In this document: piece by piece, positions 1 to 64,000 of the stretch | How positions within the stretch are numbered: position 1 is the stretch's first letter | Layout of the letters: every line of letters begins with the position of its first letter | DNA from: Clostridia bacterium | GTDB lineage: Bacteria > Bacillota > Clostridia > TANB77 > CAG-508 | Assembly: GCA_017533795.1 (NCBI GenBank) | Contig: JAFWIH010000020.1 | Coordinates: 9,335-73,334 of the forward strand | DNA: 64,000 bases | Direction: 5' to 3' | The notes under the pieces: generated by a model | The model's database searches: none | What the model saw: only the letters and a program-made list of their open reading frames with translations | Told to the model about the DNA's origin: nothing | Program-made: the position numbers and the translations under genes

Positions 1-147
1 AACAATTGCTATTATAAGAAGTATCCCACTTATTAACCAAAAAGTAGAAAAAGATAATTGTAATTTTTTATTCTTTATTTCTTTTATTATTAATAATATG
101 TATATAAAAGCCATTATTGCTAATGCTATTTTTAAATTTATTGTCAT
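1..147 (-). CDS. Partial CDS (continues beyond window start): small hydrophobic membrane protein beginning MTINLKIALAIMAFIYILLIIKEIKNKKLQLSFSTFWLISGILLIIAIV. Possibly a GtrA/DUF2304-like small membrane partner of a GtrB-type glycosyltransferase.
   Basis: Manual reverse-complement translation. ATG at 147-145 overlaps the TGA stop of the upstream GT2 gene (ATGA), with GGAGG 8 nt upstream. It is absent from the ORF track because it is truncated by the window edge. Confidence 0.35.
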   Translation of the reverse strand, partial: MTINLKIALAIMAFIYILLIIKEIKNKKLQLSFSTFWLISGILLIIAIV

Positions 148-869
148 TTTCTTTTCCTCCTTTTTAAGTTTATACTATCTATTATTACTGCCATGCTTAC
201 TTTAAACATATAATCAACACTTTTCCAAACACTTATAGAAGATTTTCCTCCTACTCTTTCATTCATACTTACAGGAAGTTCTTTTACTTTATATCCATTT
301 AGCAATACTGCAACTGTTGATTCTGGTTCTGGATACTCTGTTGGATAACTCTTTGCAAACATTTCAATTATTATTTTACTAGCTGCTCTAAATCCAGATG
401 TTGGATCTGTTATTTTTTGCTTGCAACAAATATTTATCATTACTGATATAATGTTTTTTCCTAATCTTCTCATAAAGGTAGATTGAAACTTACTTTCTTT
501 TTTATCTAGATAACGTGTTCCAATACACATATCCGCTTCGCCTTCTATTATTGGCCTGCAAATCTTCTCTACATAACTTATATCATGTTGTCCATCGCCG
601 TCAAATTGAACTGCTATATCATAATTGTTTTCATATGCATATTTATATCCAGTTTGTACAGCTCCACCAATTCCTAAATTGTGAATTAAGTTAATATGAT
701 TTATATTATTTTCGCGCAATATTTTTAAAGTATTGTCTTTTGAACCGTCATTTATAACTACATAGTCAAGGTTAAATTCATTTTTGCTATTGTATTCATT
801 TATTTTATTATATACTTTTAATATATTTTCTTCTTCATTATATGCAGGTATTATTAGTATTACTTTCAT
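144..869 (-). CDS. Glycosyltransferase family 2, polyprenyl-phosphate sugar transferase type (GtrB/CsbB-like catalytic domain). It lacks the C-terminal TM anchor.
   Basis: N-terminus MKVILIIPAYNEEENI, DxD-like VINDGSKDNT and the FDGDGQHD motif are typical of GT2 (GT-A fold) Dpm1/GtrB-like enzymes. Confidence 0.8.
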   Translation of the reverse strand: MKVILIIPAYNEEENILKVYNKINEYNSKNEFNLDYVVINDGSKDNTLKILRENNINHINLIHNLGIGGAVQTGYKYAYENNYDIAVQFDGDGQHDISYVEKICRPIIEGEADMCIGTRYLDKKESKFQSTFMRRLGKNIISVMINICCKQKITDPTSGFRAASKIIIEMFAKSYPTEYPEPESTVAVLLNGYKVKELPVSMNERVGGKSSISVWKSVDYMFKVSMAVIIDSINLKRRKRK

Positions 870-881
870 TGTTTGTCTCCT

Positions 882-2999
882 TTAATAATTAACTTTGTAT
901 ATCATGCAGCCTTGTTCATCATATAATTTTTCAAAATGCACATTTTGTGTATCAAATTCTTCCAACTTTCTTGTTGCAACAATATATTTTATTTTTAATT
1001 CTTTAACTTTTTCTGGCGTTAAATAAACTTTTATACTATCTTCAAATAGTAATTCTATTTTATTTTGTGTTTTGTTTATTGTCATAGTTATATGAGCATA
1101 TCTATTAAATATTTTTTTGTTTTCCGGTTTGCTATATTCTTCGTCTCCTAGAATTATTTTATACAATTCAAAATTAGGATATATATTAGTTGAATTTATC
1201 ACCTTTGCTCCACTAGCAAGTGGGTAATTTGGCATGTAAAAAAATGTGTTTTCTGTAATCCATAAATTGTTTTCTGGATCTTCATTTACAATTTTTTGTA
1301 TTTGTTTAGCTAATGGTTTATCAGTTAATACTGATATTCCTTTTTGTATTGGATTTACTGTTGCTCCTGTAACTACTGACATACATATTAATCCCATTAT
1401 TAAAACATTTTTGTTTTGAGTACTATTCATAGTAAATATTAAATACATAAATACTACAAGTATTATTCCACAAGCATAAGAACGTATTGGTGTTAATAAT
1501 CCTATAGGTGCTGTTTTTGAAGCTACAATAAAGATTAATGAACTTACAATTATAGCTGTTATTATTGATACTACTTTGTTCATTATCTTGCTTTCTTTAT
1601 TTGTTATGCTCATTAAATATATAAGTAGAAGTATTTGTATAAATCCTAATGGTACTGCAAGTCTTGGCCCTGTAGACATATATAAAAATGTAAGCTTTGC
1701 AAAAATTCTATTAGTTTTAAACATTGTAAATGCTGAAAAAGCAATTGACAATATCAATAGTGGTATAAAAAATTTAAAATGCTCTTTTCTATCCTTGTTT
1801 CTTATTAAATATATCACCGAAAGTATCATAGGTATTGGATAAAATGATATCATACCTGCAAGTTCACAGGGATTATCTATGTCGTAATATGGAAATAAAA
1901 AGCTGTAAACATATGAGAACAGAATTTTTAATCCTCCACCGCCTATTTCAAATCTTTCGCCTGGATAGTCCGTATTCATTGTTGCTAAAAGAGCATCTGA
2001 AGACATTTTTAAAAATCTTATTCCCATTCCTACTATAGCCAGTATTACAATCAGTATTATAAGAATATCTTTTTTCCCAATCTTGTATACTTTCTTGTTT
2101 TTAATACATAAAAATATAAATAGTGCAAAATATATCCATATAAATGGAATTTGCCATGCAGGATACATTCTAAATACATAAGATATCACACTTATAAATA
2201 ATCCTATAGCACATATAATCTTGTTTTTTAGTTTATCCGTCTTTAGGTATTGGTCTAAAAGCAGCAGTGCTAACATCCCCCACATCATTAAGTCTGTTTC
2301 GTTCCACCATTGAGTTGCTGCAGAAAAAACAATTAGTAGTGTTCCACATAAAGATAACAATTTCTTTTTTTCTGTAAGTAACATAAAGAATTCAAAAGAA
2401 ACTAATGTTAGTGCTATCCATTTTCCATACCAGATAATAGAAAGTCCTTTTGCAGCTCCAAATAGTAAAAACCCTATATTAAATGGTTTTCCAAGTATAA
2501 GAATATCCTTTACAGCAGGAGCTACTACACAATACATATCGGTTAAGCTTCCTCTTAAATTATCATTGTAATATCCAAATTTATTGTCTTTGCTAACTGC
2601 TTGTGATACAAAAATTGGTGTATTAACACTCCATTCATCTGATCTTATACTTCTGTATCTACCAAGTATTGGTAAAAAATTTTTTTCTCTTGATTCACCT
2701 TGTATTATATCATTATATATTCCAATTGATGACCCTGAATATTCTAGCAATGTAACTATAATTAAGCAAATTCCAGCAATATAAAACCTATTTTTATATA
2801 TAAACTCATACAAATCTTTGAGTTTATATATAAAGTGTAGTCCAATAAAGAAAAATACTACTCCAAAGATTGGTACTCTATCCAAAATAAAGCCTCTTCT
2901 TGCGACAATAGTTAAAGCAAATGCAGCAATAATGGATATTACTGCTAATACTGCAACTTTTATTTTTGTAGCTTGTCCTTTTTTTAGAAATTCTTTCAT
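882..2999 (-). CDS. Large polytopic membrane protein, YfhO-like (GT-C superfamily) glycopolymer glycosyltransferase candidate.
   Basis: 705 aa. Hydrophobic segments run through residues ~1-540, followed by a ~160-aa soluble C-terminal domain. It is flanked on both sides by GtrB/CsbB-like GT2 genes. The CsbB-YfhO pairing is an established arrangement for teichoic-acid glycosylation. Confidence 0.5.
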   Translation of the reverse strand: MKEFLKKGQATKIKVAVLAVISIIAAFALTIVARRGFILDRVPIFGVVFFFIGLHFIYKLKDLYEFIYKNRFYIAGICLIIVTLLEYSGSSIGIYNDIIQGESREKNFLPILGRYRSIRSDEWSVNTPIFVSQAVSKDNKFGYYNDNLRGSLTDMYCVVAPAVKDILILGKPFNIGFLLFGAAKGLSIIWYGKWIALTLVSFEFFMLLTEKKKLLSLCGTLLIVFSAATQWWNETDLMMWGMLALLLLDQYLKTDKLKNKIICAIGLFISVISYVFRMYPAWQIPFIWIYFALFIFLCIKNKKVYKIGKKDILIILIVILAIVGMGIRFLKMSSDALLATMNTDYPGERFEIGGGGLKILFSYVYSFLFPYYDIDNPCELAGMISFYPIPMILSVIYLIRNKDRKEHFKFFIPLLILSIAFSAFTMFKTNRIFAKLTFLYMSTGPRLAVPLGFIQILLLIYLMSITNKESKIMNKVVSIITAIIVSSLIFIVASKTAPIGLLTPIRSYACGIILVVFMYLIFTMNSTQNKNVLIMGLICMSVVTGATVNPIQKGISVLTDKPLAKQIQKIVNEDPENNLWITENTFFYMPNYPLASGAKVINSTNIYPNFELYKIILGDEEYSKPENKKIFNRYAHITMTINKTQNKIELLFEDSIKVYLTPEKVKELKIKYIVATRKLEEFDTQNVHFEKLYDEQGCMIYKVNY

Positions 3000-3001
3000 T
3001 T

Positions 3002-3934
3002 TTATTTCCCTTCTTCGTTTTGTTTGTATCTTAATAAACTTAATTGATAATTTTCTTTATTTATTTTAACAACTGTATCTAAAATAACACCGCATTGCCC
3101 TATAATAACAGATAATGTTATTAATCCCATTGCAAGAATTGCTGAAGGTACTTTTGTTATATATCTTGTTTTAATAAATTCAATTATTACTGGAGCTCCT
3201 ATTATTAATCCAATTAAAAATATTATAATTGCCATGTAAGTAAAGAATCTTAATGGTCTATAGTCTTTATACATTTTAACTATTGTTTTTACAACTTTTA
3301 TTCCATCACTTACAGTATTTAATTTTGACTCGCTTCCTTCTGGTCTGTCTCTGTAGTCAATTGGAACCTCTTTTATTATAAATCCTTTATCTAATGCATA
3401 AAGTGACATTTCTGTTTCAATTTCAAACTTTGGGCTCATAACAGGCATATTTTTTACAAATTTTTTATTAAACACTCTATATCCTGTCATTATATCTTTT
3501 AAATCTGTTTTAAATAGTATGTTTATTGCTTTTTTTACTAAATTATTTCCGAATTCATGAAATGGCCTTTTGTTTTCTTGTTGATATGTACCATTAGAAA
3601 GTCTGTCTCCTATACACATATCTGCTTGCCCTTCTTCTACTGGTTTAATTAATTTGTGAACAAATTCAGCAGGATAAGTGTCATCTCCATCAACCATAAT
3701 ATAAATATCTGCATCTATATCATAGAACATGCTTCTAACAACATTTCCTTTGCCTTGTTTATACTCCTGTCTTACAATTGCACCATTATTTTTTGCAATT
3801 TCTGCTGTTTTATCTTTTGATTTATTATCATAAACATATATATCTGCTTCTGGCAATTCTTTTTTAAAATCTTTAATTACCTTTTCAATTGTTTGTTCTT
3901 CATTATAGCATGGTATTAATACAGCTGTTTTCAT
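3002..3934 (-). CDS. GtrB-like bactoprenol/undecaprenyl-phosphate glycosyltransferase (GT2 domain plus two C-terminal TM helices).
   Basis: MKTAVLIPCYNEEQTI, VYDNKSKDKT, MVDGDDTYP, and the C-terminal TM pair FFTYMAIIIFLIGLIIGAPVII...LAMGLITLSVIIGQCGVIL. Confidence 0.8.
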   Translation of the reverse strand: MKTAVLIPCYNEEQTIEKVIKDFKKELPEADIYVYDNKSKDKTAEIAKNNGAIVRQEYKQGKGNVVRSMFYDIDADIYIMVDGDDTYPAEFVHKLIKPVEEGQADMCIGDRLSNGTYQQENKRPFHEFGNNLVKKAINILFKTDLKDIMTGYRVFNKKFVKNMPVMSPKFEIETEMSLYALDKGFIIKEVPIDYRDRPEGSESKLNTVSDGIKVVKTIVKMYKDYRPLRFFTYMAIIIFLIGLIIGAPVIIEFIKTRYITKVPSAILAMGLITLSVIIGQCGVILDTVVKINKENYQLSLLRYKQNEEGK

Positions 3935-3953
3935 ATATATTCTTCCTTTCCTT

Positions 3954-5489
3954 TTAATAATATCCTACCATTATTATTATAGTTATTATATTAATTATTA
4001 GATAAGTAAAAAAGTATTTTGTTTCTATATTTTTTATTTCTAAATTTTTTTCTTTTCTTGTTAGTGCTAATAATGCAATTATAAAAATTGGTATAAAGTA
4101 TCTTCCTTGTACTCCTGCTACTTTATCATAGTAGAGTGGAGACCATGTTAGGTATAGTCCTGTTAATACCAATAGTACTAGTCCTATAGAAATTATCAGC
4201 ATTAATATTTTCTGCCATTTTTTTGTTATTAATGTATTTTTCTCAGTGAATACTAATAAAAACAATCCTACTAGCATAATAAGAATATATATTTGAGGAA
4301 TTTCTATATGCGCGGAATGTCCTAGGTGTATTCCCACAAATTCGAATAAATAAAAAGCCCCATATATATCAAATGTTTTATGTAGTGTTTGTAAATATGT
4401 AACTGGTTTTTGCATAATAAATTTTGCTTGTTCTATTGGTCTAACATTTGCTTCTTTTATGTATTTTCTTACGTCTACATAATTTTGTGTAAATATAAAC
4501 CACCCTACTGAAGAAACTATTGATATTAGTATTGAAACAATTATCAATACATTTCTTTTTTTCTTATTAAGGTTTTTGTTATTTATTAGTAACACACTTA
4601 AGAATGTTATTGGAAAATATACGTATTTGCATAATGCTGTCACAGTTGCGAATATTACATATGTTACAATTTGTCTTATCTTCAAGTCTTCATCCTGATT
4701 TAACAGTTTTAAATTATAAACAATAAACAGTATTGATAAATTGTTAATTACCGCATCAGCCGATAGTGAAGTTGCCTGCTGAATAATCATTGGCATAAAC
4801 ATATATATTGCTAAAATCAATTTTCCAAATGGTATTTTTTTTATACAGAAATATCCAACTAAAATAAATAATATAAAATTAATTATTTTTATTATGTATG
4901 CGGCCAATACAAAGTTTATATTCATTAGTCTTGCCATTGCAAAAACAATTCCACCAGGTATGTAGTTTATTGCAAAATATGTTTTAAATATTGTTTGTGC
5001 AGGAATTAGATTATTATAGTTAGTTTCTTTTTGTAAACTTTCGTGTATTTTTGAATATGTAAGTTCTTCTGAAACTGCTAAATCATAAGTTTCTTGAGGT
5101 ACATATATATCTCCTTCTTTTTTGTCTCCAAATGGTGTAATAATGTTACCTTGTGACAAATCATATGCTCTAAACAAATGACCAGCTTCATCAGGTGTAC
5201 AATATGGTGGCACTAGTATTACAAAAAGTGCTCCAACAGGTATTATAAAAGTTGCAAAAAGTTTTTCTATTTTATGTTTATATTTTATTTTATTTATAAT
5301 AATAATTGTTAATGAAGCTATTCCAGATAGTATTGCTACTAATAAATTTGGTTTTGAAATATAGTTTGAGTCCTCATATTTATACATTATTCTAAAGATG
5401 CTTATTGCTAATATTATACATATTATAAATTCTAAAACAAATACTACCTTGTTATAAATTTTGCTTTTAGTTTCTTTGCTAATTTCCAT
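3954..5489 (-). CDS. Polytopic membrane protein, probable GT-C-fold glycosyltransferase (ArnT/PMT/DUF2142-like), partnered with the upstream GtrB-like enzyme.
   Basis: 511 aa with TM segments throughout. A conserved-looking acidic loop motif CTPDEAGH follows the first TM cluster. It lies immediately downstream of a GtrB-like GT2 gene. It overlaps the upstream gene by 46 nt, so the true start could be at an internal Met. Confidence 0.45.
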   Translation of the reverse strand: MEISKETKSKIYNKVVFVLEFIICIILAISIFRIMYKYEDSNYISKPNLLVAILSGIASLTIIIINKIKYKHKIEKLFATFIIPVGALFVILVPPYCTPDEAGHLFRAYDLSQGNIITPFGDKKEGDIYVPQETYDLAVSEELTYSKIHESLQKETNYNNLIPAQTIFKTYFAINYIPGGIVFAMARLMNINFVLAAYIIKIINFILFILVGYFCIKKIPFGKLILAIYMFMPMIIQQATSLSADAVINNLSILFIVYNLKLLNQDEDLKIRQIVTYVIFATVTALCKYVYFPITFLSVLLINNKNLNKKKRNVLIIVSILISIVSSVGWFIFTQNYVDVRKYIKEANVRPIEQAKFIMQKPVTYLQTLHKTFDIYGAFYLFEFVGIHLGHSAHIEIPQIYILIMLVGLFLLVFTEKNTLITKKWQKILMLIISIGLVLLVLTGLYLTWSPLYYDKVAGVQGRYFIPIFIIALLALTRKEKNLEIKNIETKYFFTYLIINIITIIIMVGYY

Positions 5490-7681
5490 AGTTTGGTGCC
5501 CCTTATTTTTTCATATTTATGTATTACGTGTCCATATTCAGCTTGATACATATTAAATTCCGCTTCTTTTATTTTGGCTCTATAATTCATAAAGCTATAC
5601 ATATCTGCATTTCTTAATCCTTCTTTTTCTATATTTATTGTGTCATACAAATTTTCATAATAGTTTTGCATTTCTTCTGTTGTTTTAAATGTATAATTTT
5701 TAAAATTATCTTTTTTGCTCTTATATTCTTCTTTATTATTTTTTATTTCGATTATCTTTGCTAAAATTTCTTCTGCTGAGGAATTTAAATCTATTGTCCA
5801 GCCTAATCCATCTTTTGCAATTCTATCTCCTACAGCTCCAATATCAAATGAAATAACAGGAACTTTTGCCATATAACTTTCAGTTAATGTGTATGAATAT
5901 GTTTCAGGCCATGTAGCAAATATACATACTAAATCTATATTATTATCTATAAGTAATTGTGGAAGTTCCCCTCGTTTGTATGGTCCATGGTTTATATAAT
6001 TTGATTTTGATTTTGCTAATTCTTTATCATTTGGCTTGCCAAATAAATGAATTCTTATATTTTTACCATTGCTCTTTTTTATTAGTTCTTTTAAAATATT
6101 ACTTCCTTTATGTACTGCCATTGCTCCCACAAATGCTATATTAAAGTTTTCAAGAACAAGTGCATTTTCTGGTACCTTTGTTTTTATTATTTCTACCCCA
6201 TGTTCTACAACTTCTATTTGTAAATCTTTATATACATTGTTAAATAATTTTTTTGTATTTTCAGATGGAACAATAATTTTATCAAATTTTTCTAAAACCA
6301 TTTTACATGTTTTTTGCCAGTTTGCTAAAATGTTGCTATTTACTCCATAACGCATTTTTAAACATTTTGCACAATCTTTTGTTTCATCTTTTTCGCAGTA
6401 TTTTTCCTTATATACCATATTTATTGATGGGCATATCATATATAAATCATGTAATGTTACAATTGAATATATATTTCTTTCTTTTGCTACATCTATGCTA
6501 TCAAATGTTTGGAACAAGAAATGATGTACATGTAAAATATCTATTTTAAAACTATCAAAGATATTTTCCAACATTTCTTTATATGTATTGTTTGTATAAT
6601 TTATTTGTCCATAATTATTAATGTCTGTTTTGTAGTCCGCAATAGCTCTAGCATATTCTTCTGAATATAAATATAATTTAAATCTAGATAAATCACCTTT
6701 GTCTGGAGCTAGAACAAAACTTGCAATATTATTTTTCAAGTTAGATTCTATTATGTCTTTTATATTAAGAGAAGTTCCTCCAGTCATTTCCATGTTTTCT
6801 TCCCATTCATTTACTAAATATAATATTCTCTTTTTATTATACAATACTGTATTTAATTTTACATTTTCTTGTATGTCTCTTATAGGGTTAAGTGCAATAA
6901 AATTGTCTGTTTTTTGAGTATAAATCGGATGCTTTTTTCTAAGTAGCTTCATGTGCTCGTCTATTATCATTGCACGTGACTCTGTTAAGTTTTCTTTTTT
7001 AAAACTTTGTGTTCCTTTATGGTAAATAAATGTATTATCACACAAAACATGTGTATATCCATGGTCTAAAGCTCTGTAGCAAAAATCATTTTCCTCGCCA
7101 TACCCCTTTTCAAATGTTTTGTCATCAAACAGACCTATTTCATCTATTACATGTCGTTTTATATAAATACAAAAACCGTTTCCTGTAGTTAGTTCTGGAT
7201 ATCTATTTTTAGATATTTCTTCTATCATTTCTGCATACTTGTCCAAGCTCATGTTTTTAGGTAGCTCATTATCTACCCCAAAGTTTGGCACAGAGCATAT
7301 AGTACCGTTGTTTGTAAGAGGGGTTGCTGTTGCTATGTATTCATTAGAATAGCTACAAGCTTGTAACTTTTCTACCCAATTATTTGTTACCTCTGTATCA
7401 CTATTTAATAAAATAACATCATTTTTAGAATATTGCATACCCCTATTTACAGTTTTTACAAATCCCATGTTTTCTTCATTTTTTAGCACTACAATATTTT
7501 TATCTTGATTTTCATTTTTATATTTTTGTAGCATAGGTAAAATATTTTCGTCTGGACTTTTATCGTTTATTAAAACAAGTGTATGAGCTTGTAAATCAGT
7601 ATGCTTTAATAAACTTTTTATACACTCTTCTGTATATTCATATGCATTATATATAGGCACTACTATATCTACACTTTTCAT
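5444..7681 (-). CDS. Bifunctional glycosyltransferase: N-terminal GT2 (GT-A) domain plus C-terminal GT1/GT4-like (GT-B) domain.
   Basis: N-terminus SVDIVVPIYNAYEYTEECIKSLLKHT...LVLINDKSPDEN (GT2). C-terminal half FNIAFVGAMAVHKGSNILKELI...IRIHLFGK...GELPQLL (GT4-like). Confidence 0.7.
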   Translation of the reverse strand: MKSVDIVVPIYNAYEYTEECIKSLLKHTDLQAHTLVLINDKSPDENILPMLQKYKNENQDKNIVVLKNEENMGFVKTVNRGMQYSKNDVILLNSDTEVTNNWVEKLQACSYSNEYIATATPLTNNGTICSVPNFGVDNELPKNMSLDKYAEMIEEISKNRYPELTTGNGFCIYIKRHVIDEIGLFDDKTFEKGYGEENDFCYRALDHGYTHVLCDNTFIYHKGTQSFKKENLTESRAMIIDEHMKLLRKKHPIYTQKTDNFIALNPIRDIQENVKLNTVLYNKKRILYLVNEWEENMEMTGGTSLNIKDIIESNLKNNIASFVLAPDKGDLSRFKLYLYSEEYARAIADYKTDINNYGQINYTNNTYKEMLENIFDSFKIDILHVHHFLFQTFDSIDVAKERNIYSIVTLHDLYMICPSINMVYKEKYCEKDETKDCAKCLKMRYGVNSNILANWQKTCKMVLEKFDKIIVPSENTKKLFNNVYKDLQIEVVEHGVEIIKTKVPENALVLENFNIAFVGAMAVHKGSNILKELIKKSNGKNIRIHLFGKPNDKELAKSKSNYINHGPYKRGELPQLLIDNNIDLVCIFATWPETYSYTLTESYMAKVPVISFDIGAVGDRIAKDGLGWTIDLNSSAEEILAKIIEIKNNKEEYKSKKDNFKNYTFKTTEEMQNYYENLYDTINIEKEGLRNADMYSFMNYRAKIKEAEFNMYQAEYGHVIHKYEKIRGTKLWKLAKKLKAKFITR

Positions 7682-7710
7682 ATCTAATTCCTTTCCAACT
7701 ATCTTTTCTT

Positions 7711-9408
7711 CTAAATGTTTATTGCTAAGTTTGTATTGTTTTTACTTAAGTTTGGACTAAAATATGCATCTCCTTTTTTGTATGCTTTGTTCCATTTTTC
7801 TTGTAATTGTTCTTCTTCTGTTTTTTCTTTTTCTATGTCATTTAGTTTTTCTACACAAATTGAAACAAGTGGATTTAATACTACTTGTTTTTCATTGGAA
7901 AGTATTCGTAAGCACATGTCAATACTTGTATTTAACCCTGTAAACTCACCATTAAATTTTCCTATTTGTATAAATAATTGTTTTTTTATCATTGAATATT
8001 TTGTATATACACAAGATACATTATGTATAATTAATAGTCTTTGCATATATGTTCCTGCATTTTTTGGTACACCTTTATATAATAAATCTCCTGTCCCGTT
8101 CATTCCAAGTATTATTCCACAATGCTCAATATTATCATGTTTATTATATAGTTTAGTTCCAACTATTCCTACATTTTTGTCTTGGCAAATACCTACTAAT
8201 TCTTCTATGTATGTTGGCTTGTCTATTCTTATTAAGTTACTATCTACTATCATAAAGTATTCCCCTGTTGCTTGTTCAACAGCCATATTATAATCATTAA
8301 TATGATTTTCTGTTTGAGGTATTTTTATAATATTTATATCTTGCATTGATTCGTTTGTAATTGCTATTATTTCGTAATTCTTATATATTGATATTTTTAT
8401 TGCATCTATTAGTTTTTGAATATTTCTAGCATTTCTTCCATCAATAATAATACTTACTTTCGGATTATCTTTAACACTATATTTTACTTCATAGCTTCCC
8501 GGGGTAAGTCCATCTTCTACTTTTATGTCTGTGTCTAAACTTCTTTTTACATGATCTTTTATTACTTGCTTTCCAATTTCATATGCATAAGGTTTTGAAT
8601 CTGCATTTCCTGCTGTTGAATTTTGATGTACTCTCCAATGATAAAGAATTTTTGCTATGTGTTCAATTTTGTCTGTATTTTCTGATGCTCTTGCAACTAT
8701 ATCCCAGTCTTGGCTTCCATCATATTTGCTGTTAAACCCATTTATTTTTTCTATTAGTTCTTTTTTAAAAACACTAAAATGGCAAATATAATTTGCGCTA
8801 TTTAATGTATAAGGTGAAAAGTCTGGTTTGAAAAAAGCTCCATATCTTGGGCCCTTTATAGTTTCAATTTTATCTTCATCTGAATAAATAAATTCTACAT
8901 CTGGATGTTCATTTATACATTTTACAACTTCAAAAAGTGAAAATGCTGGTAATAAGTCGTCATGATCAAGCAAGCCAATGAAATCCCCTGTAGCTAAACT
9001 TAAAGCTTCATTAGTGTTGCCTGAAATTCCTTTGTTTTCACCAATTTCTTTATATTTTATTCTTTCGTCTTCCATTGCATATTGTTTCATATAGTCTATT
9101 GGTTTTGGCGAACCATCTGCTAAGCATAATTCCCAATTAGAATATGTTTGATTTTTAAGGCTTTGTATTAATTCGTCAAAAAAGTTTTGGGGCGTATTGT
9201 ACACTGGAACAATAATACTTATTTTAGGGTTAATTGTAAATTCATGATTTCTTTGTTCATCAAGCTCTTTTATAGTTGGTTCATTATTTTTAATCCATCT
9301 TAAATATTTTCTTTCTTCAGTATTATATTTTCCAAATAATCTACTATATATTTTTTTAACAATTTCTCTTCTTTTTGAATTTTGCGGCAATAGTCTTTCA
9401 AATCTCAT
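7711..9408 (-). CDS. Glycosyltransferase family 2, apparently with two tandem GT-A domains.
   Basis: ISIIVPVYNTPQNFFDELIQSLKNQTYSNWELCLADGS...LLDHDDLL in the first domain. A second block VSIIIDGRNA...IVDSNLI appears later. Confidence 0.7.
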   Translation of the reverse strand: MRFERLLPQNSKRREIVKKIYSRLFGKYNTEERKYLRWIKNNEPTIKELDEQRNHEFTINPKISIIVPVYNTPQNFFDELIQSLKNQTYSNWELCLADGSPKPIDYMKQYAMEDERIKYKEIGENKGISGNTNEALSLATGDFIGLLDHDDLLPAFSLFEVVKCINEHPDVEFIYSDEDKIETIKGPRYGAFFKPDFSPYTLNSANYICHFSVFKKELIEKINGFNSKYDGSQDWDIVARASENTDKIEHIAKILYHWRVHQNSTAGNADSKPYAYEIGKQVIKDHVKRSLDTDIKVEDGLTPGSYEVKYSVKDNPKVSIIIDGRNARNIQKLIDAIKISIYKNYEIIAITNESMQDINIIKIPQTENHINDYNMAVEQATGEYFMIVDSNLIRIDKPTYIEELVGICQDKNVGIVGTKLYNKHDNIEHCGIILGMNGTGDLLYKGVPKNAGTYMQRLLIIHNVSCVYTKYSMIKKQLFIQIGKFNGEFTGLNTSIDMCLRILSNEKQVVLNPLVSICVEKLNDIEKEKTEEEQLQEKWNKAYKKGDAYFSPNLSKNNTNLAINI

Positions 9409-9417
9409 TGTTGTCTT

Positions 9418-10668
9418 TTATTGCTCCTTTCTCTTTTTTAGTCGTTTTAATGCTCTAATACATTTTCCTGAAATTGACTTTTTATATTCATGAAGCTCTT
9501 TTTCATGTCTTTTTATTATTTCTCCTTGTGTTTTTATTAGCTCATCCTTTTCAACCATGGCATTTCGTAATTCTTCTTCAATTGTTGTTAATCTTTTTAT
9601 CTCTGTATACAAATTGTGTCTTTCTATTCTTAAAATATCTTCATATTTTTCAATTAAATACTTAGCCATCCCTTTTGATATTAAAGCTTCTCTTTTATTT
9701 ATATATTTTTTTCGAATTGTTTCCAAATCTACGTCCGGTTTGTTATTAATAATTTCTAAAATCTTGTCAATGTTGTTTTCAAAGCAAAAATGTTCATATG
9801 CATATTTTTTTATTTCTGGAGTTACTTGTAGTGCATTCTCAAAGTTATTTACAATTTCTTTACAAATTTCTTCTGCGTTCTTTTTATTAAATCCTCTTCC
9901 AGAAAAGTTTTTACTTCTATTTTTTTCAAGATTTTCTAATGTTAAATATCCTTCCCCTCCATGTATATCATAAACATACATAGGAATTTGCAAGCTCATT
10001 GCGTATTGTACTGTTTTTCCAATGCTTATTATAACATCATATTTTTTTAGAATTTCATCATTTATTAATTCTTTTTTCCCTTTTAAGCCATATATTTCTA
10101 CATTATATCCTTGTTCTTCTAACATACATTTGGCTTGCATTATTTCTTCCGGAACATGATTAGATACTATTGCAATATTTTTTAGTCCTTTTACTTCATT
10201 TACTTCTTCAAAATAACTTTTAAAAGAATAGTTTTCTAAAACATATACGTCATTTATTCCTTCCTTTATTAATGCTTCTTTTGTTTCTTCCGAATTTGCT
10301 AAAACTAAACTTAAATCATTTGCATATTCAGGTACAAATTCAAATGTAACTACTCCTGAAAGTGAACTTACTACAATTTTTTTTGCCTTTATTTTATATT
10401 CAAATATCAACCAATTTAATAAAAATGAATGATGTGCCCAAACAATGTCAAACTCAATGTTTGAGAAATCAAAGTCATCTTTTTTAGCATCTATTATTTC
10501 ATCAAAACAATCTTTTACTTCACTATAGATTGGGTCATCAAAATACATAGCAAGCATATAAACTTTATATCCTAAATCTTTAAATCTTTTTGCAATTGTT
10601 GCAGCATTTATTTCTGATCCTGTAAATTGTCTCATTTCAAAATTTGTAACTAAAACATTTTTCTGCAT
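9418..10668 (-). CDS. Hypothetical cytoplasmic protein inside the glycopolymer operon. It may carry a GT-B-like domain, and its C-terminus is a basic coiled-coil segment.
   Basis: 416 aa with no TM segment and no recognised catalytic motif. Placement between GT2 and ABC transporter genes suggests a pathway role. Confidence 0.35.
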   Translation of the reverse strand: MQKNVLVTNFEMRQFTGSEINAATIAKRFKDLGYKVYMLAMYFDDPIYSEVKDCFDEIIDAKKDDFDFSNIEFDIVWAHHSFLLNWLIFEYKIKAKKIVVSSLSGVVTFEFVPEYANDLSLVLANSEETKEALIKEGINDVYVLENYSFKSYFEEVNEVKGLKNIAIVSNHVPEEIMQAKCMLEEQGYNVEIYGLKGKKELINDEILKKYDVIISIGKTVQYAMSLQIPMYVYDIHGGEGYLTLENLEKNRSKNFSGRGFNKKNAEEICKEIVNNFENALQVTPEIKKYAYEHFCFENNIDKILEIINNKPDVDLETIRKKYINKREALISKGMAKYLIEKYEDILRIERHNLYTEIKRLTTIEEELRNAMVEKDELIKTQGEIIKRHEKELHEYKKSISGKCIRALKRLKKRKEQ

Positions 10669-10681
10669 TTGAAATTCTCCT

Positions 10682-11884
10682 TTATTTTTTTACAATTTCA
10701 TAATCACATGCATAAAATCCTTCTGATATTGGTACTCCAAAACTATTTTTAGGCACCCTTACTTTAAAATCAGTAGCATATTCGTCTTTATCATAACTAA
10801 ACATTATTTTTTCATCACATACCGAAATAGTTACATAGTATTTATCTTCATTTAAGCAGTTTCTTTTTATTTTAAAATTTATTTCAGTTACCTTTTCATC
10901 TAAATAGTTTTCCATTCTTATTGTATTTAAAGCAGTTACTAAATCGCTTTTAGAATTATATATTATCATTCCAACACCATATTTTTTTATTTTCTTAATG
11001 TTGTTTAGTTTTATTTTTATGTTTATATCTTCATATAAATTGTATTCTTTTTTATCACACTCGACACTAGTAATTTCAATTGATTTATTCTTTGTTCTTT
11101 CTTTTCGTTTACTTTTAGCTCTTTTTTCTGCTTCTTCTTGTCTTGGCTTATCTATTGTGCTTTCCTTGTACTTTTCAGCTACCTCTACTACATCACCATC
11201 CATTATAACTTTTCCGTTTTCCATCCAAATTGCTCTTGTACAAAAGTTTTTAATTGATGGTAGTGAATGTGATACAAATATAATAGTTGTTCCACTTTCT
11301 CTGATTTCTTTCATTTTTGTAATTGATTTTTCTTGGAAAGCCATGTCTCCAACAGATAATACCTCATCTACTATTAATACTTCTGGTTCTATGTTTATTG
11401 CACATGCGAATGCTAAACGAGCAAACATACCTGAAGAATATGTTTTTACAGGTTGCCACAAATGTTCTCCAATATCTGCAAAATCTATTATTTCTTGTTC
11501 TTTTTCCTTTATTTCTTCATTTGTAAGTCCCATAACTTGTCCATGTTGATATATATTTTCATATCCCGTAAGTTCCATATTAAATGCTGTTCCTAGCTCT
11601 AACATAGAGCTTATTTTTCCTTCTACTTTTATTGTTCCTTTTGTTGGTACAACAACTCCTGTAATCATTTTAAGTAATGTAGACTTGCCCGCCCCATTTT
11701 TTCCAAGAATTCCGAGTATTTCACCTTTTTTTACTTTTATACTTAAATTGTCTACAGCTGTAAATGTATCATGGTGATTGTACCATGGTAAAACTATCTC
11801 TAATAATCTGTCTTTTTTTCTGTTATACATTTTATATTCTTTAGTTAAGTTTTCTATTTCTATTGCATATTCTTCATTATCCAT
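10682..11884 (-). CDS. ABC transporter ATP-binding protein for polysaccharide/teichoic-acid export (TagH/Wzt type), with a ~150-aa C-terminal extension.
   Basis: Walker A GILGKNGAGKSTLLK, ABC signature YSSGMFARLAFA, Walker B LIVDEVLSVGD and H-loop VSHS. The extra C-terminal domain is typical of Wzt/TagH. Confidence 0.85.
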   Translation of the reverse strand: MDNEEYAIEIENLTKEYKMYNRKKDRLLEIVLPWYNHHDTFTAVDNLSIKVKKGEILGILGKNGAGKSTLLKMITGVVVPTKGTIKVEGKISSMLELGTAFNMELTGYENIYQHGQVMGLTNEEIKEKEQEIIDFADIGEHLWQPVKTYSSGMFARLAFACAINIEPEVLIVDEVLSVGDMAFQEKSITKMKEIRESGTTIIFVSHSLPSIKNFCTRAIWMENGKVIMDGDVVEVAEKYKESTIDKPRQEEAEKRAKSKRKERTKNKSIEITSVECDKKEYNLYEDINIKIKLNNIKKIKKYGVGMIIYNSKSDLVTALNTIRMENYLDEKVTEINFKIKRNCLNEDKYYVTISVCDEKIMFSYDKDEYATDFKVRVPKNSFGVPISEGFYACDYEIVKK

Positions 11885-11904
11885 AATATACTATACCTTT
11901 CATT

Positions 11905-12780
11905 TTAATATAATAATGGTTTTCCTTTTTTAAATAATTCTTCTCCCCAATCACAAAGCTCTGCTCCGAAATCTGATTCTGTATGTATTGCTTTTCCTAA
12001 TCTGTTTTTCCATTTTGTTTTATATGGTTCCTGGTAATTTTTATAATAGAATTTGCATGTGTCATCCCATTGTTTTTTAGATATTGATTTTCCATAATGT
12101 TGGCATGTAAACATGTTTATAGATTTTTCTAAATATGCTGGTTCTCTTGCCGCCATACCAACATGATGTACTTGAGGTAGATTTCTCCAAAACATTATAA
12201 TATCTCTATATTCAATGCCAAATTTTTTTCTAAAGTTTAACAGTTTGTCTCCTTTTTTATAAGGCTTCCAATCATTTTCTGTCATATATGCATCATATAG
12301 TCTAACTTTTACCGAATCATACTCTTTATCTATAGCTTTTATTTTATCTATAATATTATCTTCAACAATTCTTTCATCTGCGTCCGCATTAAATATCCAC
12401 TCTGGATTTTGTGCTTTTGCTTCTTCTAATAAAAGTTCTCTACTATCTGTTTCTGCTTTCTCTCTTTCGGTTTTTTTCCATACTAGATTTGTAATTATTA
12501 TTTTTACGTTTTTGTCTTTACATAGTGTCTTAAATGTACTATCAGTTGAATCGTCATCATACATATAAATATTGGGTGTAATACTAGCAAAATATTGTAA
12601 CGTATCTTTCAATATTAATTTTTCATTTCTCATTCTAGATACTATTACTAGTGTTTTATTGGCAATATCTTCTTTTCTTTTAAAAAACAATTGATCATAC
12701 TCATCTTTATATAATTCAAACCCATTTTTATATGCTATATACTTTCTATATGCTTTTTTTAATATATATTTAATATTCAT
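11905..12780 (-). CDS. Putative glycosyltransferase (GT-A-like) of unknown specificity.
   Basis: [21 protein letters not shown]...[10 protein letters not shown] resembles a GT2 N-terminal region. The assignment is weak. Confidence 0.35.
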
Positions 12781-12798
12781 ACTATATACTCTCCTATC

Positions 12799-13599
12799 TT
12801 ATAAAACATCTGCAAAATCTTTTTTACATTTTTTAAATATATGATTACTCCATATAAACATTAAAATAGTTAATATCCAAAAGATTACCGAATATATTCC
12901 ATTTGTGTCTGTTAAAATGCTTCCGCCTCCAACAAATGCTTGTCTAAAGCCTACAATTATGTATGAAAATGGCATACATTTAGCAAGTTTTAAAACTGCT
13001 CCTCCAGCCATTCCTTCTATAAAGCTTAAGTCCCATATAATTGGTGAAAACCAAAATAAAATTTGCATAACAATTGTAAGTAGTTGGCCAAAGTCAGGTA
13101 CTAGTGCTGTAATTGCAGATGTTAATCTCGTAAAGCCAAGTATAAAACAAAAAGCTGCGAATACGTAGTATCCCATTAATAAAAAGTTTGGTATAAAGCC
13201 ATATATTAAACTTATTGCTGTTGCTACAAATATGACAAATATTGATACTATGCTCGATGATATTAAAGCAATTGCGGGTATTACATCAACAGGGAATAAC
13301 ACTTTTTTTACTAAGTAACTATAGTCTCTAATACTATTTGTAACATTTGATACACTATCATTTATAAATTGCCAAATAGCCATTGCTGGAAGGTACCATA
13401 CTGCAAATGGCAAATCTCCAGAGCTTTTAGCTTTTAATATGTATTGTAATACAATTGCATATGTTATTAAAAATACAAATGGTTGTAAAAAGCCCCATAT
13501 TGCTCCCAGACTTGTTGCTGCAAATTTGTTTTTAAAGTCATTTTTCCCAAGTTGCCATACTAATCTTTTATTTTTCCATATTGTTTTGAAAAAATCCAT
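12799..13599 (-). CDS. ABC-2 type transport permease (TagG/Wzm-like), partner of the TagH/Wzt-like ATPase.
   Basis: 266 aa with six predicted TM helices. The context is ABC-transporter-dependent glycopolymer export. Confidence 0.7.
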   Translation of the reverse strand: MDFFKTIWKNKRLVWQLGKNDFKNKFAATSLGAIWGFLQPFVFLITYAIVLQYILKAKSSGDLPFAVWYLPAMAIWQFINDSVSNVTNSIRDYSYLVKKVLFPVDVIPAIALISSSIVSIFVIFVATAISLIYGFIPNFLLMGYYVFAAFCFILGFTRLTSAITALVPDFGQLLTIVMQILFWFSPIIWDLSFIEGMAGGAVLKLAKCMPFSYIIVGFRQAFVGGGSILTDTNGIYSVIFWILTILMFIWSNHIFKKCKKDFADVL

Positions 13600-13637
13600 A
13601 ATTTTTATCGCTCCATTCTTGTTTGTTAAGTAAATTA

Positions 13638-14621
13638 TTATTGTTTTCTAATTATTTTACGTCTTAAGCTAAACATTCCTTTTGAGACTAAAGGCATATT
13701 CATTATTAAAAAGTTTTCTATGTAATACATAAATTTTTCTGTTTTATATAATTTATGAAAGGTTGTCCATCCTTTAAAATTCATTTCTTTCTTTGATTGT
13801 ATCATTAAAAAATAATTTAATGCTTTTTTGTTTAGTTTTTGTATGTTTTCTGGGAACCTATTATTATTTTCTATATATGTCCCAAACACACCTAATTTAA
13901 CATTTATAAATAATTCTCTTACTTCTTGAATTTTATTTAATTTATGTGATATTTTTTCTGTTCCAACTTGATTGTTTCCGTGCTGCCTGTATTTTATATA
14001 TTTTTCTGGCATATATGCTAGTTTTCCATGTAATGCAACCATTAATGCTATCCAGTGATCATGTATTAAATGTTTTGATGTTGTTGGCAATGGTAAAATA
14101 TAGTCAATTGTTTCTTTTTTAGCTAAAACTGTGCATCCTGTAACACTGTTATATAGATAGTTAACTTTGTAACTGCCTATATATTTTTTTATTTTTCTTG
14201 TAAGAAGCATATAGTCATTAAAAGAGGGGTAAATTGTGTTTAAATTTTCGTCTACTACTTCTAAATCTCCAAATACTAAATCTGCATTTTCTTTTTTTAA
14301 CTTTTCTAATGATTTTTCTACTTTTTCTGGCATCCAGTAATCATCTTGATCTGCAAGCATATAGTACGGTGCTTGTACATTATTTAATAAAAACTCAATA
14401 TTTTTTACAACTCCTACATTTTCTTGTAGCAAGTGTAATTCTACTCTTTTATCTTTTTGTTCATATTCTTTTAATATTTCTACTGTTCCATCTTTTGAGC
14501 AGTCATCTGAAACTATCAATTTTATATTTTTGTAAGTTTGATTTAATATACTGTCTATTTGTTCTTTTATATATTTTTCTCCATTATATGTTGCAAGTAA
14601 TATATCAATTTGTTCTTCCAT
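13638..14621 (-). CDS. Glycosyltransferase family 2 (rhamnosyl/WbbL-like).
   Basis: DILLATYNGEKYIKEQIDSILNQTY...VSDDCSKDGT...MLADQDDYW. Confidence 0.8.
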   Translation of the reverse strand: MEEQIDILLATYNGEKYIKEQIDSILNQTYKNIKLIVSDDCSKDGTVEILKEYEQKDKRVELHLLQENVGVVKNIEFLLNNVQAPYYMLADQDDYWMPEKVEKSLEKLKKENADLVFGDLEVVDENLNTIYPSFNDYMLLTRKIKKYIGSYKVNYLYNSVTGCTVLAKKETIDYILPLPTTSKHLIHDHWIALMVALHGKLAYMPEKYIKYRQHGNNQVGTEKISHKLNKIQEVRELFINVKLGVFGTYIENNNRFPENIQKLNKKALNYFLMIQSKKEMNFKGWTTFHKLYKTEKFMYYIENFLIMNMPLVSKGMFSLRRKIIRKQ

Positions 14622-14631
14622 CTATTTTGTT

Positions 14632-15618
14632 TCACCTACTTTTAAAAACTATATATGCTATAAGAGGAAAGCTAAATAGAATAAGCTCTTTGCACATTTT
14701 TTTGCATAAATTTTTCCCACCTAAAAATTTAAAATACTGTATTAAGTGTAAATTTATTATTCTAGTATTTAAGACTTTTTCATAATATTTTATAAGATGT
14801 ATAATAAATTCTTTGTCTTCTTCTTTTTCTGAATATTCAAGGCACATTTTTGCTCCACTTAAATATGCTCTTTTTATTGCATCTTTTCTATATTCTTTAA
14901 ATGAACTATATGTGTTTCCGTGTTGTTCTTTCCATTTATTTAAGTTTTGGTTTAAGTTTCTCCCTCCAAACACATTGTTTGTATGTAATCTATAGTCAAA
15001 AAGTTCTTCATAAATATAGTCAATTCCATTTTGCTCATTTGCAATAAACCCAGCAAGCCAGTCATGTGCCATAACACCTTCTCTAAAAGGTATCATTTTG
15101 TCTTTAACTTCTTTTGTAATTATTTGTGAACATCCAAGCCCTGCATATCTTGATATTGCCAGATTGCTTGTTCCTTTTATTAACGGAATATTTTTGTTTT
15201 TAAAGTAGTCATTTTTAATTAAATTTCCGTTCTCATCTATTTGTCTGCAATTAGCATAAACCAAACCGCAATTAGCATCTTTAATCTTTTCTAAGCTTTT
15301 TTTTACCTTGTCTTCGTGCCATATATCATCATGGTCACAAAACATTACATATTCAGCTGTTGACTGTTTTAGAAGAAATTCGAAATTGCTATTGTACCCT
15401 AAATTTTGTTTTTGTTTAAACACTACTATCCTGCTGTCCTTATTTTGGAATTCTTCTAATACTTCTAAAACATGTTTTACAGTTGAACAATCATCACTTA
15501 TATATATTTTTATATTATTATATGTCTGGTTTATTAAACTATCTAACTGCTCTCTTAAATACTTTTCGTTAGTGTTATATGTTGGTAATAATATATCTAC
15601 TAAAGATTCTTCTTCCAT
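14632..15618 (-). CDS. Glycosyltransferase family 2, paralog of the preceding gene.
   Basis: DILLPTYNTNEKYLREQLDSLINQTY...ISDDCST...MFCDHDDIW. Confidence 0.8.
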   Translation of the reverse strand: MEEESLVDILLPTYNTNEKYLREQLDSLINQTYNNIKIYISDDCSTVKHVLEVLEEFQNKDSRIVVFKQKQNLGYNSNFEFLLKQSTAEYVMFCDHDDIWHEDKVKKSLEKIKDANCGLVYANCRQIDENGNLIKNDYFKNKNIPLIKGTSNLAISRYAGLGCSQIITKEVKDKMIPFREGVMAHDWLAGFIANEQNGIDYIYEELFDYRLHTNNVFGGRNLNQNLNKWKEQHGNTYSSFKEYRKDAIKRAYLSGAKMCLEYSEKEEDKEFIIHLIKYYEKVLNTRIINLHLIQYFKFLGGKNLCKKMCKELILFSFPLIAYIVFKSR

Positions 15619-15692
15619 CCACTACACTCCCATGTTATCAGATAGTGTAATTGTATCTTTTATTGGGCTTTTTGTCAATGTTTTTACCTAAT

Positions 15693-16496
15693 TTAAGTGC
15701 TAATTAAAATTACCACAATTCCAACAATCACTCTATAAGTAGCAAAAACCTTAAAATTTCCCTTTTTCAAATAATTTAATAAAAATTTTATTACAAGCAA
15801 GCCGACTACTGTACTTGTTGTAACACCAACAGTAAAAGGAACATCCATCACAAAGTCTTTTGCCTTATATAAACTTGCTGCAAGTACTATTGGTGTAGAT
15901 AGCATAAAAGAATACTTAGCAGACCCTTCTCTTGACACTCCCATTAGTCTGCCCGCTGTCATTGTAATTCCTGACCTTGATACTCCCGGTATAAAAGCAA
16001 TAGATTGTGACAGGCCTATTAAAAATGTTTGTATAAAGTTCATCTCTTCATATTCTGTTTTTTTAGGTGCTTTTTTGTCCACTATATAAAGTATAATTCC
16101 CATTATAATAAGCATTGTAGCTATAAGTAATGGCATTTCTGCTAAGCTATCTCCATAAAAATGATCAAGCAAAAAGCCTATTATCCCACCTGGAATTGTT
16201 GCACAGACTATATACCAAAACATTTTGCATTTTTTTGATTGTTTTGTATATTTTTCTAAAATTTTAGACTTATCTCCAAAAACTTTAAATCCTTCTTTAA
16301 TTAGTTCTATCCAGTCTTTATAAAAGTATAGTCCAATTGAAAGTAATGTACCCAAATGAAGTGCAACATCAAAGCTATCTGGTATATTCCAACCAAACAT
16401 CCACGGAATTATATTTAAGTGTGCCGAACTTGATATTGGTAAAAGTTCTGTTACTCCTTGAATAACACCCAAAATAAACGCTTGATAAACTGTCAT
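15693..16496 (-). CDS. uppP: Undecaprenyl-diphosphate phosphatase.
   Basis: MTVYQAFILGVIQGVTELLPISSSAHL and the PGVSRSG motif, which are BacA/UppP signatures. Confidence 0.9.
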   Translation of the reverse strand: MTVYQAFILGVIQGVTELLPISSSAHLNIIPWMFGWNIPDSFDVALHLGTLLSIGLYFYKDWIELIKEGFKVFGDKSKILEKYTKQSKKCKMFWYIVCATIPGGIIGFLLDHFYGDSLAEMPLLIATMLIIMGIILYIVDKKAPKKTEYEEMNFIQTFLIGLSQSIAFIPGVSRSGITMTAGRLMGVSREGSAKYSFMLSTPIVLAASLYKAKDFVMDVPFTVGVTTSTVVGLLVIKFLLNYLKKGNFKVFATYRVIVGIVVILIST

Positions 16497-17356
16497 ATTT
16501 CTACCTCCATCAAGATTCTTTCTAATGTTTGGCTAATATGTTCTGCAGCTGTAATTGGTGCCACTTTTCCTGGTAAACCTAAAGCCCATTCATAGTTAAT
16601 ATTTAATTTGTTTATTGCATCTTGGTCTACTCCACCTGGACGTGAAGCTAAGTCTATTACCAAGCAATCCCTTTTAAGTTTTTGCAATCTTTCCTTTGTT
16701 AAAATTATCGTAGGTGGAGTGTTTATTATTATGTCATATTCCCCTAAATTGCTCCCAAGTTTATTTATATTTATGCTCTTATATCCTTCAACTTCCATCC
16801 ATGCAAATGCCTCTTCTTTTCTTGCAGCACATGTGACTAGAGCATTGATCGCATTAAATTTTTGTGCTACAACTTTTGCAACTCTACCATACCCCAAAAT
16901 TAATACCTTACTTCCATGTATTGTTCTTTTTGTTCTTTGCATTGCAAGCTCTATTGTTCCTTCAGCAGTCGCTATTGTGTTCAAGACTGTTAGGCTTTCT
17001 TCTTTCATTAGGTCTATAATATGTACATCTTTTTTCTCTGATAAATCAAGTACATCTTCCTTTACTGCTCCTGTAATAACTGTTTTTCCACTAGAATGTC
17101 TTATAAAATCTTTTATTAAAATTTTTTCTTTACTATAGCTAGTATTTATATTTTCTCCATCTTTTGTAAAAGGGATTGGTCCAATAATTATATCTGACAA
17201 TTCTATAGCACTTTTTAGATCATCTATTTTCATAGCATCTGTTTTTATCTCAGCCATTTCCTGTCCAAATGTTAATACTGTATTATGCTTTGAAAGCATT
17301 TTTGACAAATATATCATTCGCAGGTCTCCACCTACTACTGCAATTTTCTTTCCCAT
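16493..17356 (-). CDS. dpaA: Dipicolinate synthase subunit A (SpoVFA/DpaA homolog). No dpaB is adjacent.
   Basis: MGKKIAVVGGDLRMIYL N-terminus. IHGSKVLILGYGRVAKVVAQKF and DLASRPGG closely match B. subtilis SpoVFA (IHGSQVAVLGLGRTG, DLASRPGG). The stop overlaps the uppP start (ATGA). Confidence 0.75.
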   Translation of the reverse strand: MGKKIAVVGGDLRMIYLSKMLSKHNTVLTFGQEMAEIKTDAMKIDDLKSAIELSDIIIGPIPFTKDGENINTSYSKEKILIKDFIRHSSGKTVITGAVKEDVLDLSEKKDVHIIDLMKEESLTVLNTIATAEGTIELAMQRTKRTIHGSKVLILGYGRVAKVVAQKFNAINALVTCAARKEEAFAWMEVEGYKSININKLGSNLGEYDIIINTPPTIILTKERLQKLKRDCLVIDLASRPGGVDQDAINKLNINYEWALGLPGKVAPITAAEHISQTLERILMEVEI

Positions 17357-17358
17357 AA

Positions 17359-17400
17359 AAAAATCATCTCCTTAAGTTAAATATACTTAGGAGATGATTA
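17359..17400 (-). terminator. Rho-independent terminator of the TPR gene. Its downstream stem arm contains the dpaA ribosome-binding site.
   Basis: 15-bp stem (one bulged T) atcatctcc(t)taagt / acttaggagatgat with a 7-nt loop, followed on the minus strand by T7. The GGAGA of the right arm sits 12 nt upstream of the dpaA ATG. Confidence 0.6.
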
Positions 17401-17402
17401 AA

Positions 17403-18641
17403 TTATTCTCTTTCTTTTTTCTCAAAGTCAATTAAGTTAAAGTCATTTTCTTTTTTTCTACTATTTCTTTTCAAAAGGTCAATGTCATTATATCCAAGTG
17501 TTCTAGTTATATCTACCATTTCTTCTAGATGCTCTTTTGCTATAAGCTCATTTTTAGTAAGTTTTACTTCTTTTTCATCGTCTGTTAAATTTTCTAAATT
17601 AAAAGGTATATTAATTTTGGCTATTATTGGTATAAAGATTTCATCATTTTTTATTTTAGGTACAATTTTTTTAGTATCTACTTCTATTGCTATGTTTGCA
17701 TATTCTATTGCTTTTTGTTTTTCACCTTTTATTATACAAATTTTTGCTAGTTCAAAATATGCATCCGCTTCAAGCTCGCTATTTTCTTCTTCTAAGACTT
17801 CTAAAAAATACCTTTCTGCTTCTTCTAGTTCTTTGTATATCATAGCAATTTCTGCTAAACTATATTTTGTATTATAAGCTAATGAATTAAATTCTGCTGC
17901 CTTTTCATAGTATATTTTTGCACTTTGAAAATCATTTAGCATCGTAAATGCAATTCCAAGATTATAGTTTAGTTCAAAACTTGTTGGATTATATTTTAGC
18001 CCTTCTGTATATATATTTACTGCTTCTTTGTACATTTCTTTTTCTATTAATAGTTCACCTAATAATTCTGTTGCTTTATAATAATCTGGTTTTTTTTGAA
18101 GCAAGCTATTTAGCATTTGTGTTGCCTCGTCTTTTTTATCTAACTGTGTTAGTAAATTTGCTATTGTATAATATGAATCATAATCTTTTTTATTTATGTC
18201 TATTGCTTGAACATATTCATCTATTGCCTTTCTCATTCCACCTTCTAATTCATAAACTTCAGCTAACATTTTATGTGCTATATAACTTTGTGGATATTTA
18301 TTAGCAATTGTAATTAATGCTTCTTTAGCAGATTTAGTATTACCATATTTCAAAAAGAACTTTGCTTTTAAAACATTTCTAGCCTCTAAAAATTTTATTT
18401 TTCTTTTTTCCATTACTATAATAACAATTGGGTTTATAATTGATACTATATATTTTATAATTTTTAATACAATTGGTAATCTATTACTTGCTATGACTTC
18501 AATTAAATCTATTAATAATCCTATTACTGATAAGATTAGTACTACTATATAAGATGTGTCATTGTTTTTAAGCATTTTTATAAATATAATAACAAATAAA
18601 GCTATAGCTATAACTGCAAATATTAATTGTTCTATTAACAT
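17403..18641 (-). CDS. Membrane-anchored tetratricopeptide-repeat (TPR) protein.
   Basis: Three N-terminal TM segments, then multiple ~34-aa TPR-like repeats with the A..Y..A consensus. Confidence 0.7.
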   Translation of the reverse strand: MLIEQLIFAVIAIALFVIIFIKMLKNNDTSYIVVLILSVIGLLIDLIEVIASNRLPIVLKIIKYIVSIINPIVIIVMEKRKIKFLEARNVLKAKFFLKYGNTKSAKEALITIANKYPQSYIAHKMLAEVYELEGGMRKAIDEYVQAIDINKKDYDSYYTIANLLTQLDKKDEATQMLNSLLQKKPDYYKATELLGELLIEKEMYKEAVNIYTEGLKYNPTSFELNYNLGIAFTMLNDFQSAKIYYEKAAEFNSLAYNTKYSLAEIAMIYKELEEAERYFLEVLEEENSELEADAYFELAKICIIKGEKQKAIEYANIAIEVDTKKIVPKIKNDEIFIPIIAKINIPFNLENLTDDEKEVKLTKNELIAKEHLEEMVDITRTLGYNDIDLLKRNSRKKENDFNLIDFEKKERE

Positions 18642-18783
18642 TTCATTTCTCCTTGATAATTTATGTTTATATTTTATTGCATAAAGCCAAAAAAATCAAG
18701 ACTTTCATATAAATAATTGGTATATATACTTGATTTAATTCATAAATTATATTAATATATAAATTATACATAGGAGGAAATAA

Positions 18784-19578
18784 ATGAATAAAATTAAATA
18801 TATTTTAGTATTGTCAGTTTTAATTATTTTATTTTTGTTTTTAGGTTATACAGTTTCCAGAGCTTATATAAACAAGGCTTCATTTGAAAAAGATGTTTTG
18901 GAAATTGCAGAAAAAAATGAAGAACCTATATTTTCTATAAATAATATTACACTTTTTAGTAGTTGCAACAGTAAGTCAGAAATACAATCTAATTCTACTC
19001 TAAAACTGTCTAATCTTTATCAATATACTGACATTGCTATTTTTATTACTCCTGTAGATAAAAATTTAACCTCTAAAAACACTTTAAAAGATGTTTATAT
19101 AGATAATGTGAATTTTGTTTCAAGTCCTTCTGAAGGCACACCAAACTTGTACTATAAGAATATTAATAAATTTGCTACTTCTGAATATTCTGAAGATAAC
19201 AAAATAGAAAACAATTTACATTATAAAATTTCCTCTGAAGAAAATGAAGATTTAAACATGCCTATTTTATATAACAATTGTGCAAATCCTATAGCTTTAT
19301 GCTATGTAAATAGCAATATAAAAAATGATTTTACACTACCAGATGCCTTTTCTCAAATAACATATGATGGTTCACTTTTAAAAAAATGTGGTATAACTCT
19401 AGGTTCTATATCTTGTTCATTTTCTTTTGATATACACATTACTAATAATTTAGGACAAGACTTTATATGCCCCGTTTATATTGAAATACCACTAGATTTA
19501 GAGGACGGAACATCAATATATGATGGTAAGGTACTTCAAAAAAATAATACTAATTATACATTTTATAGATTAAAATAA
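18784..19578 (+). CDS. Secreted/exported protein of unknown function with an N-terminal signal anchor. It may be an outlying member of the SipW-substrate family of the island.
   Basis: MNKIKYILVLSVLIILFLFLGYTVSRAYINKAS. The hydrophobic core plus A-R/K-Y motif matches N-termini at 34723, 40325 and 41283. AGGAGGA RBS. Confidence 0.5.
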   Translation: MNKIKYILVLSVLIILFLFLGYTVSRAYINKASFEKDVLEIAEKNEEPIFSINNITLFSSCNSKSEIQSNSTLKLSNLYQYTDIAIFITPVDKNLTSKNTLKDVYIDNVNFVSSPSEGTPNLYYKNINKFATSEYSEDNKIENNLHYKISSEENEDLNMPILYNNCANPIALCYVNSNIKNDFTLPDAFSQITYDGSLLKKCGITLGSISCSFSFDIHITNNLGQDFICPVYIEIPLDLEDGTSIYDGKVLQKNNTNYTFYRLK

Positions 19579-19592
19579 AAGGAGAGATTTTT

Positions 19593-20324
19593 ATGCCAAC
19601 ACCACATAATCAAGCTAATATTGGTGATATTGCAAAAACAGTTATAATGCCTGGAGATCCATTGCGTGCGAAATATATAGCTGAAAATTTTTTAGAAGAC
19701 TATACCTTAGTAAATTCAATTAGAAACATTTATGCTTATACAGGTAACTATAAGGGTAAACAATTAACTATTATGGCTTCTGGTATGGGGATGCCAAGTA
19801 TGGGAATTTATTGCTATGAGCTTTATAAATTTTATAATGTAGAAAACATTATTCGTATAGGTTCCTGTGGAGGTTATGATTCTAATCTAAAACTATTTGA
19901 CATTATTCTATCTGAACAAACATATACAGAATCAAATTTTGCTTTAACTATGAACAACGAAAATTGTCATATAGTAAAATCTAATTTGGAGCTAAATTCT
20001 ATACTTGAATCAACTGCCAATGAATTAAATATCGATATTTTTAAAGGAACCACTGCATGTACAGATTGTTTTGATTTGTATATGACTACAGGCTCTACAG
20101 AGTTTTTAAAAAGAGCTCCATCAGACATTACTATTGCTGGTGTTGAAATGGAAGCTTTTGCATTATTTTATACTGCAAAAGTCCTTGGTAAAAGAGCTTC
20201 ATGTTTGATGAGTGTTGTGGATTTAAACTCTGAAACTCATTCTGTACAAGCCTCTGCTGAGAAACGTGAAACTGGTCTTAATAACATGATTAAACTTGCA
20301 CTTGAAAGTGCAATAAAAATTTAG
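19593..20324 (+). CDS. deoD: Purine nucleoside phosphorylase, DeoD type.
   Basis: MPTPHNQANIGDIAKTVIMPGDPLRAKYIAENFLED, typical of the PNP/UDP family 1. Confidence 0.9.
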   Translation: MPTPHNQANIGDIAKTVIMPGDPLRAKYIAENFLEDYTLVNSIRNIYAYTGNYKGKQLTIMASGMGMPSMGIYCYELYKFYNVENIIRIGSCGGYDSNLKLFDIILSEQTYTESNFALTMNNENCHIVKSNLELNSILESTANELNIDIFKGTTACTDCFDLYMTTGSTEFLKRAPSDITIAGVEMEAFALFYTAKVLGKRASCLMSVVDLNSETHSVQASAEKRETGLNNMIKLALESAIKI

Positions 20325-20336
20325 GAGAAAGAAGCT

Positions 20337-20441
20337 CAACCAAAGGGGATGTGAAAACGGTCAAAGGGGACGGAGGATTTTGACAGAAAATCTGTCAAAA
20401 TCCTCCGTCCCCTTTGACCGTTTTCACATCCCCTTTGGTTG
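20337..20441. repeat. GC-rich perfect palindrome (51-bp stem, 3-nt loop) exactly between convergent deoD and the SipW-operon end. Likely a bidirectional terminator, and member of a repeat family with the element at 52785-52880.
   Basis: caaccaaaggggatgtgaaaacggtcaaaggggacggaggattttgacaga-aaa-tctgtcaaaatcctccgtcccctttgaccgttttcacatcccctttggttg. GC content is far above flanks. It shares caa[ac]ggggacgg...attttg...ttgaca with the second copy. Confidence 0.75.
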
Positions 20442-20442
20442 T

Positions 20443-20964
20443 TTATTCTGCTTCTTTATATTTTCTCTTAACTATTCTTTTCCATTTTTCCTTAAATTTA
20501 AATCTGTTAAAATGATATATCCAAGCAAGAATAATAATTGATATTACAGAGAAAACTTTCGACTGAATCACCTTTACAATTCCACTAACATTTTTAAATT
20601 CTATCAGTTTCCTTCCTATTATGTTTTTCTCTGTCATTTCTGCAGTATCAGGATAATAATTGTTTTCTATTTTTGTTGAAAAATATTTTTTCCCTGTTTC
20701 TGAATCAGTATATATATTATTAATTGCCCCAACTTTTATATGACCATTGTAATAATAAGCAATTGTTTCATTTTGCTGTAAAGAGTTAATATTACCTTCT
20801 CTAGTTATTACCACATTTTTTAGTGGTAGAATTCCTATTCCAAATATATTAAGATATTTTTTCCCTGTAATCATTGTATTAACTAAATAGATAAAATTAT
20901 AAATTATAGCAGTTACTAATATAATATAAAGAATTTTATAAAATATCCTTCTCTTTTGCTTCAT
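20443..20964 (-). CDS. Small bitopic membrane protein (N- and C-terminal TM), last gene of the giant-protein/SipW operon.
   Basis: 173 aa. It overlaps the end of sipW-1 by 29 nt. No recognisable motifs. Confidence 0.45.
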   Translation of the reverse strand: MKQKRRIFYKILYIILVTAIIYNFIYLVNTMITGKKYLNIFGIGILPLKNVVITREGNINSLQQNETIAYYYNGHIKVGAINNIYTDSETGKKYFSTKIENNYYPDTAEMTEKNIIGRKLIEFKNVSGIVKVIQSKVFSVISIIILAWIYHFNRFKFKEKWKRIVKRKYKEAE

Positions 20965-21523
20965 TTTTCTTTTTTACTCTCCTATTATATTTTTTTTCAT
21001 CTAATTGTATTCTAGCAAACAATAGTATTAAAACTACTAATGTAATTATTAAAACTACTATCTGGTTTTCTGCTGCATCCATTACATATCCTAGCCTTGG
21101 TAAAACCATTATTTCTTTCCCATCTACTTGGTCATAGGTTATTTTTTCTTTATCTTCTACATTATTATTGTCACCTTTAGTAACATAATAGCTTGTATTG
21201 TTTTCTTGATCTACCCTAATAATTCTGTGTGTAATTGATTTATTATCTCTATCAAATGTAATAACATCTCCTTCTTTCAAGTCATTCTCTTTAGGTTTTT
21301 TTGTTAAAATAGCATCTCCTTCTTTAATAGAAGGCTCCATACTATTTGTTGTAATTACATATGCCTTATATCCGAATAGACTATAATCATGTATTCTATT
21401 TAAAGAAGAAAAGAATAATAACACAATATTATATATAAGTATAATTAGTATTATATGTAATATTCTTTTGAATGTTCTTGATGTGTTTTTTCTTTTTTCT
21501 ATTGATTCTATATCATATCTCAT
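20936..21523 (-). CDS. sipW: Signal peptidase I, SipW-type (archaeal/ER-type, C-terminal TM), paralog 1.
   Basis: YVITTNSMEPSIKEGDAILTKK catalytic-Ser box. Size 195 aa. C-terminal TM IVVLIITLVVLILLFA. It lies immediately downstream of the giant secreted protein. Confidence 0.75.
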   Translation of the reverse strand: MRYDIESIEKRKNTSRTFKRILHIILIILIYNIVLLFFSSLNRIHDYSLFGYKAYVITTNSMEPSIKEGDAILTKKPKENDLKEGDVITFDRDNKSITHRIIRVDQENNTSYYVTKGDNNNVEDKEKITYDQVDGKEIMVLPRLGYVMDAAENQIVVLIITLVVLILLFARIQLDEKKYNRRVKKKNEAKEKDIL

Positions 21524-21544
21524 ATTATTCCTTTCTCCCTTTTA

Positions 21545-24500
21545 TCATTTTATAACAATATATTCATATGCATCTCCAACAAAGTTGTCACCATCATATA
21601 ATTTGTAAACCATTTTATATGTACCAGATGTCAGGTCATTTTTTAGTTGAAATTGATATGTCATGTTTGATATAGGATTCTCTGAAACCATATATTCTTT
21701 TTCTCTGCTTGTAGGTGTTAATGTGTCTTGCACATAATCTGCCAAATCAACTAATGTGTAAGATTGTGAATATACTCCTGAGTAATCTCTTCTATACAAA
21801 GATACCGCAATTTTAGGATTTGATAGTCCCGATGAATATCCTATATTGCTTGTAATATAGTTATTGCCAAATTTATTCTGTCCAGTTTCTTTGTCTACTA
21901 TTTTATACTGATCTTGTGTTGTAACTTTTAATCCATAAGATGAGTTTATTATTCTTACATCAAGCTCTATCATATCCGAAGCTGTTAGTCCATAATATAT
22001 ACCATCTGATGAACCAAAAGACTCAATTTTTATTTTATAGTCTCCTGTAGCTAGTGTCGTATTGTTTTCAGTATGCATCTTTATTCTAGAAAGTACGTCT
22101 GTTACTTTGTCAGCCACATTAATTCTAGTTGTTCCATCAATTCTTGGATAATATGTTTTTCCGTCTAATACAAAATTTACTCCAAACAAGCTATCACTAC
22201 TTAATCTATTTCCATTGTTGTCATATATACTTATTTTTAAGCCAAGTTTTTTACCAAAATATTGTGTATCATATACACTTTTTGAGTTTACTATTGTCTG
22301 TGTGAATTTTGCATTAGCATTTATATTTAGTACATTTCCTAAATATAATGTTTGAGGTGTTAAAGATGCTTCTAGCTCTATTGTAGCATCCTCATTATTA
22401 TATACATTGTACCTCATAACATCTCTTTGAATACCTAAAACCCCAACTAGTGTTTCATTATCACTATCTCTTAATTCCATTAATACTGAATTACCTTCAA
22501 TATTTGATCCTACATTAGCATCGGCAAAATTAATATGGAATATAAAGTTTTCGTATATTAGGTCCATTTCTGAATTGTAGTATAAATTGCTTGCTTCTGT
22601 CTCATTAAATTCACCATTTGTACTTCCCATTGCTGTAAAATCCGACAGTGGATATACATATTTATTGCTTGCAACATCACTGCTTGTTACAACATAATAA
22701 TAATATTTATTGGTTACCATATCTAGCATAGTTAACTTTGTATTTTCTGGGAAACAATATGGTTCATCAGCCGCGTTTCTAGATACTATAACTCTTTGGA
22801 ATGATGAATAATCCCTGAATTTGCTTGGTTGTGTAGTTACAGCTTCTGGGTCTTGCTCATTTCCTATTATTGTAATATCCTGTTTTGCACTAGGTACAAA
22901 TAATGAGAAATATGTTGAAAATGCACTTTTGCTTGTAATTGTAGTATCTGTTGATGTAAATAACTCAAACTCTTGTCCAGGTGTTATTGCTCCTTCATAA
23001 TAGTCATCTTGGAATAGAGCAGTTGATAAATTTACATTTATCATTATATATGATATTTCATCATTCAAGTCATCAATAGGAGTTAAAACTTGTAACATTA
23101 TGTTTAACTCTCCAAGCTGTTGTTGTACGGTTAAGTTTTGTGAATGATAGAAGCAAAAATTAAGTGTTGGTGTATATGTTGAGTTATCTTTATCATATTC
23201 ATTTTTTCCTGTATATCTGCTTGCTCCATTTTCTGCTATAAAAGTTGTACTTCCATTTCCGGCCCATCCTGTATTACCAGTTCTTATAGATAATCCAAAG
23301 TTAGAATTAGCTTTTGTTCCATCTAGTTCTATTGCTTCTATTGTACTTGGATCAACTAATGAGATACCATTTTTTAGTCCTGATGAAAAACCATACATTA
23401 CAAATTTGGTATTAGGAGTTGAAAATCCTTGCAATAATAGCTCATATGTACCAAGAGTTGCATATTTAGATGCTGTTAAGTCCAAGTCAATTGGAGTTAC
23501 AGCTTTTGCCTCACCAACAGTCCAAATATAGTACAAGTCATCTGGTGGTGTTGTATCTATATAGTCAACTTTTATTGTACCCGCTTCATTATTATCTTCT
23601 TCATTTTCTTTATGTTTTGTATTAGTATAGAATCCGTCAGCTGTTATATCATGATTGTCCATATGTCGTGCTTTTACATAAGAATTTAATATAAAAGTTC
23701 CTTCATTTTCTATTTCATCACCATTTTGATTTGTATATTGATATATACCTGTACTTGTACTTGGATTAGTTTTATTAGAAAATAATCCTAAGAAAAACAT
23801 ACCTTGTACATCGCCATAAGTTGTAGCTTTTTCATTTGTCGCAACATTTAGGTTTTTGCCTTCTAACATATAAATTCTATTGTCAACATTTTTAGTATTT
23901 TCCCCTGTCTCGCGATTAATAGTAACTGTACCTTTTGTTTCTACTCCATTTATATCAACCATGCTATCTATCTCTTTCAAAAGGTTAGCACCATTACACA
24001 AGTACAATGTAGAATTGTTTTTTAATTTTAACTGGTCTATTCTACTTAGTGAAAACTGTACGCTTGAGTATTCGTTTGTTCTATCTGTTGTTCCAGATAA
24101 AGAAAGTGCAGAATTAATTATTGTAACAACTTTTGCTCTTTGTATTGAAATATTACTTTGTGGAGTCTGATAAGTTCCATAATTTTTAATTGTTATTAAA
24201 CTATCACCTGCAGAACTTGAAGCATTTCCTGAGCCAAATATGCTTCCTGTCATTTGAAGCTTGCTGTGTCCATTTCCGTCAATTAATATATTAATACCTT
24301 GTGTTACACTTATGGCTTCAAAGTCGTATATTTCACTTCCTGCTTCGTTTGCCTCTCCTCCTCCAAATACTGTTCCTACAATTTCGATGTCTCCTTTTTC
24401 TAGTGAATTATCGCCTACTGCATCATATCCTATATTTACATTTGCAGTACCATATATTACAGAAGTATTTGCTCCTCCATATACGTTTCCACCAATTGTT

Positions 24501-27500
24501 CCTCCTACGATGTTAACAGTACTCGTTGAATTGTTAGCATTTTCATCTCCAGTTGCTGCTTGATTTCCGCCACCAAAAACGTTTCCAGTAACTTGATTGC
24601 TTGTACCGTGCATTATTAAATTAGTATTACCATAAACTATAGCACTTGCACCATTTCCACCAGCAAATAGATTTGCATTTATTTGTGAATCCTTTGCTTT
24701 AACATATGTATTTTGTGTAACTGTTCCTTGGTTGCCTCCTCCATACACATTATGACCTACTTGTGCATTATTTAAGTTTACATTTGTATTTGTATTTACT
24801 CCTGCTTGGTTGCCTCCTCCAAATACATCATTTTGTACTATTCCATTTACATTAACATTAGTTGCATTTGTCTCGGCTTGGTTGCCTCCTCCAAATACAT
24901 CTACTACATTTCCTCCATTTATTGTAACATTTGCTGTTGTAGTTGTTCCACCTTGATTATTTCCACCATAAACTTTGTTTATTTTGCTATCTGTATAACT
25001 CAATTTACTTCCTGTGCTATCAGTTCCAGATAACATACATGCTGATGTAAAGGTTTCAATACTTTGTTTTGATAATATCTCTATCTCAAAACTATATGTT
25101 GCTCCAGCAGCAACCTGGTTTGTTCCATAATATCTGTTTACTTCACTGAATGTATATCTTCCATTGTTTTCTGTAATTTGTGTTGATGAATAATTTGAAA
25201 ATAGCATTGAATCTTTTACATATATACTTCCATTCCAATGTTCTAAAGTGTTAGATGTGTTGTTGGTAATTTTTACTGTGAATTTTGCATAAGTTGGATA
25301 ATCTGGATATGTATTTTTTCTCCATCCAGCATCTTCAACAGTTGAAGTTATTTCCATTTTTATCCCTGTAGATTCATTTTCACTTGCTGAGTTATTTGTT
25401 GTAACATTACTTGTTGTTACATTTCCACTTTTGTTTGAGCCACCAAAAACATTGTCTATATTTCCGCCATTAGTTGTTACATTTGTTGTTGTAACTCCTG
25501 CTTGGTTGCCTCCTCCATATATGTTTTGAATAATTCCTCCATCTGTTATAACTGTTGAAGTATTTGTACTTGCTTGGTCTCCTCCACCAAACACATTATC
25601 AATTATTCCACCGTGGATTGTTACATTAGAAGTAGTAGTTACTGCTTTGTTTCCTCCACCAAATGCATTTGTTATTGTTCCATTATTTATTACTACATTT
25701 GATGTTTCAGTTGTACCTCCAGCATTATTTCCACCATAAATGTTTGGTATCATTCCACTATTAGCTTCTACATTACTTGTTGTAACTGTTCCCGAAGAAT
25801 TTGAACCTCCAAATACACTTGCCTTATTTACTCCATCAACTATATTTGTAAATGTTGTACCATTACAATAAACGTGAGTTTCACCTGCTCCTGCATTATT
25901 TCCTCCACCATATGTAGTTGCATTTGTTCCACCTGTTAAATATACATTTGTAACATCAGCTGCAGCTTGATTTCCTCCACCATATATTGTACTTACTGTA
26001 CCACTATTTAATCTTACTTCTGTTTCATCTACTTCGGCCTGATTTCCTCCACCAAATATGGTTGTAGTTGTTCCATCTGTAATAGTTACTTTGGTTGTTT
26101 CTACTGTTGCTTTGTTTCCTCCGCCATATACTTCTGTATTTGTTCCTCCAATTACATTTACAATTGTATCAGTTACTGTTGCTTGGTTTCCTCCACCAAA
26201 CACTTTAGTATTTGAATCACCTTTAATATTTACTGTTGCTGCTCCTTCAACTATTCCTAAGTTTCCACCACCATAAATATCTGCTGTATGTGTTCCTTTT
26301 TCAATGTTAATAGTTGAATTTCCTATAAGCTTGGCTATATTGCCTCCACCATATACTTCTATTCCTAAGTCAGCATTTATCTTTATACTTGAAGATCCAG
26401 TAAGTTTGGCCATATCTGCACGTCCAGAAACTCCTGCTCCTGCGCCAAATATTTTTCCAGAAATAGTTGGTGTACCGTTAATCTCAATATAACTTGCACC
26501 CTTCATTCCTGCAACCGATGTTTTATTTGAATAATTATATCCACATCCTGCTCCATAAATATTACCATTTATAGTTGGACTTCCTGATATAACTATATTA
26601 CTATTTCCATAAAGGAACCCACCATCTTCAGCTGTTGTATTTTCATTCAAGTATTCAGTGTATCCATATCCTCCACCAAATATATTTCCATCTATAGTTC
26701 CTCCACTAATGTTTATATTTACTGAAGTTGCATAATTTTGGCCATAACTTCTATATCTATCTGATGATGCGGCATCATAGCCAGAAACTCCTCCAGCTCC
26801 TGCTCCATATATATTATTTTTTACTTCTCCACCAGAAATATTAATTGTTGCTGTGCCATAGAAATATGAATCACAAGTGTTTCCTTCATCTGATTCTGAA
26901 TCTACTCCCATATTTCTTCCTAAGCATCCACCATATAATTCTGTTATTGTACCTCCAGTTATATTTACTGTTGCAGTTCCTAAATATGTATTACATGGAT
27001 AATTCCAGTTATATGGTATGCTTTCTGAATCCCCTATGCTTGCACCTAATACACGTCCTATAGTTCCTTTTTTTATATTAATAGTTGCATTAGAATAATT
27101 ATTTCCAGTAGCTGAACCTCCACCTAATAAATTAACATCATAATCAATTGCATTTCCATTAACCGTCTCAGCACTTAAAGATTTAGTTGAATTATTTATA
27201 TCAATTGTGATTGTTATATTAAATGGATTAGATGAAGTTCCTGTAAAGTCATGTGAAGTTGTTTGTCCTTGGCCTTCTGAAGTTCCTGGGCTTCCTCCTC
27301 CCATTATTCTAGCATATGCTCCACTTTTAATTAAAACTTCTGGATTATTTCTAGGTAAGTTACTATAATTATATTGTAACCAGCATGAGAAAATATGGAA
27401 TGCAGGCGCATTTCCTCCAAGTAATCCTTGGTTTGTATTAGATTTAGCATAATTTTTCATTACAACGTCTTCACCTATTGTTAAGCTAAATCCTTGTAAG

Positions 27501-30500
27501 TAGAAATATGTTTGGCTTTTAGTATAGCCATTTATTTGACCTCTCCAATTATAAGAATAATAGTAACCATCTAGATTCAAATACATAAATGTTGTATCTT
27601 CATTTAAATATCTATAGCCTAATCTATATCCTTCAAAGCACAAATCTGGATCATAATCTCTATCTTTATATTTACCAGTTATAGTTGCTTTTCTTGCAAA
27701 ACTGCTGTTATTACTACTGTTTAAAAATATAGTATCGTCATTACTATCATTATAATCACTCATTAATACTATAACATTTTTATTTCTAGTACCATTTGCA
27801 TCTAATTTACTATATGCTGTAGCTAATGTTCTAACTGCGGTTGCTTCAGAACGACCATCCCTATTGTTGTTTCCATTATCATAATCACAATAAACTACAG
27901 TTCTCTCTCCAAATGTAAAACTATCTTCCACAGTTAACTCATTTACAGTACTATGAGTTGCAACCAAACGATAATCATAATATTGTTCTAAGTCTGTTAA
28001 TGTAAGTCCTGATGAGCCTTGCACCTCTTTTACAACTTCTGCTTCACCAGAAATATCTTCTTTATACCATGTAAATGTATAATCGTTCATATCTATATAA
28101 GGTAAGGCTGTACCTACTAAATTTGCTGTAACTGATGCTGCACTATTGTTTACATTAAATTCTATTTCAATATACAATCTTTCTACTGTAAAAGAAAGTG
28201 TTGAATAATACTGTCCATCTGATGCAATAATGACTACCTCTTGATCTGTTGAAAAACTTGGTGAACATTCATATGTATTGCCTTCTTCATCTAAAGTTCC
28301 ATTATTGTACCATTTATATGTATATGTTCCAATATTATATAAATCAGAAACATTTGCTGAATAATTATTAATTGATGTTTCAGTAACCGATGCTGTTAAT
28401 CGAGGTATTAAGCTTAAGCTTCCATTTTCATATTTCCAATTAACATTATCTGTTGTTCTACTATTAAATCCATCTAATAAACTTGAAACGTTATTAGTAT
28501 AAATACCTTTATTGTTTCCTTGTACTGAGCCCATTAAATCAGTATCATTTCGAGATGTTGATGTTCCAGATGTTACTGTTGATGTATATAGAGTATTATT
28601 TATTCTGGTATTAGTATAATAACTTGTCATAGTTAAATTAACAGTACCATTATTTGTGCTCTGATTACCATTCCAATAGTTTGTCATATATGTTGTTGTA
28701 TTATTATCATTATTAGCTGTTGCAGCAACTCTACCTCCAAAAATCGGTCCAACTAGACCATTTGCAGTAATATTTCCAGTATATAAACAATACTCAGGCC
28801 ATGCCTGTTGTGTTCTTATACTTCCAATTATTCCACCTGTATGAACCATAGCCAGATAATATGCATAATAACTAATATAATAGTCACCATAGTCAGAATA
28901 ATAATGTGTTATTGTACTTAAATTAATATCTGCATCTACATAACAATTCTGTATACTATATCTTGCGCCATCACCAGGATCTGTTGTTCCTGTTTTTGTA
29001 TTTTGTGCATTTCCTGCAATTCCACCAACACAAATTTGGAAAGTTCTACTTCTTACTTTAATGCTCCCTGTACTTCTTATTGTAGAGTTCTTTACAGCAA
29101 CATTTGAAACTTTTGAGTGATTGTACATACTTCCAGTTACTATTCCAATATTAAATCCTCTTGCATTGGTTGTACTCCTATTTACATTGCCTGATGATGT
29201 AAATACTACATTTATATTATCAAACACAACATTTTCTACAGTAGCATAAACACTTCCAGTACCAATGCTTCCAAAAAAGCCAAATGAATACATCGTATTT
29301 GATGTCATTGTAACACTACCAGATGCTGTTATTGTTGCATTTTTTATTGTTCTTCCAGAGCCATTGAAAATACCTGCGAAAGAATATGTAGCATCACCTA
29401 TTGGCTCCCAATCTCTGTTATTTAAATCTATATCTCTCGTTAATTGAAAATATTGTCCTTCAAAACTTGTCCCATTCTTTACTCTTGATGCTAAATAAGC
29501 AAGTTCTGCTCCTGAATTTATTAAATATGGATCAGCAATACTTCCACTTCCAATATTAAAACTTGTTGCGACACTCCCATCCCATACATCAGGTTCATTT
29601 TCCATTGTTAATAGTTCTCTTGTTTCAGCTGGAGCTTTTAAAATAGCAGTAATTTCTGGTGAGACAGTAGCATTTTTCTCATCTAGAATAATTACATATT
29701 CTGAAAAACTATTTGTTTTAAATTCAATTGAATCTTCTTTTGTTTCTACTCCTTTTATTTCTTCTGTAGTATTATCTTCTTTAATATGCACAACTTTGTA
29801 TTTTTTTGTTTCTGTATCTACATTTTCTAAGTTAGTAATGTAAACCTCTGTGTCCTCTCCAAAATCACTAGGTTCATATTCTTTTCCTTCCGAAATTATT
29901 TTTATATCGTAAACTTTTTTTATTTGTGCATCTTTACTTACATGGTTTTTAACCAATTCTCCAACATTATCTTTATTTACAGTTTCTACTTTTAGTTCGC
30001 CATCAACAGGCATATACCCTTCAAGAATTACCCTGTTATTTTCTTCAGTTTTTTCTAGATGTTTTAAATATAGCAATTTGTTGTCTTTTTCTTTAGTATT
30101 GTATTCTACTACAATATTTATTTCCTTTTTTTCTAGTTCTTCATTAGTTAAAAATATCTTTTCCCCAGGTATTTTTTCTATATTATACTTTTCGATATCT
30201 TCAATTTTATTTTTTTTGCTCAAGTCTTCTGTTGTCTTTTCTTCTTCTGATTCTTCTATTATAATGTTTTCAGGTTCTTGTACTGAGCTTTCCTCTGTAA
30301 TTATATTTTCCTGCTCAGGTGTCTGTTCTATGATAGTATTTTCTTCAGTTGTTTTGTTTTCAGATTCTAATACTATGTTTTCTTCTACTTTATTTTCAGA
30401 TTCTTGTAATGTGTTTTCTTCTACATTATCATCATTTATTGCTTTTTCTTCAACTAAAAATTTTTTTACCTTCTTGTTATTGATATTATCTGGCAACAAA

Positions 30501-30706
30501 ATATAATATCCTGCTTCGTCTTGACTAATGGCCTGAACAGTTACTGTTTCCATGTCTAATAAACCACTAGAATCCATAAAATTTCCATTTATATCTAGTA
30601 GTTTTTCAGCTCTTGAACCAGTAAAAGCTCTTATTTCTATGATTATTGCTACTATTATAATAATTAAAGTTATAATTCTCTTTTTACTTACTTTCTTCAT
30701 CTGCAT
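21545..30706 (-). CDS. Giant (3053 aa) secreted surface protein. N-terminal SipW-cognate-like signal peptide, an acidic E/N/T-rich low-complexity region, then a long array of ~19-20-aa beta-helix-type repeats with consensus (V/I)(Y/F)GGGN.A.V..T.V...GG. No LPXTG, SLH or choline-binding anchor is recognisable.
   Basis: MQMKKVSKKRIITLIIIIVAIIIEIRAFTGSRAE (compare TasA GGTWAAFND). Dozens of YGGGNQA/FGGGNQA repeats at roughly aa 1480-2560 (DNA ~23000-26900, approximate). Many N-x-T/S sequons. Confidence 0.8.
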   Translation of the reverse strand: MQMKKVSKKRIITLIIIIVAIIIEIRAFTGSRAEKLLDINGNFMDSSGLLDMETVTVQAISQDEAGYYILLPDNINNKKVKKFLVEEKAINDDNVEENTLQESENKVEENIVLESENKTTEENTIIEQTPEQENIITEESSVQEPENIIIEESEEEKTTEDLSKKNKIEDIEKYNIEKIPGEKIFLTNEELEKKEINIVVEYNTKEKDNKLLYLKHLEKTEENNRVILEGYMPVDGELKVETVNKDNVGELVKNHVSKDAQIKKVYDIKIISEGKEYEPSDFGEDTEVYITNLENVDTETKKYKVVHIKEDNTTEEIKGVETKEDSIEFKTNSFSEYVIILDEKNATVSPEITAILKAPAETRELLTMENEPDVWDGSVATSFNIGSGSIADPYLINSGAELAYLASRVKNGTSFEGQYFQLTRDIDLNNRDWEPIGDATYSFAGIFNGSGRTIKNATITASGSVTMTSNTMYSFGFFGSIGTGSVYATVENVVFDNINVVFTSSGNVNRSTTNARGFNIGIVTGSMYNHSKVSNVAVKNSTIRSTGSIKVRSRTFQICVGGIAGNAQNTKTGTTDPGDGARYSIQNCYVDADINLSTITHYYSDYGDYYISYYAYYLAMVHTGGIIGSIRTQQAWPEYCLYTGNITANGLVGPIFGGRVAATANNDNNTTTYMTNYWNGNQSTNNGTVNLTMTSYYTNTRINNTLYTSTVTSGTSTSRNDTDLMGSVQGNNKGIYTNNVSSLLDGFNSRTTDNVNWKYENGSLSLIPRLTASVTETSINNYSANVSDLYNIGTYTYKWYNNGTLDEEGNTYECSPSFSTDQEVVIIASDGQYYSTLSFTVERLYIEIEFNVNNSAASVTANLVGTALPYIDMNDYTFTWYKEDISGEAEVVKEVQGSSGLTLTDLEQYYDYRLVATHSTVNELTVEDSFTFGERTVVYCDYDNGNNNRDGRSEATAVRTLATAYSKLDANGTRNKNVIVLMSDYNDSNDDTIFLNSSNNSSFARKATITGKYKDRDYDPDLCFEGYRLGYRYLNEDTTFMYLNLDGYYYSYNWRGQINGYTKSQTYFYLQGFSLTIGEDVVMKNYAKSNTNQGLLGGNAPAFHIFSCWLQYNYSNLPRNNPEVLIKSGAYARIMGGGSPGTSEGQGQTTSHDFTGTSSNPFNITITIDINNSTKSLSAETVNGNAIDYDVNLLGGGSATGNNYSNATINIKKGTIGRVLGASIGDSESIPYNWNYPCNTYLGTATVNITGGTITELYGGCLGRNMGVDSESDEGNTCDSYFYGTATINISGGEVKNNIYGAGAGGVSGYDAASSDRYRSYGQNYATSVNINISGGTIDGNIFGGGYGYTEYLNENTTAEDGGFLYGNSNIVISGSPTINGNIYGAGCGYNYSNKTSVAGMKGASYIEINGTPTISGKIFGAGAGVSGRADMAKLTGSSSIKINADLGIEVYGGGNIAKLIGNSTINIEKGTHTADIYGGGNLGIVEGAATVNIKGDSNTKVFGGGNQATVTDTIVNVIGGTNTEVYGGGNKATVETTKVTITDGTTTTIFGGGNQAEVDETEVRLNSGTVSTIYGGGNQAAADVTNVYLTGGTNATTYGGGNNAGAGETHVYCNGTTFTNIVDGVNKASVFGGSNSSGTVTTSNVEANSGMIPNIYGGNNAGGTTETSNVVINNGTITNAFGGGNKAVTTTSNVTIHGGIIDNVFGGGDQASTNTSTVITDGGIIQNIYGGGNQAGVTTTNVTTNGGNIDNVFGGSNKSGNVTTSNVTTNNSASENESTGIKMEITSTVEDAGWRKNTYPDYPTYAKFTVKITNNTSNTLEHWNGSIYVKDSMLFSNYSSTQITENNGRYTFSEVNRYYGTNQVAAGATYSFEIEILSKQSIETFTSACMLSGTDSTGSKLSYTDSKINKVYGGNNQGGTTTTANVTINGGNVVDVFGGGNQAETNATNVNVNGIVQNDVFGGGNQAGVNTNTNVNLNNAQVGHNVYGGGNQGTVTQNTYVKAKDSQINANLFAGGNGASAIVYGNTNLIMHGTSNQVTGNVFGGGNQAATGDENANNSTSTVNIVGGTIGGNVYGGANTSVIYGTANVNIGYDAVGDNSLEKGDIEIVGTVFGGGEANEAGSEIYDFEAISVTQGINILIDGNGHSKLQMTGSIFGSGNASSSAGDSLITIKNYGTYQTPQSNISIQRAKVVTIINSALSLSGTTDRTNEYSSVQFSLSRIDQLKLKNNSTLYLCNGANLLKEIDSMVDINGVETKGTVTINRETGENTKNVDNRIYMLEGKNLNVATNEKATTYGDVQGMFFLGLFSNKTNPSTSTGIYQYTNQNGDEIENEGTFILNSYVKARHMDNHDITADGFYTNTKHKENEEDNNEAGTIKVDYIDTTPPDDLYYIWTVGEAKAVTPIDLDLTASKYATLGTYELLLQGFSTPNTKFVMYGFSSGLKNGISLVDPSTIEAIELDGTKANSNFGLSIRTGNTGWAGNGSTTFIAENGASRYTGKNEYDKDNSTYTPTLNFCFYHSQNLTVQQQLGELNIMLQVLTPIDDLNDEISYIMINVNLSTALFQDDYYEGAITPGQEFELFTSTDTTITSKSAFSTYFSLFVPSAKQDITIIGNEQDPEAVTTQPSKFRDYSSFQRVIVSRNAADEPYCFPENTKLTMLDMVTNKYYYYVVTSSDVASNKYVYPLSDFTAMGSTNGEFNETEASNLYYNSEMDLIYENFIFHINFADANVGSNIEGNSVLMELRDSDNETLVGVLGIQRDVMRYNVYNNEDATIELEASLTPQTLYLGNVLNINANAKFTQTIVNSKSVYDTQYFGKKLGLKISIYDNNGNRLSSDSLFGVNFVLDGKTYYPRIDGTTRINVADKVTDVLSRIKMHTENNTTLATGDYKIKIESFGSSDGIYYGLTASDMIELDVRIINSSYGLKVTTQDQYKIVDKETGQNKFGNNYITSNIGYSSGLSNPKIAVSLYRRDYSGVYSQSYTLVDLADYVQDTLTPTSREKEYMVSENPISNMTYQFQLKNDLTSGTYKMVYKLYDGDNFVGDAYEYIVIK

Positions 30707-30738
30707 AACTCCAAATTACATTCTTAATCTTATGTTTA

Positions 30739-32319
30739 TTATTTTATTTTTAAAGTTTTCTTTATGTTTATTAGCTCATTAATATCTTCTATGTTTATTC
30801 CTATATTTTTTATATTTAGTCCAGTTTTTATATCTTGTAATGTTCCTATTAAATTGTCCACACTTTGAGGTGATATATCTTCTTTTTCTATTGTAAATCC
30901 AAGTAATTTATATCTGTCTTTTATTATTATTGATATATCTTTTTCCTCTAGAATTGTAATATTGTTTATAAAAGTATTATATGGGCTATTAACAAAGTCC
31001 TGCAATTCAGAAATTTTGCTGTCCATCTCTTCTTGGGTTATGTTTTTATTATTCTTTATTAAGCACTGAATCATATAATTATAATAAGAACAAGCCAAAT
31101 TTAATACTTCATATATACTTGAGTTATCATCTATAGTGTCATACATTTTTTGATAAAATTCATTAATATCTAAGTTTTTGTATTCTTCTCTAATTTCATT
31201 TATTAGGTTAGTTTGCTCTATTGTTTGTGTCTGTGGTTCTGTTTTTTTGCCAAACAATCCTTTTTTATTTGATTTACTGTTTAACTTTCTTAATTTTTTT
31301 TCTAAAGTATCTATTTTTTTTCTTGTCTCTTCATATATTTTTTTGTACTTTTCTTTTTCTTTGTATATATTCTTTATATCATTTACTATAAACTTGAATT
31401 CTAAATAACTTTTGTATTCATTTAAACTATTTAAAAATTTTCTAATATTAATATCAATGTCTGTATAATTATCTGTTTCTTCTATTATGTTTTTAGGAAA
31501 AATCTTCATACAGTTTGATTTAATCTTTTCATCTGTATAGTTTTTAATATTTAAATTTCCAGATATTAAAGCATCTATTACAGTTCTTTTATCTGTTTCA
31601 AGTATTTTATCTGCTTCTTCTTTTAATTCTAAATATTTTCTTTTTATATCTTCCGGACTTCTTTGCCATTTTTTTAAAAGTTCAAGTTTTTCTTTTTCAT
31701 AATACTTGTCTATTATTCCCTGGTTTTTTAAGTATATATATCTTAGGTTTAATTCAATATGCATTATAATATCTGAACATTTCCAATATATTTCTTCAAA
31801 TTTTGACTTTAATTCTGGAGAATTAATATCACCTTCATAGTACTCTTTTAAGAATGTTTCCATATATTCTGTAACATATATACTATAATCAAAGTCATCA
31901 ATTTTTAATTTTATTCCAACAATATCAAAATCCCTAATGCATTCTTGTATTTGCGTATTTACATTGTCCAAATTTTCTTTATAATACCTACTAAGTTTGT
32001 ATATATTTTTATCTAGTTCCATTTTCTCATAAGAATTCTTCTCATCACTTAATAAAAACAATATGTTTTTTATTGTATTTATTCTTACTTTTATATCTTC
32101 TATTTCAGTATTTTCTTCTATGCTTAATGAAGTTTGATATCTTTTACTAAGAATTTTATATATCTCATCTTTATACTTAGAAAAATCTTTTTGAACTTCA
32201 TCTATTTTTTCTATGTATTCTTTTACATTTTTAGGGTTATTTTTAGGCATAGTAGATAGTATTTCTTTATTAGCTTCTATTAAATTTTCAATTTCTTCAA
32301 GTTTATTTATTTTTTCCAT
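30739..32319 (-). CDS. Cytoplasmic coiled-coil protein of unknown function, immediately upstream of the giant-protein gene.
   Basis: 526 aa, K/E-rich heptad-like sequence, no TM segment. AAGGAAG RBS. Confidence 0.5.
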   Translation of the reverse strand: MEKINKLEEIENLIEANKEILSTMPKNNPKNVKEYIEKIDEVQKDFSKYKDEIYKILSKRYQTSLSIEENTEIEDIKVRINTIKNILFLLSDEKNSYEKMELDKNIYKLSRYYKENLDNVNTQIQECIRDFDIVGIKLKIDDFDYSIYVTEYMETFLKEYYEGDINSPELKSKFEEIYWKCSDIIMHIELNLRYIYLKNQGIIDKYYEKEKLELLKKWQRSPEDIKRKYLELKEEADKILETDKRTVIDALISGNLNIKNYTDEKIKSNCMKIFPKNIIEETDNYTDIDINIRKFLNSLNEYKSYLEFKFIVNDIKNIYKEKEKYKKIYEETRKKIDTLEKKLRKLNSKSNKKGLFGKKTEPQTQTIEQTNLINEIREEYKNLDINEFYQKMYDTIDDNSSIYEVLNLACSYYNYMIQCLIKNNKNITQEEMDSKISELQDFVNSPYNTFINNITILEEKDISIIIKDRYKLLGFTIEKEDISPQSVDNLIGTLQDIKTGLNIKNIGINIEDINELINIKKTLKIK

Positions 32320-32552
32320 CTATTTTTCTTCCTTTTCTTCTTTACTTACAGATTGTTTTTCCTTTTCTAAGAAGCCTAAGAAATTGCATATTTGATTATA
32401 TAAATTTATTAAGTCGTTAGTATTTTCTTTTTTAAAATTCATAATAAATAACCCCCACGTATTCTTTTTAATTTTATCATATTCATAAAAAAATGTCTAT
32501 ACATTTTTATGTGTTTTTTTGACATTTTTACTTGTAATTTTTTCCTTTTCCA

Positions 32553-32586
32553 AACATAAAAAGAGTAGGAATAAAATCCTACTCTT
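32553..32586 (-). terminator. Rho-independent terminator after the 344-aa TasA-like gene.
   Basis: Stem gagtagga/tcctactc with 6-nt loop, followed on the minus strand by TTTTTAT. Confidence 0.6.
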
Positions 32587-32620
32587 CTAATATATCATAT
32601 TCAATTAATTATTCAATTTG

Positions 32621-33655
32621 TTAAGGTTCTACTACGATTGGATCAATTGTAAATCCTAAATCAAATGTAATATCTGAACCAGATGCTGTGTTTTCACAGT
32701 CAACATCTTGACCTTCAATCCACATATAAATTCTTATTTTTGTAATACCTTCACTTAATGCCATTAACTCTGTTGTACCAATTGTTCCAGCATTAGCTTC
32801 ATCTGCTGCTAATAATAATTTATGTCCAGCTGCTGTTTTGATTGGGTTTGTAATTTGTTGGAAGTAATCTGTACTGTGGTCATTTAGAAGTACTGGTGAT
32901 GCCTTTGGAATAGGTGCTTTAACTCCATAGTATGATAATTGGTTAGCTCCTGTTAAAGCTACATTATGTCCATATATACTGCTTGCTGCGTTTGCACCAG
33001 CTTGTGTATGTACATCATAGTTTGGTTCCCAAATATATGATGTTGTTCCACCTGTTATAGCTTGAATTTGTTCAACTGTACTAGTTAATCCTGCATTACC
33101 TAATACACAGAATGCTACACGAGCTGCATTTTTTAGACCTTTGTCATTAGCTGTTCCTGCTGTTGCTTTATGTGTAACATCAGATCCTTCTGTTAAGTGA
33201 ATTGTTTTTGCTTCATCTAGTTTAAGGAATATATCAAATACTATGTATTTTCCAGATGTTGCATCATCTTCTGCTGTTGCTGATGTATATAATTCATAAT
33301 TACCTGTATCTTCGTTAGCTACAACAGTTCCAAAGTACATTCCCATTCTGTCTCCTGAAACTTCTCCTATTGTTGATACTGGAGCCATTGATGCTGGAAT
33401 AACATTTACCGCATCATCATATGTTGCTGAAGCTCCTTTAATGTCTTCATTTGAAATAACTGCTTTCCAGTTAATACCATCTACAGAAATTTGGATACCT
33501 GTAGATGCTGCTACGTTAACATCAATAGAACTAATTGTTACTGTTCTGTTAGATGTGAACCATGCATAGGTTGATGCAATTAATAAAATTGCTATTAGTA
33601 GTAACACTAAGATTGAAGATTTTACATTTGTTTTTCTTTTACTATTCTTTTTCAT
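32621..33655 (-). CDS. TasA/camelysin-family (peptidase M73-like) secreted protein with a SipW-cognate class signal peptide.
   Basis: N-terminus MKKNSKRKTNVKSSILVLLLIAILLIASTYAWFTSNRTV (compare TasA ...GGTWAAFNDIKS and camelysin ...GGTFAFFSDKE). The C-terminal motif KIRIYMWIEGQDVDC is shared with the other paralogs. Confidence 0.7.
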   Translation of the reverse strand: MKKNSKRKTNVKSSILVLLLIAILLIASTYAWFTSNRTVTISSIDVNVAASTGIQISVDGINWKAVISNEDIKGASATYDDAVNVIPASMAPVSTIGEVSGDRMGMYFGTVVANEDTGNYELYTSATAEDDATSGKYIVFDIFLKLDEAKTIHLTEGSDVTHKATAGTANDKGLKNAARVAFCVLGNAGLTSTVEQIQAITGGTTSYIWEPNYDVHTQAGANAASSIYGHNVALTGANQLSYYGVKAPIPKASPVLLNDHSTDYFQQITNPIKTAAGHKLLLAADEANAGTIGTTELMALSEGITKIRIYMWIEGQDVDCENTASGSDITFDLGFTIDPIVVEP

Positions 33656-33782
33656 AATTTTCTCTCCTTTTATTTCATTTGTATCACAATTGTAAATTAA
33701 TTATACCACTTTTTGAAAAAAAAGTCAACAATTGCAACTACTTGTAAAAAAATTGTTATATTTTAGTAATATTTTTGTAATG

Positions 33783-34610
33783 TTATTCTCCTTCGTTTTC
33801 TTCTATATTATCTTGTTGAGTCTCTGGTTCTTCACTATTTTCTTCTTGGCTTTGTTCTTCGTTTACTTCTTCTTTCGTACCATCTTGTTTAATATGTTCT
33901 TCTACAATATCCATATGCATTTTTATTTCTCCTCCTATAAGATCATCTAAACAATCTGGGTCATCACCTTCAAGATATATTACTATTGTAAATTTGTCTA
34001 TATCTCCAGGTTGGAACTTTTGTCTACACTCAACAAGTACTTCGCTTGCTGAATAAAACTTTTCAGTTCCTTCTTCTGCTTCTCCTGTTGTTTCATTTGG
34101 CCTTGCATATGTTGTTTGTTCTCCATTTAAATATATTCTAACACGTATTGCTTTATCTACATTTTTTATTACATCATCTATGTCTATTTCGTACCAGTAG
34201 TTGACTACATCACTACCTTTGTTTTCTAAATAAAAAGTATATGCTAGATAATTGTCTCCATTATGAGCACCTTCTTGGTCAGAATCTATATTTTCAGGAA
34301 GCCATTTGTAGGAAATATTATCCATGAATTCAACTTTTGTAGCTTTCAGAATTCTTTTATCTTCTTTTTCATCTATATGTTCATACATTATTAACCCACT
34401 TTTTCTCGCGAAATTAGGATCAAGAGATACAGTAAAGTCACCTGCTTCATATACAATTCTTAATATGAAGTATATTATAATTAGAAATAAGGTTATTATC
34501 AATAGTGTTAATTTTACACTTTTGATTCTTCTATCTCTTTCTTTTATTTTTTCTGAATTAAGTTTTACCTGTTCTTTTGTTATTTCATCTTCTTTATTTT
34601 TCTTTTTCAA
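33783..34610 (-). CDS. Membrane-anchored TasA-like paralog. Basic N-terminal tail, one TM, extracellular beta-rich domain and an acidic C-terminal tail.
   Basis: TLLIITLFLIIIYFILRIVYEAGDFTVSLD. The shared family motif FTIVIYLEGDDPDCLDD is present. Confidence 0.55.
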   Translation of the reverse strand: MKKKNKEDEITKEQVKLNSEKIKERDRRIKSVKLTLLIITLFLIIIYFILRIVYEAGDFTVSLDPNFARKSGLIMYEHIDEKEDKRILKATKVEFMDNISYKWLPENIDSDQEGAHNGDNYLAYTFYLENKGSDVVNYWYEIDIDDVIKNVDKAIRVRIYLNGEQTTYARPNETTGEAEEGTEKFYSASEVLVECRQKFQPGDIDKFTIVIYLEGDDPDCLDDLIGGEIKMHMDIVEEHIKQDGTKEEVNEEQSQEENSEEPETQQDNIEENEGE

Positions 34611-34722
34611 TATTTATCACCTCATTTGTTCTGCAATGCAATTTTATTATAACAATATTTTTTTGTCAACAATTGATTTATATAATTTATTATGATAGAA
34701 TTCTTATAAGTTTATATAAAGG

Positions 34723-35334
34723 ATGATTATAGTTATGGATAATAAGAAAAAATTTTTGTTATTACTAGTTTTTATTTTAATATGTGTTTTGATTTATGCA
34801 ATAATACAAATATATGCAAAGTATATTTCTTCTGCTCAAGGAAGTGCCTCTGCCAATGTTGCCAGTTGGGATATAAAGGTAAATAACTTATCTATTAAAA
34901 ACAATACTGATATTTCAAATACTTTAGCTCCCGTCTTTCCAGGAACAGAACATATTGCTAGTGGAATTATAGCTCCTACCGCAGAAGGATACTTTGATTT
35001 AAATTTTGATTTTTCTAATACTGATGTTTCATTTATGTATAATATTTCTTTATCAATAGACCCTGATAGTTCTGTCCAAGACTTAGTTGTAACTGGTTAT
35101 TCTATTGACGATGGAGAAGTAATCTCAATTGTAGATGATACACAGCCAATTTCTGATACTATATTATATGGTAGTAATGTTAATACAAGAAAAATACGTG
35201 TATATATAAAATGGGACGATGACCCTACAACATCTACAATGTCAAATGCTGATGATACATTATCTACTAAATCTGATAATCCTGCATTATATAAAGTAAA
35301 TATTTCATTTACACAAATTACAGATACAAATTAA
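34723..35334 (+). CDS. Small TasA-like secreted paralog (203 aa) with a signal anchor. The only plus-strand gene of the island.
   Basis: FLLLLVFILICVLIYAIIQIYAKYISSAQGSASANVASWDIKVNN. C-terminal family motif KIRVYIKWDDDP. Confidence 0.6.
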   Translation: MIIVMDNKKKFLLLLVFILICVLIYAIIQIYAKYISSAQGSASANVASWDIKVNNLSIKNNTDISNTLAPVFPGTEHIASGIIAPTAEGYFDLNFDFSNTDVSFMYNISLSIDPDSSVQDLVVTGYSIDDGEVISIVDDTQPISDTILYGSNVNTRKIRVYIKWDDDPTTSTMSNADDTLSTKSDNPALYKVNISFTQITDTN

Positions 35335-35360
35335 GAAGTTGTTTTTATACAACTTCTTAA
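35331..35360. terminator. Bidirectional terminator between convergent TasA-like genes.
   Basis: Perfect palindrome ttaagaagttgt-ttttat-acaacttcttaa. It overlaps the stop of 34723..35334 and lies 7 nt before the stop of 35367..36005. Confidence 0.6.
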
Positions 35361-35366
35361 TTTATT

Positions 35367-36005
35367 TTATCCGCCATTTGATTGTTCTGGTTCTCCACTA
35401 GCTTGCGTAGCTTTTAGTAGCAAATTAATTTCTATGCTGTCTTCTCCTGGATTTTCATTGTAAAAGTTATAGGCTTTTCTTCCCCATTCGGTATCTAATT
35501 CATCATTTCCAGATTCATAATCCCATTTTACTGTTATTTTAAAATAACCTGTTCCATTTTCTGCTGCTAAATCAGTCTCATCCTTTTCTATAGATATTTT
35601 AAATGGATAATTATTTGATATTATATTTTCTATATCTTCAGAATTTAGTTCTTCTGAACTTCCTTGAAGAACTTGTCCAATTTCATAATATTCATCCATA
35701 ATTTTTGCAGATCTTACATCATAGCTAAGGCTAGCCTCCATATCTCCTCTGTTGTTTACTTGTATTATTCTTTCAAAGGTTTCCATTCCAGGGAATACTC
35801 TTTCTACAGAAACAGTAACTTCTGAAGTTATTCCTCCTTGATCTGATACAAACTCAACATCCCATGAGCTAACATGAGCTGATAAGTCCATATAAACCTT
35901 TGTAGTATATATAAACCAGGCATATGCATTAAATGCAAATAAAACTATCAATACTAATATATTTCGGATTTTTATTTTTTTCATTATTTTGATAATTTTA
36001 TCCAT
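35367..36005 (-). CDS. Small TasA-like secreted paralog (212 aa) with a SipW-cognate class signal peptide.
   Basis: NILVLIVLFAFNAYAWFIYTTKV...SSWDVEF. C-terminal motif YFKITVKWDYESGND. Confidence 0.65.
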   Translation of the reverse strand: MDKIIKIMKKIKIRNILVLIVLFAFNAYAWFIYTTKVYMDLSAHVSSWDVEFVSDQGGITSEVTVSVERVFPGMETFERIIQVNNRGDMEASLSYDVRSAKIMDEYYEIGQVLQGSSEELNSEDIENIISNNYPFKISIEKDETDLAAENGTGYFKITVKWDYESGNDELDTEWGRKAYNFYNENPGEDSIEINLLLKATQASGEPEQSNGG

Positions 36006-36036
36006 TTATTATCCTCCTTGCTATTTCGGGCTCATT

Positions 36037-36597
36037 TTATTCATCATCATTATCTTCTTTATGAGTTAAGTCATAAACAATATTTCTAATCTGTTTATAT
36101 ATTATTATTCCTATAGGTATAAATATAAAGAAATAGAATATATACATATTTTGAATTACTTTGCCAATATAACTTAAAGTTTTTATTTTACATATTACTT
36201 TACCATATATTTGATTTCCTGTAATTTGTGGATCAGCTTCAAGGTTAGCTATACCTTTTGTAATAAACTTATATGTTCCGTCTTCTTGAGATTTTTCTAT
36301 AACTTGGTGAGTAACAACTCTACCTTTAAAAGTACCTTCTTTTCCTTTATAAACAACATCGTCTCCAACATTAATCTCACTTGGACTAATTTCTTTAGCA
36401 AGTAAAACATCACTTACCAAATATTTAGGCTCCATACTTCCTGTTGCAACAATAAATATTCTGTATCCTCCTAATGAAAGAGAGTTGTCTGATACCCTTT
36501 GTAAGGCTACAACAGTTAACATTAATATAGCAATAACAAAAAGTATAGCATATAAAATATTTCCAATTATTTTTAATCCTTTATGTTCCTTTTTCAT
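36037..36597 (-). CDS. Signal peptidase I, SipW-type, paralog 2.
   Basis: IVATGSMEPKYLVSDVLLAKE. 186 aa. N-terminal TM and C-terminal TM IFYFFIFIPIGIIIY. Confidence 0.75.
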   Translation of the reverse strand: MKKEHKGLKIIGNILYAILFVIAILMLTVVALQRVSDNSLSLGGYRIFIVATGSMEPKYLVSDVLLAKEISPSEINVGDDVVYKGKEGTFKGRVVTHQVIEKSQEDGTYKFITKGIANLEADPQITGNQIYGKVICKIKTLSYIGKVIQNMYIFYFFIFIPIGIIIYKQIRNIVYDLTHKEDNDDE

Positions 36598-36599
36598 AA

Positions 36600-37733
36600 T
36601 TATTTTCCTTCCACTTTACGCGCATATATATCTATGCGACTTTTAAAGATTTTTTGTATTTCTTTAATAACTTCCATTCTTTTGTATTTAAGAACTTCAT
36701 ATCTAGTTGCAACTAGTTGTTTTATTTCTTTTTCTGACAAGTCTAGATTTAAATCAATCATTTTGTCAATCATTTTTTCTAATATTACATCTTGCATCTC
36801 TTGTCTAGATTCTTTTGTTTCAGAATCATCCTCATCCAATGTTTTCATTGTTAAGTACTGAAGCAAAAAGTTTTCATCCATGAGTTTTTTTAGATTTCCA
36901 TTATCTTCATAATTCTTTTTTTCTTCAACATTTGTTGTCTTATCTTCATAGTTATCCCTTAAATAGTCCCATAGTTTCATAGCATATTGAAAGTTTACAT
37001 TTTTTAATATAACATTTGTCTTTTTTATTGGATCTCTAACGAGTAATACTCTATCTTTTTCAAGTGTTTTATATACATCAGATGCTTCCAAACTCATAAT
37101 TTGTCTTTCTAATTCTTCAATATCATTTAAAATTTCTTGTACTTCTTCATCTACTTTATTGCCTTCATTATCAAGAGAAGAATTTAAAGATACTTTAATA
37201 TCTACCTTTTCATCTCCAATTTTTGTATTTCCCTGGTATTCAAAGTTTTTAGTATTTTTTAATTTAGAATCTGTTTTTACTTCTGAATTTCCAGTTATAG
37301 CCTCTTTCCTTTTTTTAATAAATAATTTCATGTTTTGCATTAAAGTATATACAAATCTATTTTCATAAGTACTAAAAGTTTCTTCTTTTCTAACATTTAA
37401 TAATTTTGATGGTGTAACATCACCTGTAACGTCATCTACAGTTTGAATAAGATTTGTGTTTTTTGACAAATGTTTTATAGATTCTACAGTTACTTTTTTA
37501 GTTTGCTCTATTTTCATTATCTCTTCTTCATTTATTATGAAACGATTTGGTTTTCTAAAAATGTTGTCAAGATATGGTATTGTGTCCATCATAACTTGTA
37601 TCCATTCTAAGTCTCTAGCAACAGATTTTTTATCTAGTTTTACATTAAGCTCTGTTGATGATTTCTTCATGAAGTCTCTAGCTCTTTTAGGTTCTGTTCT
37701 TTCATACAAATTAATAATTTCTAATTCTTCCAT
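36600..37733 (-). CDS. Cytoplasmic hypothetical protein with central coiled coil. Candidate partner of the McrB-like ATPase (McrC-like role unproven).
   Basis: 377 aa with no TM segment. Coiled-coil segment EEVQEILNDIEELERQIMSLEAS. Its stop is 2 nt from the sipW-2 start. Confidence 0.45.
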   Translation of the reverse strand: MEELEIINLYERTEPKRARDFMKKSSTELNVKLDKKSVARDLEWIQVMMDTIPYLDNIFRKPNRFIINEEEIMKIEQTKKVTVESIKHLSKNTNLIQTVDDVTGDVTPSKLLNVRKEETFSTYENRFVYTLMQNMKLFIKKRKEAITGNSEVKTDSKLKNTKNFEYQGNTKIGDEKVDIKVSLNSSLDNEGNKVDEEVQEILNDIEELERQIMSLEASDVYKTLEKDRVLLVRDPIKKTNVILKNVNFQYAMKLWDYLRDNYEDKTTNVEEKKNYEDNGNLKKLMDENFLLQYLTMKTLDEDDSETKESRQEMQDVILEKMIDKMIDLNLDLSEKEIKQLVATRYEVLKYKRMEVIKEIQKIFKSRIDIYARKVEGK

Positions 37734-37748
37734 TATACGACCTCTACT

Positions 37749-39275
37749 CTATGTTAATTTCTTAAGTCTTAACAAGTACTCTATACATTCTTTCATTTTG
37801 TTTTTTCCAAAAGTTTTGTCCAAAAAGCTTATATATGGATCTATTTCATCTCTAATATAAGCTATATTTAATTGTTCAAATTTTCTTAAAATCTTCTTAG
37901 CAATAAAGTAATCTACTCCGTCTACCTCATCTCCACCGCAAGCAACATATACTGGTACAAATTTTTTCATGTGTGCTACTATACGGTTACCAAAAGCTAT
38001 ACGAAAATGTTGTATAACATAGTTATCCATTTCCTCTATTTTATCGAGTGTATCTTGAGATATTGGATTTTCTTGCATTGCCGTTTTAAATAGATTATCT
38101 AAATATGAAAAATTAATATCTTGTGCTTCTGTATCAACTGGATCAAATGGAACACCCTTATCATTAATGTCTATAGGCATTGCTCTATCATAAACTTTAT
38201 CTGTAACAGCAAATGTAGAATCGTCATTGTTGATTGTTCCTATATACCACATATTTGCAGGGACTCTGATTTTTCCACCAATAATTTTTTTAGGATCTGT
38301 CTTCCAACTGTTTGGAACAAGCTCTATAATCCATTCATCTCTATTTGGCATTTCCAAAATAGAAAGCATTTCTGCAAAGTAATATTCAACACGTGACAAG
38401 TTCATCTCGTCTAGTATTACTGTATATACCTCATCAACATATCCTGCAATATACATTTCTTTAAGCATTTCAGTTTCATTAAATTTCTTAGTAAATTCGT
38501 TAAAATATCCAAACATATCTGTTCTGTCTCTCCAAGATGGCTGAACAGATGCAACACATGAATCATGCTTCATAAATTTTCCCCATGCATAGGCAAGAGA
38601 TGTTTTACCTGTACCAGAAATACCTTGAAGAATAACAAGTTTTGTTGACGCTAGCCCTGATATAAATATTCTCATCATTTCTTCTTTATAAAATAGACCT
38701 AGTTTTGATGCTGCAAAATTCCTGAAATTTTCACATAATTCTGGCAACGTAAATGAATTTCCATAATCTTGGCTTTTATAATTTTCATATTCTTCATCAA
38801 TTAATGCCAATTTTGAAAATCTTTGTCCTTGGTTTTCATCTTGTTCTTCTTGATTATTCATATTAGCTTCTTCTGTAGGAGATTCACCCGGTTTTAATCC
38901 TAATTGTGATACTTTCATTGCTAAAATTTCTTCTTTTTCTTTAACTAATTGTGCAACTTTATTATTTAATGTAGCAATCTCTTCCATAAGGTCGTCTTGT
39001 TCAACAGCTTGTTTTCTAAATTTTAAATATTTTCTTATTAGTAAATAAATTAACACAAATATTAATACTAATGTTAATATTAAACACAATATTGCTATTC
39101 CAACTAAAACCCATTCAGACATAGATAAGTCATCTTTGTATGCATCAACTACATTCTGATATGATTTTATATCTAATATTTGTTTAAATCCATTTCCAAA
39201 TCCTTTTAGAATAGTAATAATCCCTTTAAAGAATTGTCCTAGGAACTCATATAAAAATCTTGTAAATGTCTCCAT
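37749..39275 (-). CDS. Membrane-anchored McrB-family AAA+ (GTPase-like) protein. N-terminal segment, one TM, coiled coil and a McrB-like NTPase domain.
   Basis: TM VLVGIAILCLILTLVLIFVLIYLLI followed by RKYLKFRK (positive-inside). Walker A LVILQGISGTGKTSLAYA. Walker B/McrB signature VILDEMNLSRVEYYFAEML (compare McrB DEINRANLSKVFGEL). Confidence 0.65.
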   Translation of the reverse strand: METFTRFLYEFLGQFFKGIITILKGFGNGFKQILDIKSYQNVVDAYKDDLSMSEWVLVGIAILCLILTLVLIFVLIYLLIRKYLKFRKQAVEQDDLMEEIATLNNKVAQLVKEKEEILAMKVSQLGLKPGESPTEEANMNNQEEQDENQGQRFSKLALIDEEYENYKSQDYGNSFTLPELCENFRNFAASKLGLFYKEEMMRIFISGLASTKLVILQGISGTGKTSLAYAWGKFMKHDSCVASVQPSWRDRTDMFGYFNEFTKKFNETEMLKEMYIAGYVDEVYTVILDEMNLSRVEYYFAEMLSILEMPNRDEWIIELVPNSWKTDPKKIIGGKIRVPANMWYIGTINNDDSTFAVTDKVYDRAMPIDINDKGVPFDPVDTEAQDINFSYLDNLFKTAMQENPISQDTLDKIEEMDNYVIQHFRIAFGNRIVAHMKKFVPVYVACGGDEVDGVDYFIAKKILRKFEQLNIAYIRDEIDPYISFLDKTFGKNKMKECIEYLLRLKKLT

Positions 39276-39293
39276 ATGCTTTTAATACCTCTT

Positions 39294-40286
39294 TTATACT
39301 TCTATTATATTTTGTATTTTATAATTTTTTATTTTTTCATAAGAATCTAGTTGTTTATTTAAAATAACATACTTAAATATATCTAATGTTTGAATATCTT
39401 TGCTACTAATTGTTAGTGTTTTATCTAATACTACTGCAAATTTATATCCTTCTCTTAGTAAGTCATGAATTTTTTCTTTATTTTCAAGATAATCCTCATA
39501 TTGAATTTTTAATATAATCTGTTCAAGACTTGCCGGATTATTTATAATATTAAATAAGGATTTTAATTTTTTGCTTTTTTTGAATAATGTTTCACTAAAT
39601 TCTACAATATATTGTTTGTTAAATTTTTGCTTTAAGATATCTTTTAATATTAATTCTTCTGTTAAATAATACTCAACTATTAATTTATCTTCTTTTATTA
39701 TTCCTGAATTAAATGCTTTCCTTATTGCAAAATCACTATATTCAATTGGTACTTCTACATTATGTTTTAAATTAACTCTATATACATCTATTTTTCTAGG
39801 ATAATTTGTTAATTTTATATAAAAGTCTTCTGACTTCAAACTATCTATAAAACCAGCTTTTGCATTATTTGATTCTGTTATTTTTTTATATAGTGTTTCT
39901 TCAAATGTTTTAGATGTTTTATTTAACAGTTTTTTTCTTAGCTTTGAAATTCTTTCTATTTTTTGTTTTATATCTTTACATTTAACAACTTCATCGAAAT
40001 ATAAGACATACTGAAAAAAAACATTCATTTTTTGTATTAATTCTCTATCAGAGATATTATTAATAGATAATGTTTCTTCTGTGTCTTTTAGACTGCTTAG
40101 TATTTTTTTTCTAAATGTTTCATTTATGTCTGTTTGATAATAATTATAGTATCTAGCATTTATATATTTTTCTATAAATTGTTCATTGTAATCTTTATTA
40201 AACATATTTCCAAAAACAAGCTTCATATATGTGTTTATTTGTTTTTTGGTTAACTCAATATATCTGTTAATAATATTTACTGACAT
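39294..40286 (-). CDS. Cytoplasmic hypothetical protein. Possibly a degenerate EAL-like (c-di-GMP-binding) domain.
   Basis: 330 aa with no TM segment. YYQTDINETF (compare EAL YQPIV), IVEFSETLF (compare E(I/V)TE) and YKFAVVLDKTLTISS (compare ALDDFGTGYSS). The catalytic residues look degenerate. Weak call. Confidence 0.3.
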   Translation of the reverse strand: MSVNIINRYIELTKKQINTYMKLVFGNMFNKDYNEQFIEKYINARYYNYYQTDINETFRKKILSSLKDTEETLSINNISDRELIQKMNVFFQYVLYFDEVVKCKDIKQKIERISKLRKKLLNKTSKTFEETLYKKITESNNAKAGFIDSLKSEDFYIKLTNYPRKIDVYRVNLKHNVEVPIEYSDFAIRKAFNSGIIKEDKLIVEYYLTEELILKDILKQKFNKQYIVEFSETLFKKSKKLKSLFNIINNPASLEQIILKIQYEDYLENKEKIHDLLREGYKFAVVLDKTLTISSKDIQTLDIFKYVILNKQLDSYEKIKNYKIQNIIEV

Positions 40287-40324
40287 TTATTCACATCCTC
40301 TCTATTCCAAAAAACAGTATATCT

Positions 40325-41278
40325 CTAAATACTGTTAATTGTTAAAACCATAGAATTACTACTATTTGGATAGCTATAATTATGTGTTGTATCCACTTTG
40401 TAAAATCTTAAACTTTTACTTGAAATAGCATCTACAGTTACTGTAAATTCATTTATATAAGTCTTACCTGCTATTGTTGTTGTATGTATATTGGTAGCTT
40501 CTCTATATATTTCGTTTGTCATATCTATTAATACAACATTAGGATCAAATCCTATTGTAACAATTGCAGATGAGCATTTTTCTTGATTTTCTGGTGATAA
40601 AGATAAATATGTATCTATATCTATCTTTTTATTTACTTGATAAGTTGTATCGTCTACTACAAATTGTTCTCTTACAGTATAATATGATAGTGTATTTGTA
40701 ATTCTTAAATCCATGTATGGATTATTAGCAGCATCTGTTATTTCATATGTTACATTTTCCTTACCTACTACAAGCGTAAATCTACCTTTTAATTTTTTTG
40801 TATATTCTGTTGTAGATGTTGCTTCTATTTCTACAGTTACTTTATCACCCGTATCTAATTGTGTGTTTGGGGTAATAGTAAGTGTAAAAAAGTCTGTATT
40901 TGTATTTGAATATATTGTTCCTGACTGTTTGCTTAACTGACAAATTGCATTATCAGTTGTGCAATTATATGTTATATTATAGCCTATATCATATGATGTA
41001 GCTTTTAAGTTATTTAATCTACTATTCATATTTATAATAATAGAATAGTCATCAACGCCAGACCAATTATCTATTTGGTACACAGCCGTATTTGCTTCTA
41101 ATTTATCACTATAGAAATAGAATTCCTTACTTCTTAAGAAAAAATCACTTACATTATTAGTTACATATCTTGCCAATACAACAACAAAAGATACAATAAA
41201 TAGTAATATTATTATTAAAATTAGTAGTTGCTTGTTTTTATATATAAATTGATTTTCTCTCATATCAATTCCTCTCAT
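40325..41278 (-). CDS. Secreted beta-rich protein with N-terminal signal anchor (SipW-substrate candidate).
   Basis: LLILIIILLFIVSFVVVLARYVTNNVSDFF. Rich in T/N/S/Y. Confidence 0.5.
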   Translation of the reverse strand: MRGIDMRENQFIYKNKQLLILIIILLFIVSFVVVLARYVTNNVSDFFLRSKEFYFYSDKLEANTAVYQIDNWSGVDDYSIIINMNSRLNNLKATSYDIGYNITYNCTTDNAICQLSKQSGTIYSNTNTDFFTLTITPNTQLDTGDKVTVEIEATSTTEYTKKLKGRFTLVVGKENVTYEITDAANNPYMDLRITNTLSYYTVREQFVVDDTTYQVNKKIDIDTYLSLSPENQEKCSSAIVTIGFDPNVVLIDMTNEIYREATNIHTTTIAGKTYINEFTVTVDAISSKSLRFYKVDTTHNYSYPNSSNSMVLTINSI

Positions 41279-41282
41279 AATT

Positions 41283-41879
41283 TTAAGTTGTTGTATATTG
41301 TCTTGATTCTACTTTTATTTCTATAGCCTCTATTATATCTTGATAGTTTTCTGTATTATAATTTGGTGGAAAATATACCACTAGTTGATATGTATTTGTT
41401 TTAGGTTCTCTATATAATAGTTCCTCTGTTTCAGTAGTCATAGTTCTAAAATATGTTTCATCTTCATCTTGCAATATTTCATTTGTTTTTGTTATATCTA
41501 CAGCATTATTGTCTGTATAGTTTTGATTCTTATATAAATAATATGTTAATGGTAAATTCGTTGTAGTTCTAATTGTTAAATCGTATGTTAAATCAATTTC
41601 AGCGCTTTGGCTTCCATCTTGGTTTCCTATTGTAAAAGTATATACATATACATTATTTTGTGGTAATATTGTTCCTAAATTGAGCGTCATAGTTTGATAA
41701 TCTTCTTTGAATAAATAAAATGCTATATCAATTTCAGCATCTGTAGAAGTCTCACTTTCATATTTTGCAAGAATAAGAGAAAAAATTCTTAAGATAATCA
41801 TACAGCACATAATTAATATTATTAACTTTGCATATAAAGTTTTTGTTCTATTATTCATCCAATTTTTCATCCTTTGCAT
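41283..41879 (-). CDS. Secreted protein with N-terminal signal anchor (SipW-substrate candidate).
   Basis: LIILIMCCMIILRIFSLILAKYESETSTDAEI. The start overlaps the sipW-3 stop by 1 nt. Confidence 0.5.
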   Translation of the reverse strand: MQRMKNWMNNRTKTLYAKLIILIMCCMIILRIFSLILAKYESETSTDAEIDIAFYLFKEDYQTMTLNLGTILPQNNVYVYTFTIGNQDGSQSAEIDLTYDLTIRTTTNLPLTYYLYKNQNYTDNNAVDITKTNEILQDEDETYFRTMTTETEELLYREPKTNTYQLVVYFPPNYNTENYQDIIEAIEIKVESRQYTTT

Positions 41880-42385
41880 TACTTTTTGGAGAATACATAA
41901 ATAAAATGCTTAGAAGTAAAATTACAATTATTATTAGTCCGAAGTATTTGTGGAGTAAGAAGTATTTTTCTCCATATTCCAACCTTAGGAACTATATAAA
42001 TTACTTTCCCCAATACTTGATTTTTTAAAATGCTTCTATCTTCGCTATTATTTGCATCTCCTTTTGTAATCAATTCTTCTTGTTTAATTTCTATAAGCCT
42101 ATGTGTTATAAAATCATTTCTGTCTTTATACACAATTATGTCATTCTCTTTTATATTATCATTAATTTTTACTATAACAACGTCGCCTATTTCAATAGTA
42201 TTAGACATACTTCCTGTTGCTACTTCAAAAAAAGTATATCCAAACATATTTGCATATTCTTTTTTTAATATTTTTATTTGAACTATATAATAAATTCCAA
42301 GTATCATTATTATTGCAACAATAAATAACAATATGTTTAGAATAATTTCTACTATTTTACTTTTCTTTATATGTTTATTAGTCAT
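41879..42385 (-). CDS. Signal peptidase I, SipW-type, paralog 3.
   Basis: EVATGSMSNTIEIGDVVIVK. 168 aa with N-terminal TM. Confidence 0.7.
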   Translation of the reverse strand: MTNKHIKKSKIVEIILNILLFIVAIIMILGIYYIVQIKILKKEYANMFGYTFFEVATGSMSNTIEIGDVVIVKINDNIKENDIIVYKDRNDFITHRLIEIKQEELITKGDANNSEDRSILKNQVLGKVIYIVPKVGIWRKILLTPQILRTNNNCNFTSKHFIYVFSKK

Positions 42386-42413
42386 ATATTTTCCCCTGTA
42401 TCATCCCTCTAAT

Positions 42414-43053
42414 TTAAGGATTTTCTACATTTTCTACATATTCAGAAATTGTTTCACCTAAATATTGTGAAACATGAACAGTAATAGGAATATGTAGCTT
42501 AGGATTGCTAGTTGCTCCTATAGAAATATCTTGAGTTGAGTCTAATTCATTATCAACCCATTGTATGCTTATTTTTATGTTATTAGTTATTCCATTTTTG
42601 ATTTTATTTAATGGAATTATTGCAGTATAAGTATTTTCTCCAGTTTTAGTTAATGTGTTATTATCAATTGTTTCAACAATATTATTTATTTGTATATTTT
42701 CATTTGTCATATTTTCTGTATTTAAGCTTATATCATACCTAACTGCTACATCTGTATCAGTAGGATTTATAGCAATTTCAAAATCCCCTGAAAGTCCGCG
42801 GTGCTATATTTCCTTCTTTAACATGCGAACTTCCATCAATATTAATTTGGTCTACTGTAAAGCTGGTTTCTATTCCCCTCGAAATTTCTGTGCCATTTAT
42901 ATAAATGTTCCATTTTCCTTTTTCAAATCGAGCATTTCCATTCATTTCACTATAAAACACAGCATAAATGTGTATTATTTCGTAAATTAAAAATCCAATA
43001 ATAATACACATACATACCAAAATTAATGTTTTAATATTTTTTTTGTTTTTCAT
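42414..43053 (-). pseudogene. TasA-like paralog split by a frameshift near 42780-42800. The two halves are ORFs 42778..43053 and 42414..42710.
   Basis: The upstream half ends ...GNIAPRTFRGF*. In the -1 frame it continues ...HRGLSGDFEIAINPTDTDVAVRYDISL...KISIQWVDNELD. These align to one intact paralog (34723): GIIAPTAEGYFDLNFDFSNTDVSFMYNISL...KIRVYIKWDDDP. An unusual GC-rich ccgcgg lies at the junction. Confidence 0.6.
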
Positions 43054-43062
43054 TAATTACCT

Positions 43063-43575
43063 CTAATTATTCTTTGACTCTCTAATCTCTGTTACAACTA
43101 CAGTAATTTGATAGATGAAAGCTAATAATGAAGGCATTACAATTAAGAATAAGAATCCCCATTTAGATTCTAGTACAGATAAAATTCCTCCAACTGTTGG
43201 TATAACTTTAGCGCCATCTACTGTACCTATAACATATTGACTTGATTTTTTTAAACTTCCTTCAAATGTATATGTTGTTTCTGTTTCTGTAACTTTTTCC
43301 ATTGCTTCTACAGTACCTAATTTCACATCAATTTGTGTATCTCCCTTTTCATAAAAGAAAGCTTTTCTTCCAGTTCTAGCTTTTACACTTTTATCAACTA
43401 TTACTAAATCTCCCTTTTTAAATCTTGGTTCTAATGAATTGTCAGTAATAAGTAATAGAGAATTGTTACCAAATTCTGTAACCTTATAATCATTGTATGA
43501 TAATAGGCACACCGTTACAAATATAGCTATAACAGCATATACAATAAATAAAATGTTTGAAATTGCTTTTTTCAT
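43063..43575 (-). CDS. Signal peptidase I, SipW-type, paralog 4, first gene of the long minus-strand operon.
   Basis: LITDNSLEPRFKKGDLVIVDK. 170 aa. N-terminal TM and C-terminal TM FLFLIVMPSLLAFIYQITVVV. Confidence 0.65.
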   Translation of the reverse strand: MKKAISNILFIVYAVIAIFVTVCLLSYNDYKVTEFGNNSLLLITDNSLEPRFKKGDLVIVDKSVKARTGRKAFFYEKGDTQIDVKLGTVEAMEKVTETETTYTFEGSLKKSSQYVIGTVDGAKVIPTVGGILSVLESKWGFLFLIVMPSLLAFIYQITVVVTEIRESKNN

Positions 43576-43598
43576 CTTTTTTCCCTCCGTATTTTTCC

Positions 43599-43683
43599 TT
43601 TTTTTTTCTTTTTGTATTTTTACTATTCATTTTTTACTATAACATAACAGATTTTTTTTTTCAACTTTTTTTTTCATTTTTTT
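43599..43683. promoter_or_regulatory. Divergent promoter region containing four homopolymeric T/A tracts (T9, T10, T9, T7). Candidate slipped-strand phase-variation site upstream of the SipW operon.
   Basis: T9 at 43599-43607, T10 at 43652-43661, T9 at 43666-43674, T7 at 43677-43683. Confidence 0.35.
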
Positions 43684-43706
43684 GTACAAATTTTTTATAT
43701 TTTTTA

Positions 43707-43735
43707 TTTACAATTATTTAGTGTAATGCTATAAT
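43707..43735 (+). promoter_or_regulatory. Sigma-A-like promoter for the 43763 gene.
   Basis: TTTACA-17 nt-TATAAT, ~28 nt upstream of the GGAGGG RBS. Confidence 0.4.
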
Positions 43736-43762
43736 AATTTTGAGTTATTGTGGAGGGTACAA

Positions 43763-44683
43763 ATGATTAATTATTCGGATAAGGATAACATAGATAAGCT
43801 AATACTGCTCGAAAAGAATTCTTTACAGGCAACTATCGATATTCAAAAAACGCTAAATAAGCAGATATTAGTTTTTATGAAAAATTTTATAGGTAATATA
43901 GAAATAAGCGCTGATAATGATGGTGAAAATAGTGCATACATGTATTTAAGCAAATCAACCACTGTATTAAACAAATCAAATACTAATATTTCTAATATTG
44001 GAAAATTATTAGAGTTATTAGATAATTTACAAGAAGCAACAGAAACCCTACCTCAATCAAAGCTAATTTCTAAAATAGAAGCTTATAACAAAAAATTCTC
44101 CACAACTATTGATTCAACATATAAAAATACTAAAAAAATTGAAGAATTCATTCACGAAACTTCAATGCTTGATTTATCAACATTTTTAAAAGAAAACTCA
44201 AAGCCTGAAAAAAGTGTAAAAAAAGAAAATGAAGAACAAACTAATACCATTACTAGTACAGATTTGGAATCTGGATTTATAGAAAAAACACTTATTATTT
44301 CAGACATACAAAAAAAAGTTATTTTACCTTATAAATTAGACAAAATTGAAGATATATTACTTGCTAATAGTGCAAAATACAAGTCTTTACAAGATGTTAT
44401 AGATAAACTATATACAAGGCCAATTAAATACTATAAAGCCCCTGCAATAGCAAGATTCAAGGAATCCTATAGATTAATGAGAAAAAAAGAACACAGTTCT
44501 ATACTTAAGGCACTATCTCTTGCTTCAGAATTGTTTATGAATTATAATTTACATCCAGCAATAATTACTGCATGTAAAAATATAGATCAATTAGATATAT
44601 ATTTAGCTTGTTTAGAAGATGATACCTTAGATGAATTTAAATTTTTTGATATCAAATATGAAGTTGCTCCTAAATTAACATAG
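43763..44683 (+). CDS. Hypothetical cytoplasmic protein, divergent from the SipW island.
   Basis: The ORF track begins at TTG 43748. ATG 43763 is preferred because GGAGGG lies 7 nt upstream. No recognisable domain. Confidence 0.5.
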   Translation: MINYSDKDNIDKLILLEKNSLQATIDIQKTLNKQILVFMKNFIGNIEISADNDGENSAYMYLSKSTTVLNKSNTNISNIGKLLELLDNLQEATETLPQSKLISKIEAYNKKFSTTIDSTYKNTKKIEEFIHETSMLDLSTFLKENSKPEKSVKKENEEQTNTITSTDLESGFIEKTLIISDIQKKVILPYKLDKIEDILLANSAKYKSLQDVIDKLYTRPIKYYKAPAIARFKESYRLMRKKEHSSILKALSLASELFMNYNLHPAIITACKNIDQLDIYLACLEDDTLDEFKFFDIKYEVAPKLT

Positions 44684-44693
44684 GAGCAACTTT

Positions 44694-45434
44694 TTATTTA
44701 CAAAATCTGTGTTTTCCTATTGTTACAGTCATTGGCCTTGACCATATCCATTTATTTGTTGCGGTGCTAGGATTAAAATAATATATTGCACCATATGAAG
44801 GATCCCAGCCATTCATTGCATCTTGTGCAGCTTTTTTTGATGCACTATCCGGATTTAAATTTATTTGTCCATCTGATACCGCATCAAAAGCCCCCTTTTG
44901 ATAAATCACTCCAGCAATTGTGTTGGGAAACGAACTACTTTTTACTCTGTTTAAAATTACAGCTCCGACTGCCACTTGTCCAGTGTATGGTTCTCCTCTA
45001 GACTCGCCATATATTAAATGGCTTAGTAAATTTATATCTGATGAATTTGTACTAGAACTTCCACTATTTGATCCACTTGATGTTATTCCCATAGCTGCTA
45101 AAGTTTTTGGCCCTGCAATGCCGTCTACAGTTAATCCATTTTTTTGTTGAAATTTTTTTACAGCCGAAACAGTTTGTGTTCCATAAATTCCATCTACACT
45201 TCCATTATAATATCCCCATCTTTTTAATTTTTCTTGTATTTTACTTACTTCTGTTCCCCTTGAACCATATTTTGAAAGTGCTTCTACTTTGCTTATTTTA
45301 AAAAATATAATTGAAATAGTCATTATAGTAATAATTAGTATTATCATTTTTATTAGTCTTTTTCTTTTATTAAACATATAACCACCTTTAGATAATTTTT
45401 TATATTTTATCCAAAAGTGGTTATTTTTATACAA
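44694..45434 (-). CDS. sleB: SleB/CwlJ-family cell-wall hydrolase (spore-cortex-lytic enzyme-like) with signal anchor and one peptidoglycan-binding repeat.
   Basis: PG_binding_1-like GSRGTEVSKIQEKLKRWGYYNGSVDGIYGTQTVSAVKKFQQKNGLTVDGIAGPKT. Hydrolase_2-like YGESRGEPYTGQVAVGAVILNRV...AFDAVSDG. Confidence 0.65.
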   Translation of the reverse strand: MYKNNHFWIKYKKLSKGGYMFNKRKRLIKMIILIITIMTISIIFFKISKVEALSKYGSRGTEVSKIQEKLKRWGYYNGSVDGIYGTQTVSAVKKFQQKNGLTVDGIAGPKTLAAMGITSSGSNSGSSSTNSSDINLLSHLIYGESRGEPYTGQVAVGAVILNRVKSSSFPNTIAGVIYQKGAFDAVSDGQINLNPDSASKKAAQDAMNGWDPSYGAIYYFNPSTATNKWIWSRPMTVTIGKHRFCK

Positions 45435-45438
45435 ATTT

Positions 45439-46461
45439 TTATGAACAGTACGTACATAAAATTGATTCTAATCCTATATTGACATCAATTAATCCAATTT
45501 TATATTTGTAGTCTAAATCAATTAGTTCTTTTATAATTATAAAAAGTTCTTGTTCAGTAAAGTAACTTGCTTGTTGTTTATACTTGTTTACCAAAAATGT
45601 TTGATTAGGTTTAAGTTCTAAACTTGTTATTATATCTAATTTTTCTTGTATTGCAATCTTTGTAAGATAAAGCTTTTTAAAATGATTATATAATGTTATT
45701 AGTATTTTTTGTATAGGTTCTTTTTGATATATTAAATTATTCAATACTTCTAATGCTTTTTGTGTATTTTTCTTTCCTAAATTATCTGTTAATTCAAAAA
45801 TAATACTTTCTATTTTTTTTGTCGATAGCTTGTCTATATCTTCTTTTTTTATAGTATTTCCCTCACCAACAAATTCTATAAGTTTTCTTATTTCGTTAAT
45901 TAAGTCTTGCATATCAGTTCCACAACATTCAAGAAAATACTGCATTGTTGGGTTATCGATATCTACTTTATATAAATTACATATTGATTTTAATCGTCTC
46001 TGAATTTGATTAGGCTTTTGATATTCAAACTTACATACAGTACCATATTTGTCTATAGTATTAAAGAGGCTACTTTTCCCCGCTTCTGCTTCAACAAATA
46101 CAACTATAACTGATTCTTTAATAGTATCTATATTTTCTTTTATATATTCATTTAGTTTGTCTCTTAATTTATTTAAGCTTTCTTTTTGTTTCTTAGCACC
46201 AGTCTTAAAAAGTCCCGTATTTTTTGCTATTATTAGTTTCTTTTCAAAACCAAATGCCGGTGTCTCTATATCTGAAATTATTTTTTCAACCGTGTCTTCA
46301 TCTAGAGTTATATAGTTTATTCCTTTAATAGTTTCACCAAATAATTTTTTTATTTTTTTAAGATTTGTTTCTAGCAAAAATGTTTCTTCACCAAAAAGAA
46401 GGTATATATTTGCTATTTTTTGAGCTTTTAAATCTCTTTCTAGTTCTTCTATTGATTGCAT
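45439..46461 (-). CDS. holA: DNA polymerase III subunit delta.
   Basis: MQSIEELERDLKAQKIANIYLLFGEETFLLE is a typical HolA N-terminus. Length 340 aa. Confidence 0.8.
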   Translation of the reverse strand: MQSIEELERDLKAQKIANIYLLFGEETFLLETNLKKIKKLFGETIKGINYITLDEDTVEKIISDIETPAFGFEKKLIIAKNTGLFKTGAKKQKESLNKLRDKLNEYIKENIDTIKESVIVVFVEAEAGKSSLFNTIDKYGTVCKFEYQKPNQIQRRLKSICNLYKVDIDNPTMQYFLECCGTDMQDLINEIRKLIEFVGEGNTIKKEDIDKLSTKKIESIIFELTDNLGKKNTQKALEVLNNLIYQKEPIQKILITLYNHFKKLYLTKIAIQEKLDIITSLELKPNQTFLVNKYKQQASYFTEQELFIIIKELIDLDYKYKIGLIDVNIGLESILCTYCS

Positions 46462-46479
46462 ATATACCCTCTCCTCTTA

Positions 46480-48513
46480 TTATTTTCCTAAAATTATTCT
46501 AAATACTTCTGCTACACTCCATCCTTGTGCTATTGCCCCTTTAGGAAGATTTGGCCTTTTTGAATCATATAATTCTGATATACTTCCTATACATCCTTCT
46601 TCTCTTAATTGCTTTTCAAAAGTTTTTTTAGTTTTAGTTTTAAATTCATCAAGTTGGTTTTGTAATTCTGCTTTTTTTATTTTTCCCTTTTCATGTTTTA
46701 TCATATTCTTTAACGAATCATAATATAGTCCTAAAAGCCATGGCCATGTTATGCCTTGATGATAACTCATGTCTCTCCTAAAACCGTCGCCTTCGTATGT
46801 ATCTACATAATTTTTTTCACCTTTAGCTAAAGTTTTCAATCCATAATTATTTAATAGTTTTTTTGTAACCGTGTCCATTATATTTTTTGCAATTTCCGAA
46901 TTTGGTTCAATTACAGGATATGTTAGAGATAATGCAAATAATTGGTTTGGCCTTATTTTACTATCTCCTAAAACATCAAATAACGATTTTCTTCTAGTAT
47001 TATAAAACTTTTCATTAAATGATTTTTTTGTTTTCTTAGCTAAGTCTCTATATTTTTTTGCTTTTGTCTTTGTTTCAAATTTTTCTGTTAAATCTCCCAT
47101 AATCATTAATGCATTATACCACATACTATTTATTTCAACCGCTTTACCATTTCTAGGTGTTGCTGCAAAATCCCCATATTTAGCATCCATCCATGTGTTT
47201 TGTGTAGATTCTGTTCCTGAAGATATTAGGTTGTCTTCATCTAAATATATGTTATTGTTATCAATATCTATGCCTAACTGATAGTTTTCAATTACTTCTA
47301 TTAATTTATTATAAATGTGTTCCTTTATAAACTTTTCATCATTAGTATAGTCTATAAATTTTTTTACTTCTTCGAATAATAGTAATGAAGCATCTACACT
47401 ATTATATAGTGGTCTATTATCATACCCAGAATATCCATTTGGAACTAGTCCTTCTTTAATATCTCTAACATATGTTAAAAGGACTTCTTTAGCTATATCA
47501 AGTCTGTTTGTAAGTAATAATAATCCTTCAAATGATATTAAACTATCTCTTCCCCAGTCTAAAAACCAATGGTATCCAGCAATTAATGTGTGTAATTTAA
47601 AACTTGGTCTATATACTACAAAGTTATCCGTTGCTACCAAAAAATCTTTAACTAATTCATCTTGTTCTAATTCTGTTTTTGTCTTTTTTCCTCTTTTTTT
47701 AGAAATTAACAATGATTTATCAAATAGTTTTTTGAGTCTTTGATTCTCATTGTTAATCATTTCTTCTACATCTATCCTTGGAATAGATTCTAATGAGCAC
47801 ATAAATGAAATATTTTTTTCTTCATTTGGTTTTAATTCTATCTTAAATACACCTGGTACACTATGATTTTCTTCAGGAAAGAATCCTCTTTTTTCTTCTT
47901 CTATATAAAACATATTATAAAACAAATCATTATAATGTTCCTCATATATACCATCAGAAATTTTCATATAAATAGGCATAGCACTATTACCATCAATAAT
48001 TAGTTTTACGTCTTTGTCTTTAACATCCTGTTTTAAATCGAAAATATGATTTGTATTCATAGTGTGAAAATCTCTATAATTTACTATTGGTGCCAAATTC
48101 AATTGTGCGGTTTTTTTACCATTTTTTATTTTATATAAAATACCCACAGAATTTTTTTCATATTCTAAGCATATTGTTTTACTAATTTCTATGTCATTTA
48201 TATTATATGTGAATGTAGGTAAATAATTTTTTTCAAAACTTGATTGGTATTTAAAACCTTGTGATATGTATTTTTTACATACATTTGTATATAGTTCATA
48301 TTTTGTTCCTTCAATTTCTATGCTTTCATCAATTTTAGATAGTATAACAAATCTTCTCGCTGGAGGTGTCAATGGTGCAACTAATAATCCATGATATTTT
48401 CTAGTATTTGCTCCTATTATAGTGGAACTCGCATATCCACCTATTCCATTTGTTATTATCCATTCCTTGGTTAATCCATTTTCTAGTGTTAATTGTTTTT
48501 CATTAAATTTCAT
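46480..48513 (-). CDS. Glycogen debranching enzyme / amylo-alpha-1,6-glucosidase family protein (GDE_N + GDE_C).
   Basis: GYHWFLDWGRDSLISFEGLLLLTNR and GITWPWLLGLYYD, characteristic of bacterial GDE-like proteins. Confidence 0.75.
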   Translation of the reverse strand: MKFNEKQLTLENGLTKEWIITNGIGGYASSTIIGANTRKYHGLLVAPLTPPARRFVILSKIDESIEIEGTKYELYTNVCKKYISQGFKYQSSFEKNYLPTFTYNINDIEISKTICLEYEKNSVGILYKIKNGKKTAQLNLAPIVNYRDFHTMNTNHIFDLKQDVKDKDVKLIIDGNSAMPIYMKISDGIYEEHYNDLFYNMFYIEEEKRGFFPEENHSVPGVFKIELKPNEEKNISFMCSLESIPRIDVEEMINNENQRLKKLFDKSLLISKKRGKKTKTELEQDELVKDFLVATDNFVVYRPSFKLHTLIAGYHWFLDWGRDSLISFEGLLLLTNRLDIAKEVLLTYVRDIKEGLVPNGYSGYDNRPLYNSVDASLLLFEEVKKFIDYTNDEKFIKEHIYNKLIEVIENYQLGIDIDNNNIYLDEDNLISSGTESTQNTWMDAKYGDFAATPRNGKAVEINSMWYNALMIMGDLTEKFETKTKAKKYRDLAKKTKKSFNEKFYNTRRKSLFDVLGDSKIRPNQLFALSLTYPVIEPNSEIAKNIMDTVTKKLLNNYGLKTLAKGEKNYVDTYEGDGFRRDMSYHQGITWPWLLGLYYDSLKNMIKHEKGKIKKAELQNQLDEFKTKTKKTFEKQLREEGCIGSISELYDSKRPNLPKGAIAQGWSVAEVFRIILGK

Positions 48514-48546
48514 TTGTTTCCTCCTAATTATTATCTTAAGTTATTA

Positions 48547-50295
48547 TTACCTACCAAGTTTACTATTTTTTAATGTTTCTTCCATTTCTGCTTTTAAGTC
48601 TGCTTTTGTTTTCATCCTTTTAGCAGTATGTGTTCCAGTTTTTTGTCTTGTTCTTGTATTGGTTTTTCTTGTTGTTCTAGTTGTTCTTGTTGTTTTTTCC
48701 TTTGTTTCCTTCTTTGCTGCTTTTTTTGGTGGATCTATATCTATTTTTTTATTTTGAGTAGTTCTTGTTTTTCTAGTTGTTTTAGGTCTAACCGCTTGTT
48801 TTTTCCTTTTATCTGAATTTTGACTTGATTCCCTAATAGATGCTATTCTTTCGCTATATTTGTTACTAAACTTACTTTTTCCCTTAATAGTGCTTTTGCT
48901 TCTATCTACACCTTTTTTTCTAGCTTTTGCTTCTGCTTTTTTCTTTTTATTTATTTGTTTATCTGCTTTTAATTTTGAATTCATCATCAAATATTGTGGA
49001 TCATTTTCCTTATCTTGATATCTTAAGTCATCACATATAAGTTCTATAACTGAAGAAGCAACTAAATTTGCATCATGTCTTACATATTCGTCTGTAATAA
49101 CAGATAAATTTCTTTGCAAAAATTTTATTCCTCTAAATTTAGACTTTGCAACATCAATATCCTGTTCTACTAAATCAGCGCCTTCTCTATTATATTTTTT
49201 TATAAATTCTGGCACTACTTCTCCTGTATCATAAATACAATAATCTATCATTCCTTCTCCACAATGCTCTACTATTGCATTAATATGGTCAGATATTGAA
49301 TATTCGTCTGTTTGACCTGGTACAGTCATTATATTGCTAATAAAAATTTTCATAGCACTGCTCTCTTTTATAGCCTTAGCTACACCACTTACTAATAAAT
49401 TTGGTATAACATTTGTATAAAGGCTACCTGGTCCTATTATAATGCTGTCTGCATCTCTTATAGCTTCTAGTACCCCTGGTGCAGGTCTACAATTTGATGG
49501 ATTTAAATACACCCTACTAATCTTTGTTACTTTATCATAAACTACTTCTGCTATTCTATCTTTTTCTTCTACAACATAGCCATTTGCAAGTTCTGCACAG
49601 ATTTTCATTTCATCCATAGTTACTGGTAAAACTTTTCCTACCATATTAACAACTTCATTGGTTCTTTTTACTGATTCTGTAAATTCTCCAGTAATATTTT
49701 GCATAGTTGAAAAATATACATCAGCAAATGTTAAGCCTTTTAATTTCCCACTATTATATTGATAATTAAAAAGGTTACTCATTTCTTGTTGGTTTGAAGA
49801 AAGCGATATTATACTGTTTTTTATATCTTCTGTTGGTAAAATGTGTAAATCTTTTCTTGATTCCGTTTGTAATTTACCATAATCCGAAACAGTTACTATT
49901 GCTGTTATATTGCTTGTATAGTTTTTCATTCCCGAAAGCACCGTATCTAATCCAGTGCCTCCACCTATTACAACAACATTAGGCCCCTGATCATAAATTG
50001 TTTTATTAAATATTAGCGAATTAACATTTACCTTATTTCTATTTTCCATTCTTTCGTCTGTGGACTCTATTAACACCTCTAAGGTTCTTTTATTTAAAAA
50101 TATAAGTCCTATAACTATACACATAAATCCTGCTACAAATATTGTTATTATTTTTCCGACCTGTATAAAGGACACTTCTTTTAATACCAGTATCTCTGCT
50201 ATACCATAGCATGTTAATATTATTCCTATTAATATTAGAAACATCCATCTTTTCATTTTGGTGCTTGACTTAAACCATTGAAATATTCCGTTCAT
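48547..50295 (-). CDS. Atypical YvcK/GlmR (CofD/UPF0052) family protein. Extra N-terminal two-TM anchor and a ~150-aa basic K/R/T-rich C-terminal tail. The phosphate-binding loop looks degenerate.
   Basis: Core VVVIGGGTGLDTVLSGMK...GPGSLYTNVIPNLLV matches B. subtilis YvcK (VVVIGGGTGLSVLLRGLK, GPGSLYTSVLPNLLV). Canonical VTVADDGGSSGRLR is replaced by VTVSDYGKLQTESR. Tail ...KTTRKTRTTQNKK...TRTTRTTRKTNTRTRQK. Confidence 0.7.
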   Translation of the reverse strand: MNGIFQWFKSSTKMKRWMFLILIGIILTCYGIAEILVLKEVSFIQVGKIITIFVAGFMCIVIGLIFLNKRTLEVLIESTDERMENRNKVNVNSLIFNKTIYDQGPNVVVIGGGTGLDTVLSGMKNYTSNITAIVTVSDYGKLQTESRKDLHILPTEDIKNSIISLSSNQQEMSNLFNYQYNSGKLKGLTFADVYFSTMQNITGEFTESVKRTNEVVNMVGKVLPVTMDEMKICAELANGYVVEEKDRIAEVVYDKVTKISRVYLNPSNCRPAPGVLEAIRDADSIIIGPGSLYTNVIPNLLVSGVAKAIKESSAMKIFISNIMTVPGQTDEYSISDHINAIVEHCGEGMIDYCIYDTGEVVPEFIKKYNREGADLVEQDIDVAKSKFRGIKFLQRNLSVITDEYVRHDANLVASSVIELICDDLRYQDKENDPQYLMMNSKLKADKQINKKKKAEAKARKKGVDRSKSTIKGKSKFSNKYSERIASIRESSQNSDKRKKQAVRPKTTRKTRTTQNKKIDIDPPKKAAKKETKEKTTRTTRTTRKTNTRTRQKTGTHTAKRMKTKADLKAEMEETLKNSKLGR

Positions 50296-50312
50296 AAAAT
50301 TCTACATTCCTT

Positions 50313-51221
50313 TCAAATTACTTCAATCTCTAGTTCTATTTTTTCCCCTGTTTTTGAATACACTTGCTGTGTTACATAATCTATTAAGCTTAACACATCT
50401 TTAGCTGTAGCATTGCCTGTATTTATAATAAAACCTGCATGTTTTGTAGAAACTTGTGCTCCTCCTACTGAAAAACCTTTTAATCCACATTCGTCAATTA
50501 TTTTTGCAGTTACAAAATTCTTTCCTCTTTTAAAAGTACTTCCTGCATTTGGATAATCTAATGGTTGGTTTTCTTTTCTCCATTTTAAAAATTCTTCCAT
50601 TTTTGTTTTTATTGTTTCTTTGTTACCAGATTTTAATTTAAACGTAGTTTCTATAACAATATACTTTTCTTTAATAAATATGCTATTTCTATATTGAAAT
50701 TGATGATCTTTATTTGTAATTGTATGTATATCTCCTTGCATATCCATATAAGTTGTTTTTTCTACTATATCTTTTATTTCTTTACCATGCGCACCAGCAT
50801 TCATTCTGACAGCGCCGCCAATAGTTCCTGGTATTCCTGATAACTCTTCAAATCCTGTTATTGATTCTTGTAATAATTTTTGAGCTAAATATCCTATTGT
50901 AACTCCACTTTCTACTCTTACATTTATATCATTGTTTTCTTTTTCTATTTTTATTTGTGTTAATTGTGGTTTTAACACTATTCCTTTTATGCCTTCATCT
51001 TTTACAAGCAGGTTACTTCCATTTCCAATAATATTTAATGGCATATTATTTTTTCTAGTAAATTGTATAACATTTCTTATGTCATTAATAGTTGTTGCTT
51101 TTACAAAAACCTCAGCAGGCCCGCCTATTTTAAACGACGTGTGTCTGCTCATTGGCTCATTTATAAATATTTTTTCTTTATCAACAAGATTATACAATTC
51201 GTTTAAGCAACTCTCTGTCAA
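50313..51221 (-). CDS. murB: UDP-N-acetylenolpyruvoylglucosamine reductase.
   Basis: FKIGGPAEVFV...NIIGNGSNLLV and the C-terminal KTGEKIELEIEVI are MurB hallmarks. Confidence 0.85.
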   Translation of the reverse strand: MTESCLNELYNLVDKEKIFINEPMSRHTSFKIGGPAEVFVKATTINDIRNVIQFTRKNNMPLNIIGNGSNLLVKDEGIKGIVLKPQLTQIKIEKENNDINVRVESGVTIGYLAQKLLQESITGFEELSGIPGTIGGAVRMNAGAHGKEIKDIVEKTTYMDMQGDIHTITNKDHQFQYRNSIFIKEKYIVIETTFKLKSGNKETIKTKMEEFLKWRKENQPLDYPNAGSTFKRGKNFVTAKIIDECGLKGFSVGGAQVSTKHAGFIINTGNATAKDVLSLIDYVTQQVYSKTGEKIELEIEVI

Positions 51222-51238
51222 AATAATCCCTCCATATA

Positions 51239-51688
51239 TTAATTAGTACTTTTATATAAATATATTCCTGTAGCAGTAGCATTAGTTGTTTCATTCATTA
51301 CTATTCCTTTTTCGTAATTAACTATATAAGTATCTTCACTTTGCTTTAGTCCTAAATCTTCTAGATTTGCAGATGATAATCTATAATATGTTCCCTCTCC
51401 TTCAGCTGGAAAATCGCTAGTATGCCCCATAGTACTTGCAAGGTTTTGCGCAACACTATACTCAACTTGTGTTCCAACTAATAAACTACTTTTCTTTGTT
51501 AATTTATATTCAGTATATCTTTCTAAACATGCATGTTGAACCATATCTAATTCTGATGTTAATCTATTGCTTTTACTCATTTTTATGGATTCATTTCCAC
51601 CACTTATTGTAATTCCAGCTAATATTAACAATATAATTATTGTTACTGTTAATGCAATTAAAGTTATACCTTTATTCTCTCTCATCAT
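51239..51688 (-). CDS. Prepilin-type N-terminal domain protein (type IV pilin/pseudopilin-like) lacking the canonical Glu5.
   Basis: MMRENKGITLIALTVTIIILLILAGITI. It has the G/xTL(I/V) class-III signal-like pattern, but position +5 is Ala. Confidence 0.55.
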   Translation of the reverse strand: MMRENKGITLIALTVTIIILLILAGITISGGNESIKMSKSNRLTSELDMVQHACLERYTEYKLTKKSSLLVGTQVEYSVAQNLASTMGHTSDFPAEGEGTYYRLSSANLEDLGLKQSEDTYIVNYEKGIVMNETTNATATGIYLYKSTN

Positions 51689-51776
51689 TTTTTCTCCTTT
51701 GAATATAAAAACTCTTTTTTATCTTATCATTTTTTTTTGTTTTTTACAACAAAAAACGGAAAATTTTACTAAAGTC

Positions 51777-51805
51777 TTTAAATTCCGCTAAATCTGTGGT
51801 ATAAT
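51777..51805 (+). promoter_or_regulatory. Sigma-A-like promoter with extended -10 for the SPFH gene.
   Basis: TTTAAA-17 nt-(TGg)TATAAT. ~55-nt leader to the AAGGAGGA RBS. Confidence 0.4.
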
Positions 51806-51864
51806 TATGTTAGTGTCGTTTTTAATTTTAAAAAATATATAATATATAAAAGGAGGATATTTAA

Positions 51865-52770
51865 ATGACATTTTTATTAATTTTACTTGCTATAATTTTA
51901 GTTATAGCCTTTATGTCAATTAAAATTGTTAGACAATCTGAGGTGTATGTAATCGAAAGATTAGGTAGATTTCATAAAGTAGCTGATGCAGGTCTTACAA
52001 TTATAGTTCCATTTATAGATCATGTAAGATCAGTTGTAAGCTTAAAACAGCAAACAATGGACATTCCACCTCAAGGAGTTATTACTAAAGATAATGTTAC
52101 AATTACAATAGATACTGTTGTATTCTATCAAGTTGCTGACCCTGCCAAAGCAGTATACGAAATTCAAAGTCTAAAGAAAGGTATTGAATATTTATCTATT
52201 ACAACAATTCGTGATATCATTGGTAAAATGGATTTAGACGAAACATTCACTTCTAGAGATGATATTAATGCAAAATTAAGGACTATACTTGATGAAGCTA
52301 CAGATAAATGGGGATGCAATATAGATAGAGTTGAAGTTATGGATATTAACCCACCTGCAGATATTAGAGATGCAATGGAAAAACAAATGAATGCTGAAAG
52401 AAATAAAAGAGCTTTAATTCTTGAAGCAGAAGCTCAAAAGCAATCTGCTATTACAATTGCTGAAGGTAAAAAAGAAGCTGCTATTTTGGAAGCAGAAGCT
52501 GATAGTGAAGCAAAAATAAGAAGAGCTGCTGGTGATGCTGAAGCTATAAAACAAGTTGCAGAAGCAAAAGCTAAAGAAGTTCAAATGGTTTATGAAGCAA
52601 TTAAGCAAGCTGATCCAGATGAAAAGCTAGTTCAAATTAAATCTTTAGAAGCACTAGAAGAAGTTGCCAAAGGTGAAGCAAACAAAGTGTTTATTCCTTT
52701 TGATGCAACATCTGCTTTAGGTAGTTTAGGTGCAATTAAAGAAGTTCTAAAAAATGACAATAAAGAATAA
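51865..52770 (+). CDS. SPFH/band-7 (stomatin/flotillin-like) membrane protein.
   Basis: N-terminal TM, then IVRQSEVYVIERLGRFHKVADAGLTIIVPFID. The C-terminus is A/E-rich coiled coil. Confidence 0.85.
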   Translation: MTFLLILLAIILVIAFMSIKIVRQSEVYVIERLGRFHKVADAGLTIIVPFIDHVRSVVSLKQQTMDIPPQGVITKDNVTITIDTVVFYQVADPAKAVYEIQSLKKGIEYLSITTIRDIIGKMDLDETFTSRDDINAKLRTILDEATDKWGCNIDRVEVMDINPPADIRDAMEKQMNAERNKRALILEAEAQKQSAITIAEGKKEAAILEAEADSEAKIRRAAGDAEAIKQVAEAKAKEVQMVYEAIKQADPDEKLVQIKSLEALEEVAKGEANKVFIPFDATSALGSLGAIKEVLKNDNKE

Positions 52771-52784
52771 GACCAAGGGCGACA

Positions 52785-52880
52785 GGTTCCAACCAACGGG
52801 GACGGGTTCATTTTGGTTGACAAATGTTTGTCAACCAAAATGAACCCGTCCCCGTTGGTTGGAACCGTTGGTTGGAATCC
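52785..52880. repeat. Second GC-rich long palindrome (38-bp stem) between convergent SPFH gene and ileS, with a 14-bp partial direct duplication on its right flank. Same family as 20337-20441.
   Basis: ggttccaaccaacggggacgggttcattttggttgacaaa-tg-tttgtcaaccaaaatgaacccgtccccgttggttggaacc, then gttggttggaatcc. Confidence 0.75.
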
Positions 52881-55800
52881 CTATTTTTTAATTACTTCGA
52901 CATCAATTTTTAAATTTTCACCATTAATTTTGCATTCTGTATAACTTGTTCTTTCTTCATTATAAATAATTTTTTCAGCTAAAGTATCTCTTTTTATTGT
53001 AGCTGCATATTTTTTTGTTACATCTTCTAGCGTAGTATTTCCTGAAACATAAAGATTAATTCTATCTAAAACTTCGAAGCCTTTATCTTTTCTCATATTT
53101 TGAACTTTAGAAAGGATTTCTCTTAAGTAGCCTTCCTCCTTAAGTTCTGGCGTTATTGCTGTGTCTAAAACAACACCTATCTCTCCTTCTCCATTAAACG
53201 CATATCCATCTCTTCCTTGCATTGTAACAAGTAGATTCTCTTGGTCTAATCCAATCTCTGTTCCATCTATATCAATATATTCTATTTCACCACTTTTTAC
53301 TTTATTTGCCAAATCCATCTGATTCATCTTTGATATTTCATTTCGTATTTGTGGTATTAATTTTCCATATTCTTTACCAAGCACAGGTAAGTTTGGCTTA
53401 ATTTCAAAATGTACATATTCTGACATTTCGCTTCCCAGAATAACCTCTTTTACATTTAGTTCTTCTTTTACAACATCACTATAGTATTCTGGTAAAGTAT
53501 CAACAGATATTAACATTTTTGATAATGGCTGCCTATTCTTTATGTTTGCAGTATTTCTTGCTCCCCTACCTAGTTTAACTATTTTATATGCTAAGCTCAT
53601 CTCTTCTTCTAATTTTTTATCTATTACACTTTCATCTACATCAGGCCACAAACATAAATGAACACTTTCTGGAGCATCTTTATCAATTCCAGCAACCAAG
53701 TTTTGATAAATCTCATCAGTCATAAATGGTACAAATGGAGCTGAAACCTTTATAAGAGTTGTCAATACTTTATACAACGTTACATATGCACCTATTTTAT
53801 CGTCAGTTAATATTTCACTCCAAAATCTTTCTCTGTTTCTACGTACATACCAATTAGAAAGTTCGTCTGTAAATTCTCCTATTTGTATAGCTGCAGATGT
53901 TATATCATAATGTTCTAGTTTTTGATCTATTTCTTTAACTAATGTATTTAATTTTGAAATTATCCATTTGTCCATTATATGATCTGATTTAAATTCTTTA
54001 TATTCTAATGGATTAAACTTATCTATCTCTCCATATAACACATAGAATGAATATACATTCCAAAGTGTACTTAAAAATTTTCTTTGTGTTTCCTCAACAT
54101 TTTCTAAAGAAAGTCTTGTAGGTAGCCATGGGCTACTACATGTATAAAAATGCCATCTTGTTGCATCTGCACCAACTGTGTCTAAAAGAGTAAATGGATC
54201 AACACCATTTTTCTTAGATTTAGACATCTTTTGTCCTTTTCCATCTAAAACATGCCCCAAAACTATACAGTTTTCAAACGGAGTTTTCCCAAATAATGCT
54301 GTTCCTATAGCTGTTAATGTATAGAACCAGCCTCTAGTTTGATCTACAGCTTCTGAAATAAACTGAGCTGGGAAGTTTTCCTTAAACATTTCTTTATTTT
54401 CAAATGGATAATGCCATTGTGCAAAAGGCATTGATCCAGAATCAAACCAGCAGTCTATAACTTCTTTAAACCTTGTCATTTCTTTGCCACATTTTGGACA
54501 TTTTAAGTGCACCTCGTCTATATATGGTTTATGTAATTCTATATCATCAGGACAATCAACTGCTTTTTCCTTTAATTCTTTTATGCTTCCAATACATTCC
54601 TGATGTCCACATTCACATTGCCAAACAGGAAGTGGTGTTCCCCAATATCTATCTCTAGAAATTCCCCAATCAATAACATTTTCTAGGAATTTTCCAAATC
54701 TACCTGTTCTTATTGTATCAGGATACCAGTTCACTTTATTATTATTGCTTACTAATTCATCTCTTAGTTTACTCATTGCAACAAACCAGCTTTCTTTTGG
54801 ATAATAAAGAAGTGGTGTGTCACATCTCCAGCAATGTGGATATGAGTGCATATGTTTTTCACTACTAAATAATTTATTTTCTTCTTTTAACCATTTAACT
54901 ATATCTTGGTCACAATCTTTTACAAATCTTCCTGCCCAAGGTTTAACATCTTCTACAAACTTTCCAGATTTATCAACTAAGTTTACAAAAGCAATACCAT
55001 TTTGTTTAGAAACTAAGCTATCATCTTCTCCATATGCAGGTGCAATATGTACTATACCAGTACCATCTTCTAGATTTACATAGTCTCCATGAATTACAAC
55101 AAATGCTTTTCCATCTACTTTTGCAAATGGCATAAGCTGTTCATATTTTGTTCCAAGTAATTCTGTTCCAGGAAATTCTTTCACTATTTCATATGGTGTT
55201 TCCTTTAATACTGCTTCTATTAAGTCTTTTGCTAATATATAATTTTCATATTGTGGTTCTTCATCTGTTCCAACATTTGCTTTTACTTCTACATATGTAT
55301 AAGCTTTATTAATACATAATGCTAAGTTTGATGGTAATGTCCATGGAGTTGTTGTCCAAGCTAAAATATACTTATTCTCTCCTACTACTTTAAATTTTGC
55401 AATACAAGTTAAGTCTTTTACATCTTTATATCCTTGTGCAACTTCATGTGAAGATAAAGCAGTTCCACATCTTGGGCAATACGGCATAACTTTATGTCCT
55501 TCATATAATAAACCTTTTTCCCACATTTGCTTTAGGGCCCACCAAACAGATTCTATGTAATTATTATGATATGTTACATATGGATTGTCCATATCTACCC
55601 AAAATCCAACTTGGTTAGTCATTTTTTCCCATGTAGAAACATATGTAAATACACTTTCTTTACACTTCTTAACAAATTTTTCTACACCATATTCTTCTAT
55701 TTGCTCTTTTCCAGAAATCCCTAATTGCTTTTCTATCTCTAATTCAACAGGTAAACCATGTGTGTCCCATCCAGCTTTACGAATTACTTGGTAGCCCTTC

Positions 55801-56021
55801 ATAACTTTATATCTTGGGATTATGTCTTTCATTACTCTAGTTTCAATATGTCCAACATGTGGCATTCCATTAGCAGTTGGAGGGCCATCATAAAAAGTAA
55901 AGTATCTCTTTCCTTTATTCATATCAAAATTTTTCTTAATAATATTTTTGTCTTTCCACATCCTTGCAACATCTTTTTCCATTCCTACAAATCCGTTAGG
56001 CAATTCAACTTTCTTGTACAT
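52881..56021 (-). CDS. ileS: Isoleucine--tRNA ligase, type 2 (eukaryote/Thermus-like class).
   Basis: [51 protein letters not shown] matches type-2 IleRS (T. thermophilus [29 protein letters not shown]). KMSKS present. 1046 aa. Confidence 0.9.
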
Positions 56022-56029
56022 AAAAAAAC

Positions 56030-56388
56030 CTCCTTGATTTATTTTTACTTTCTTATACTGTTATTGAAAATGTTTTTGCAGATTTATGTCAAATAAACAC
56101 GTCCCTATTGACACATTGGCAATTACAAAAAAGCTACTTCATCCACTGTTAGGACGAAATAGCTTTTCCGCGGTACCACCTATTTTAGTAATTTATATTA
56201 CGAAATAAATATACTCTCTTCATTTTCTTTAACGCAGATATACGGCAAGGCTTACTTTTAGTTCAGCCATGCAACAACATAAGTGATAATAAACAATTTT
56301 TACTTACCAAATTTCCAGCTACCTTTGGCTCTCTAAAAGATATTATACTGTTTATCGTGTCTTATGTCTTGTTTTTTCTTATTTTTAC
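56030..56388 (-). promoter_or_regulatory. T-box riboswitch leader of ileS.
   Basis: The minus strand carries the canonical T-box sequence AATAGGTGGTACCGCGG (plus coordinates 56168-56181). It is followed by a terminator AAAAGCTATTTCGTCC-TAACAGT-GGATGAAGTAGCTTTT plus T6 (~56127-56175) whose 5' arm overlaps the T-box, giving antiterminator/terminator competition. Confidence 0.8.
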
Positions 56389-56395
56389 ATCTAAT

Positions 56396-56424
56396 ATTCT
56401 AACACGCCTTTTTAATTTTTGCAA
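56396..56424 (-). promoter_or_regulatory. Sigma-A promoter driving the ileS T-box leader.
   Basis: On the minus strand, TTGCAA (56424-56419), 17-nt spacer, then TAGAAT (56401-56396). Confidence 0.5.
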
Positions 56425-56460
56425 GTATTTTGAATAATGTTTTTTCCATTGACAAAGTCA

Positions 56461-58767
56461 TCATTCTACATTGTACTCTATAACATTTACGGCTTTTACT
56501 ACTATTTTTCCATCTTCTTGAACTTTTACAATTCTAAAAGTTCTTTTGTTCTCTATTTCTAAATCTGTTTTTGACATATCAAATAAGACATTTGTACTTA
56601 AATCCATACCAATTGGCAATGTTTTGTTTTTATTGTCATAAAATACACTATTGGTATATATAATTGCTTTATCGTTTCTGTTCAAATTAATCTTATATAA
56701 ATTGATTTTATTTCCTTCTTTTTCAATTGCTTTTTTCACTTCTCTTTCAGGATTTAAGTTAAATATATTGATACTTTGCTCATCTATTTTTTCTTCATTT
56801 ATAGCCAAATATATAGCAATATTTTCTGTTACTTTTATTTTTTCTAAAGAAGATTCAATGTTATCAAGTACTCTTTCCAATGCAAGTTTATAACCAAGTT
56901 GTTTAGTATTTTTTGTAATATCTAATATTTGATACTTATCCTTAGGAAGTTCTCTGTGCTTTTTATCTGCTATTTTCTTAACTTTTGTATTGTCATCAGC
57001 TTTTCCTCCAAATATGTCAAAATCATCCTGTTCTTCTAATCCTTTTTCTTCTTTTATTTCTTTTTTTATTAATTTTAATGCACTTTCTATATCTTTGGGA
57101 AGAACTGTATTTGTTTTAACTTTATTTAAAATCTCGAAAACATTTGTAGTTGTAATAAATATGCTGTCTAACTCTTCTTTTGAAAGAATTTTTCTTTGTT
57201 GTCTATCCATTGCTTTTCCAAATTCTTCTAAGTCTTCTTTGTAATTAAATACTTTGCTTATTTTTTTCTTAATATTGATTTCTTCTATTTCACCTTCTGG
57301 TAAACTTGAAATTTCATCTTTGTTACTATATTTCCAAAATTCAAAAATACTTTTTTTATGACTGTCAATTTCTTCAATATACGCTGAAGCATTTTCGATT
57401 TTTTTCTCCAAATTCTTATTTCTAAGTTTTATAGCATTTATATCCATTAATAAATTTCTCATTTTTGTTTCTTTTTGGTAATACTCATTTGCTGTATCTA
57501 TTAATTCTTCAATTGTATAATGTTCTTTTATTTTTTTATTAGATTTTATATCTGTTTCTCTTTTTTCTTCTGCTTTTTCATCAAATGTCTCGTCTTCATC
57601 AATATCCATTAAATTAATCTTTTCTTTGATGCTCTTAGATTTTGATTTTTTATTATATTTGAAATAGTATTTCATCTTACCAAAAAACGATTTCTTACAT
57701 TCTAAGAAAGTTGAAATTTGTTTTTCTTTCGCTAAATACTCTATTTCCATACTAGATGCAAGTATTTTTAGTTTGTTTAGTTTTTCTTTTAGTTCTACTA
57801 TATCGATATCCGCTTGCTCATGTAGTTCTTCAGTTTCGACATATTCTTTTTTTATGAATTCAGCTAAATTTTCATAATCTATTTTTTCATCTTTAGAATA
57901 AAACTCTATACTTCCATATCTGTCTATATTTGTTTCAAATGTATAATAATGAGGAACTTCAGATTGAAGCATAAATAACGCTTTAAGTAATCTATAAAAT
58001 TCATTTGCTTTTGTTTTATCTTGAAGCTTTACTTTATATATTGATTTTACATTATCAAAAACCTCTGTTTCTCCAACAATCTGAATACTTAATTCATTTT
58101 TTTTGTCATATACTTCATAGATAAGTGGCCAATCTTTAGTAAATAACCATAAATAATTCTCTATATCTTCAAATTGGTTCTTTTTTAAGTATTCATTTGA
58201 ATAATCAATATGACTTATTGGCACAAATATTTTACTTGTTTGTCTCTTCTCTAATTTTTTCTTTAATAAATAGAAAAAAGTTGAATAGTCTGAGTCTTCT
58301 GTTGGTACTAACATAAAATATTTGTCTGTTGTTTCTGAATAATATATTTGCCACAAGTAATTTCCAGGATATTTTACTTTAAATGGTATAGCCTTATTTA
58401 AAGCTTTTTGTTCCTCCTCTATTTTCTCTATTTCTTCTATTTTTACACTTTTAAGCATTTGTAAAAACACTGTATGTCTTAATACATTTTCTTTTTTATC
58501 TGGTACTAAATACGAATATATAGGGCTTGCCTTAGAATATTTATCTTGTAAGTCATCTAACCTATTAGTTGGTGACAAGATTATTTCTATATCTTTTACT
58601 GGTACAAATCTATATTGCTTGTGTTTGTTTTCTTCATATATGCTTGATGGCTTAAACTTCAAAGGTTCAAATACTTGTAAATTTTTAGGGATATTACTTA
58701 AATCTAGTCCTAAATATTCTAGTTTTTCTTTAATCTCTTCCTTTGGCTTTTCTGTTTTTTTAGGCAA
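56461..58767 (-). CDS. Large (768 aa) cytoplasmic hypothetical protein with a K/E-rich coiled-coil middle region.
   Basis: No TM segment and no recognised catalytic motif. Flanked by metG and ileS. Confidence 0.45.
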   Translation of the reverse strand: MPKKTEKPKEEIKEKLEYLGLDLSNIPKNLQVFEPLKFKPSSIYEENKHKQYRFVPVKDIEIILSPTNRLDDLQDKYSKASPIYSYLVPDKKENVLRHTVFLQMLKSVKIEEIEKIEEEQKALNKAIPFKVKYPGNYLWQIYYSETTDKYFMLVPTEDSDYSTFFYLLKKKLEKRQTSKIFVPISHIDYSNEYLKKNQFEDIENYLWLFTKDWPLIYEVYDKKNELSIQIVGETEVFDNVKSIYKVKLQDKTKANEFYRLLKALFMLQSEVPHYYTFETNIDRYGSIEFYSKDEKIDYENLAEFIKKEYVETEELHEQADIDIVELKEKLNKLKILASSMEIEYLAKEKQISTFLECKKSFFGKMKYYFKYNKKSKSKSIKEKINLMDIDEDETFDEKAEEKRETDIKSNKKIKEHYTIEELIDTANEYYQKETKMRNLLMDINAIKLRNKNLEKKIENASAYIEEIDSHKKSIFEFWKYSNKDEISSLPEGEIEEINIKKKISKVFNYKEDLEEFGKAMDRQQRKILSKEELDSIFITTTNVFEILNKVKTNTVLPKDIESALKLIKKEIKEEKGLEEQDDFDIFGGKADDNTKVKKIADKKHRELPKDKYQILDITKNTKQLGYKLALERVLDNIESSLEKIKVTENIAIYLAINEEKIDEQSINIFNLNPEREVKKAIEKEGNKINLYKINLNRNDKAIIYTNSVFYDNKNKTLPIGMDLSTNVLFDMSKTDLEIENKRTFRIVKVQEDGKIVVKAVNVIEYNVE

Positions 58768-58791
58768 GGTTATTTCCTCCTTAAAAATGAC

Positions 58792-60372
58792 TTATTGCAT
58801 ACAATTTTTAATATAATTAATTTCTTCTTCTGCATCAAGCCTCATAAATAATGGCTCTCCTTTTTCTATAACTTTAATATTTTGTAGTATCTTATAATTT
58901 TCTAAACTATTCCAATTTTTTTGATTTTCTTCTTTTATACCTATTTGTCTAAAAATATCTTCTGCAGTATCTGGCATAAACGGTGTTAATAATATTGCTA
59001 TTTGCCTTAAATTTTCTATTAAATGATATATACATGATGATAGTTTTTCTATATTTTCTTCTTTTGCTAGTGACCAAGGCATCGTTTCGTCAATATACTT
59101 GTTTGTTCTAGAAATTAGTGTCCATATTTCTGTTAAAGCATTTGCTATTTCTATGTTTAACATCTTTTCATCTACTGCCTTAATTTGTTTTTTAGTAAAT
59201 TCTTCTAGTTCATTGTCTACTTCATTTGGTGTTCCATTATATTCAGGCACTATCCCATCGAAATATTTATTAACCATAGATACTGTTCTGTTAAGTAAGT
59301 TTCCTAAATCATTGCATAAATCATAATTAAATCTTTCTACAAATTCTTCTGGAGTAAATAAGCCATCCTGAGTATATGGTATTTCTTTAAGTAAAAAGTA
59401 TCTTGTTGCATCTAATCCATATCTTTCTATTAATGCTTCAGGATATATAACATTACCCTTTGATTTGCTCATTTTTCCATCTTTCATCATAATATGATTA
59501 TGCACATAAATTTGTTTAGGTAGTGGTAAATCTAATGCCATTAAAAATATTGGCCAATATATAAGATGAAATCTTGCTATATCTTTTCCTATAACATGTA
59601 AACTTGCTGGCCAGTATTTTTTAAACATTTCCTTTTCCTCATTTGGATATCCTAATGCTGTTATATAGTTTGTTAAAGCGTCTAACCATACATATACAAC
59701 ATGTTTTGGATCTTTTAATACTTTTACTCCCCAATCAAATGTGGTACGGCTTACGCATAAATCCTCTAATCCAGGTTTTATAAAATTGTTAATCATCTCT
59801 GTTTTTCTATATTCCGGTTTTATAAAGTCTGGATGTTCATCATAATATTTAAGCAATCTATCTGCATATTTTTTCATATTAAAGAAATATGCTTCTTCTT
59901 TCATAGGTACAACTTCTCTACCACATTCTGGGCATTTTCCATCAACTAATTGTGTTGGTGTATAATATGTTTCACAAGGCATACAATATAGCCCCTCATA
60001 TTCACCTTTATAAATATCACCTTGTTCCATTAATCTATCAAATATTATTTGAACAGCTTCTTCATGTAAAGGATTTGTTGTTCTCATAAAATAATCATAA
60101 TCTATATGCATTTTTTTCCATAATACTTTTGCATCTTCTGCTATTTTATCAACATATTCTTGTGGCGTTTTCCCCGCTTCTTCTGCCTTTGTTTGTATCT
60201 TTTGACCATGCTCGTCCATTCCTGTAAGCATATAAGCATCATAGCCTTGTAATTTCTTATATCTTTTTATTGCATCTACTACTGTTGTTGTATATGCTGT
60301 TCCTAAATGAAATTTCCCACTTGGATAGTATATTGGTGTTGTTACATAAAATGGTTCTTTCATATTATGCAT
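58792..60372 (-). CDS. metG: Methionine--tRNA ligase, short form without the C-terminal tRNA-binding domain.
   Basis: YVTTPIYYPSGKFHLGTAYTTTVVDAIKRYKKLQGYD (HIGH-like HLGT), KMSKSKGN, and the zinc knuckle CPECG. Confidence 0.9.
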   Translation of the reverse strand: MHNMKEPFYVTTPIYYPSGKFHLGTAYTTTVVDAIKRYKKLQGYDAYMLTGMDEHGQKIQTKAEEAGKTPQEYVDKIAEDAKVLWKKMHIDYDYFMRTTNPLHEEAVQIIFDRLMEQGDIYKGEYEGLYCMPCETYYTPTQLVDGKCPECGREVVPMKEEAYFFNMKKYADRLLKYYDEHPDFIKPEYRKTEMINNFIKPGLEDLCVSRTTFDWGVKVLKDPKHVVYVWLDALTNYITALGYPNEEKEMFKKYWPASLHVIGKDIARFHLIYWPIFLMALDLPLPKQIYVHNHIMMKDGKMSKSKGNVIYPEALIERYGLDATRYFLLKEIPYTQDGLFTPEEFVERFNYDLCNDLGNLLNRTVSMVNKYFDGIVPEYNGTPNEVDNELEEFTKKQIKAVDEKMLNIEIANALTEIWTLISRTNKYIDETMPWSLAKEENIEKLSSCIYHLIENLRQIAILLTPFMPDTAEDIFRQIGIKEENQKNWNSLENYKILQNIKVIEKGEPLFMRLDAEEEINYIKNCMQ

Positions 60373-60485
60373 CTCCTTTTTTATTTTTTATACTATTATT
60401 GACATTTTAACATAAATATATTATCACAAATTCGCTTTATTGTCTATGAAACATAAAAAATAATCTCACTAAAATGTAAGATTAT

Positions 60486-60525
60486 ACTAAAAAAGTAAGT
60501 CGCCCTCTCAATGAGTGAGCGACTT
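60486..60525 (-). terminator. Rho-independent terminator downstream of the small GC-rich gene.
   Basis: Stem aagtcgc...gcgactt with an imperfect interior, followed on the minus strand by TTTTTT. Confidence 0.5.
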
Positions 60526-60542
60526 ATTTTGCTAAAGGAAGG

Positions 60543-60785
60543 TTACCACTTAATTAGTTGTCCGTGCTGGACATACATCCCTTCGTTAGAAAAGGTGCAC
60601 CGAACCAATAAGGTTTCGTCTCCAAATTGTAGTGCAAATACAGTATAACTAAAGCACTTTCTTGCACCATCGACAGGTGCAAAATTTAAGCAATCTTCGA
60701 GGCTAAGCATAGCCCCAAACTCAGGGTTCAATAGATATCTATTGCAATAGTTCCTAAGCTGTTTTGCTTCCTCTAACCCGATCAT
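60543..60785 (-). CDS. Small (80 aa) Cys-containing hypothetical protein encoded in a local GC-rich patch.
   Basis: Start reassigned from the ORF-track TTG (60827) to ATG 60785-60783 because of a perfect AAAGGAGGAACA-ATG. MIGLEEAKQLRNYCNRYLLNPEFGAMLSLEDCLNFAPVDGARKCFSYTVFALQFGDETLLVRCTFSNEGMYVQHGQLIKW. ~43% GC versus ~26% background. Confidence 0.5.
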   Translation of the reverse strand: MIGLEEAKQLRNYCNRYLLNPEFGAMLSLEDCLNFAPVDGARKCFSYTVFALQFGDETLLVRCTFSNEGMYVQHGQLIKW

Positions 60786-60900
60786 TGTTCCTCCTTTAAA
60801 AATCTTTACTGCTAGATGCCTTACCAAGGTGAAAAGGAGTTAAACTAATCACCTATTTAAATTATAACATATTTTATATTAAATTTCAATTTTCACAATT

Positions 60901-62865
60901 TTACCAGTCAAATTCTGGATAACCACTCGTGCCTTGTTTCCATGAAGATATTGTATATCCTGATAAATCATAATCTGCTAAATTTATACTATTTTTATTA
61001 CTGTTTAATGTCTCTACAAATGTTGGATTTAATGTTTGGTCTGTCATCTGTACTTGACTCATTTGTGTTGAAGGATCTGGCGTTAAATCTGCTATACCAA
61101 TTGACACATTGTTTAAGTAATAAGTATTTTTTATATTAAATGTATTTCCAGAAGAATATCTAGTAATTCCTACTTTTGTTGTTCCATCCAACGTTCCCTT
61201 ATTATAACAATTATCTATTTTTATTGTTGCACTGGCTGGTGTCTGCAGAATTCCAGCAACTGTACTATTTGATGTTTGCTTAACATTTCCTTGATTGTAA
61301 CAATTTACTACATATGCTTTACCACCATTAGCACTTCTAATCATTCCACTAGCATAGGTATCCGCATTAATATATCCTGTATTATAACAGTTTAATAAAT
61401 AGATATTATCATACCATGCCATATCTACAATTCCAGCTCCTTGTGGATTATATGATGAAGATGAGCTAGTAAGATTTAGGCATTCAACATCTCCAGTATT
61501 ATAAGAATTAATAATTTTTACATCTTGAATATCTGTATTACTTCCAAATGCTATTCCTAGTATTCCCCCAACTCTATTTCCCTGAGTTATTTTTCCTGTA
61601 TTATAGCATTTAAGTATAGTTCCTCCTTTTAAATATCCTACTATTCCTCCATTACAAATAGTAGATGAAGCACTAGTTGCCTGTGAAGTTATTTTTCCTG
61701 TATTATAACAGTTAGTTATAGTTGCTTGATTTTGAGCTCCACCCATGCCTCCTAGATATGCTGGTGATGCTAATTGTATACTTGTTACATCAGCTGTATT
61801 ATAACAATCCGATATAGTTGCTGTTCCGTTGTTATGGCCAATTAAACCACCTATATATTTTCCACCGGTTATATTTCCTATATTATATGATTTAGATATT
61901 GTAGTTATATTCGCTACAGCATTGTCTCTTCCAAGTATTCCACCTGCATTTTCTCCTCCTATGTTATTTATAATATTTCCTGCATTATAACTATTCTCAA
62001 TATTTGCTGTACTGCTTGAAAAACCAATTAATCCTCCTGTATTATTTCCTCCACTAATATTTCCCTCATTATAGCTATTATTAAGATTAAGTACCCCATT
62101 TACACAACCAACCACTCCGCCAATAGAATAATTAGGTACTGTAGATGTTATATTAGATTTATTATAGCAATTATTAATGTTTACAGTTTTACTTGAATTA
62201 GCAATTGCTACTATTCCACCAATATTTGCTTTTTTATTAGTGGTTAAATTCCCAGAAATACCTAGGTTCTGAATTGTACTATTACCTGCATTGACAAATA
62301 AACCTATGCTTATATCTGAAATATTATTATAAATATACAAATTTCTTATCTCATGGTCATCACCTAAAAAGGTACCATGAAAAGCATTTGCACTATTCTT
62401 TGCTATACATGGAAACCCGTTTCCAGTAGTAAGCTCTGTTTTTAGTGATTCTACTGCTCCATTTCCATTCAAATCCCCAAAGTCTGTTCTATCTGCTTTT
62501 GCATAAGAATAATCTTGTTTAAAATCCAAATCATTCATAAGTTCTACATACTTTCCATCAAAAGTGTCACCACTATTACTTTTTATGGAAAAAGTAATTA
62601 AATCTTCTATTTTATAGATTTTATATGAGTCCTGCTGTGTTCCACTCCCAATAAGCCATTCTCTGGTTTTTGTTGCATTATTGTATAATTGTAATAAAGT
62701 ATCATTATCTAAGTTTTGTTCATAACTAGCCTTAATTCTTTCTATTTCTTCATTCTGTCCTTGCAATTTGCTGCTAGCAGATACATAAGCAGTCATAGCA
62801 ATTATTAAAAAGAAAACCATAGCTACAAGTACAAATAGTGTAACAGAGCCTCTTTCACTTTTCAT
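60901..62865 (-). CDS. Secreted/surface protein with tandem GLUG-motif repeats and a prepilin-like N-terminal hydrophobic segment lacking Glu5.
   Basis: MKSERGSVTLFVLVAMVFFLIIAMTAY. Repeated ...N.GNI.GG...GGLIG... units (~25 aa) resemble GLUG repeats of IgA-protease-like adhesins. Confidence 0.6.
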   Translation of the reverse strand: MKSERGSVTLFVLVAMVFFLIIAMTAYVSASSKLQGQNEEIERIKASYEQNLDNDTLLQLYNNATKTREWLIGSGTQQDSYKIYKIEDLITFSIKSNSGDTFDGKYVELMNDLDFKQDYSYAKADRTDFGDLNGNGAVESLKTELTTGNGFPCIAKNSANAFHGTFLGDDHEIRNLYIYNNISDISIGLFVNAGNSTIQNLGISGNLTTNKKANIGGIVAIANSSKTVNINNCYNKSNITSTVPNYSIGGVVGCVNGVLNLNNSYNEGNISGGNNTGGLIGFSSSTANIENSYNAGNIINNIGGENAGGILGRDNAVANITTISKSYNIGNITGGKYIGGLIGHNNGTATISDCYNTADVTSIQLASPAYLGGMGGAQNQATITNCYNTGKITSQATSASSTICNGGIVGYLKGGTILKCYNTGKITQGNRVGGILGIAFGSNTDIQDVKIINSYNTGDVECLNLTSSSSSYNPQGAGIVDMAWYDNIYLLNCYNTGYINADTYASGMIRSANGGKAYVVNCYNQGNVKQTSNSTVAGILQTPASATIKIDNCYNKGTLDGTTKVGITRYSSGNTFNIKNTYYLNNVSIGIADLTPDPSTQMSQVQMTDQTLNPTFVETLNSNKNSINLADYDLSGYTISSWKQGTSGYPEFDW

Positions 62866-62878
62866 TTGTTTACTCCTC

Positions 62879-64000
62879 CTATTCTTTTATTGTGTTGATT
62901 TTGAATAGTTTAAATATTTCTACTACAATAATCGGTGTTAATACTAATAATATAATTTCTAGTATATTTCCTGCAGGTAATACAGGTATACTAAATACTT
63001 CTCTTAAAACTGGTATAAATAGTATTACAAACATAAATCCTGCAGAAGCTAAAGCCGCCCATAGTAATTTAGTATTATTTAATAATCCACCCTTAAATAT
63101 TGAATTTTTGTTATCTCTTACATTGAATATGTGTACAAGTTCAGCAAATGATAATACTATAAATGCCATTGTTTGCCCAACTTCTATCTTAGTTTGGTCT
63201 AGACTTAATCCTTCGAAAGCTTCCGTTGTTGTAGTAATTCCTATTAAAAATGCAGCTATAGTAACAATACCAATTACAATTCCTTGATATATCATTCTGT
63301 ATGTCATTCCAACCGTAAATACACCTTTTTTAGGGTCTATTGGTTTCTTTTTCATTATGTCTCTGTTTGCTGGGTCAAATGATAATGCTAATGCAGGTAA
63401 TGAGTCAGTAACTAGATTTATCCATAATATTTGAATTGGAAGCAGTATTTCAACCATTGTTACATCAGCTATTCCAAATAATTTTGCAATTATAGGTGCT
63501 CCAACTGTTGCAACAAATAGTGCAACAATTTCTCCAACATTGGTTGATAGTAGATAAAGAATTACCTTTATAATATTGTCATATATACGTCTACCTTCTT
63601 CTACTGCTGAAACTATTGTAGTAAAATTATCATCTGTTAAAATAACGTCTGCAGCTTCTTTCGAAACATCAGTACCAACAATTCCCATTGCACAGCCAAT
63701 ATCTGACGTTTTTAATGCAGGGCTATCATTTACGCCATCGCCTGTCATTGCAACTACAGCATCATTTTTTTGCCAAGCCTTTACAATACGAACTTTATGT
63801 TCTGGAGAAACCCTTGCATATACAGAATAGTTCTTAACATTTTTTTCTAAGTCTTCGTCTGACATTTTTTCTAGCATCTCACCTGTAATTGCTTCGTCTT
63901 CGTTTTCAAGTATTCCTAAGCTTTTAGCTATAGCTGCTGCAGTAATTTTGTGGTCTCCAGTAATCATTACAGTTTTTATTCCAGCTTCTTTACATCTTTT
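62879..64000 (-). CDS. P-type cation-transporting ATPase (Ca2+-ATPase-like), C-terminal portion only. The N-terminus lies beyond the window end.
   Basis: MITGDHKITAAAIAKSLGI and VAMTGDGVNDSPALKTSDIGCAMG hinge motif (P-type ATPase GDGxNDxP), then C-terminal TM helices M7-M10. Confidence 0.8.
   Translation of the reverse strand, partial: KRCKEAGIKTVMITGDHKITAAAIAKSLGILENEDEAITGEMLEKMSDEDLEKNVKNYSVYARVSPEHKVRIVKAWQKNDAVVAMTGDGVNDSPALKTSDIGCAMGIVGTDVSKEAADVILTDDNFTTIVSAVEEGRRIYDNIIKVILYLLSTNVGEIVALFVATVGAPIIAKLFGIADVTMVEILLPIQILWINLVTDSLPALALSFDPANRDIMKKKPIDPKKGVFTVGMTYRMIYQGIVIGIVTIAAFLIGITTTTEAFEGLSLDQTKIEVGQTMAFIVLSFAELVHIFNVRDNKNSIFKGGLLNNTKLLWAALASAGFMFVILFIPVLREVFSIPVLPAGNILEIILLVLTPIIVVEIFKLFKINTIKE

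What the first reader, a model, noticed from the sequence alone, without database searches (positions are those of the whole stretch)
20337..20441. Long GC-rich perfect palindromes of one family at two convergent gene junctions
A 51-bp perfect stem with a 3-nt loop lies between deoD and the end of the SipW operon. Its GC content is well above the ~26% background. A second element (52785-52880, 38-bp perfect stem) sits between the SPFH gene and ileS. The two share caa[ac]ggggacgg...attttg...ttgaca[ga]a. The second copy is followed by a 14-bp near-tandem duplication (gttggttggaacc/gttggttggaatcc), reminiscent of an insertion footprint. Such stems are far longer than needed for termination. They may be a dispersed miniature palindromic element (REP/RUP/BOX-like) of this lineage that doubles as a bidirectional terminator and mRNA-stability element.
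Basis: seen in the sequence. Interest (0 to 1): 0.6.

Follow-up and report, generated by a model that had tools for sequence, protein, structure and literature searches.

The report
Transposase-linked palindromic repeat doublets (REPIN-like)
The two giant GC-rich palindromes are real. Each is a back-to-back pair of a small hairpin repeat that, in many other Clostridia, brackets a RayT-type (IS200-like) transposase gene, so they are a REP/REPIN-type selfish repeat rather than oversized terminators.

Summary
Both palindromes exist as described. E1 is 20337-20441 (51-bp perfect arms). E2 is 52785-52866 (40-bp arms, not 38). They are extreme outliers: the next best perfect hairpin in the window has 12 bp. 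Each arm contains a ~31-nt unit: a variable, covarying 6-9-bp stem closing a 13-16-nt loop that starts with the invariant GGGGACGG.

A pattern scan of species genomes found over 115 such inverted pairs, mostly in Clostridia and often several per genome. In three of those loci a Y1/HUH transposase gene of RAYT (TnpA-REP) type lay nearby. I then took 80 metagenome loci chosen only by homology to that protein. Sixty carry GGGGACGG about 65 nt upstream and/or CCGTCCCC 12-35 nt downstream, and most of the others carry variants. This matches the GGGGWSAS repeats reported around 'TIRYT' (RAYT group 1, subclass 2.1) genes.

A covariance model built only from those transposase flanks finds exactly four hits in the window: the four arms of E1 and E2.

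So E1 and E2 are gene-less, REPIN-like doublets of a known kind of transposase-associated repeat, here in a ruminant-gut Clostridia genome. Terminator or mRNA-stabilising roles are plausible but untested. The cognate transposase was not located in this genome.

The parts
20337..20441 (.). E1: perfect palindrome (51-bp arms, loop AAA). It is a head-to-head doublet of repeat units and fills the junction between the deoD-like gene (stop 20322-20324) and the convergent 173-aa ORF (stop 20443-20445).
20357..20387 (+). E1 left unit: stem GTCAAA/TTTGAC closing the loop GGGGACGGAGGAT.
   Evidence: Hit of covariance model R1, which was built only from transposase flanks: 18.6 bits, E 0.008. Local stem found.
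20391..20421 (-). E1 right unit, an exact inverted copy of the left unit.
   Evidence: 18.6 bits, E 0.008
20337..20361 (+). Outer, decayed unit-like module of E1 (CAACCAAAGGGGATGTGAAAACGGT). Its 5' part resembles the E2 unit (CAACCAACGGGGACG, 13 of 15 bases). It is mirrored exactly at 20417-20441.
   Evidence: Direct reading. It was not detected by model R1, so this reading rests on similarity by eye.
20322..20335 (+). Flank that pairs with 20450-20455 and 20463-20470 in the predicted RNA fold and extends the E1 hairpin into the 3' end of the downstream ORF. In relative L027 the orthologous flank (CGAGAAAGAAGG) has become a perfect part of the palindrome.
52785..52866 (.). E2: perfect palindrome (40-bp arms, loop TG). 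It is a head-to-head doublet between the Band_7/SPFH gene (stop 52768-52770) and ileS (stop 52881-52883).
52789..52820 (+). E2 left unit: stem CAACCAA/TTGGTTG closing the loop CGGGGACGGGTTCATT.
   Evidence: 19.9 bits, E 0.003
52831..52862 (-). E2 right unit, an exact inverted copy of the left unit.
   Evidence: 19.9 bits, E 0.003
52771..52789 (+). Decayed third unit fragment GACCAAGGGCGACAGGTTC. It matches 15 of 19 bases of the intact AACCAACGGGGACGGGTTC at 52791-52809.
   Evidence: Direct reading. Not detected by R1.
52867..52880 (+). Partial duplicate GTTGGTTGGAATCC of the stem and tail segment 52854-52866.
   Evidence: Comparable unit-fragment duplications occur in relatives L027 and L235.

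Best explanation
E1 and E2 are non-autonomous, REPIN-like doublets of a REP/TIR-type repeat unit that belongs to a RAYT-family Y1 (HUH) transposase.

The unit is about 31 nt. A 6-9-bp stem of variable, covarying sequence closes a 13-16-nt loop that begins with the invariant GGGGACGG. In many Clostridia one such unit lies about 65 nt upstream of a RayT-like gene, and an inverted copy lies 12-35 nt after its stop codon. E1 and E2 have the same G-unit then C-unit arrangement with nothing in between. They are the two ends of that cassette without the gene, as a MITE relates to an IS, or a REPIN to a REPtron.

Shown here: the unit and its covariation, its association with the transposase gene and its orientation rule, its presence at many loci and in many genomes, and turnover at the orthologous junction in relatives.

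Inferred by analogy with TnpA-REP and IS200/IS605: the transposase recognises the folded unit on single-stranded DNA and copies or moves doublets in trans. Also inferred: the exact symmetry of composite arms arises by inverted duplication or hairpin-templated correction of a whole arm, not by independent insertions.

Inferred from position and folding energy: in the host the doublets sit at gene 3' ends and, once transcribed, form very stable hairpins that would block read-through and 3' exonucleases.
For: (1) Unit structure. I took 150 GGGGACGG contexts from loci selected only by transposase homology, with no filter on pairing. The 9-bp stem / 13-nt loop model is 68.1% paired against 43.6% in shuffles (0 of 500 reach it). 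The covariation score is 0.598 against 0.203 in shuffles and at most 0.204 for slid registers. In imperfect doublets such as L034, the left and right units have different stems, each internally complementary.

(2) Transposase link. L087 has a 255-aa ORF flanked on both sides by the elements. It hits Pfam Y1_Tnp (E 4e-10) and NCBIfam 'REP-associated tyrosine transposase' (71 bits, below the 80-bit cutoff). The only PDB match is E. coli TnpA-REP 4ER8. Homologs lie near a motif match in L073 and L046.

(3) Independent test. Of 80 metagenome loci picked by protein homology alone, 60 have the exact 8-mer within 250 bp. Upstream it is GGGGACGG on the coding strand, mostly at -59 to -76. Downstream it is CCGTCCCC, mostly at +12 to +35. 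An unbiased 8-mer enrichment gives CAAGGGGACGGTTCT. Of the 20 loci with no exact 8-mer, 13 carry a variant such as GGGACGG, GGGGACAG or GGGGTCAG. A cultured Butyrivibrio proteoclasticus genome shows the same arrangement.

(4) Covariance model R1, built only from those flanks, finds four hits with E < 0.01 in the 64-kb window. They are the four arms of E1 and E2.

(5) Orientation rule. Adjacent inverted pairs are G-unit then C-unit 30 times and the reverse once, after excluding pairs ascertained by the search pattern.

(6) Dispersal and context. Several genomes were hit on 2-4 contigs. Of 46 doublets classified by context, 42 are extragenic: 15 convergent, 26 tandem and 1 divergent.

(7) Turnover at the deoD junction. 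The window and L031 carry the E1 type with compensated differences. L027 and L235 carry an E2-like type with unit duplications. L236 carries a solo unit with a different stem plus a decayed partner. L029 carries an AT-rich hairpin whose stem recurs at its Band_7/ileS junction around a GGGACGG loop.

(8) Literature. TIRYT/RAYT group 1 genes are flanked at a fixed distance by inverted repeats sharing GGGGWSAS, and these form moderately abundant families, dimers and clusters (PMC3733652; PMC6006769; PMC5581495).
Against: No RayT-like gene is in the window. None was located for this genome, so current mobility here is unproven and the copies may be relics.

Only two loci were found in about 83 kb of this genome: the window plus about 19 kb of flanks. 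No whole-genome copy number is available.

No strain pair with and without an element at the same site was found, so no insertion event was seen directly.

The classical REP tag GTAG is absent.

The genome scan used a pattern derived from E1 and E2, so its hit list is ascertained. The protein-selected sample and the covariance model were used to control for that.

The covariance-model E-values are rough because calibration was short.
Confidence: 0.8

Rival explanations
1. They are ordinary, vertically inherited bidirectional intrinsic terminators that have grown unusually long stems. The shared motif would reflect common constraints on GC-rich stem bases.
For: All four convergent junctions in the window carry a hairpin. 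The + side of E1 is followed by TTTATT. In L029 each single unit is followed by a T-run facing its own gene. Doublets avoid divergent, promoter-containing spacers.
Against: The orthologous junction carries different unit types in close relatives. The same 8-mer with covarying stems flanks a transposase gene in 60 of 80 independent loci. Three of the four sides of E1 and E2 lack a T-tract directly after the stem. The other two convergent junctions make do with 12- and 15-bp stems without the motif.
Confidence: 0.07
2. The palindromes arise locally by replication template switching (quasi-palindrome correction and inverted duplication) at terminator hairpins. No transposase would be involved.
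For: Arms are exactly symmetric even where they contain a decayed outer module (E1). In L027 the deoD-side flank has been mirrored into the palindrome. Unit-fragment duplications differ between the close relatives L027 and L235. L007 shows a single-arm mismatch, so symmetry is not absolute.
Against: This does not explain why the same loop 8-mer recurs at unrelated loci and in distant genomes. It does not explain the fixed-distance flanking of RayT-like genes, or the 30:1 orientation rule. It most likely acts together with the transposase-linked origin by shaping symmetry, rather than replacing it.
Confidence: 0.08
3. The unit is a structured RNA (or DNA) motif whose conserved GGGGACGG loop is bound by a conserved host factor, for example an RNA-binding protein acting on 3' UTRs. 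Its position next to the transposase gene would be a regulatory use of the same motif.
For: A conserved loop with covarying stem is the classic signature of a structured element. In the transposase flanks the upstream unit sits at a fixed distance. Its 3' stem half often reads TTGACA at -35-like spacing from a TATAAT-like box.
Against: No Rfam family matches. Only generic miRNA-hairpin models score, all below their thresholds. Units occur in both orientations as strict inverted pairs and in tandem arrays. That pattern fits DNA-level repeats better than a strand-specific RNA signal. No candidate factor was identified.
Confidence: 0.05

Closest known systems
TIRtrons / TIRYT repeats (Di Nocera et al. 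2013, PMC3733652), equal to RAYT group 1 (Bertels et al. 2017, PMC5581495) and TnpA-Y1 subclass 2.1 (Quentin et al. 2018, PMC6006769)
   Same: The RayT-like Y1 transposase has an extra C-terminal HTH-like tail (weak HTH_23/28/29 hits). The gene is flanked at a fixed distance by inverted repeats sharing a G-rich 8-mer: GGGGWSAS in the literature, and here GGGGACGG with GGGGACAG and GGGGTCAG variants. The repeats also occur away from the gene as dimers and clusters in moderate copy number.
   Different: The consensus differs at position 7 (G instead of A). The hosts are Clostridia, which the 2013 text as searched here does not mention (no occurrence of 'Clostridi' or 'Firmicutes'). The unit here is clearly a hairpin with the motif in its loop and covarying stems, whereas Quentin et al. 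state that no REP-like structures were found for subclass 2.1. The doublets form perfect palindromes of 82-105 bp.
REP / REPIN-RAYT systems of Escherichia coli and Pseudomonas (Nunvar 2010; Bertels and Rainey 2011, PMC3116915; TnpA-REP structure 4ER8)
   Same: Short extragenic palindromic units occur as inverted doublets that fold into long hairpins. They sit at gene 3' ends and flank a RAYT gene in inverted orientation. The best PDB match of the transposase is TnpA-REP.
   Different: There is no GTAG tag at the base of the hairpin. The conserved part is an 8-nt motif inside the loop. The transposase belongs to a different RAYT subclass with a C-terminal HTH. Copy density appears lower: 2 in about 83 kb here.
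CGTC-tagged REPs (Di Nocera et al. 2013)
   Same: CCGTCCCC contains CGTC. The units are short hairpins organised mainly as head-to-head dimers downstream of genes.
   Different: CGTC REPs have the tag unpaired at one end, 8-9-bp stems, 4-5-nt loops and a CCA tail. They are reported to lack any associated transposase and were found mainly in Alphaproteobacteria. Here the motif is in a 13-nt loop and is tied to a transposase.
MITEs of Firmicutes (RUP, BOX, bcr1, EFAR) and IS200/IS605-derived PATEs
   Same: They are non-coding, intergenic, structured and multi-copy, and are presumed to be mobilised in trans.
   Different: No target-site duplication flanks E1 or E2, and there is no sequence relation to those families. 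PATEs carry distinct left-end and right-end hairpins of an IS. Here the two ends are inverted copies of one unit.
Intrinsic (Rho-independent) bidirectional terminators
   Same: GC-rich hairpins sit between convergent genes, and the + side of E1 has a T-rich tail.
   Different: The stems are 3-5 times longer than usual. Three of the four sides lack an adjacent T-tract. The sequence family is shared with transposase flanks.

Membership tests
RAYT/TIRYT-associated repeat family (TIRtron type) | The unit flanks a Y1 (HUH) RayT-like transposase gene as inverted copies at a conserved distance. | tested here: met
   In 60 of 80 protein-selected loci the exact 8-mer lies within 250 bp: upstream on the coding strand mostly at -59 to -76, and downstream as the reverse complement mostly at +12 to +35. 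Also seen in L087, L073 and B. proteoclasticus L238. The E1 and E2 arms match the model built from those flanks.
RAYT/TIRYT-associated repeat family (TIRtron type) | Shared G-rich motif GGGGWSAS in the repeats. | tested here: inconclusive
   E1 and E2 carry GGGGACGG, which matches 7 of 8 positions (G, not A, at position 7). Sister loci carry GGGGACAG and GGGGTCAG, which fit exactly. This reads as a variant of the published consensus (PMC3733652).
RAYT/TIRYT-associated repeat family (TIRtron type) | The transposase has the HUH motif, Y---NP and a C-terminal HTH-like extension. | tested here: met
   NH[VC]H and Y-x3-NP are invariant in alignment A4. Y1_Tnp scores above the Pfam cutoff. NF047646 scores 71 bits, below its 80-bit cutoff. 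The only PDB hit is 4ER8. HTH hits in the last ~30 residues are weak and sub-threshold.
RAYT/TIRYT-associated repeat family (TIRtron type) | A cognate transposase gene is present in the same genome as E1 and E2. | not tested
   None is in the window or in about 19 kb of extra flank. The rest of this metagenome-assembled genome could not be read with the tools. The top 120 homologs did not include one on the 568,184-bp contig that carries the deoD-like gene of the window.
Classical REP/REPIN (RAYT groups 2/3) | Conserved GTAG tetranucleotide at the 5' base of the hairpin. | tested here: not met
   There is no GTAG at either end of the units. Conservation lies in the loop.
Classical REP/REPIN (RAYT groups 2/3) | Inverted doublets of the unit that fold into one long hairpin. 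| tested here: met
   E1 and E2. There are many further doublets in other genomes and a strict G-unit then C-unit order, 30:1.
Classical REP/REPIN (RAYT groups 2/3) | Tens to hundreds of dispersed extragenic copies per genome. | tested here: inconclusive
   There are two loci in about 83 kb of this genome. Of 46 doublets classified, 42 are extragenic. No whole-genome count was possible.
Classical REP/REPIN (RAYT groups 2/3) | Transposase-dependent excision or duplication. | not testable with these tools
   This needs biochemistry or population sequencing.
MITE (TIR plus target-site duplication) | Direct target-site duplication flanking the element. | tested here: not met
   E1 is flanked by ...GAAGCT and TTTATT.... 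E2 is flanked by ...GCGACA and GTTGGT.... There is no direct repeat at the borders. The 13/14-nt repeat at E2 duplicates internal element sequence.
Intrinsic terminator | GC-rich hairpin followed immediately by a U-tract on the transcribed strand. | tested here: inconclusive
   The + side of E1 reads TTTATTCT. The - side of E1 reads AGCTTCTTTC. The + side of E2 reads GTTGGTTGG, with a T-run only 16 nt downstream of the stem. The - side of E2 reads TGTCGCCC. The consensus scanner did not flag E1, possibly because it counts at most 20 stem pairs. No RNA data are available.
Rfam RNA families | Match to a curated covariance model at its gathering score. | tested here: not met
   Only a T-box upstream of ileS passes. 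At E1 and E2 only generic miRNA-hairpin models score, all below their thresholds.

The most novel reading that the evidence does not exclude
Subclass 2.1 (group 1, 'TIRYT') RayT transposases are the second-largest RAYT subclass and have been reported to lack REP-like substrates. This reading holds that they do have a hairpin substrate, recognised through a conserved 8-nt loop motif (GGGGACGG/GGGGWSAS) rather than a GTAG tag at the stem base. It also holds that in Clostridia they sustain REPIN-like populations of gene-less doublets that become perfect palindromes of 80-105 bp at gene 3' ends. A related inverted repeat next to a homolog in one Peregrinibacteria genome suggests a wider range. If true, REPIN-RAYT biology extends to gut Firmicutes, and cultured hosts such as Butyrivibrio proteoclasticus become available for testing.
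Probability: 0.4. Interest if true: 0.55.

Novelty: new member of a known kind. Interest (0 to 1): 0.4.

Why it matters
It explains two otherwise odd features of an AT-rich gut Clostridia genome as members of a transposase-associated repeat family.

It also suggests that the large, poorly understood group 1/TIRYT branch of RayT transposases has a defined hairpin substrate. That substrate has a conserved loop and, per lineage, a matching stem.

In practice, these palindromes break short-read assemblies. Several contigs end inside E1, and many transposase contigs are only about 1 kb long. The elements mark variable junctions, so recognising them helps assembly of metagenome-derived genomes, annotation of 3' ends and strain comparison.

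The functional consequences for the flanking genes (deoD-like, SPFH/Band_7, ileS) remain to be measured.

Tried and rejected
- **Rfam.** Gathering thresholds over the whole window, then E-value mode on both elements, returned only generic miRNA-type hairpin matches below threshold.
- **Viral contigs, DNA pattern.** GGGGACGG..CCGTCCCCKTTG gave 19 hits. All were unrelated or coding, and none belonged to the family.
- **Viral contigs, transposase profile.** Only 8 weak-to-moderate loci came back, so phages do not look like the main carriers.
- **Full-text search for the 8-mer.** It returned only primer sequences.
- **Other identities considered and dropped:**
  - DNA uptake sequences and Chi/KOPS-like skewed motifs: too rare here, with only 4 occurrences in 64 kb.
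  - CsrA-type GGA loops and C-rich sRNA seeds: no strand consistency.
  - Transcription-factor operators: the stems covary instead of being conserved.
  - CRISPR repeats, attC sites and rolling-circle origins: no supporting context.
  - 'CGTC REPs': different geometry, and reported to lack a transposase.
- **Search for this genome's own transposase.**
  - tblastn of the window and all fetched loci.
  - Profile search of the protein database, looking for a hit on the 568-kb contig that carries the deoD-like gene.
  - About 19 kb of genome walking. All three were negative or uninformative. One look-up failed because the ORF is cut by the window end.
- **More copies next to the window.** None found.
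Full report
**Observation**

- E1 has 51-nt arms (20337-20387 and 20391-20441) that are 100% complementary around a 3-nt loop.
- E2 has 40-nt arms (52785-52824 and 52827-52866) around a 2-nt loop.
- An exhaustive search for perfect hairpins shows how extreme these are. The next best stem in the 64-kb window has 12 bp.
- The stems are about 50% G+C in a window of 25-33% G+C.
- GGGGACGG occurs four times, only in these arms, against 0.05 expected.
- The window has four convergent gene junctions. E1 and E2 occupy two of them. The other two carry ordinary 12- and 15-bp hairpins without the motif.
- As RNA the two regions fold at -110.9 kcal/mol (z = -20) and -87.7 kcal/mol (z = -12.7). The E1 hairpin extends into its flanks.
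- Independent metagenome assemblies of the same species give identical sequence. One (L007) has a single-base difference in one arm of E2. Several contigs end inside E1. The palindromes are therefore genuine, and they break assemblies.
- The source is a ruminant-gut 'Clostridia bacterium' metagenome-assembled genome.

**Anatomy**

Aligning E1 with E2 shows a shared inner core, CAA[AC]GGGGACGG(3-4 nt)ATTTTG...GACA[GA]A.

The key observation is that each arm is itself a small hairpin.
- In E1, GTCAAA/TTTGAC closes the loop GGGGACGGAGGAT.
- In E2, CAACCAA/TTGGTTG closes CGGGGACGGGTTCATT.

E1 also carries an outer, decayed module (CAACCAAAGGGGATG...) that resembles the 5' half of the E2 unit and is mirrored exactly in the other arm. 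E2 is flanked on the left by a decayed copy of the unit core (GACCAAGGGCGACAGGTTC, 15 of 19 bases). On the right it is flanked by a 14-nt partial duplicate of its stem and tail. Neither element is bordered by a target-site duplication.

**Relatives at the same junction**

I used homologs of the deoD-like protein to fetch orthologous loci.
- A relative with 86% protein identity (L031) has an E1-type palindrome in which the inner stem differs on both arms (GGAGGAAAATGACAC).
- Relatives at 82% (L027, L028, L235) carry a palindrome of about 57 bp at the deoD junction whose core is E2-like (GGGGGACGGGTTCATTTTGGTTGGCA). L027 has a 21-nt unit-fragment duplication in the right arm. L235 has a tandem unit duplication in the left arm. 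The deoD-side flank is mirrored into the palindrome.
- A relative at 81% (L236) has a single unit with yet another stem (CTGCCA/TGGCAG) next to a decayed partner.
- Another relative at 81% (L029) has an AT-rich 15-16-bp hairpin there. The same stem recurs at its Band_7/ileS junction around a GGGACGGTTCT loop. It is followed by a second, oppositely oriented unit, GCGGTCAAA-GGGGACGGGCTTA-TTTGACCGC.

The junction is therefore occupied by this family in all these species. The subtype, copy number and symmetry change quickly, which is not what a simply conserved terminator would show.

**Wider distribution**

- A minority are single hits in high-G+C genomes and look like chance.
- Most are extended palindromes in Clostridia. 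These include Lachnospiraceae such as Dorea, Extibacter, Bariatricus and Faecalicatena, Oscillospiraceae, and many ruminant-gut 'Clostridia bacterium' genomes of 25-30% G+C. Several genomes were hit on two to four contigs.
- Within a genome the copies share a stem sequence. Between genomes the stems differ but stay self-complementary: TGTCAA/TTGACA, TGCCA/TGGCA, TTACCA/TGGTAA, TGCAATAT/ATATTGCA, AACAATT/AATTGTT.
- In imperfect doublets such as L034 the left and right units have different stems, each internally paired. The local unit, not the long palindrome, is what is conserved.
- Some genomes have tandem arrays of a 16-nt GGGGACGGAGAAATTT repeat, up to about 10 copies, next to inverted copies.
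- The same pattern in viral contigs gave only unrelated hits.

**The transposase link**

In locus L087 two elements 900 bp apart bracket a 255-aa ORF.
- It is a Y1_Tnp protein (Pfam E 4e-10).
- It matches NCBIfam 'REP-associated tyrosine transposase' at 71 bits, below that model's 80-bit cutoff.
- Its only relative among solved structures is E. coli TnpA-REP, 4ER8.
- tblastn found homologs near a motif match in two more of the 115 loci. One is a Lachnospiraceae genome (L073), with units directly on both sides of the gene. The other is a Peregrinibacteria genome (L046), with a GGGGACGG inverted repeat about 60 nt upstream of the gene. I did not test that repeat for the unit's hairpin structure.

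Those loci had been selected by the DNA motif, so I made an independent test. A profile of the three proteins (A4) was used to fetch 80 metagenome loci by protein homology alone.
- Sixty of the 80 carry the exact 8-mer within 250 bp of the gene.
- Upstream it is GGGGACGG on the coding strand, mostly 59-76 nt before the start codon. Downstream it is the reverse complement, mostly 12-35 nt after the stop.
- The most enriched 8-mers in the flanks tile into CAAGGGGACGGTTCT.
- Of the 20 loci with no exact 8-mer in either flank, 13 carry a variant such as GGGACGG, GGGGACAG or GGGGTCAG.
- Each gene's two flanking units share a stem specific to that locus.
- A cultured Butyrivibrio proteoclasticus genome shows the same arrangement.
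- The protein family is large: over 5,300 database clusters at E <= 1e-10. Some sources label its members 'REP element-mobilizing transposase RayT'. Many of its contigs are about 1 kb long, as expected if repeats on both sides break assemblies.

**Structure and model**

I aligned 150 distinct GGGGACGG contexts from the protein-selected loci, with no filter on pairing (alignment A5).
- A 9-bp stem around a 13-nt loop is 68.1% paired, against 43.6% in column shuffles (0 of 500 reach it).
- The covariation score is 0.598, against 0.203 in shuffles and at most 0.204 when the partner is slid by 1-3 columns.
- All nine pairs show changes on both sides.

A covariance model built from this alignment (R1) contains no sequence from the window. 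Run unfiltered over the window, it finds four hits with E < 0.01 and nothing else below E = 1. The hits are 20357-20387 (+), 20391-20421 (-), 52789-52820 (+) and 52831-52862 (-), which are the arms of E1 and E2.

**Arrangement and context**

Adjacent inverted pairs are almost always G-unit followed by C-unit: 11 to 0 in the protein-selected loci, and 19 to 1 in the genome loci after removing pairs ascertained by the search pattern. That is the order of the two ends around the transposase gene. A doublet therefore looks like the cassette with the gene removed.

Of 46 doublets classified by context in genomes with at most 50% G+C, 42 are extragenic: 15 in convergent spacers, 26 in tandem spacers and 1 in a divergent spacer. 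They sit at gene 3' ends and avoid promoter regions, as REPs do.

**Comparison with what is known**

- Di Nocera et al. (PMC3733652) described RAYT-like genes ('TIRYT') that are not flanked by GTAG REPs. They are flanked instead by inverted repeats at a fixed distance that share GGGGWSAS, and some of these form moderately abundant families organised as dimers or clusters.
- Quentin et al. (PMC6006769) equate TIRYT with their subclass 2.1, which equals group 1 of Bertels et al. (PMC5581495) and is also found in Clostridia. They note its C-terminal HTH-like domain and state that no REP-like structures could be identified next to these genes.
- The proteins here have HUH and Y-x3-NP motifs and a tail with weak HTH hits. 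Their flanking motif fits GGGGWSAS in 7 of 8 positions, and exactly in some sister loci.

I therefore file E1 and E2 as a Clostridia member of this known kind. They are not classical GTAG REPs (feature tested, not met). They are not 'CGTC REPs' (different geometry, and reported to lack a transposase). They are not MITEs with target duplications.

Three things appear to go beyond the papers I could read:
- the clear hairpin with the motif in its loop and covarying stems;
- the strict doublet orientation;
- the very long perfect palindromes in AT-rich gut Clostridia.

**Mechanism**

The unit, its link to the transposase gene, its dispersal and its turnover are shown.

That the transposase recognises the folded unit on single-stranded DNA and mobilises doublets in trans is inferred from TnpA-REP and IS200/IS605 biology.

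The exact symmetry of composite arms argues that whole arms are copied as inverted duplicates or corrected against each other, for example by hairpin-templated synthesis or template switching. E1's arms are symmetric even though they include a decayed outer module, and in L027 a flank has been mirrored into the palindrome. This symmetry process is inference.

A host-level role as a transcription barrier or 3'-end protector is plausible from position and stability. However, only one of the four sides has a T-tract directly after the stem, and no RNA data exist.

**Limits**

- No RayT-like gene lies in the window, and I could not read the rest of this genome.
- About 19 kb of additional flank contains no further copy. 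The density here is two loci in about 83 kb.
- No filled-versus-empty site pair was found.
- The genome scan was truncated and pattern-ascertained.
- The covariance-model E-values are rough.

Noticed in passing
window 20443-44683, compared with L029 10735-10779 and L236 2232-2301: About 24 kb is absent in two relatives. It holds the SipW-like signal peptidase, a 3053-aa repeat protein and the genes up to 44683. In those relatives the deoD-like gene is followed directly by the ortholog of window 44694-45434 (PG_binding/Hydrolase_2, 81% identity). E1 sits at one border of this indel and the 12-bp hairpin 44661-44692 at the other. Relative L027 has the island.
   Followed up: partly
window 56147-56378 (-): A T-box leader lies upstream of ileS (Rfam RF00230, 95.6 bits, above its gathering score).
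   Followed up: no
L066 287-480; L140 1-180 and 5145-5175: A 16-nt repeat GGGGACGGAG(A/T)6 forms tandem arrays of up to about 10 copies at gene 3' ends in two low-GC Clostridia genomes. The arrays lie next to inverted copies, so the core can also amplify as an array and not only as doublets.
   Followed up: partly
L147-L226, about 65 nt upstream of the RayT-like start codons (e.g. L159, L160, L171): The 3' half of the upstream unit's stem often reads TTGACA and lies about 17 nt before a TATAAT-like box. The repeat may supply the -35 element of the transposase promoter. TTGACA also occurs in the E1 and E2 units, but no -10 box follows it there.
   Followed up: partly
L046 4367-5130 and 6772-6820; L047, L065 and L074: A Candidatus Peregrinibacteria genome carries a shorter RayT homolog with a GGGGACGG inverted repeat just upstream of it and a second one about 1.7 kb away. 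A Propionibacteriaceae metagenome-assembled genome carries GGGGACGG inverted repeats on three contigs. This suggests cross-phylum spread, or mis-binning in the second case.
   Followed up: no
L002, L004, L031, L235 (contig ends); P0002-P0011 and many RayT contigs of about 0.9-1.5 kb: Short-read assemblies frequently stop inside these palindromes or right next to the transposase gene. The elements are a systematic cause of contig breaks in rumen and gut metagenomes.
   Followed up: partly
L115 3554-3598: One doublet lies inside a 1192-aa ORF on the opposite strand, which would be an intragenic copy. Three other 'inside ORF' calls fall within short (112-224 aa) ORFs from the crude ORF caller used and may be spurious.
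   Followed up: no
L029 18001-18288 compared with window 51700-51865: Relative L029 has an NfeD gene directly upstream of the Band_7/SPFH gene. The window has no such ORF at that position.
   Followed up: no

Follow-up and report, generated by a model that had tools for sequence, protein, structure and literature searches.

What does a bacterial locus build when SipW-type signal peptidases are interleaved in it with N-terminally anchored secreted proteins, a giant surface protein and an McrBC-like pair? This question is raised by a 23 kb island at positions 20443-43575 of the window, by which we mean the whole 64,000-nt stretch of Clostridia DNA analysed, and all ORFs of this island were found where the initial annotation had placed them (Table 1). 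More than 15 kb of it codes for secreted structural-type proteins. The earlier view, that several genes here are dedicated to the biogenesis of surface proteins or of a fibre, is supported: an expanded SipW set and a likewise expanded set of N-anchored beta-sandwich proteins lie beside the giant, in an order conserved in about 40 loci. The accompanying claim that no system of such composition had been described does not quite hold, given that signal-peptidase proteins associated with an McrC homologue and an FtsB-like-fused McrB GTPase already bear the name CoCoPALM (PMC11090510). On balance we lean towards reading the island as a CoCoPALM-type locus, a dedicated export, processing and assembly machine for a cell-surface filament, coupled to a membrane-anchored McrBC-derived GTPase motor.

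Table 1. Features of the island, with positions in the window and strand.
Feature	Position	Strand	Description
A173	20443..20964	-	Degenerate SipW homologue lacking the Ser box; 29-nt overlap with B195
B195	20936..21523	-	Signal peptidase I of SipW type, catalytic; next gene downstream of C3053
C3053	21545..30706	-	Giant surface protein: N-terminal membrane segment, acidic stalk, Gly/Asn/Thr-rich solenoid with 24-residue repeats
D526	30739..32319	-	Cytoplasmic, K/E-rich
Terminator-like hairpin	32559..32588	-	12 bp and T-run, just past the E344 stop codon
E344	32621..33655	-	Putative major fibre subunit; N-terminal signal ..STYAWFT(S/A)N; invariant YMW.EGQD.DCEN.ASG
Promoter-like site	33700..33728	-	TTGACT, 17 nt, TG-n-TATAAT (extended -10), upstream of E344; consensus match only
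F275	33783..34610	-	E344 paralogue; charged N-tail of ~27 aa, membrane segment 28-57, acidic C-tail
G203	34723..35334	+	Small paralogue, ..IYAKY.., N-terminal helix and beta-sandwich; opposite strand
15-bp hairpin	35328..35363	.	Between convergent G203 and H212; candidate bidirectional terminator; consensus match only
H212	35367..36005	-	Small N-anchored beta-sandwich paralogue, ..NAYAWF..; closes the long operon
I186	36037..36597	-	SipW-type signal peptidase I; 76.0 bits to TIGR02228
J377	36600..37733	-	McrC N-terminal (DUF2357) protein; C-terminal half helical, probably coiled-coil
K508	37749..39275	-	Membrane-anchored McrB-type AAA+ GTPase: membrane segment, probable coiled coil, GTPase domain
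L330	39294..40286	-	Conserved cytoplasmic protein, always directly upstream of K508; syntenic in 34 loci
M317	40325..41278	-	Larger N-anchored protein (..LARYVTN); hydrophobic segment 11-42
N198	41283..41879	-	Small N-anchored protein (..LAKYESE) of the G/P/H family; hydrophobic segment 12-40
O168	41879..42385	-	Catalytic SipW-type signal peptidase I; 70.3 bits to TIGR02228
P	42414..43053	-	Small beta-sandwich paralogue of G203; N-terminal ...IYAVFYSE; one-base frameshift at ~42798
Q170	43063..43575	-	Non-catalytic SipW homologue (pseudo-peptidase); membrane segments at both termini; opens the long operon

The nine genes from 43575 down to 36037 are indeed as tightly spaced as had been claimed, from a 1-nt overlap to 38 nt by their ORF coordinates, and since H212 lies a further 31 nt on, beyond 36037, the run comprises ten genes. 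Gene order is kept across ~40 species-level loci (dozens of species-level MAGs), with K, J, L, M, I and H invariably contiguous (34-39 species-level loci). Two modules, F-E-D-SipW-giant and Q-P-O-N-M-L-K-J-I-H-G, occur separately in some MAGs, and a subset of Bacilli-labelled MAGs carries the former without K/J within 10 kb upstream, so that the motor may not be obligatory for the fibre genes. The flanks consist of housekeeping genes (holA, murB, IleRS, MetRS, PNP), no mobility genes were found among them, and such a setting fits a core structure. The carriers are many uncultured gut Firmicutes, every one of them an uncultured MAG, and the filament is a predicted one.

Five SipW homologues are encoded, three of catalytic type and two without catalytic residues, in place of the four peptidases first counted. 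Those at 20936, 36037 and 41879 pass the TIGR02228 cut-off of 51.85 bits (B195 with 102.8 bits, next to 104.2 for NF046067) and keep Ser, His and Asp; the one at 43063 falls below it and has no His, and a fifth, at 20443, had been overlooked. In B195 the SMEP, THR and GDNN...D boxes are all there, and in related loci a SipW gene always adjoins the giant gene. I186 retains Ser, His and the second Asp with its GD box reading GI, its family conserving SM.P, TH and TKG..N...DP, while TGSM, ITHR and TKGDANN..D are conserved in the O168 family. Q170, present in 40 loci, reaches 25.2 bits with TIGR02228 and 29.8 with NF046067, both under the cut-offs; despite this low score, its hhalign match to the I186 SipW family (98.9%, 180 columns) marks it as a true SipW homologue. 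It has no His at all; across its family a C-terminal LESKWGFL..IV.P is conserved, but not Ser or His. A173 scores 24.2 bits (TIGR02228 model positions 3-147), matches B195 by BLASTP at E 7.5e-6 and has the SMEP box deleted in the alignment. Judging from these residues, Q170 and A173 are catalytically dead, with conservation across loci established for Q170 only.

One N-terminal hydrophobic segment each is found in C3053, E344, F275, G203, H212, M317, N198 and P, which makes them plausible clients, but the model for SipW-cognate signals, TIGR04088 (cut-off 19 bits), matches the E family only. E344 itself scores 16.1 bits, under the cut-off, and 22 of 26 E-family members match at E<=0.1, also below it, TIGR04088 being the only NCBIfam model that recurs in this family; none of 20 H-family members and none of 28 giant-protein N-termini match. 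The N-anchored small proteins do not form one set of five paralogues sharing (I/V)x(I/V)Y..W.G.D.DC, as had been suggested. Profile-profile comparison (hhalign) divides them into two families, E344 with F275, and G203 with the frameshifted P, H212, N198 and probably M317; paralogy holds within each, whereas the ..DC motif is confined to E and F, and G, H and P have in common only a Trp and an acidic cluster. N-terminal profile similarities between the families cover 23-62 columns and may be driven mainly by hydrophobic composition.

E and F align over 209 columns (95.9%), and the F275 family, which keeps EGDDP.C, lies invariably directly upstream of E in 74 loci; F275 is a candidate membrane-anchored base subunit. 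The best matches of the predicted E344 structure are Sulfolobus thread and TasA fibre subunits, both weak (Foldseek best E=0.016); the G203 model matches generic jelly-rolls only, and no island protein matches Pfam Peptidase_M73/TasA or TapA. Residues 25-52 of the E344 model, between the membrane helix and the core, are of low confidence, as would be expected of an unpaired donor strand. The promoter-like site upstream, of a kind not enriched overall in this AT-rich DNA, is followed by the ribosome-binding site AAAGGAGAG, and a hairpin and then a T-run occur in the E-D spacer (145-390 nt) of 49 of 53 related loci, as a raw count. From these signals, E344 looks separately and strongly expressed, as is usual for a major subunit that polymerises.

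In the second family, P aligns with G203 at 100% (E 5.5e-39). The initial annotation rightly called one small paralogue frameshifted: an additional base at ~42798, within CCGCGG, breaks P in two (local DNA GCACCGCGGACTT), and tblastn with intact homologues (~205-219 aa) spans two frames that meet between IAP and GLSG. H212 matches G203 (95%, 156 columns) and P (95%, 188 columns), its family conserving AWF, W48, PGM, N.G and W..E.G.D..DT.WG; N198, syntenic in 37 loci, matches G203 (95.6%, 90 columns) and P (95.5%, 138 columns). M317 aligns with N198 (85.9%, 153 columns) and G203 (71%) and by these profiles probably belongs to the G/N family, if distantly; Pfam and NCBIfam searches with it gave no match. 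The NCBI start of G203 is 34735 (199 aa).

The 3053-aa giant was rightly taken for a beta-helical protein, in that 18 [FY]GG[GS]N motifs at residues 1452-2076, spaced mostly by 24, are compatible with a beta-solenoid; Pfam and PDB sequence searches gave no match. Its hydrophobic segment covers residues 5-32 (..IEIRAF..), and the close lineage shows IAFxNSRAEK in the N-terminal alignment. D526, probably coiled-coil, is placed between E344 and the giant gene in all of its 57 loci, has no hydrophobic segment and matched no family, PADLOC included.

The most unusual component had been overlooked, the McrBC-like pair having been taken for anonymous cytoplasmic proteins. In the PDB, K508 matches McrB of E. 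coli (6ut6, E 6.5e-5), with Walker A (GISGTGKTS) and Walker B (ILDEMN) aligned. Its NxD-type signature is INNDDS, of which NNDD lies opposite NHDE in a CoCoNuT-type CnuB encoded on a Deinococcus plasmid; K508 and this CnuB share 40% identity (E 2e-58). Of the three proteins called cytoplasmic in the operon, J377 and L330 do lack a hydrophobic segment, but K508 has one at residues 49-86, with weak FtsL matches over 57-134, and by this domain layout a membrane anchor has replaced its DNA-binding domain. J377 carries DUF2357 (PF09823, E 8.1e-15, residues 24-162) and adjoins K508 in 39 of 39 loci having it; no nuclease was matched in Pfam, no D...(D/E)xK is conserved in a 38-sequence alignment, and its profile found nothing in the PDB. 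On these matches, K508 and J377 are McrBC-derived. L330 matched nothing in Pfam, NCBIfam, PADLOC or the PDB, and searches of the whole locus with Pfam, NCBIfam and PADLOC turned up no effector domain, be it nuclease, HEPN or another.

The fibre is best read as TasA-superfamily-like with GTPase-coupled assembly, a mechanism that we infer from the sequence-level steps just given. The eight anchored proteins would enter the membrane via their single hydrophobic segment with its terminal aromatic motif (YAWF, YAKY, LAKY, LARY, IRAF), and B195, I186 and O168, each adjoining particular clients, would free those clients from the segment, while Q170 and A173 may bind client segments uncut, as assembly or anchoring factors. 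E344, with its own promoter-like site, strong ribosome-binding site and terminator, would be the major subunit, polymerising probably by donor-strand complementation, the mode of TasA and archaeal threads, upon a base of F275 that keeps its cytoplasmic tail and membrane anchor; G203, H212, N198, P and M317 would be minor or adaptor subunits and the beta-solenoid giant the distal adhesin. K508 would assemble into a hexamer like that of McrB, tethered to the membrane through its FtsB/FtsL-like membrane segment and coiled coil, the McrC N-domain of J377 would plug this ring and stimulate GTP hydrolysis, and the two, with L330 and perhaps D526, may power or gate either assembly or extrusion across the wall. 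DNA would not be cut, because no nuclease is present. We know of no filament system with a McrB-type GTPase, and thus such a motor role would be without precedent.

The same genes could instead make an envelope complex and no fibre, a reading that we hold to be unlikely. The small beta-sandwich proteins, still anchored by uncleaved helices, would then form a platform or sheath for exporting the giant adhesin and keeping it in place; no more than one or two clients would be cut by the SipW paralogues, and K508, J377 and L330 would serve this export as an AAA+ chaperone or quality-control unit. In the G203 model, residues 3-32 form one unbroken helix, predicted with confidence and joined by a short linker to the beta-sandwich, so that such segments could be permanent anchors and not cleaved signals; TIGR04088 matches neither the giant nor any of H, G, N, M and P, F275 has a cytoplasmic tail and anchor, and a SipW gene is invariably the neighbour of the giant gene. 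This reading sits poorly with the SipW-cognate-like signal of the E family, the fibre subunits heading the E344 structural matches, the apparently separate and strong expression of E344, and three catalytic peptidases, which exceed the need of one client.

Rather improbable is a conflict or anti-phage system built on a McrBC-derived GTPase core as in CoCoNuT relatives, with the surface proteins as phage-adsorption sensors, decoys or exported effectors. Among annotated proteins, the relatives nearest to the GTPase domain of K508, at 35-40% identity, do belong to CoCoNuT-type systems on plasmids, beside PP2C/kinase and large AAA helicase genes, and the frameshift in P is a frequent fate in dispensable accessory systems; the 108-bit match to the candidate-defence model PDC-M26A of PADLOC, however, spans the AAA+ core alone, 312-437 of the 724 profile positions, effector domains went undetected, E344 relatives occur on none of 72,556 plasmids, and the bulk of secreted structural-type sequence, the housekeeping neighbourhood and a gene order held across dozens of species differ from typical patchy defence islands. 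That two unrelated neighbours are seen, an ordinary TasA/SipW-type matrix locus with an embedded, decayed McrBC restriction remnant, is disfavoured and very improbable. The separate occurrence of the two modules and the missing nuclease of J377, readable as decay, would suit it, but no other protein of the locus is as strongly conserved as K508 (top 120 relatives at least 78% identical), which has all NTPase motifs intact and its DNA-binding domain swapped for an anchor, K and J always lie between M-L on one side and I186 with H212 on the other in a single tightly spaced operon, and a census of McrBC systems independently came upon the same association (PMC11090510).

Among known systems, CoCoNuT resembles the island in the GTPase domain of K508, with its NxD+D motif. 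With TasA the island has SipW homologues in common, and the likeness of the E344 model is weak, without a Pfam TasA match, as is the structural match of this model to the Sulfolobus thread. TasA-superfamily loci reportedly bring together SPase I, SPase-accessory proteins, minor subunits and tip components (10.64898/2026.01.04.697558). CoCoPALM was named in three sentences by Bell et al. (eLife 2024), left uncharacterised there, and its peptidases were called likely pilus-assembly factors (PMC11090510). This combination, named in the literature but never studied, is exactly the association found in the island.

The best-supported reading of the island, which we hold with moderate confidence, is that of a surface-filament system of the type that Bell et al. 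(eLife 2024, PMC11090510) named CoCoPALM, an association of an McrB GTPase fused to an FtsB-like region with an McrC homologue and signal peptidases, whose analysis was deferred in that work. No later paper analysing CoCoPALM was found in our literature search, and the searched supplementary files of the eLife article contain no text on CoCoPALM, SipW or pili. As a kind, CoCoPALM is essentially uncharacterised. The ORF positions of the initial annotation were borne out, and the window proteins correspond by exact match to NCBI entries MBR31634xx (locus tags IKF17_049xx). The window has a G+C content of about 27%, the genes flanking the island are housekeeping genes, and no mobility genes were seen around it.

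Island genes and neighbouring features with their positions in the window
Feature	Position	Strand	Description
Polysaccharide cluster	144-17356	minus	Long cell-wall/surface polysaccharide cluster just outside the island: several family-2 and family-4 glycosyltransferases, Wzt-type ABC ATPase with Wzt_C, DUF2142 membrane protein, DUF7657/DUF7654 protein
Downstream flank	<20.4 kb		Purine-nucleoside phosphorylase, TPR protein, cell-wall polysaccharide cluster
A173	20443-20964	minus	SipW homologue
B195	20936-21523	minus	SipW homologue
E344	32621-33655	minus	Anchored client protein
G203	34723-35334	plus	Anchored client protein
Ten-gene run	43575-35367	minus	Q170, P, O168, N198, M317, L330, K508, J377, I186, H212, in this order
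I186	36037-36597	minus	SipW homologue
O168	41879-42385	minus	SipW homologue
P	42414-43053	minus	Anchored client protein, frameshifted
Q170	43063-43575	minus	SipW homologue
Upstream flank	>43.6 kb		SleB-like wall hydrolase, holA, glycogen debranching enzyme, CofD-like gene, murB, IleRS, MetRS
R311	43748-44683	plus	Left out of the system
SleB-like protein	44694-45434	minus	PG_binding_1 and Hydrolase_2 domains; just past R311, about 1.1 kb from the island's first gene
768-aa protein	56461-58767	minus	No Pfam match; amid tRNA-synthetase genes
654-aa protein	60901-62865	minus	Second surface-type protein, GLUG motif; amid tRNA-synthetase genes

Gaps within the run of ten genes extend from a 1-nt overlap up to 38 nt, with J377 lying 15 nt downstream of K508 and I186 starting 2 nt past J377. 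The last gene of the run, H212, is convergent with G203 across a 15-bp hairpin; F275 and E344 follow, and then a 301-nt spacer with a terminator-like hairpin and the genes of the cytoplasmic protein D526, the giant surface protein C3053 (3053 aa), B195 and A173. By consensus match, E344 is preceded by a promoter-like site (TTGACT-17-TGnTATAAT) and a ribosome-binding site, AAAGGAGAG, and followed by a 12-bp hairpin with a T-run; a hairpin with a T-run recurs in the long E-D spacer of 49 of 53 loci, as counted without a chance control. This combination of signals is the pattern expected of an abundant major subunit. G203 is the sole island gene on the opposite strand, and since its inverted orientation, convergent with H212 across their common hairpin, is kept in nearly every related locus (about 40), separate regulation of this one minor subunit is suggested. 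As for the neighbours, the polysaccharide cluster could serve in glycosylating or embedding a surface structure, and the SleB-like protein could be a spore-cortex or wall hydrolase, which might aid the passage of a fibre through peptidoglycan. R311 was left out of the system because its homologues occur in just 2 of 83 related loci, and at a different position.

The assignment to CoCoPALM turns on K508 and J377, a McrBC-like pair that had gone unrecognised among the three "cytoplasmic proteins" of the operon, one of which, K508, has a membrane segment at residues 49-86; J377, L330 and D526 have no hydrophobic segment. K508 matches E. coli McrB (6ut6) at E 6.5e-5, and the Walker A (GISGTGKTS) and Walker B (ILDEMN) motifs coincide in the alignment. 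A coiled-coil AAA protein of 800 aa on a Deinococcus plasmid shares 40% identity (E 2e-58) with the GTPase domain of K508; it is followed there by a 705-aa DUF2357 protein, the two forming a CnuB/CnuC pair of CoCoNuT type. The K508 sequence INNDDS aligns with ANHDET of the Deinococcus CnuB, that is, NxD and then D or E, and it is this shortened signature with the following D or E that defines the NxD branch of McrB (PMC11090510). In place of a DNA-binding domain, the N-terminus of K508 has a conserved region, the membrane segment and a helical stretch. Weak matches to the FtsL family (E 0.0086 and 0.088) cover residues 57-134, there is no Pfam match to FtsB/DivIC in K508, and the region is a candidate for the FtsB-like N-terminus with coiled coil of the CoCoPALM description. 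K508 is the most conserved island protein, and J377, which matches PF09823 (DUF2357, the McrC N-terminal domain) at E 8.1e-15, stands beside it in all 39 loci. For a nuclease in J377 there was no Pfam match, no conserved D..(D/E)xK among 38 sequences and no PDB profile match, though J377 may contain an inactivated nuclease fold. I186 comes after J377, four more SipW homologues are present in the island, and this arrangement is conserved. By the published description (NxD McrB GTPase, DUF2357 protein, signal peptidases), the island would, as judged from its sequence, be of CoCoPALM type. Two further leads were dropped: the sole PADLOC match, of K508 to PDC-M26A, is partial and covers the AAA+ core only, so it was not counted as membership, and the "McrB" of a C. 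perfringens BsaA preprint is merely an E. coli strain genotype.

The Ser, His and Asp residues of SipW-type peptidases have established roles in SipW, Sec11 and archaeal SPases. Against TIGR02228 (archaeal/ER-type signal peptidase I, SipW), whose curated whole-protein cut-off is 51.85 bits, B195 (102.8), I186 (76.0) and O168 (70.3) pass, and Q170 (25.2) and A173 (24.2) do not. B195 and O168 contain Ser (SMxP box), His (THR box) and Asp (GDNN...D box), and I186 keeps Ser, His and the second Asp, its GD box reading GI; the three have in common the SMxP Ser, the TH(R/Q) His and the Asp six residues past the GD position, and in the O168 and I186 families the catalytic Ser, His and Asp are conserved at family level. 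Q170 is a true SipW homologue (hhalign 98.9% over 180 columns against the I186 family) with zero histidines, and its family conserves neither the catalytic Ser nor His, its C-terminal membrane segment being strongly conserved. A173 matches B195 by BLASTP at E 7.5e-6 and lacks the whole Ser box. We count three active enzymes and two pseudo-enzymes, because the former pass the cut-off with their catalytic residues and the latter, Q170 and A173, are homologues predicted to be inactive from the loss of the Ser/His dyad. Of the four signal peptidases in the initial annotation, B195, I186 and O168 stand as catalytic, with the dyad in place, and Q170 does not; the number itself has to be raised to five homologues, since A173, at 24 bits and without a Ser box, had been missed. 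In several loci from MAGs labelled Bacilli (L007, L017, L019, L035, L063, L064 and L080), a giant-adjacent SipW of about 400 aa lies between the D526 and giant homologues, with one catalytic SipW domain, an acidic linker and a C-terminal domain of about 240 aa; it is no fusion of B195 with A173, having a single SipW domain and an extension unrelated to any island protein.

The eight client proteins have exactly one N-terminal hydrophobic segment each. Family profiles built from homologues in the 83 related loci and compared by hhalign divide the small paralogs, taken earlier as a single family of five, into two families: E344 and F275 (95.9% over 209 columns), and G203, P, H212 and N198, with M317 as a probable distant member (G with P 100%; G with H, H with P, G with N and P with N about 95% over 90-188 columns; N with M 86%). 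Between the two families the alignment is limited to the N-terminal 23-62 columns, at 67-93%, values that hydrophobic composition may inflate. The C-terminal "DC" motif ascribed to these paralogs holds for E, where it is invariant (YMW.EGQD.DCEN.ASG), and for F (EGDDP.C); what G, H and P share there is no more than a Trp with acidic residues and DT after it. The acidic stretch at residues ~310-326 of E344, W.EGQD.DCEN.ASG with a single invariant Cys, and ~213-220 of F275 looks like a candidate metal (Ca2+) site; in cannulae and AbpX, calcium is reported to trigger donor-strand polymerisation (10.64898/2026.01.04.697558). P has one extra base near 42798, within CCGCGG and outside any homopolymer run, and intact orthologues have about 205 aa. 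One minor subunit may truly have been pseudogenised in this MAG, or the frameshift may stem from an error of assembly.

Of the SipW-cognate signal that the initial annotation saw on the island substrates, the model search detects a sub-threshold form in the E family and none in the rest. TIGR04088 (SipW-dependent-type signal peptide, cut-off 19 bits) gives 16.1 bits for E344; at E<=0.1 it matches 22 of 26 E-family members (best 0.0019), no other model recurs in that family, and we take the signal as real but sub-threshold. The model has no match in the G203, H212, F275, M317, N198, P and C3053 of the window, in any of 20 H-family members or in any of 28 giant-protein N-termini. As to the proposed kinship with TasA, PF12389 (Peptidase_M73) matches no island protein at E<=0.1 and none of 10 distant E-family representatives, the E-family profile did not recover TasA from PDB sequences, and TapA (TIGR04087) matches no island protein, with one stray match (E 0.078) among the 28 giant-protein N-termini of related loci. 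A link through distant members was sought in vain: the best 150 E-family representatives listed are all full-length and E-like, and Pfam gave no domain in ten of the most distant ones listed. The AlphaFold2 model of E344 (pLDDT 74) has a membrane helix, a linker and a beta-sandwich, and its first Foldseek match in the PDB is the thread subunit 7pnb, at a non-significant E=0.016; in that of G203 (pLDDT 77) the helix at 3-32 is predicted with confidence, and the beta-sandwich matches generic jelly-rolls only. The one donor-strand hint is the linker of the monomeric E344 model, a low-confidence, beta-prone segment at residues 25-52. A TasA-superfamily-like E344 is, on this model, a reasonable lead rather than an established membership, and for the small family such a likeness is no more than a possibility. 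Across all 19 island proteins, Pfam and NCBIfam gave only peptidase, DUF2357 and weak McrB, FtsL and TIGR04088 matches, and of the E-, J- and L-family profiles, the giant protein and K508, searched against PDB sequences, K508 alone was matched (to McrB). An impression of a degenerate EAL domain at the C-terminus of L330 was not upheld, Pfam giving no EAL match.

In a scan of one genome per species, relatives of E344 were encoded in 295 genomes; the 80 loci kept all come from uncultured organisms or metagenome bins, whose labels are Clostridia, Bacilli, Erysipelotrichaceae, Mollicutes or Tenericutes and, for a few bins, others. None of 72,556 plasmids carries a relative of E344. That the island might be a chance juxtaposition of genes is highly improbable in our view. 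The order Q-P-O-N-M-L-K-J-I-H-G(-)-F-E-D-giant is found in about 40 of 83 loci and comprises two modules, F-E-D-SipW-giant and Q-P-O-N-(E')-M-L-K-J-I-H-G, whose arrangement is permuted in some genomes. Unrelated genes lie upstream of the F-E-D-SipW-giant module in a subset labelled Bacilli, so the K/J motor may be encoded elsewhere or be dispensable there. Three loci (L066, L070, L071) show a compact arrangement, L-F-E-SipW-K-J-E-E-?-SipW, in which three E-type genes occur and G, H, N, P and M were not detected; this may be a minimal form of the system, convenient for experiments.

A conflict or anti-phage system, in which the McrBC-like pair would act in defence, is unlikely. The sequence kinship of the pair with CoCoNuT proteins speaks for it; the features of McrBC type IV restriction were not detected, there being no PD-(D/E)xK domain in J377 by sequence and a membrane segment with a helical region at the N-terminus of K508 in place of a DNA-binding domain. 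Somewhat less unlikely, yet still improbable, is a membrane-anchored envelope or export complex that forms no fibre, made of the same anchored clients, peptidases and GTPase. For the preferred surface-filament reading, we infer client cleavage, donor-strand polymerisation, anchoring by F275, a platform role of the dead peptidases and a motor role of K/J.

Beyond this, we put forward, tentatively and as a proposal that may well prove wrong, that CoCoPALM is a class of NTP-driven filament-assembly machine in monoderm bacteria that had not been recognised before and that evolved independently. In this machine a hexamer of the membrane-anchored McrB-type GTPase, plugged by the nuclease-less McrC-like protein, would convert GTP hydrolysis into mechanical work across the membrane, and a donor-strand-linked fibre, made of beta-sandwich subunits processed by SipW and with the giant adhesin at its tip, would be polymerised, extruded or retracted by this work, the dead SipW paralogues serving as assembly platforms that hold subunits. 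Such a solution would be an analogue of type IV pili that takes its motor from a restriction enzyme and its scaffold from signal peptidases. We know of no surface-fibre role for the McrBC AAA+ family, and if the reading is right, its restriction-enzyme motor has been re-used for building or operating a cell-surface fibre; an energy-coupled branch would be added to the otherwise passive TasA/thread/Abp donor-strand filaments, and the paired active and dead SipW paralogues would be a clear bacterial case of pseudo-protease recruitment. Nor is the locus rare: the E344 (putative major-subunit) family comprises more than 3,000 clusters at 50% identity, and at least 1,000 contigs bear the E344 orthologue P0083, three of them being one human-gut metagenome contig and two contigs of about 1.7 Mb from NCBI genome assemblies. 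Given this wide occurrence, gut Firmicutes that are abundant, uncultured and small in genome may have in the fibre a main organelle of adhesion or aggregation, which would matter for colonisation and for contact with the host. The CoCoPALM name and the TasA/SipW logic are already known; the full parts list was not found in the literature searched, and since CoCoPALM was named but left unanalysed, this locus provides a concrete, fully parsed and testable example.

Compared with known systems, the island resembles CoCoPALM in its McrB-like NxD GTPase with N-terminal membrane segment and putative coiled coil, in the adjacent DUF2357 McrC homologue with helical/coiled-coil regions and no nuclease, and in the signal-peptidase genes of the same locus, a likeness judged from a three-sentence description that does not mention three active and two dead SipW paralogues, two beta-sandwich client families, a giant solenoid protein, L330 or D526. 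With CoCoNuT (CnuB/CnuC), the nuclease-bearing sister group of the NxD McrB branch, it shares the 40% identity of K508, the aligned NxD(D/E) and the DUF2357 neighbour; CoCoNuT proteins, however, are cytoplasmic, of about 800 aa, with long coiled coils, nucleases or helicases and predicted RNA targeting, whereas K508 is membrane-anchored in a locus with no detected nuclease. Like B. subtilis tapA-sipW-tasA and B. cereus sipW-tasA/calY, the island sets dedicated archaeal-type signal peptidases beside secreted beta-sandwich clients, and TIGR04088 gives a sub-threshold likeness of the N-terminus of E344 to the TasA-type signal; in contrast to tapA-sipW-tasA, it has no Peptidase_M73 or TapA match. 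Where that operon has one peptidase and two clients, the island has five peptidase homologues and eight clients, and in addition a giant adhesin and a pair of NTPase proteins. To our knowledge, TasA assembly needs no NTPase.

The clostridial sipW-bsaA-bsaB-bsaC operon of C. perfringens, compared by description, is likewise a SipW operon, there with two remote TasA homologues; its polymer is reported to be membrane-anchored and linked by donor-strand exchange, and BsaA secretion to be tied to type IV pilus proteins (PMC7395162; 10.1101/2024.11.04.621531). It differs in having one SipW, the vWA protein BsaC, no giant solenoid and no link to a McrBC-like GTPase. To Saci_0406 threads (7pnb), AbpA/AbpX, Tafi and the cannulae CanA/CanX there is a fold-level likeness only, at 8-11% identity, and the E-family profile gave no sequence-level link to archaeal TasA-superfamily filaments in the PDB; none of the archaeal loci has been reported with a McrBC-like motor. 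Type IV pili and type II secretion pseudopili offer a functional analogy, with a major and several minor subunits that each bear an N-terminal hydrophobic helix, dedicated peptidases and a membrane-associated hexameric NTPase. There is no homology: prepilin peptidases are aspartic enzymes, those of the island SipW-type Ser/His enzymes predicted to act after the hydrophobic segment; the heads of the island subunits are beta-sandwiches, and the NTPase is an AAA+ McrB-type GTPase instead of a PilB/GspE ATPase. TasA-superfamily loci have been reported to combine SPase I, SPase-accessory proteins, minor subunits and tip components (10.64898/2026.01.04.697558), and by analogy the island would have this same layout of SPase I, accessory proteins, major and minor subunits and tip, to which a nuclease-less GTPase module derived from McrBC would have been added.

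Follow-up and report, generated by a model that had tools for sequence, protein, structure and literature searches.

McrBC is a textbook Type IV restriction enzyme. One branch of the McrB GTPases has NxD without exception as its signature motif, and a D or E usually comes next (PMC11090510). CoCoNuTs carry long cytoplasmic coiled coils, have no transmembrane (TM) helix and are always associated with a HEPN or other nuclease (PMC11090510). A further class, CoCoPALM, was named by Bell et al. 2024 (eLife; PMC11090510) in three sentences, which give neither a component list nor a mechanism. In this class, the GTPase carries a TM helix together with a coiled-coil domain, which was described as FtsB-like, coiled coils occur on both the McrB and the McrC homolog, and an association with genes of the signal peptidase family was mentioned (PMC11090510). 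No follow-up on CoCoPALM was found in the literature searched. Among SipW-dependent fibres, the systems that come closest to the locus described here are SipW-TasA/TapA of B. subtilis and SipW-BsaA of C. perfringens; no NTPase gene is listed in the tasA and bsa operons as described in PMC11580942.

The window analyzed here, a stretch of 64,000 nucleotides from a Clostridia bacterium, contains three co-directional genes for the proteins X330, B508 and C377 (Table 1). They are separated by gaps of 18 and 15 nt, in agreement with the spacing given in the initial annotation, and 2 nt lie between the C377 gene and the next SipW-like gene. The module is surrounded by five SipW-like genes and by several genes for proteins with N-terminal signal anchors. 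A promoter-like site is located at positions 43636-43664 of the minus strand, near the first gene of the cluster, and no terminator-like sites were seen on the minus strand from 43575 to 35367. The three proteins most likely act as the NTPase module on the cytoplasmic face of a pilus-like apparatus that assembles surface fibres in a SipW-dependent manner. Their identities and their co-inheritance with SipW-type peptidases and with proteins that bear SipW-style signal anchors are supported by sequence data, predicted folds and genome comparisons.

Table 1. Features of the cluster with their positions in the window, strand and the basis of each assignment
Feature	Coordinates	Strand	Basis
B508, McrB-like AAA+ GTPase, NxD branch, 508 aa	37749..39275	-	PDB McrB, NCBIfam McrB, PADLOC PDC-M26A, hydropathy, motif conservation, AAA_5 in relatives
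C377, McrC-like partner, 377 aa	36600..37733	-	DUF2357, heptad score, family alignment, adjacency to GTPase
X330, third subunit "X", 330 aa	39294..40286	-	helical bundle and truncated, degenerate EAL-like alpha/beta domain; cytoplasmic
SipW/archaeal-type signal peptidase I, 186 aa, 2 TM	36037..36597	-	TIGR02228, SipW model; Ser and His motifs
SipW-like paralogue, 168 aa, full Ser/His/GDAN motifs, no C-terminal TM	41879..42385	-	Peptidase_S24/S26, alignment, hydropathy
SipW-like paralogue, 170 aa, no catalytic His; first gene of cluster	43063..43575	-	Peptidase_S24, alignment
Two more SipW-like paralogues	20443..21523	-	20936-21523 full motifs; 20443-20964 Ser motif deleted, no His
p317, N-terminal signal anchor, directly upstream of X	40325..41278	-	synteny p317-X-B-C
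p198, pilin-like, signal anchor ends in AKY	41283..41879	-	conserved neighbour, anchor
p212, pilin-like, signal anchor ends in YAWF; after SipW in most loci	35367..36005	-	synteny
p203, pilin-like, signal anchor ends in YAKY; opposite-strand orientation conserved	34723..35334	+	synteny
p275, N-terminal signal anchor, conserved in cluster	33783..34610	-	synteny
p344, candidate major fibre subunit, signal anchor ends in STYAWF	32621..33655	-	anchor, weak TIGR04088
p526, cytoplasmic, several heptad segments	30739..32319	-	present in 25 related loci
Giant 3053-aa GGxNxA-repeat protein, N-terminal signal anchor	21545..30706	-	homologues in 28 loci

Sequence comparison supports the assignment of B508 to the McrB-type AAA+ NTPases of the NxD branch, with a membrane anchor and a short zipper replacing the DNA-binding N-domain. 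The protein consists of an N-terminal amphipathic segment, a TM helix (residues ~55-80), a leucine zipper (~95-125) and the NTPase domain (~190-500), and no DNA-binding family was matched in its N-terminus. The TM helix, a robust feature, is the one strong hydrophobic segment (Kyte-Doolittle 19-residue maximum of 3.4), and one to two TM helices are conserved in the closest cluster representatives. It is followed by the sequence RKYLKFRK, and the 20 residues after the helix contain five K/R compared to two in the 20 residues before it. The positive C-terminal flank places the NTPase domain on the cytoplasmic side, as had been proposed from the sequence of the window. The coiled coil noted at the same time is reduced to a zipper of about 30 residues, which can be recognized by eye but stays below a crude 28-residue heptad score.

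The NTPase domain contains the Walker A motif GISGTGKT (residues 218-225) and the Walker B motif VILDE (286-290), which is part of VILDEMNLSRVEYYFAEML (286-304). Both are highly conserved among 150 cluster representatives; of 151 sequences in the alignment, at least 145 retain them. The signature motif is N349-N-D351-D352; among the sequences without a gap at these positions, the N and the D are each found in 144, followed by a D in 107 and by an E in 32. R364 is invariant. In a PDB search, significant E-values were obtained only for E. coli McrB (6ut6, 7vsr and 6hz4; E 6.5e-5 to 2e-4), and AAA_5 was matched by 28 of 31 relatives of B508. The NCBIfam McrB model was also matched (E 3e-5), with 22.9 bits against an equivalog cut-off of 637, so that B508 is no equivalog. 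The McrB-like motifs recognized in the initial annotation were thus borne out, and MoxR was ruled out as the AAA+ clade, the matches being to McrB.

Weak matches to FtsL models on residues 57-134 of B508 (E 0.0086 and 0.088) and a SleB-like cortex hydrolase gene at 44694-45434 raise the question of whether the module, with an FtsB/FtsL-like anchor, serves in cell division or sporulation, in which case its linkage to fibre genes would be secondary. However, the FtsL matches are below the cut-offs, and no DivIC/FtsB matches were obtained with Pfam among the 31 relatives. Moreover, SleB is a neighbour in only 4 and holA in only 2 of the 82 sources searched, in contrast to the near-universal presence of SipW and pilin-like genes. 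This explanation is very improbable.

C377 is supported as a homolog of McrC with a coiled coil in the position of the nuclease, which is undetectable by sequence. The McrC N-terminal domain DUF2357 (PF09823) matches residues 24-162 (E 8.1e-15, 55.2 bits against a cut-off of 23.3) and is also matched in distant homologs from loci L076 and L077. A clear heptad segment (residues 181-223) and a helical tail follow, and there is no TM helix; distant McrC-like proteins bear coiled coils of about 400 aa. No nuclease family was found in C377 with Pfam, NCBIfam or PADLOC, a PDB profile search gave no match, and the invariant residues of a 37-sequence family alignment contain no D...(D/E)xK pattern. 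A canonical McrC nuclease was therefore rejected as the identity of C377, which is McrC-related but devoid of a detectable nuclease. Its earlier description as a coiled-coil cytoplasmic protein agrees with the heptads and the missing TM helix; the homology to McrC had gone unrecognized.

The B508-C377 pair shares with E. coli McrBC the AAA+ GTPase core, the Walker A, Walker B and signature motifs and the adjacent partner with the McrC N-terminal domain. It differs from it in the membrane anchor, which takes the place of the DNA-binding N-domain, in the signature motif shortened to NxD, in the apparent absence of the McrC nuclease from C377, and in its location within a secretion/fibre operon rather than a restriction locus.

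X330 consists of an N-terminal helical bundle (residues 1-150) and a truncated, degenerate EAL-like alpha/beta domain (~200-330), and no TM helix was found. The resemblance to the EAL (beta/alpha)-barrel, which had been suggested as a possibility, holds at the fold level, where Foldseek matches are weak (E 0.16 or worse) and about 150 of roughly 240 EAL residues are aligned. It could not be confirmed at the sequence level: there was no Pfam match and no PDB profile match, and the hhalign probability was 0.1. The EAL catalytic and ligand positions (EAL Glu, N, ExxE, DD, K, E) are variable across 58 homologs. Fold prediction supports X330 as a putative non-catalytic EAL-like adaptor; binding of c-di-GMP is doubtful, and the protein may be a pure protein-binding adaptor like YdiV. 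X330 differs from the degenerate EAL adaptors and receptors LapD, FimX and YdiV/RflP in the missing EAL signal at the sequence level and in the absence of a GGDEF or HAMP module.

The gene order p317-X-B-C-SipW-pilin is conserved across 80 related genomes of gut and rumen bacteria, a sample biased towards the closest relatives (51-82% identity). A SipW-like gene is found within 5 kb of the GTPase gene in 77 of the 80 genomes and directly follows the McrC-like gene in 59/73 evaluable loci. The McrC-like gene adjoins the GTPase gene in 74/75 and X is adjacent in 55/71 evaluable loci, and most junctions between module genes are shorter than 20 nt or overlapping. In addition, 13 genomes encode X and a complete SipW peptidase as one fusion protein, and in a single genome a SipW peptidase is joined to the McrC-like protein. 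Of 83 loci fetched for a more distant class of the GTPase with four to five TM helices, 54 have an adjoining SipW-like gene; the 83 comprise 80 metagenome loci and three distant viral ones, the latter without SipW. This class is associated with an ABC transporter.

These data bear on the two alternatives of the initial annotation, a membrane NTPase acting with SipW substrates and an inserted defence module; a comparison across genomes places the module in a SipW context. A CoCoNuT-/McrBC-like anti-phage or restriction module that was inserted into a fibre island and works independently would agree with the classical role of McrBC in restriction. CoCoNuTs of types I-III belong to the same NxD GTPase branch, also contain coiled coils and often have a McrC without active nuclease. 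The 150 nearest cluster representatives include TM-less relatives of 700-870 aa in which about 400-500 residues precede the NTPase domain, as would fit a CoCoNuT-type architecture. The PADLOC candidate-defence model PDC-M26A matches B508 as well (E 8e-32), but the match is confined to residues 191-315 of the NTPase domain. B508 further differs from CoCoNuTs in its TM helix and short zipper, and no PD-(D/E)xK, HEPN or other nuclease or defence family was detected in C377, X330 or ten neighbours. The cluster is flanked by housekeeping genes (holA, uppP, PNP) without an integrase nearby, and viral contigs yielded three distant relatives and no close ones. Together with the fixed gene order, the tight junctions and the SipW fusions, this makes an inserted defence module very unlikely. 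The membrane NTPase alternative is supported by the synteny and the fusions; that it energizes or gates assembly is an inference.

It could also be speculated that the target of the module at the membrane is nucleic acid rather than an assembling protein, as in RNA surveillance, in mRNA localization for secreted subunits or in DNA uptake or export through the fibre. McrB is ancestrally a DNA translocator, and RNA targeting was predicted for the sister CoCoNuT clade by Bell et al. (PMC11090510). However, searches of B508, C377 and X330 revealed no domain for nucleic acid binding, a TM helix stands in place of the DNA-binding N-domain, the cluster is devoid of a nuclease or helicase, and the fusion partner is a peptidase; a nucleic acid substrate is thus highly improbable.

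The module matches the CoCoPALM class: it has an NxD-branch McrB GTPase with an N-terminal TM helix and a coiled coil, a McrC homolog with a coiled coil and linked signal peptidase family genes, including SipW fusions in 14 loci. The FtsB homology of the anchor was not reproduced beyond the weak FtsL matches. The "new use of the McrB fold" of the initial annotation had already been flagged as CoCoPALM (PMC11090510). That description contains no EAL-like third subunit, no SipW-X and McrC-SipW fusions, no pair of putatively inactive SipW paralogues and no class with four to five TM helices and an ABC transporter; to all appearances, neither this subunit nor the fusions to the peptidase have been reported before.

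The peptidase encoded next to C377 matches TIGR02228 (E 2.8e-21, 76 bits against a cut-off of 51.85) and the SipW model (E 3e-15), and its TGSME and THQV motifs provide the Ser/His catalytic pair. The paralogue encoded by the first gene of the cluster is probably inactive, as judged from its motifs. The same motif criterion suggests a second inactive paralogue, the product of 20443-20964.

Several neighbours are putative fibre proteins, as judged from signal anchors and SipW adjacency only. Signal anchors that end in YAWF or YAKY are conserved among the neighbours. An N-terminal TM helix is found in 52/54 homologs of p317, and the AWF motif is present in 48/50 homologs of p212 with a TM helix and in 64/70 homologs of p344. 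The latter shows a weak match to the SipW-cognate signal TIGR04088 (E 0.009, below the cut-off), has more than 2000 homologs, every one of which is unannotated, and is followed by a terminator-like hairpin (32559-32588). The 3053-aa repeat protein is a candidate adhesin or fibre component. As in the SipW-TasA/TapA and SipW-BsaA systems, a dedicated SipW-type peptidase is encoded together with its substrates, and in the special N-terminal signal peptides the Ala of the predicted cleavage site is followed by an aromatic residue. The locus differs from these systems in the NTPase module, in its five peptidase paralogues and in its candidate subunits, whose sequences could not be linked to TasA or camelysin.

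By analogy with the McrBC structures, B508 would form a hexameric ring with six TM-zipper stalks as its membrane tether, C377 would plug the ring and stimulate GTP hydrolysis, and X330 would connect this ring with the C-terminus of SipW on the cytoplasmic side. In the TasA/BsaA model, cleavage by SipW frees the N-terminus for donor-strand polymerization. GTP hydrolysis could then perform work on the membrane-anchored subunits or time and gate SipW cleavage, and we infer a role as a motor or gate. A dedicated role of the module in the SipW fibre apparatus is, in our view, likely. Within this apparatus, it may serve as a nucleotide-dependent switch or checkpoint or, with slightly lower probability, as a mechanical motor. 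The system would resemble the hexameric ATPase and prepilin peptidase of type IV pili, which is a functional analogy without homology. We tentatively suggest that a McrBC-derived hexameric membrane GTPase, activated by a nuclease-less McrC and connected to SipW through an EAL-like adaptor, represents a new kind of Gram-positive pilus or fibre machine, which may provide energy or timing for the cleavage-coupled polymerization of a new subunit family and would be widespread in gut and rumen Bacillota.

The GTPase-activator pair of McrBC has apparently been rebuilt as a membrane machine that is coupled to a signal peptidase and retains no nuclease, and the SipW-X fusions offer a concrete wiring diagram. 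If this is true, the module would introduce a first NTP-dependent component into fibre assembly of the SipW/TasA type; such a component is absent from the cited B. subtilis and C. perfringens operon descriptions, and it would represent the first function of the McrB NxD branch outside conflict systems. In metagenomes of the human gut and the rumen, the GTPase family is very abundant and comprises at least 8000 clusters at 90% identity, and one candidate subunit has homologs on at least 1000 contigs. The surface structure that it probably builds would be common among uncultured gut Firmicutes and entirely without annotation.

The GTPase module consists of three genes, which encode an EAL-like protein of 330 aa (X330), a McrB-like GTPase of 508 aa (B508) and its McrC-like partner of 377 aa (C377), in a window with a low GC content of approximately 27%. 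The initial annotation had placed the three ORFs among SipW genes with a spacing of 15 to 18 nt, and the ORF coordinates confirm this: 18 nt separate X330 from B508 and 15 nt separate B508 from C377, and a SipW-like gene begins 2 nt past C377. A 'Clostridia bacterium' MAG encodes a hypothetical protein (locus tag IKF17_04955) to which X330 is identical. B508 possesses a single very hydrophobic segment (residues ~55-80, Kyte-Doolittle maximum 3.4) followed by the K/R-rich flank RKYLKFRK. According to the positive-inside rule, its NTPase domain is thus predicted to be cytoplasmic, in agreement with the topology proposed at first, and no TM segment was found in C377 or X330. The only PDB entries matching B508 with a significant E-value are those of Escherichia coli McrB (6ut6, 7vsr and 6hz4; E 6.5e-5 to 2e-4), which span residues 148-366. 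The NCBIfam McrB model matches with an E-value of 3e-5, far under its equivalog cut-off, and 28 of 31 B508 relatives match AAA_5. Residues 218-225 and 286-304 hold the Walker A and B strings read initially, and both motifs as well as an extended LDEMN[LI][AS]R[IV]EYYFA block are near-invariant when B508 is aligned with 150 cluster representatives (50% identity). The McrB signature of B508 is N-x-D (N349, D351), with D as the next residue in 107 sequences and E in 32, which exactly fits the definition of the 'NxD' branch of McrB GTPases by Bell et al., namely N-x-D followed by D/E (PMC11090510). R364 is invariant; in the comparison with E. coli McrB, it falls on the arginine cluster. The resemblance to McrB therefore holds, and the alternative assignment to the MoxR clade was rejected because of the McrB-only PDB matches and the McrB/NxD sequence evidence.

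The description of C377 as a cytoplasmic coiled-coil protein was correct, as it has no TM helix and its heptad score places a coiled coil at residues 181-223; its homology to McrC, however, had gone unrecognised. Residues 24-162 match DUF2357, the N-terminal domain of McrC (E 8.1e-15, 55 bits versus a cut-off of 23.3). No nuclease family was detected in C377, and no PD-(D/E)xK pattern is present among the residues that are invariant in an alignment of 37 family members (W44, E118, Y123-E124-N125, P235, T239-N240 and W255). Judged by its sequence, C377 is thus a McrC homologue without a nuclease. Neither an hhalign comparison of the McrC-like family with the single E. coli McrC sequence nor a search of the family profile against the PDB returned a match.

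For X330, no sequence-family match was obtained, and the profile of its family retrieved only a chance dynein match from the PDB sequences. AlphaFold2 modelling from the single sequence was unusable (pLDDT 50); an alignment of 46 sequences yielded a model (pLDDT 80, pTM 0.80) with a helical bundle (residues 1-150), a disordered linker (158-197) and an alpha/beta domain (~200-330). EAL domains rank first in Foldseek at non-significant E-values (0.16 or worse), and an hhalign comparison with three E. coli EAL proteins (PdeH, PdeL and RflP) gave a probability of 0.1. The likeness to EAL domains suspected from the start is thus one of predicted fold, but not of sequence. Across 58 homologues, no constraint is seen at the positions equivalent to EAL catalytic residues, and conservation of at least 85% is limited to a few aromatic residues. 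An active c-di-GMP phosphodiesterase was rejected on these grounds, and the model thus suggests a truncated, non-catalytic EAL-like fold, which more probably serves as a protein adaptor similar to YdiV than as a c-di-GMP enzyme.

Under the name CoCoPALM, Bell et al. introduced a class whose GTPase bears a fused FtsB-like TM/coiled-coil domain, and deferred it to a later paper (PMC11090510); no follow-up was found in the literature searched. The module shares with this class the NxD signature, the TM anchor, the signal peptidase and the coiled coil. The FtsB homology is weakly echoed in B508 by sub-threshold FtsL matches; a role of the module in division or sporulation is nevertheless most improbable. 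CoCoNuT systems, the nuclease-linked sister group, pair with a nuclease and have a long coil in the cytoplasm, and classical McrBC has a DNA-binding domain and the McrC nuclease. The module differs from both systems in all of these features, and a nucleic-acid function is very unlikely. The text supplements of PMC11090510 do not mention CoCoPALM, and EAL is mentioned neither in the main text nor in two text supplements. The CoCoPALM passage is silent on an EAL-like third subunit, peptidase fusions, inactive peptidase paralogues and the ABC-transporter-linked class with four to five TM helices described below. The class has already been named but is essentially uncharacterised, and the module adds some apparently new anatomy.

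Features of the gene cluster containing the GTPase module
Feature	Position	Strand	Remarks
Gene cluster	~43575 down to 20443	-	p203 (signal-anchored) is the sole + strand gene
311-aa protein	43748-44683	+	divergent; adjoins the cluster in 11/82 sources searched
SipW-like gene	43063-43575	-	no His anywhere, no GDAN motif
91-aa and 98-aa ORFs	42414-42710 and 42778-43053	-	pilin-like signal anchor in the 91-aa ORF
SipW-like gene	41879-42385	-	Ser, His and GDAN motifs present
X330	39294-40286	-	330-aa ORF
B508	37749-39275	-	508-aa ORF
C377	36600-37733	-	377-aa ORF
SipW-like gene	36037-36597	-	above the cut-off of the archaeal/ER-type signal peptidase I model (76 vs 51.85 bits)
Terminator-like hairpin	32559-32588	-	directly 3' of p344
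Giant repeat protein, 3053 aa	21545-30706	-	N-terminal signal anchor, long runs of GGxNxA-type repeats
SipW-like gene	20936-21523	-	Ser, His and GDAN motifs present
SipW-like gene	20443-20964	-	Ser motif and His lost

The surrounding cluster contains five SipW-like genes. Two of them, located at its two ends, look catalytically dead, since one lacks the His and the other the Ser motif and the His; in this, they may resemble the inactive, signal-peptidase-like chaperones of pili, e.g., streptococcal SipA/LepA. At least eight proteins with an N-terminal signal anchor are encoded between the peptidase genes. Their last residues across homologues are YAWF (48/50 for p212, 64/70 for p344) or, in others, YAKY/ARY, which recalls the SipW-dependent signal of TasA. 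In p344 and p212, SipW is predicted to cut behind Y-A, so that the mature proteins would start with W-F. The candidate major fibre subunit p344 matches the 'cognate_SipW' model below threshold (E 0.009); searches against PDB and Pfam gave no TasA/camelysin link for its family, and its homologues are named 'hypothetical' throughout. No terminator-like site was found on the reverse strand between 43575 and 35367, and the hairpin behind p344 fits a highly expressed major subunit with read-through to the coiled-coil and giant genes. The promoter scan showed no enrichment over shuffles and is informative only with regard to a single site preceding the cluster's first gene. A 526-aa coiled-coil protein is also encoded in the cluster, and the giant protein, which has no Pfam match and homologues in 28 related loci, may be an adhesin or a fibre-associated protein. 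The divergent 311-aa protein has no family matches and may have a regulatory or accessory role.

Several gene models in this region are irregular. The second SipW paralogue, although motif-complete, is devoid of the C-terminal TM helix of its relatives, and its stop runs into the start of the gene that follows; it may have been frameshifted or be genuinely truncated. The ORFs of 91 and 98 aa look like one split pilin-like gene, and a single gene of 200-220 aa is found between the first two SipW genes in related loci. Another assembly, L001, encodes the same 508-aa protein without any difference, yet its X gene is called as two ORFs (117 and 181 aa; 8955-9982), which suggests a frameshift or an assembly error there.

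B508 homologues form at least 8000 clusters at 90% identity, and 8356 representatives of 50%-identity clusters were found at E <= 1e-3. The nearest ones have one to two TM helices; further out, a class with four to five TM helices and a TM-less class of 700-870 aa follow, the latter with N-terminal extensions of ~400-500 residues consistent with CoCoNuT-type architectures. Scanning of one genome per species yielded 80 loci (51-82% identity), a biased top-80 sample derived almost entirely from MAGs labelled gut/rumen Bacillota, with a few other bin labels, e.g., Muribaculaceae. Iterative profile searches on their ORFs, in line with the proposed check of module conservation across genomes, revealed a fixed context. 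The McrC-like gene lies directly downstream of the GTPase gene in 74 of 75 evaluable loci, X directly upstream in 55/71, and a SipW-like gene directly after the McrC-like gene in 59/73 or directly upstream of the GTPase gene in 14/71. Gaps are nearly all -14 to +17 nt between X and GTPase genes and mostly ~-4 to +12 nt between McrC-like and SipW-like genes. A pilin-like gene occurs within 6 kb in 75/80 loci and a SipW-like gene within 5 kb in 77/80; two of the three exceptions sit on short contigs (3.8 and 7.9 kb), and in the third, ~200 nt separate the start of the GTPase gene from the contig end, with a SipW-like gene located further downstream. The most frequent order is p317-X-B-C-SipW-pilin; a Ruminococcus/Acutalibacteraceae group has the order p275-pilin-SipW-B-C without X, and its McrC-like proteins mostly comprise ~700-820 aa with a charged coiled coil of ~400 aa.

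In 13 loci, X forms the C-terminal half of a 633-756-aa protein, whose N-terminal half is a complete SipW peptidase. The layout (TM1, catalytic domain, TM2, acidic linker, X) indicates that X is cytoplasmic and tethered to the peptidase. In the related locus L076 (9828-12824), the McrC-like protein, with its DUF2357 domain and a charged coiled coil of ~400 aa, runs on into a complete SipW-like peptidase within a single 998-aa ORF; as a single case, it could be an assembly artefact. No other observation speaks as strongly as the fusions for a joint complex of GTPase module and peptidase.

An independent defence module inserted into the cluster had been considered. B508 strongly matches PADLOC PDC-M26A (E 8e-32), but this match is confined to the NTPase domain, and the scanned ORFs of the window yielded neither an integrase nor any nuclease or defence family. 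Together with the SipW association and the fusions, this speaks for the originally favoured reading of a membrane NTPase serving SipW substrates, and the chance that the module acts independently in defence is very small. The cluster is flanked by housekeeping genes (holA, a SleB-like hydrolase gene, uppP, a PNP-family gene and glycosyltransferase genes), and viral contigs contain just three relatives (29-34% identity); a prophage or mobile origin was rejected on these grounds, and a PHROGs search gave nothing useful.

The class with four to five TM helices also consists of NxD GTPases, and its neighbourhood is conserved but different (loci L089-L168, a biased top-80 sample of metagenome loci fetched with this class as query; e.g., L106 4891-17005). 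It comprises two 1-TM proteins of ~230 aa, a 3-TM SipW-like protein, the GTPase, a McrC-like protein, an ABC ATPase, an ABC-2 permease, an 810-aa protein and larger surface proteins, one with Flg_new repeats. Of 83 loci, i.e., the 80 metagenome loci and the three distant viral ones, 54 have a SipW-like gene, which the viral loci lack.

Sequence, fold prediction and comparative genomics support the domain identities, membrane anchor and predicted cytoplasmic orientation as well as the co-inheritance with SipW and signal-anchored proteins, the fusion to SipW and the lack of a detectable nuclease. Probably, the three proteins are the dedicated NTPase unit of a fibre apparatus that depends on SipW. 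Based on the McrBC structures 6ut6 and 6hz4 and the literature, B508 would form a membrane-tethered hexamer. By analogy with these structures, the N-terminal domain of C377 would insert into the ring and stimulate hydrolysis, and the coiled coil of C377 and X330 would connect the ring to SipW. GTP turnover could perform work on membrane-anchored subunits or time or gate their cleavage by SipW, and the motor and the switch are about equally likely. In the TasA/BsaA model, cleavage occurs before or along with donor-strand polymerisation (PMC11580942). The SipW association itself would no longer surprise a specialist. The system is abundant and carries no annotation at all, and its fusions lend themselves to direct tests.
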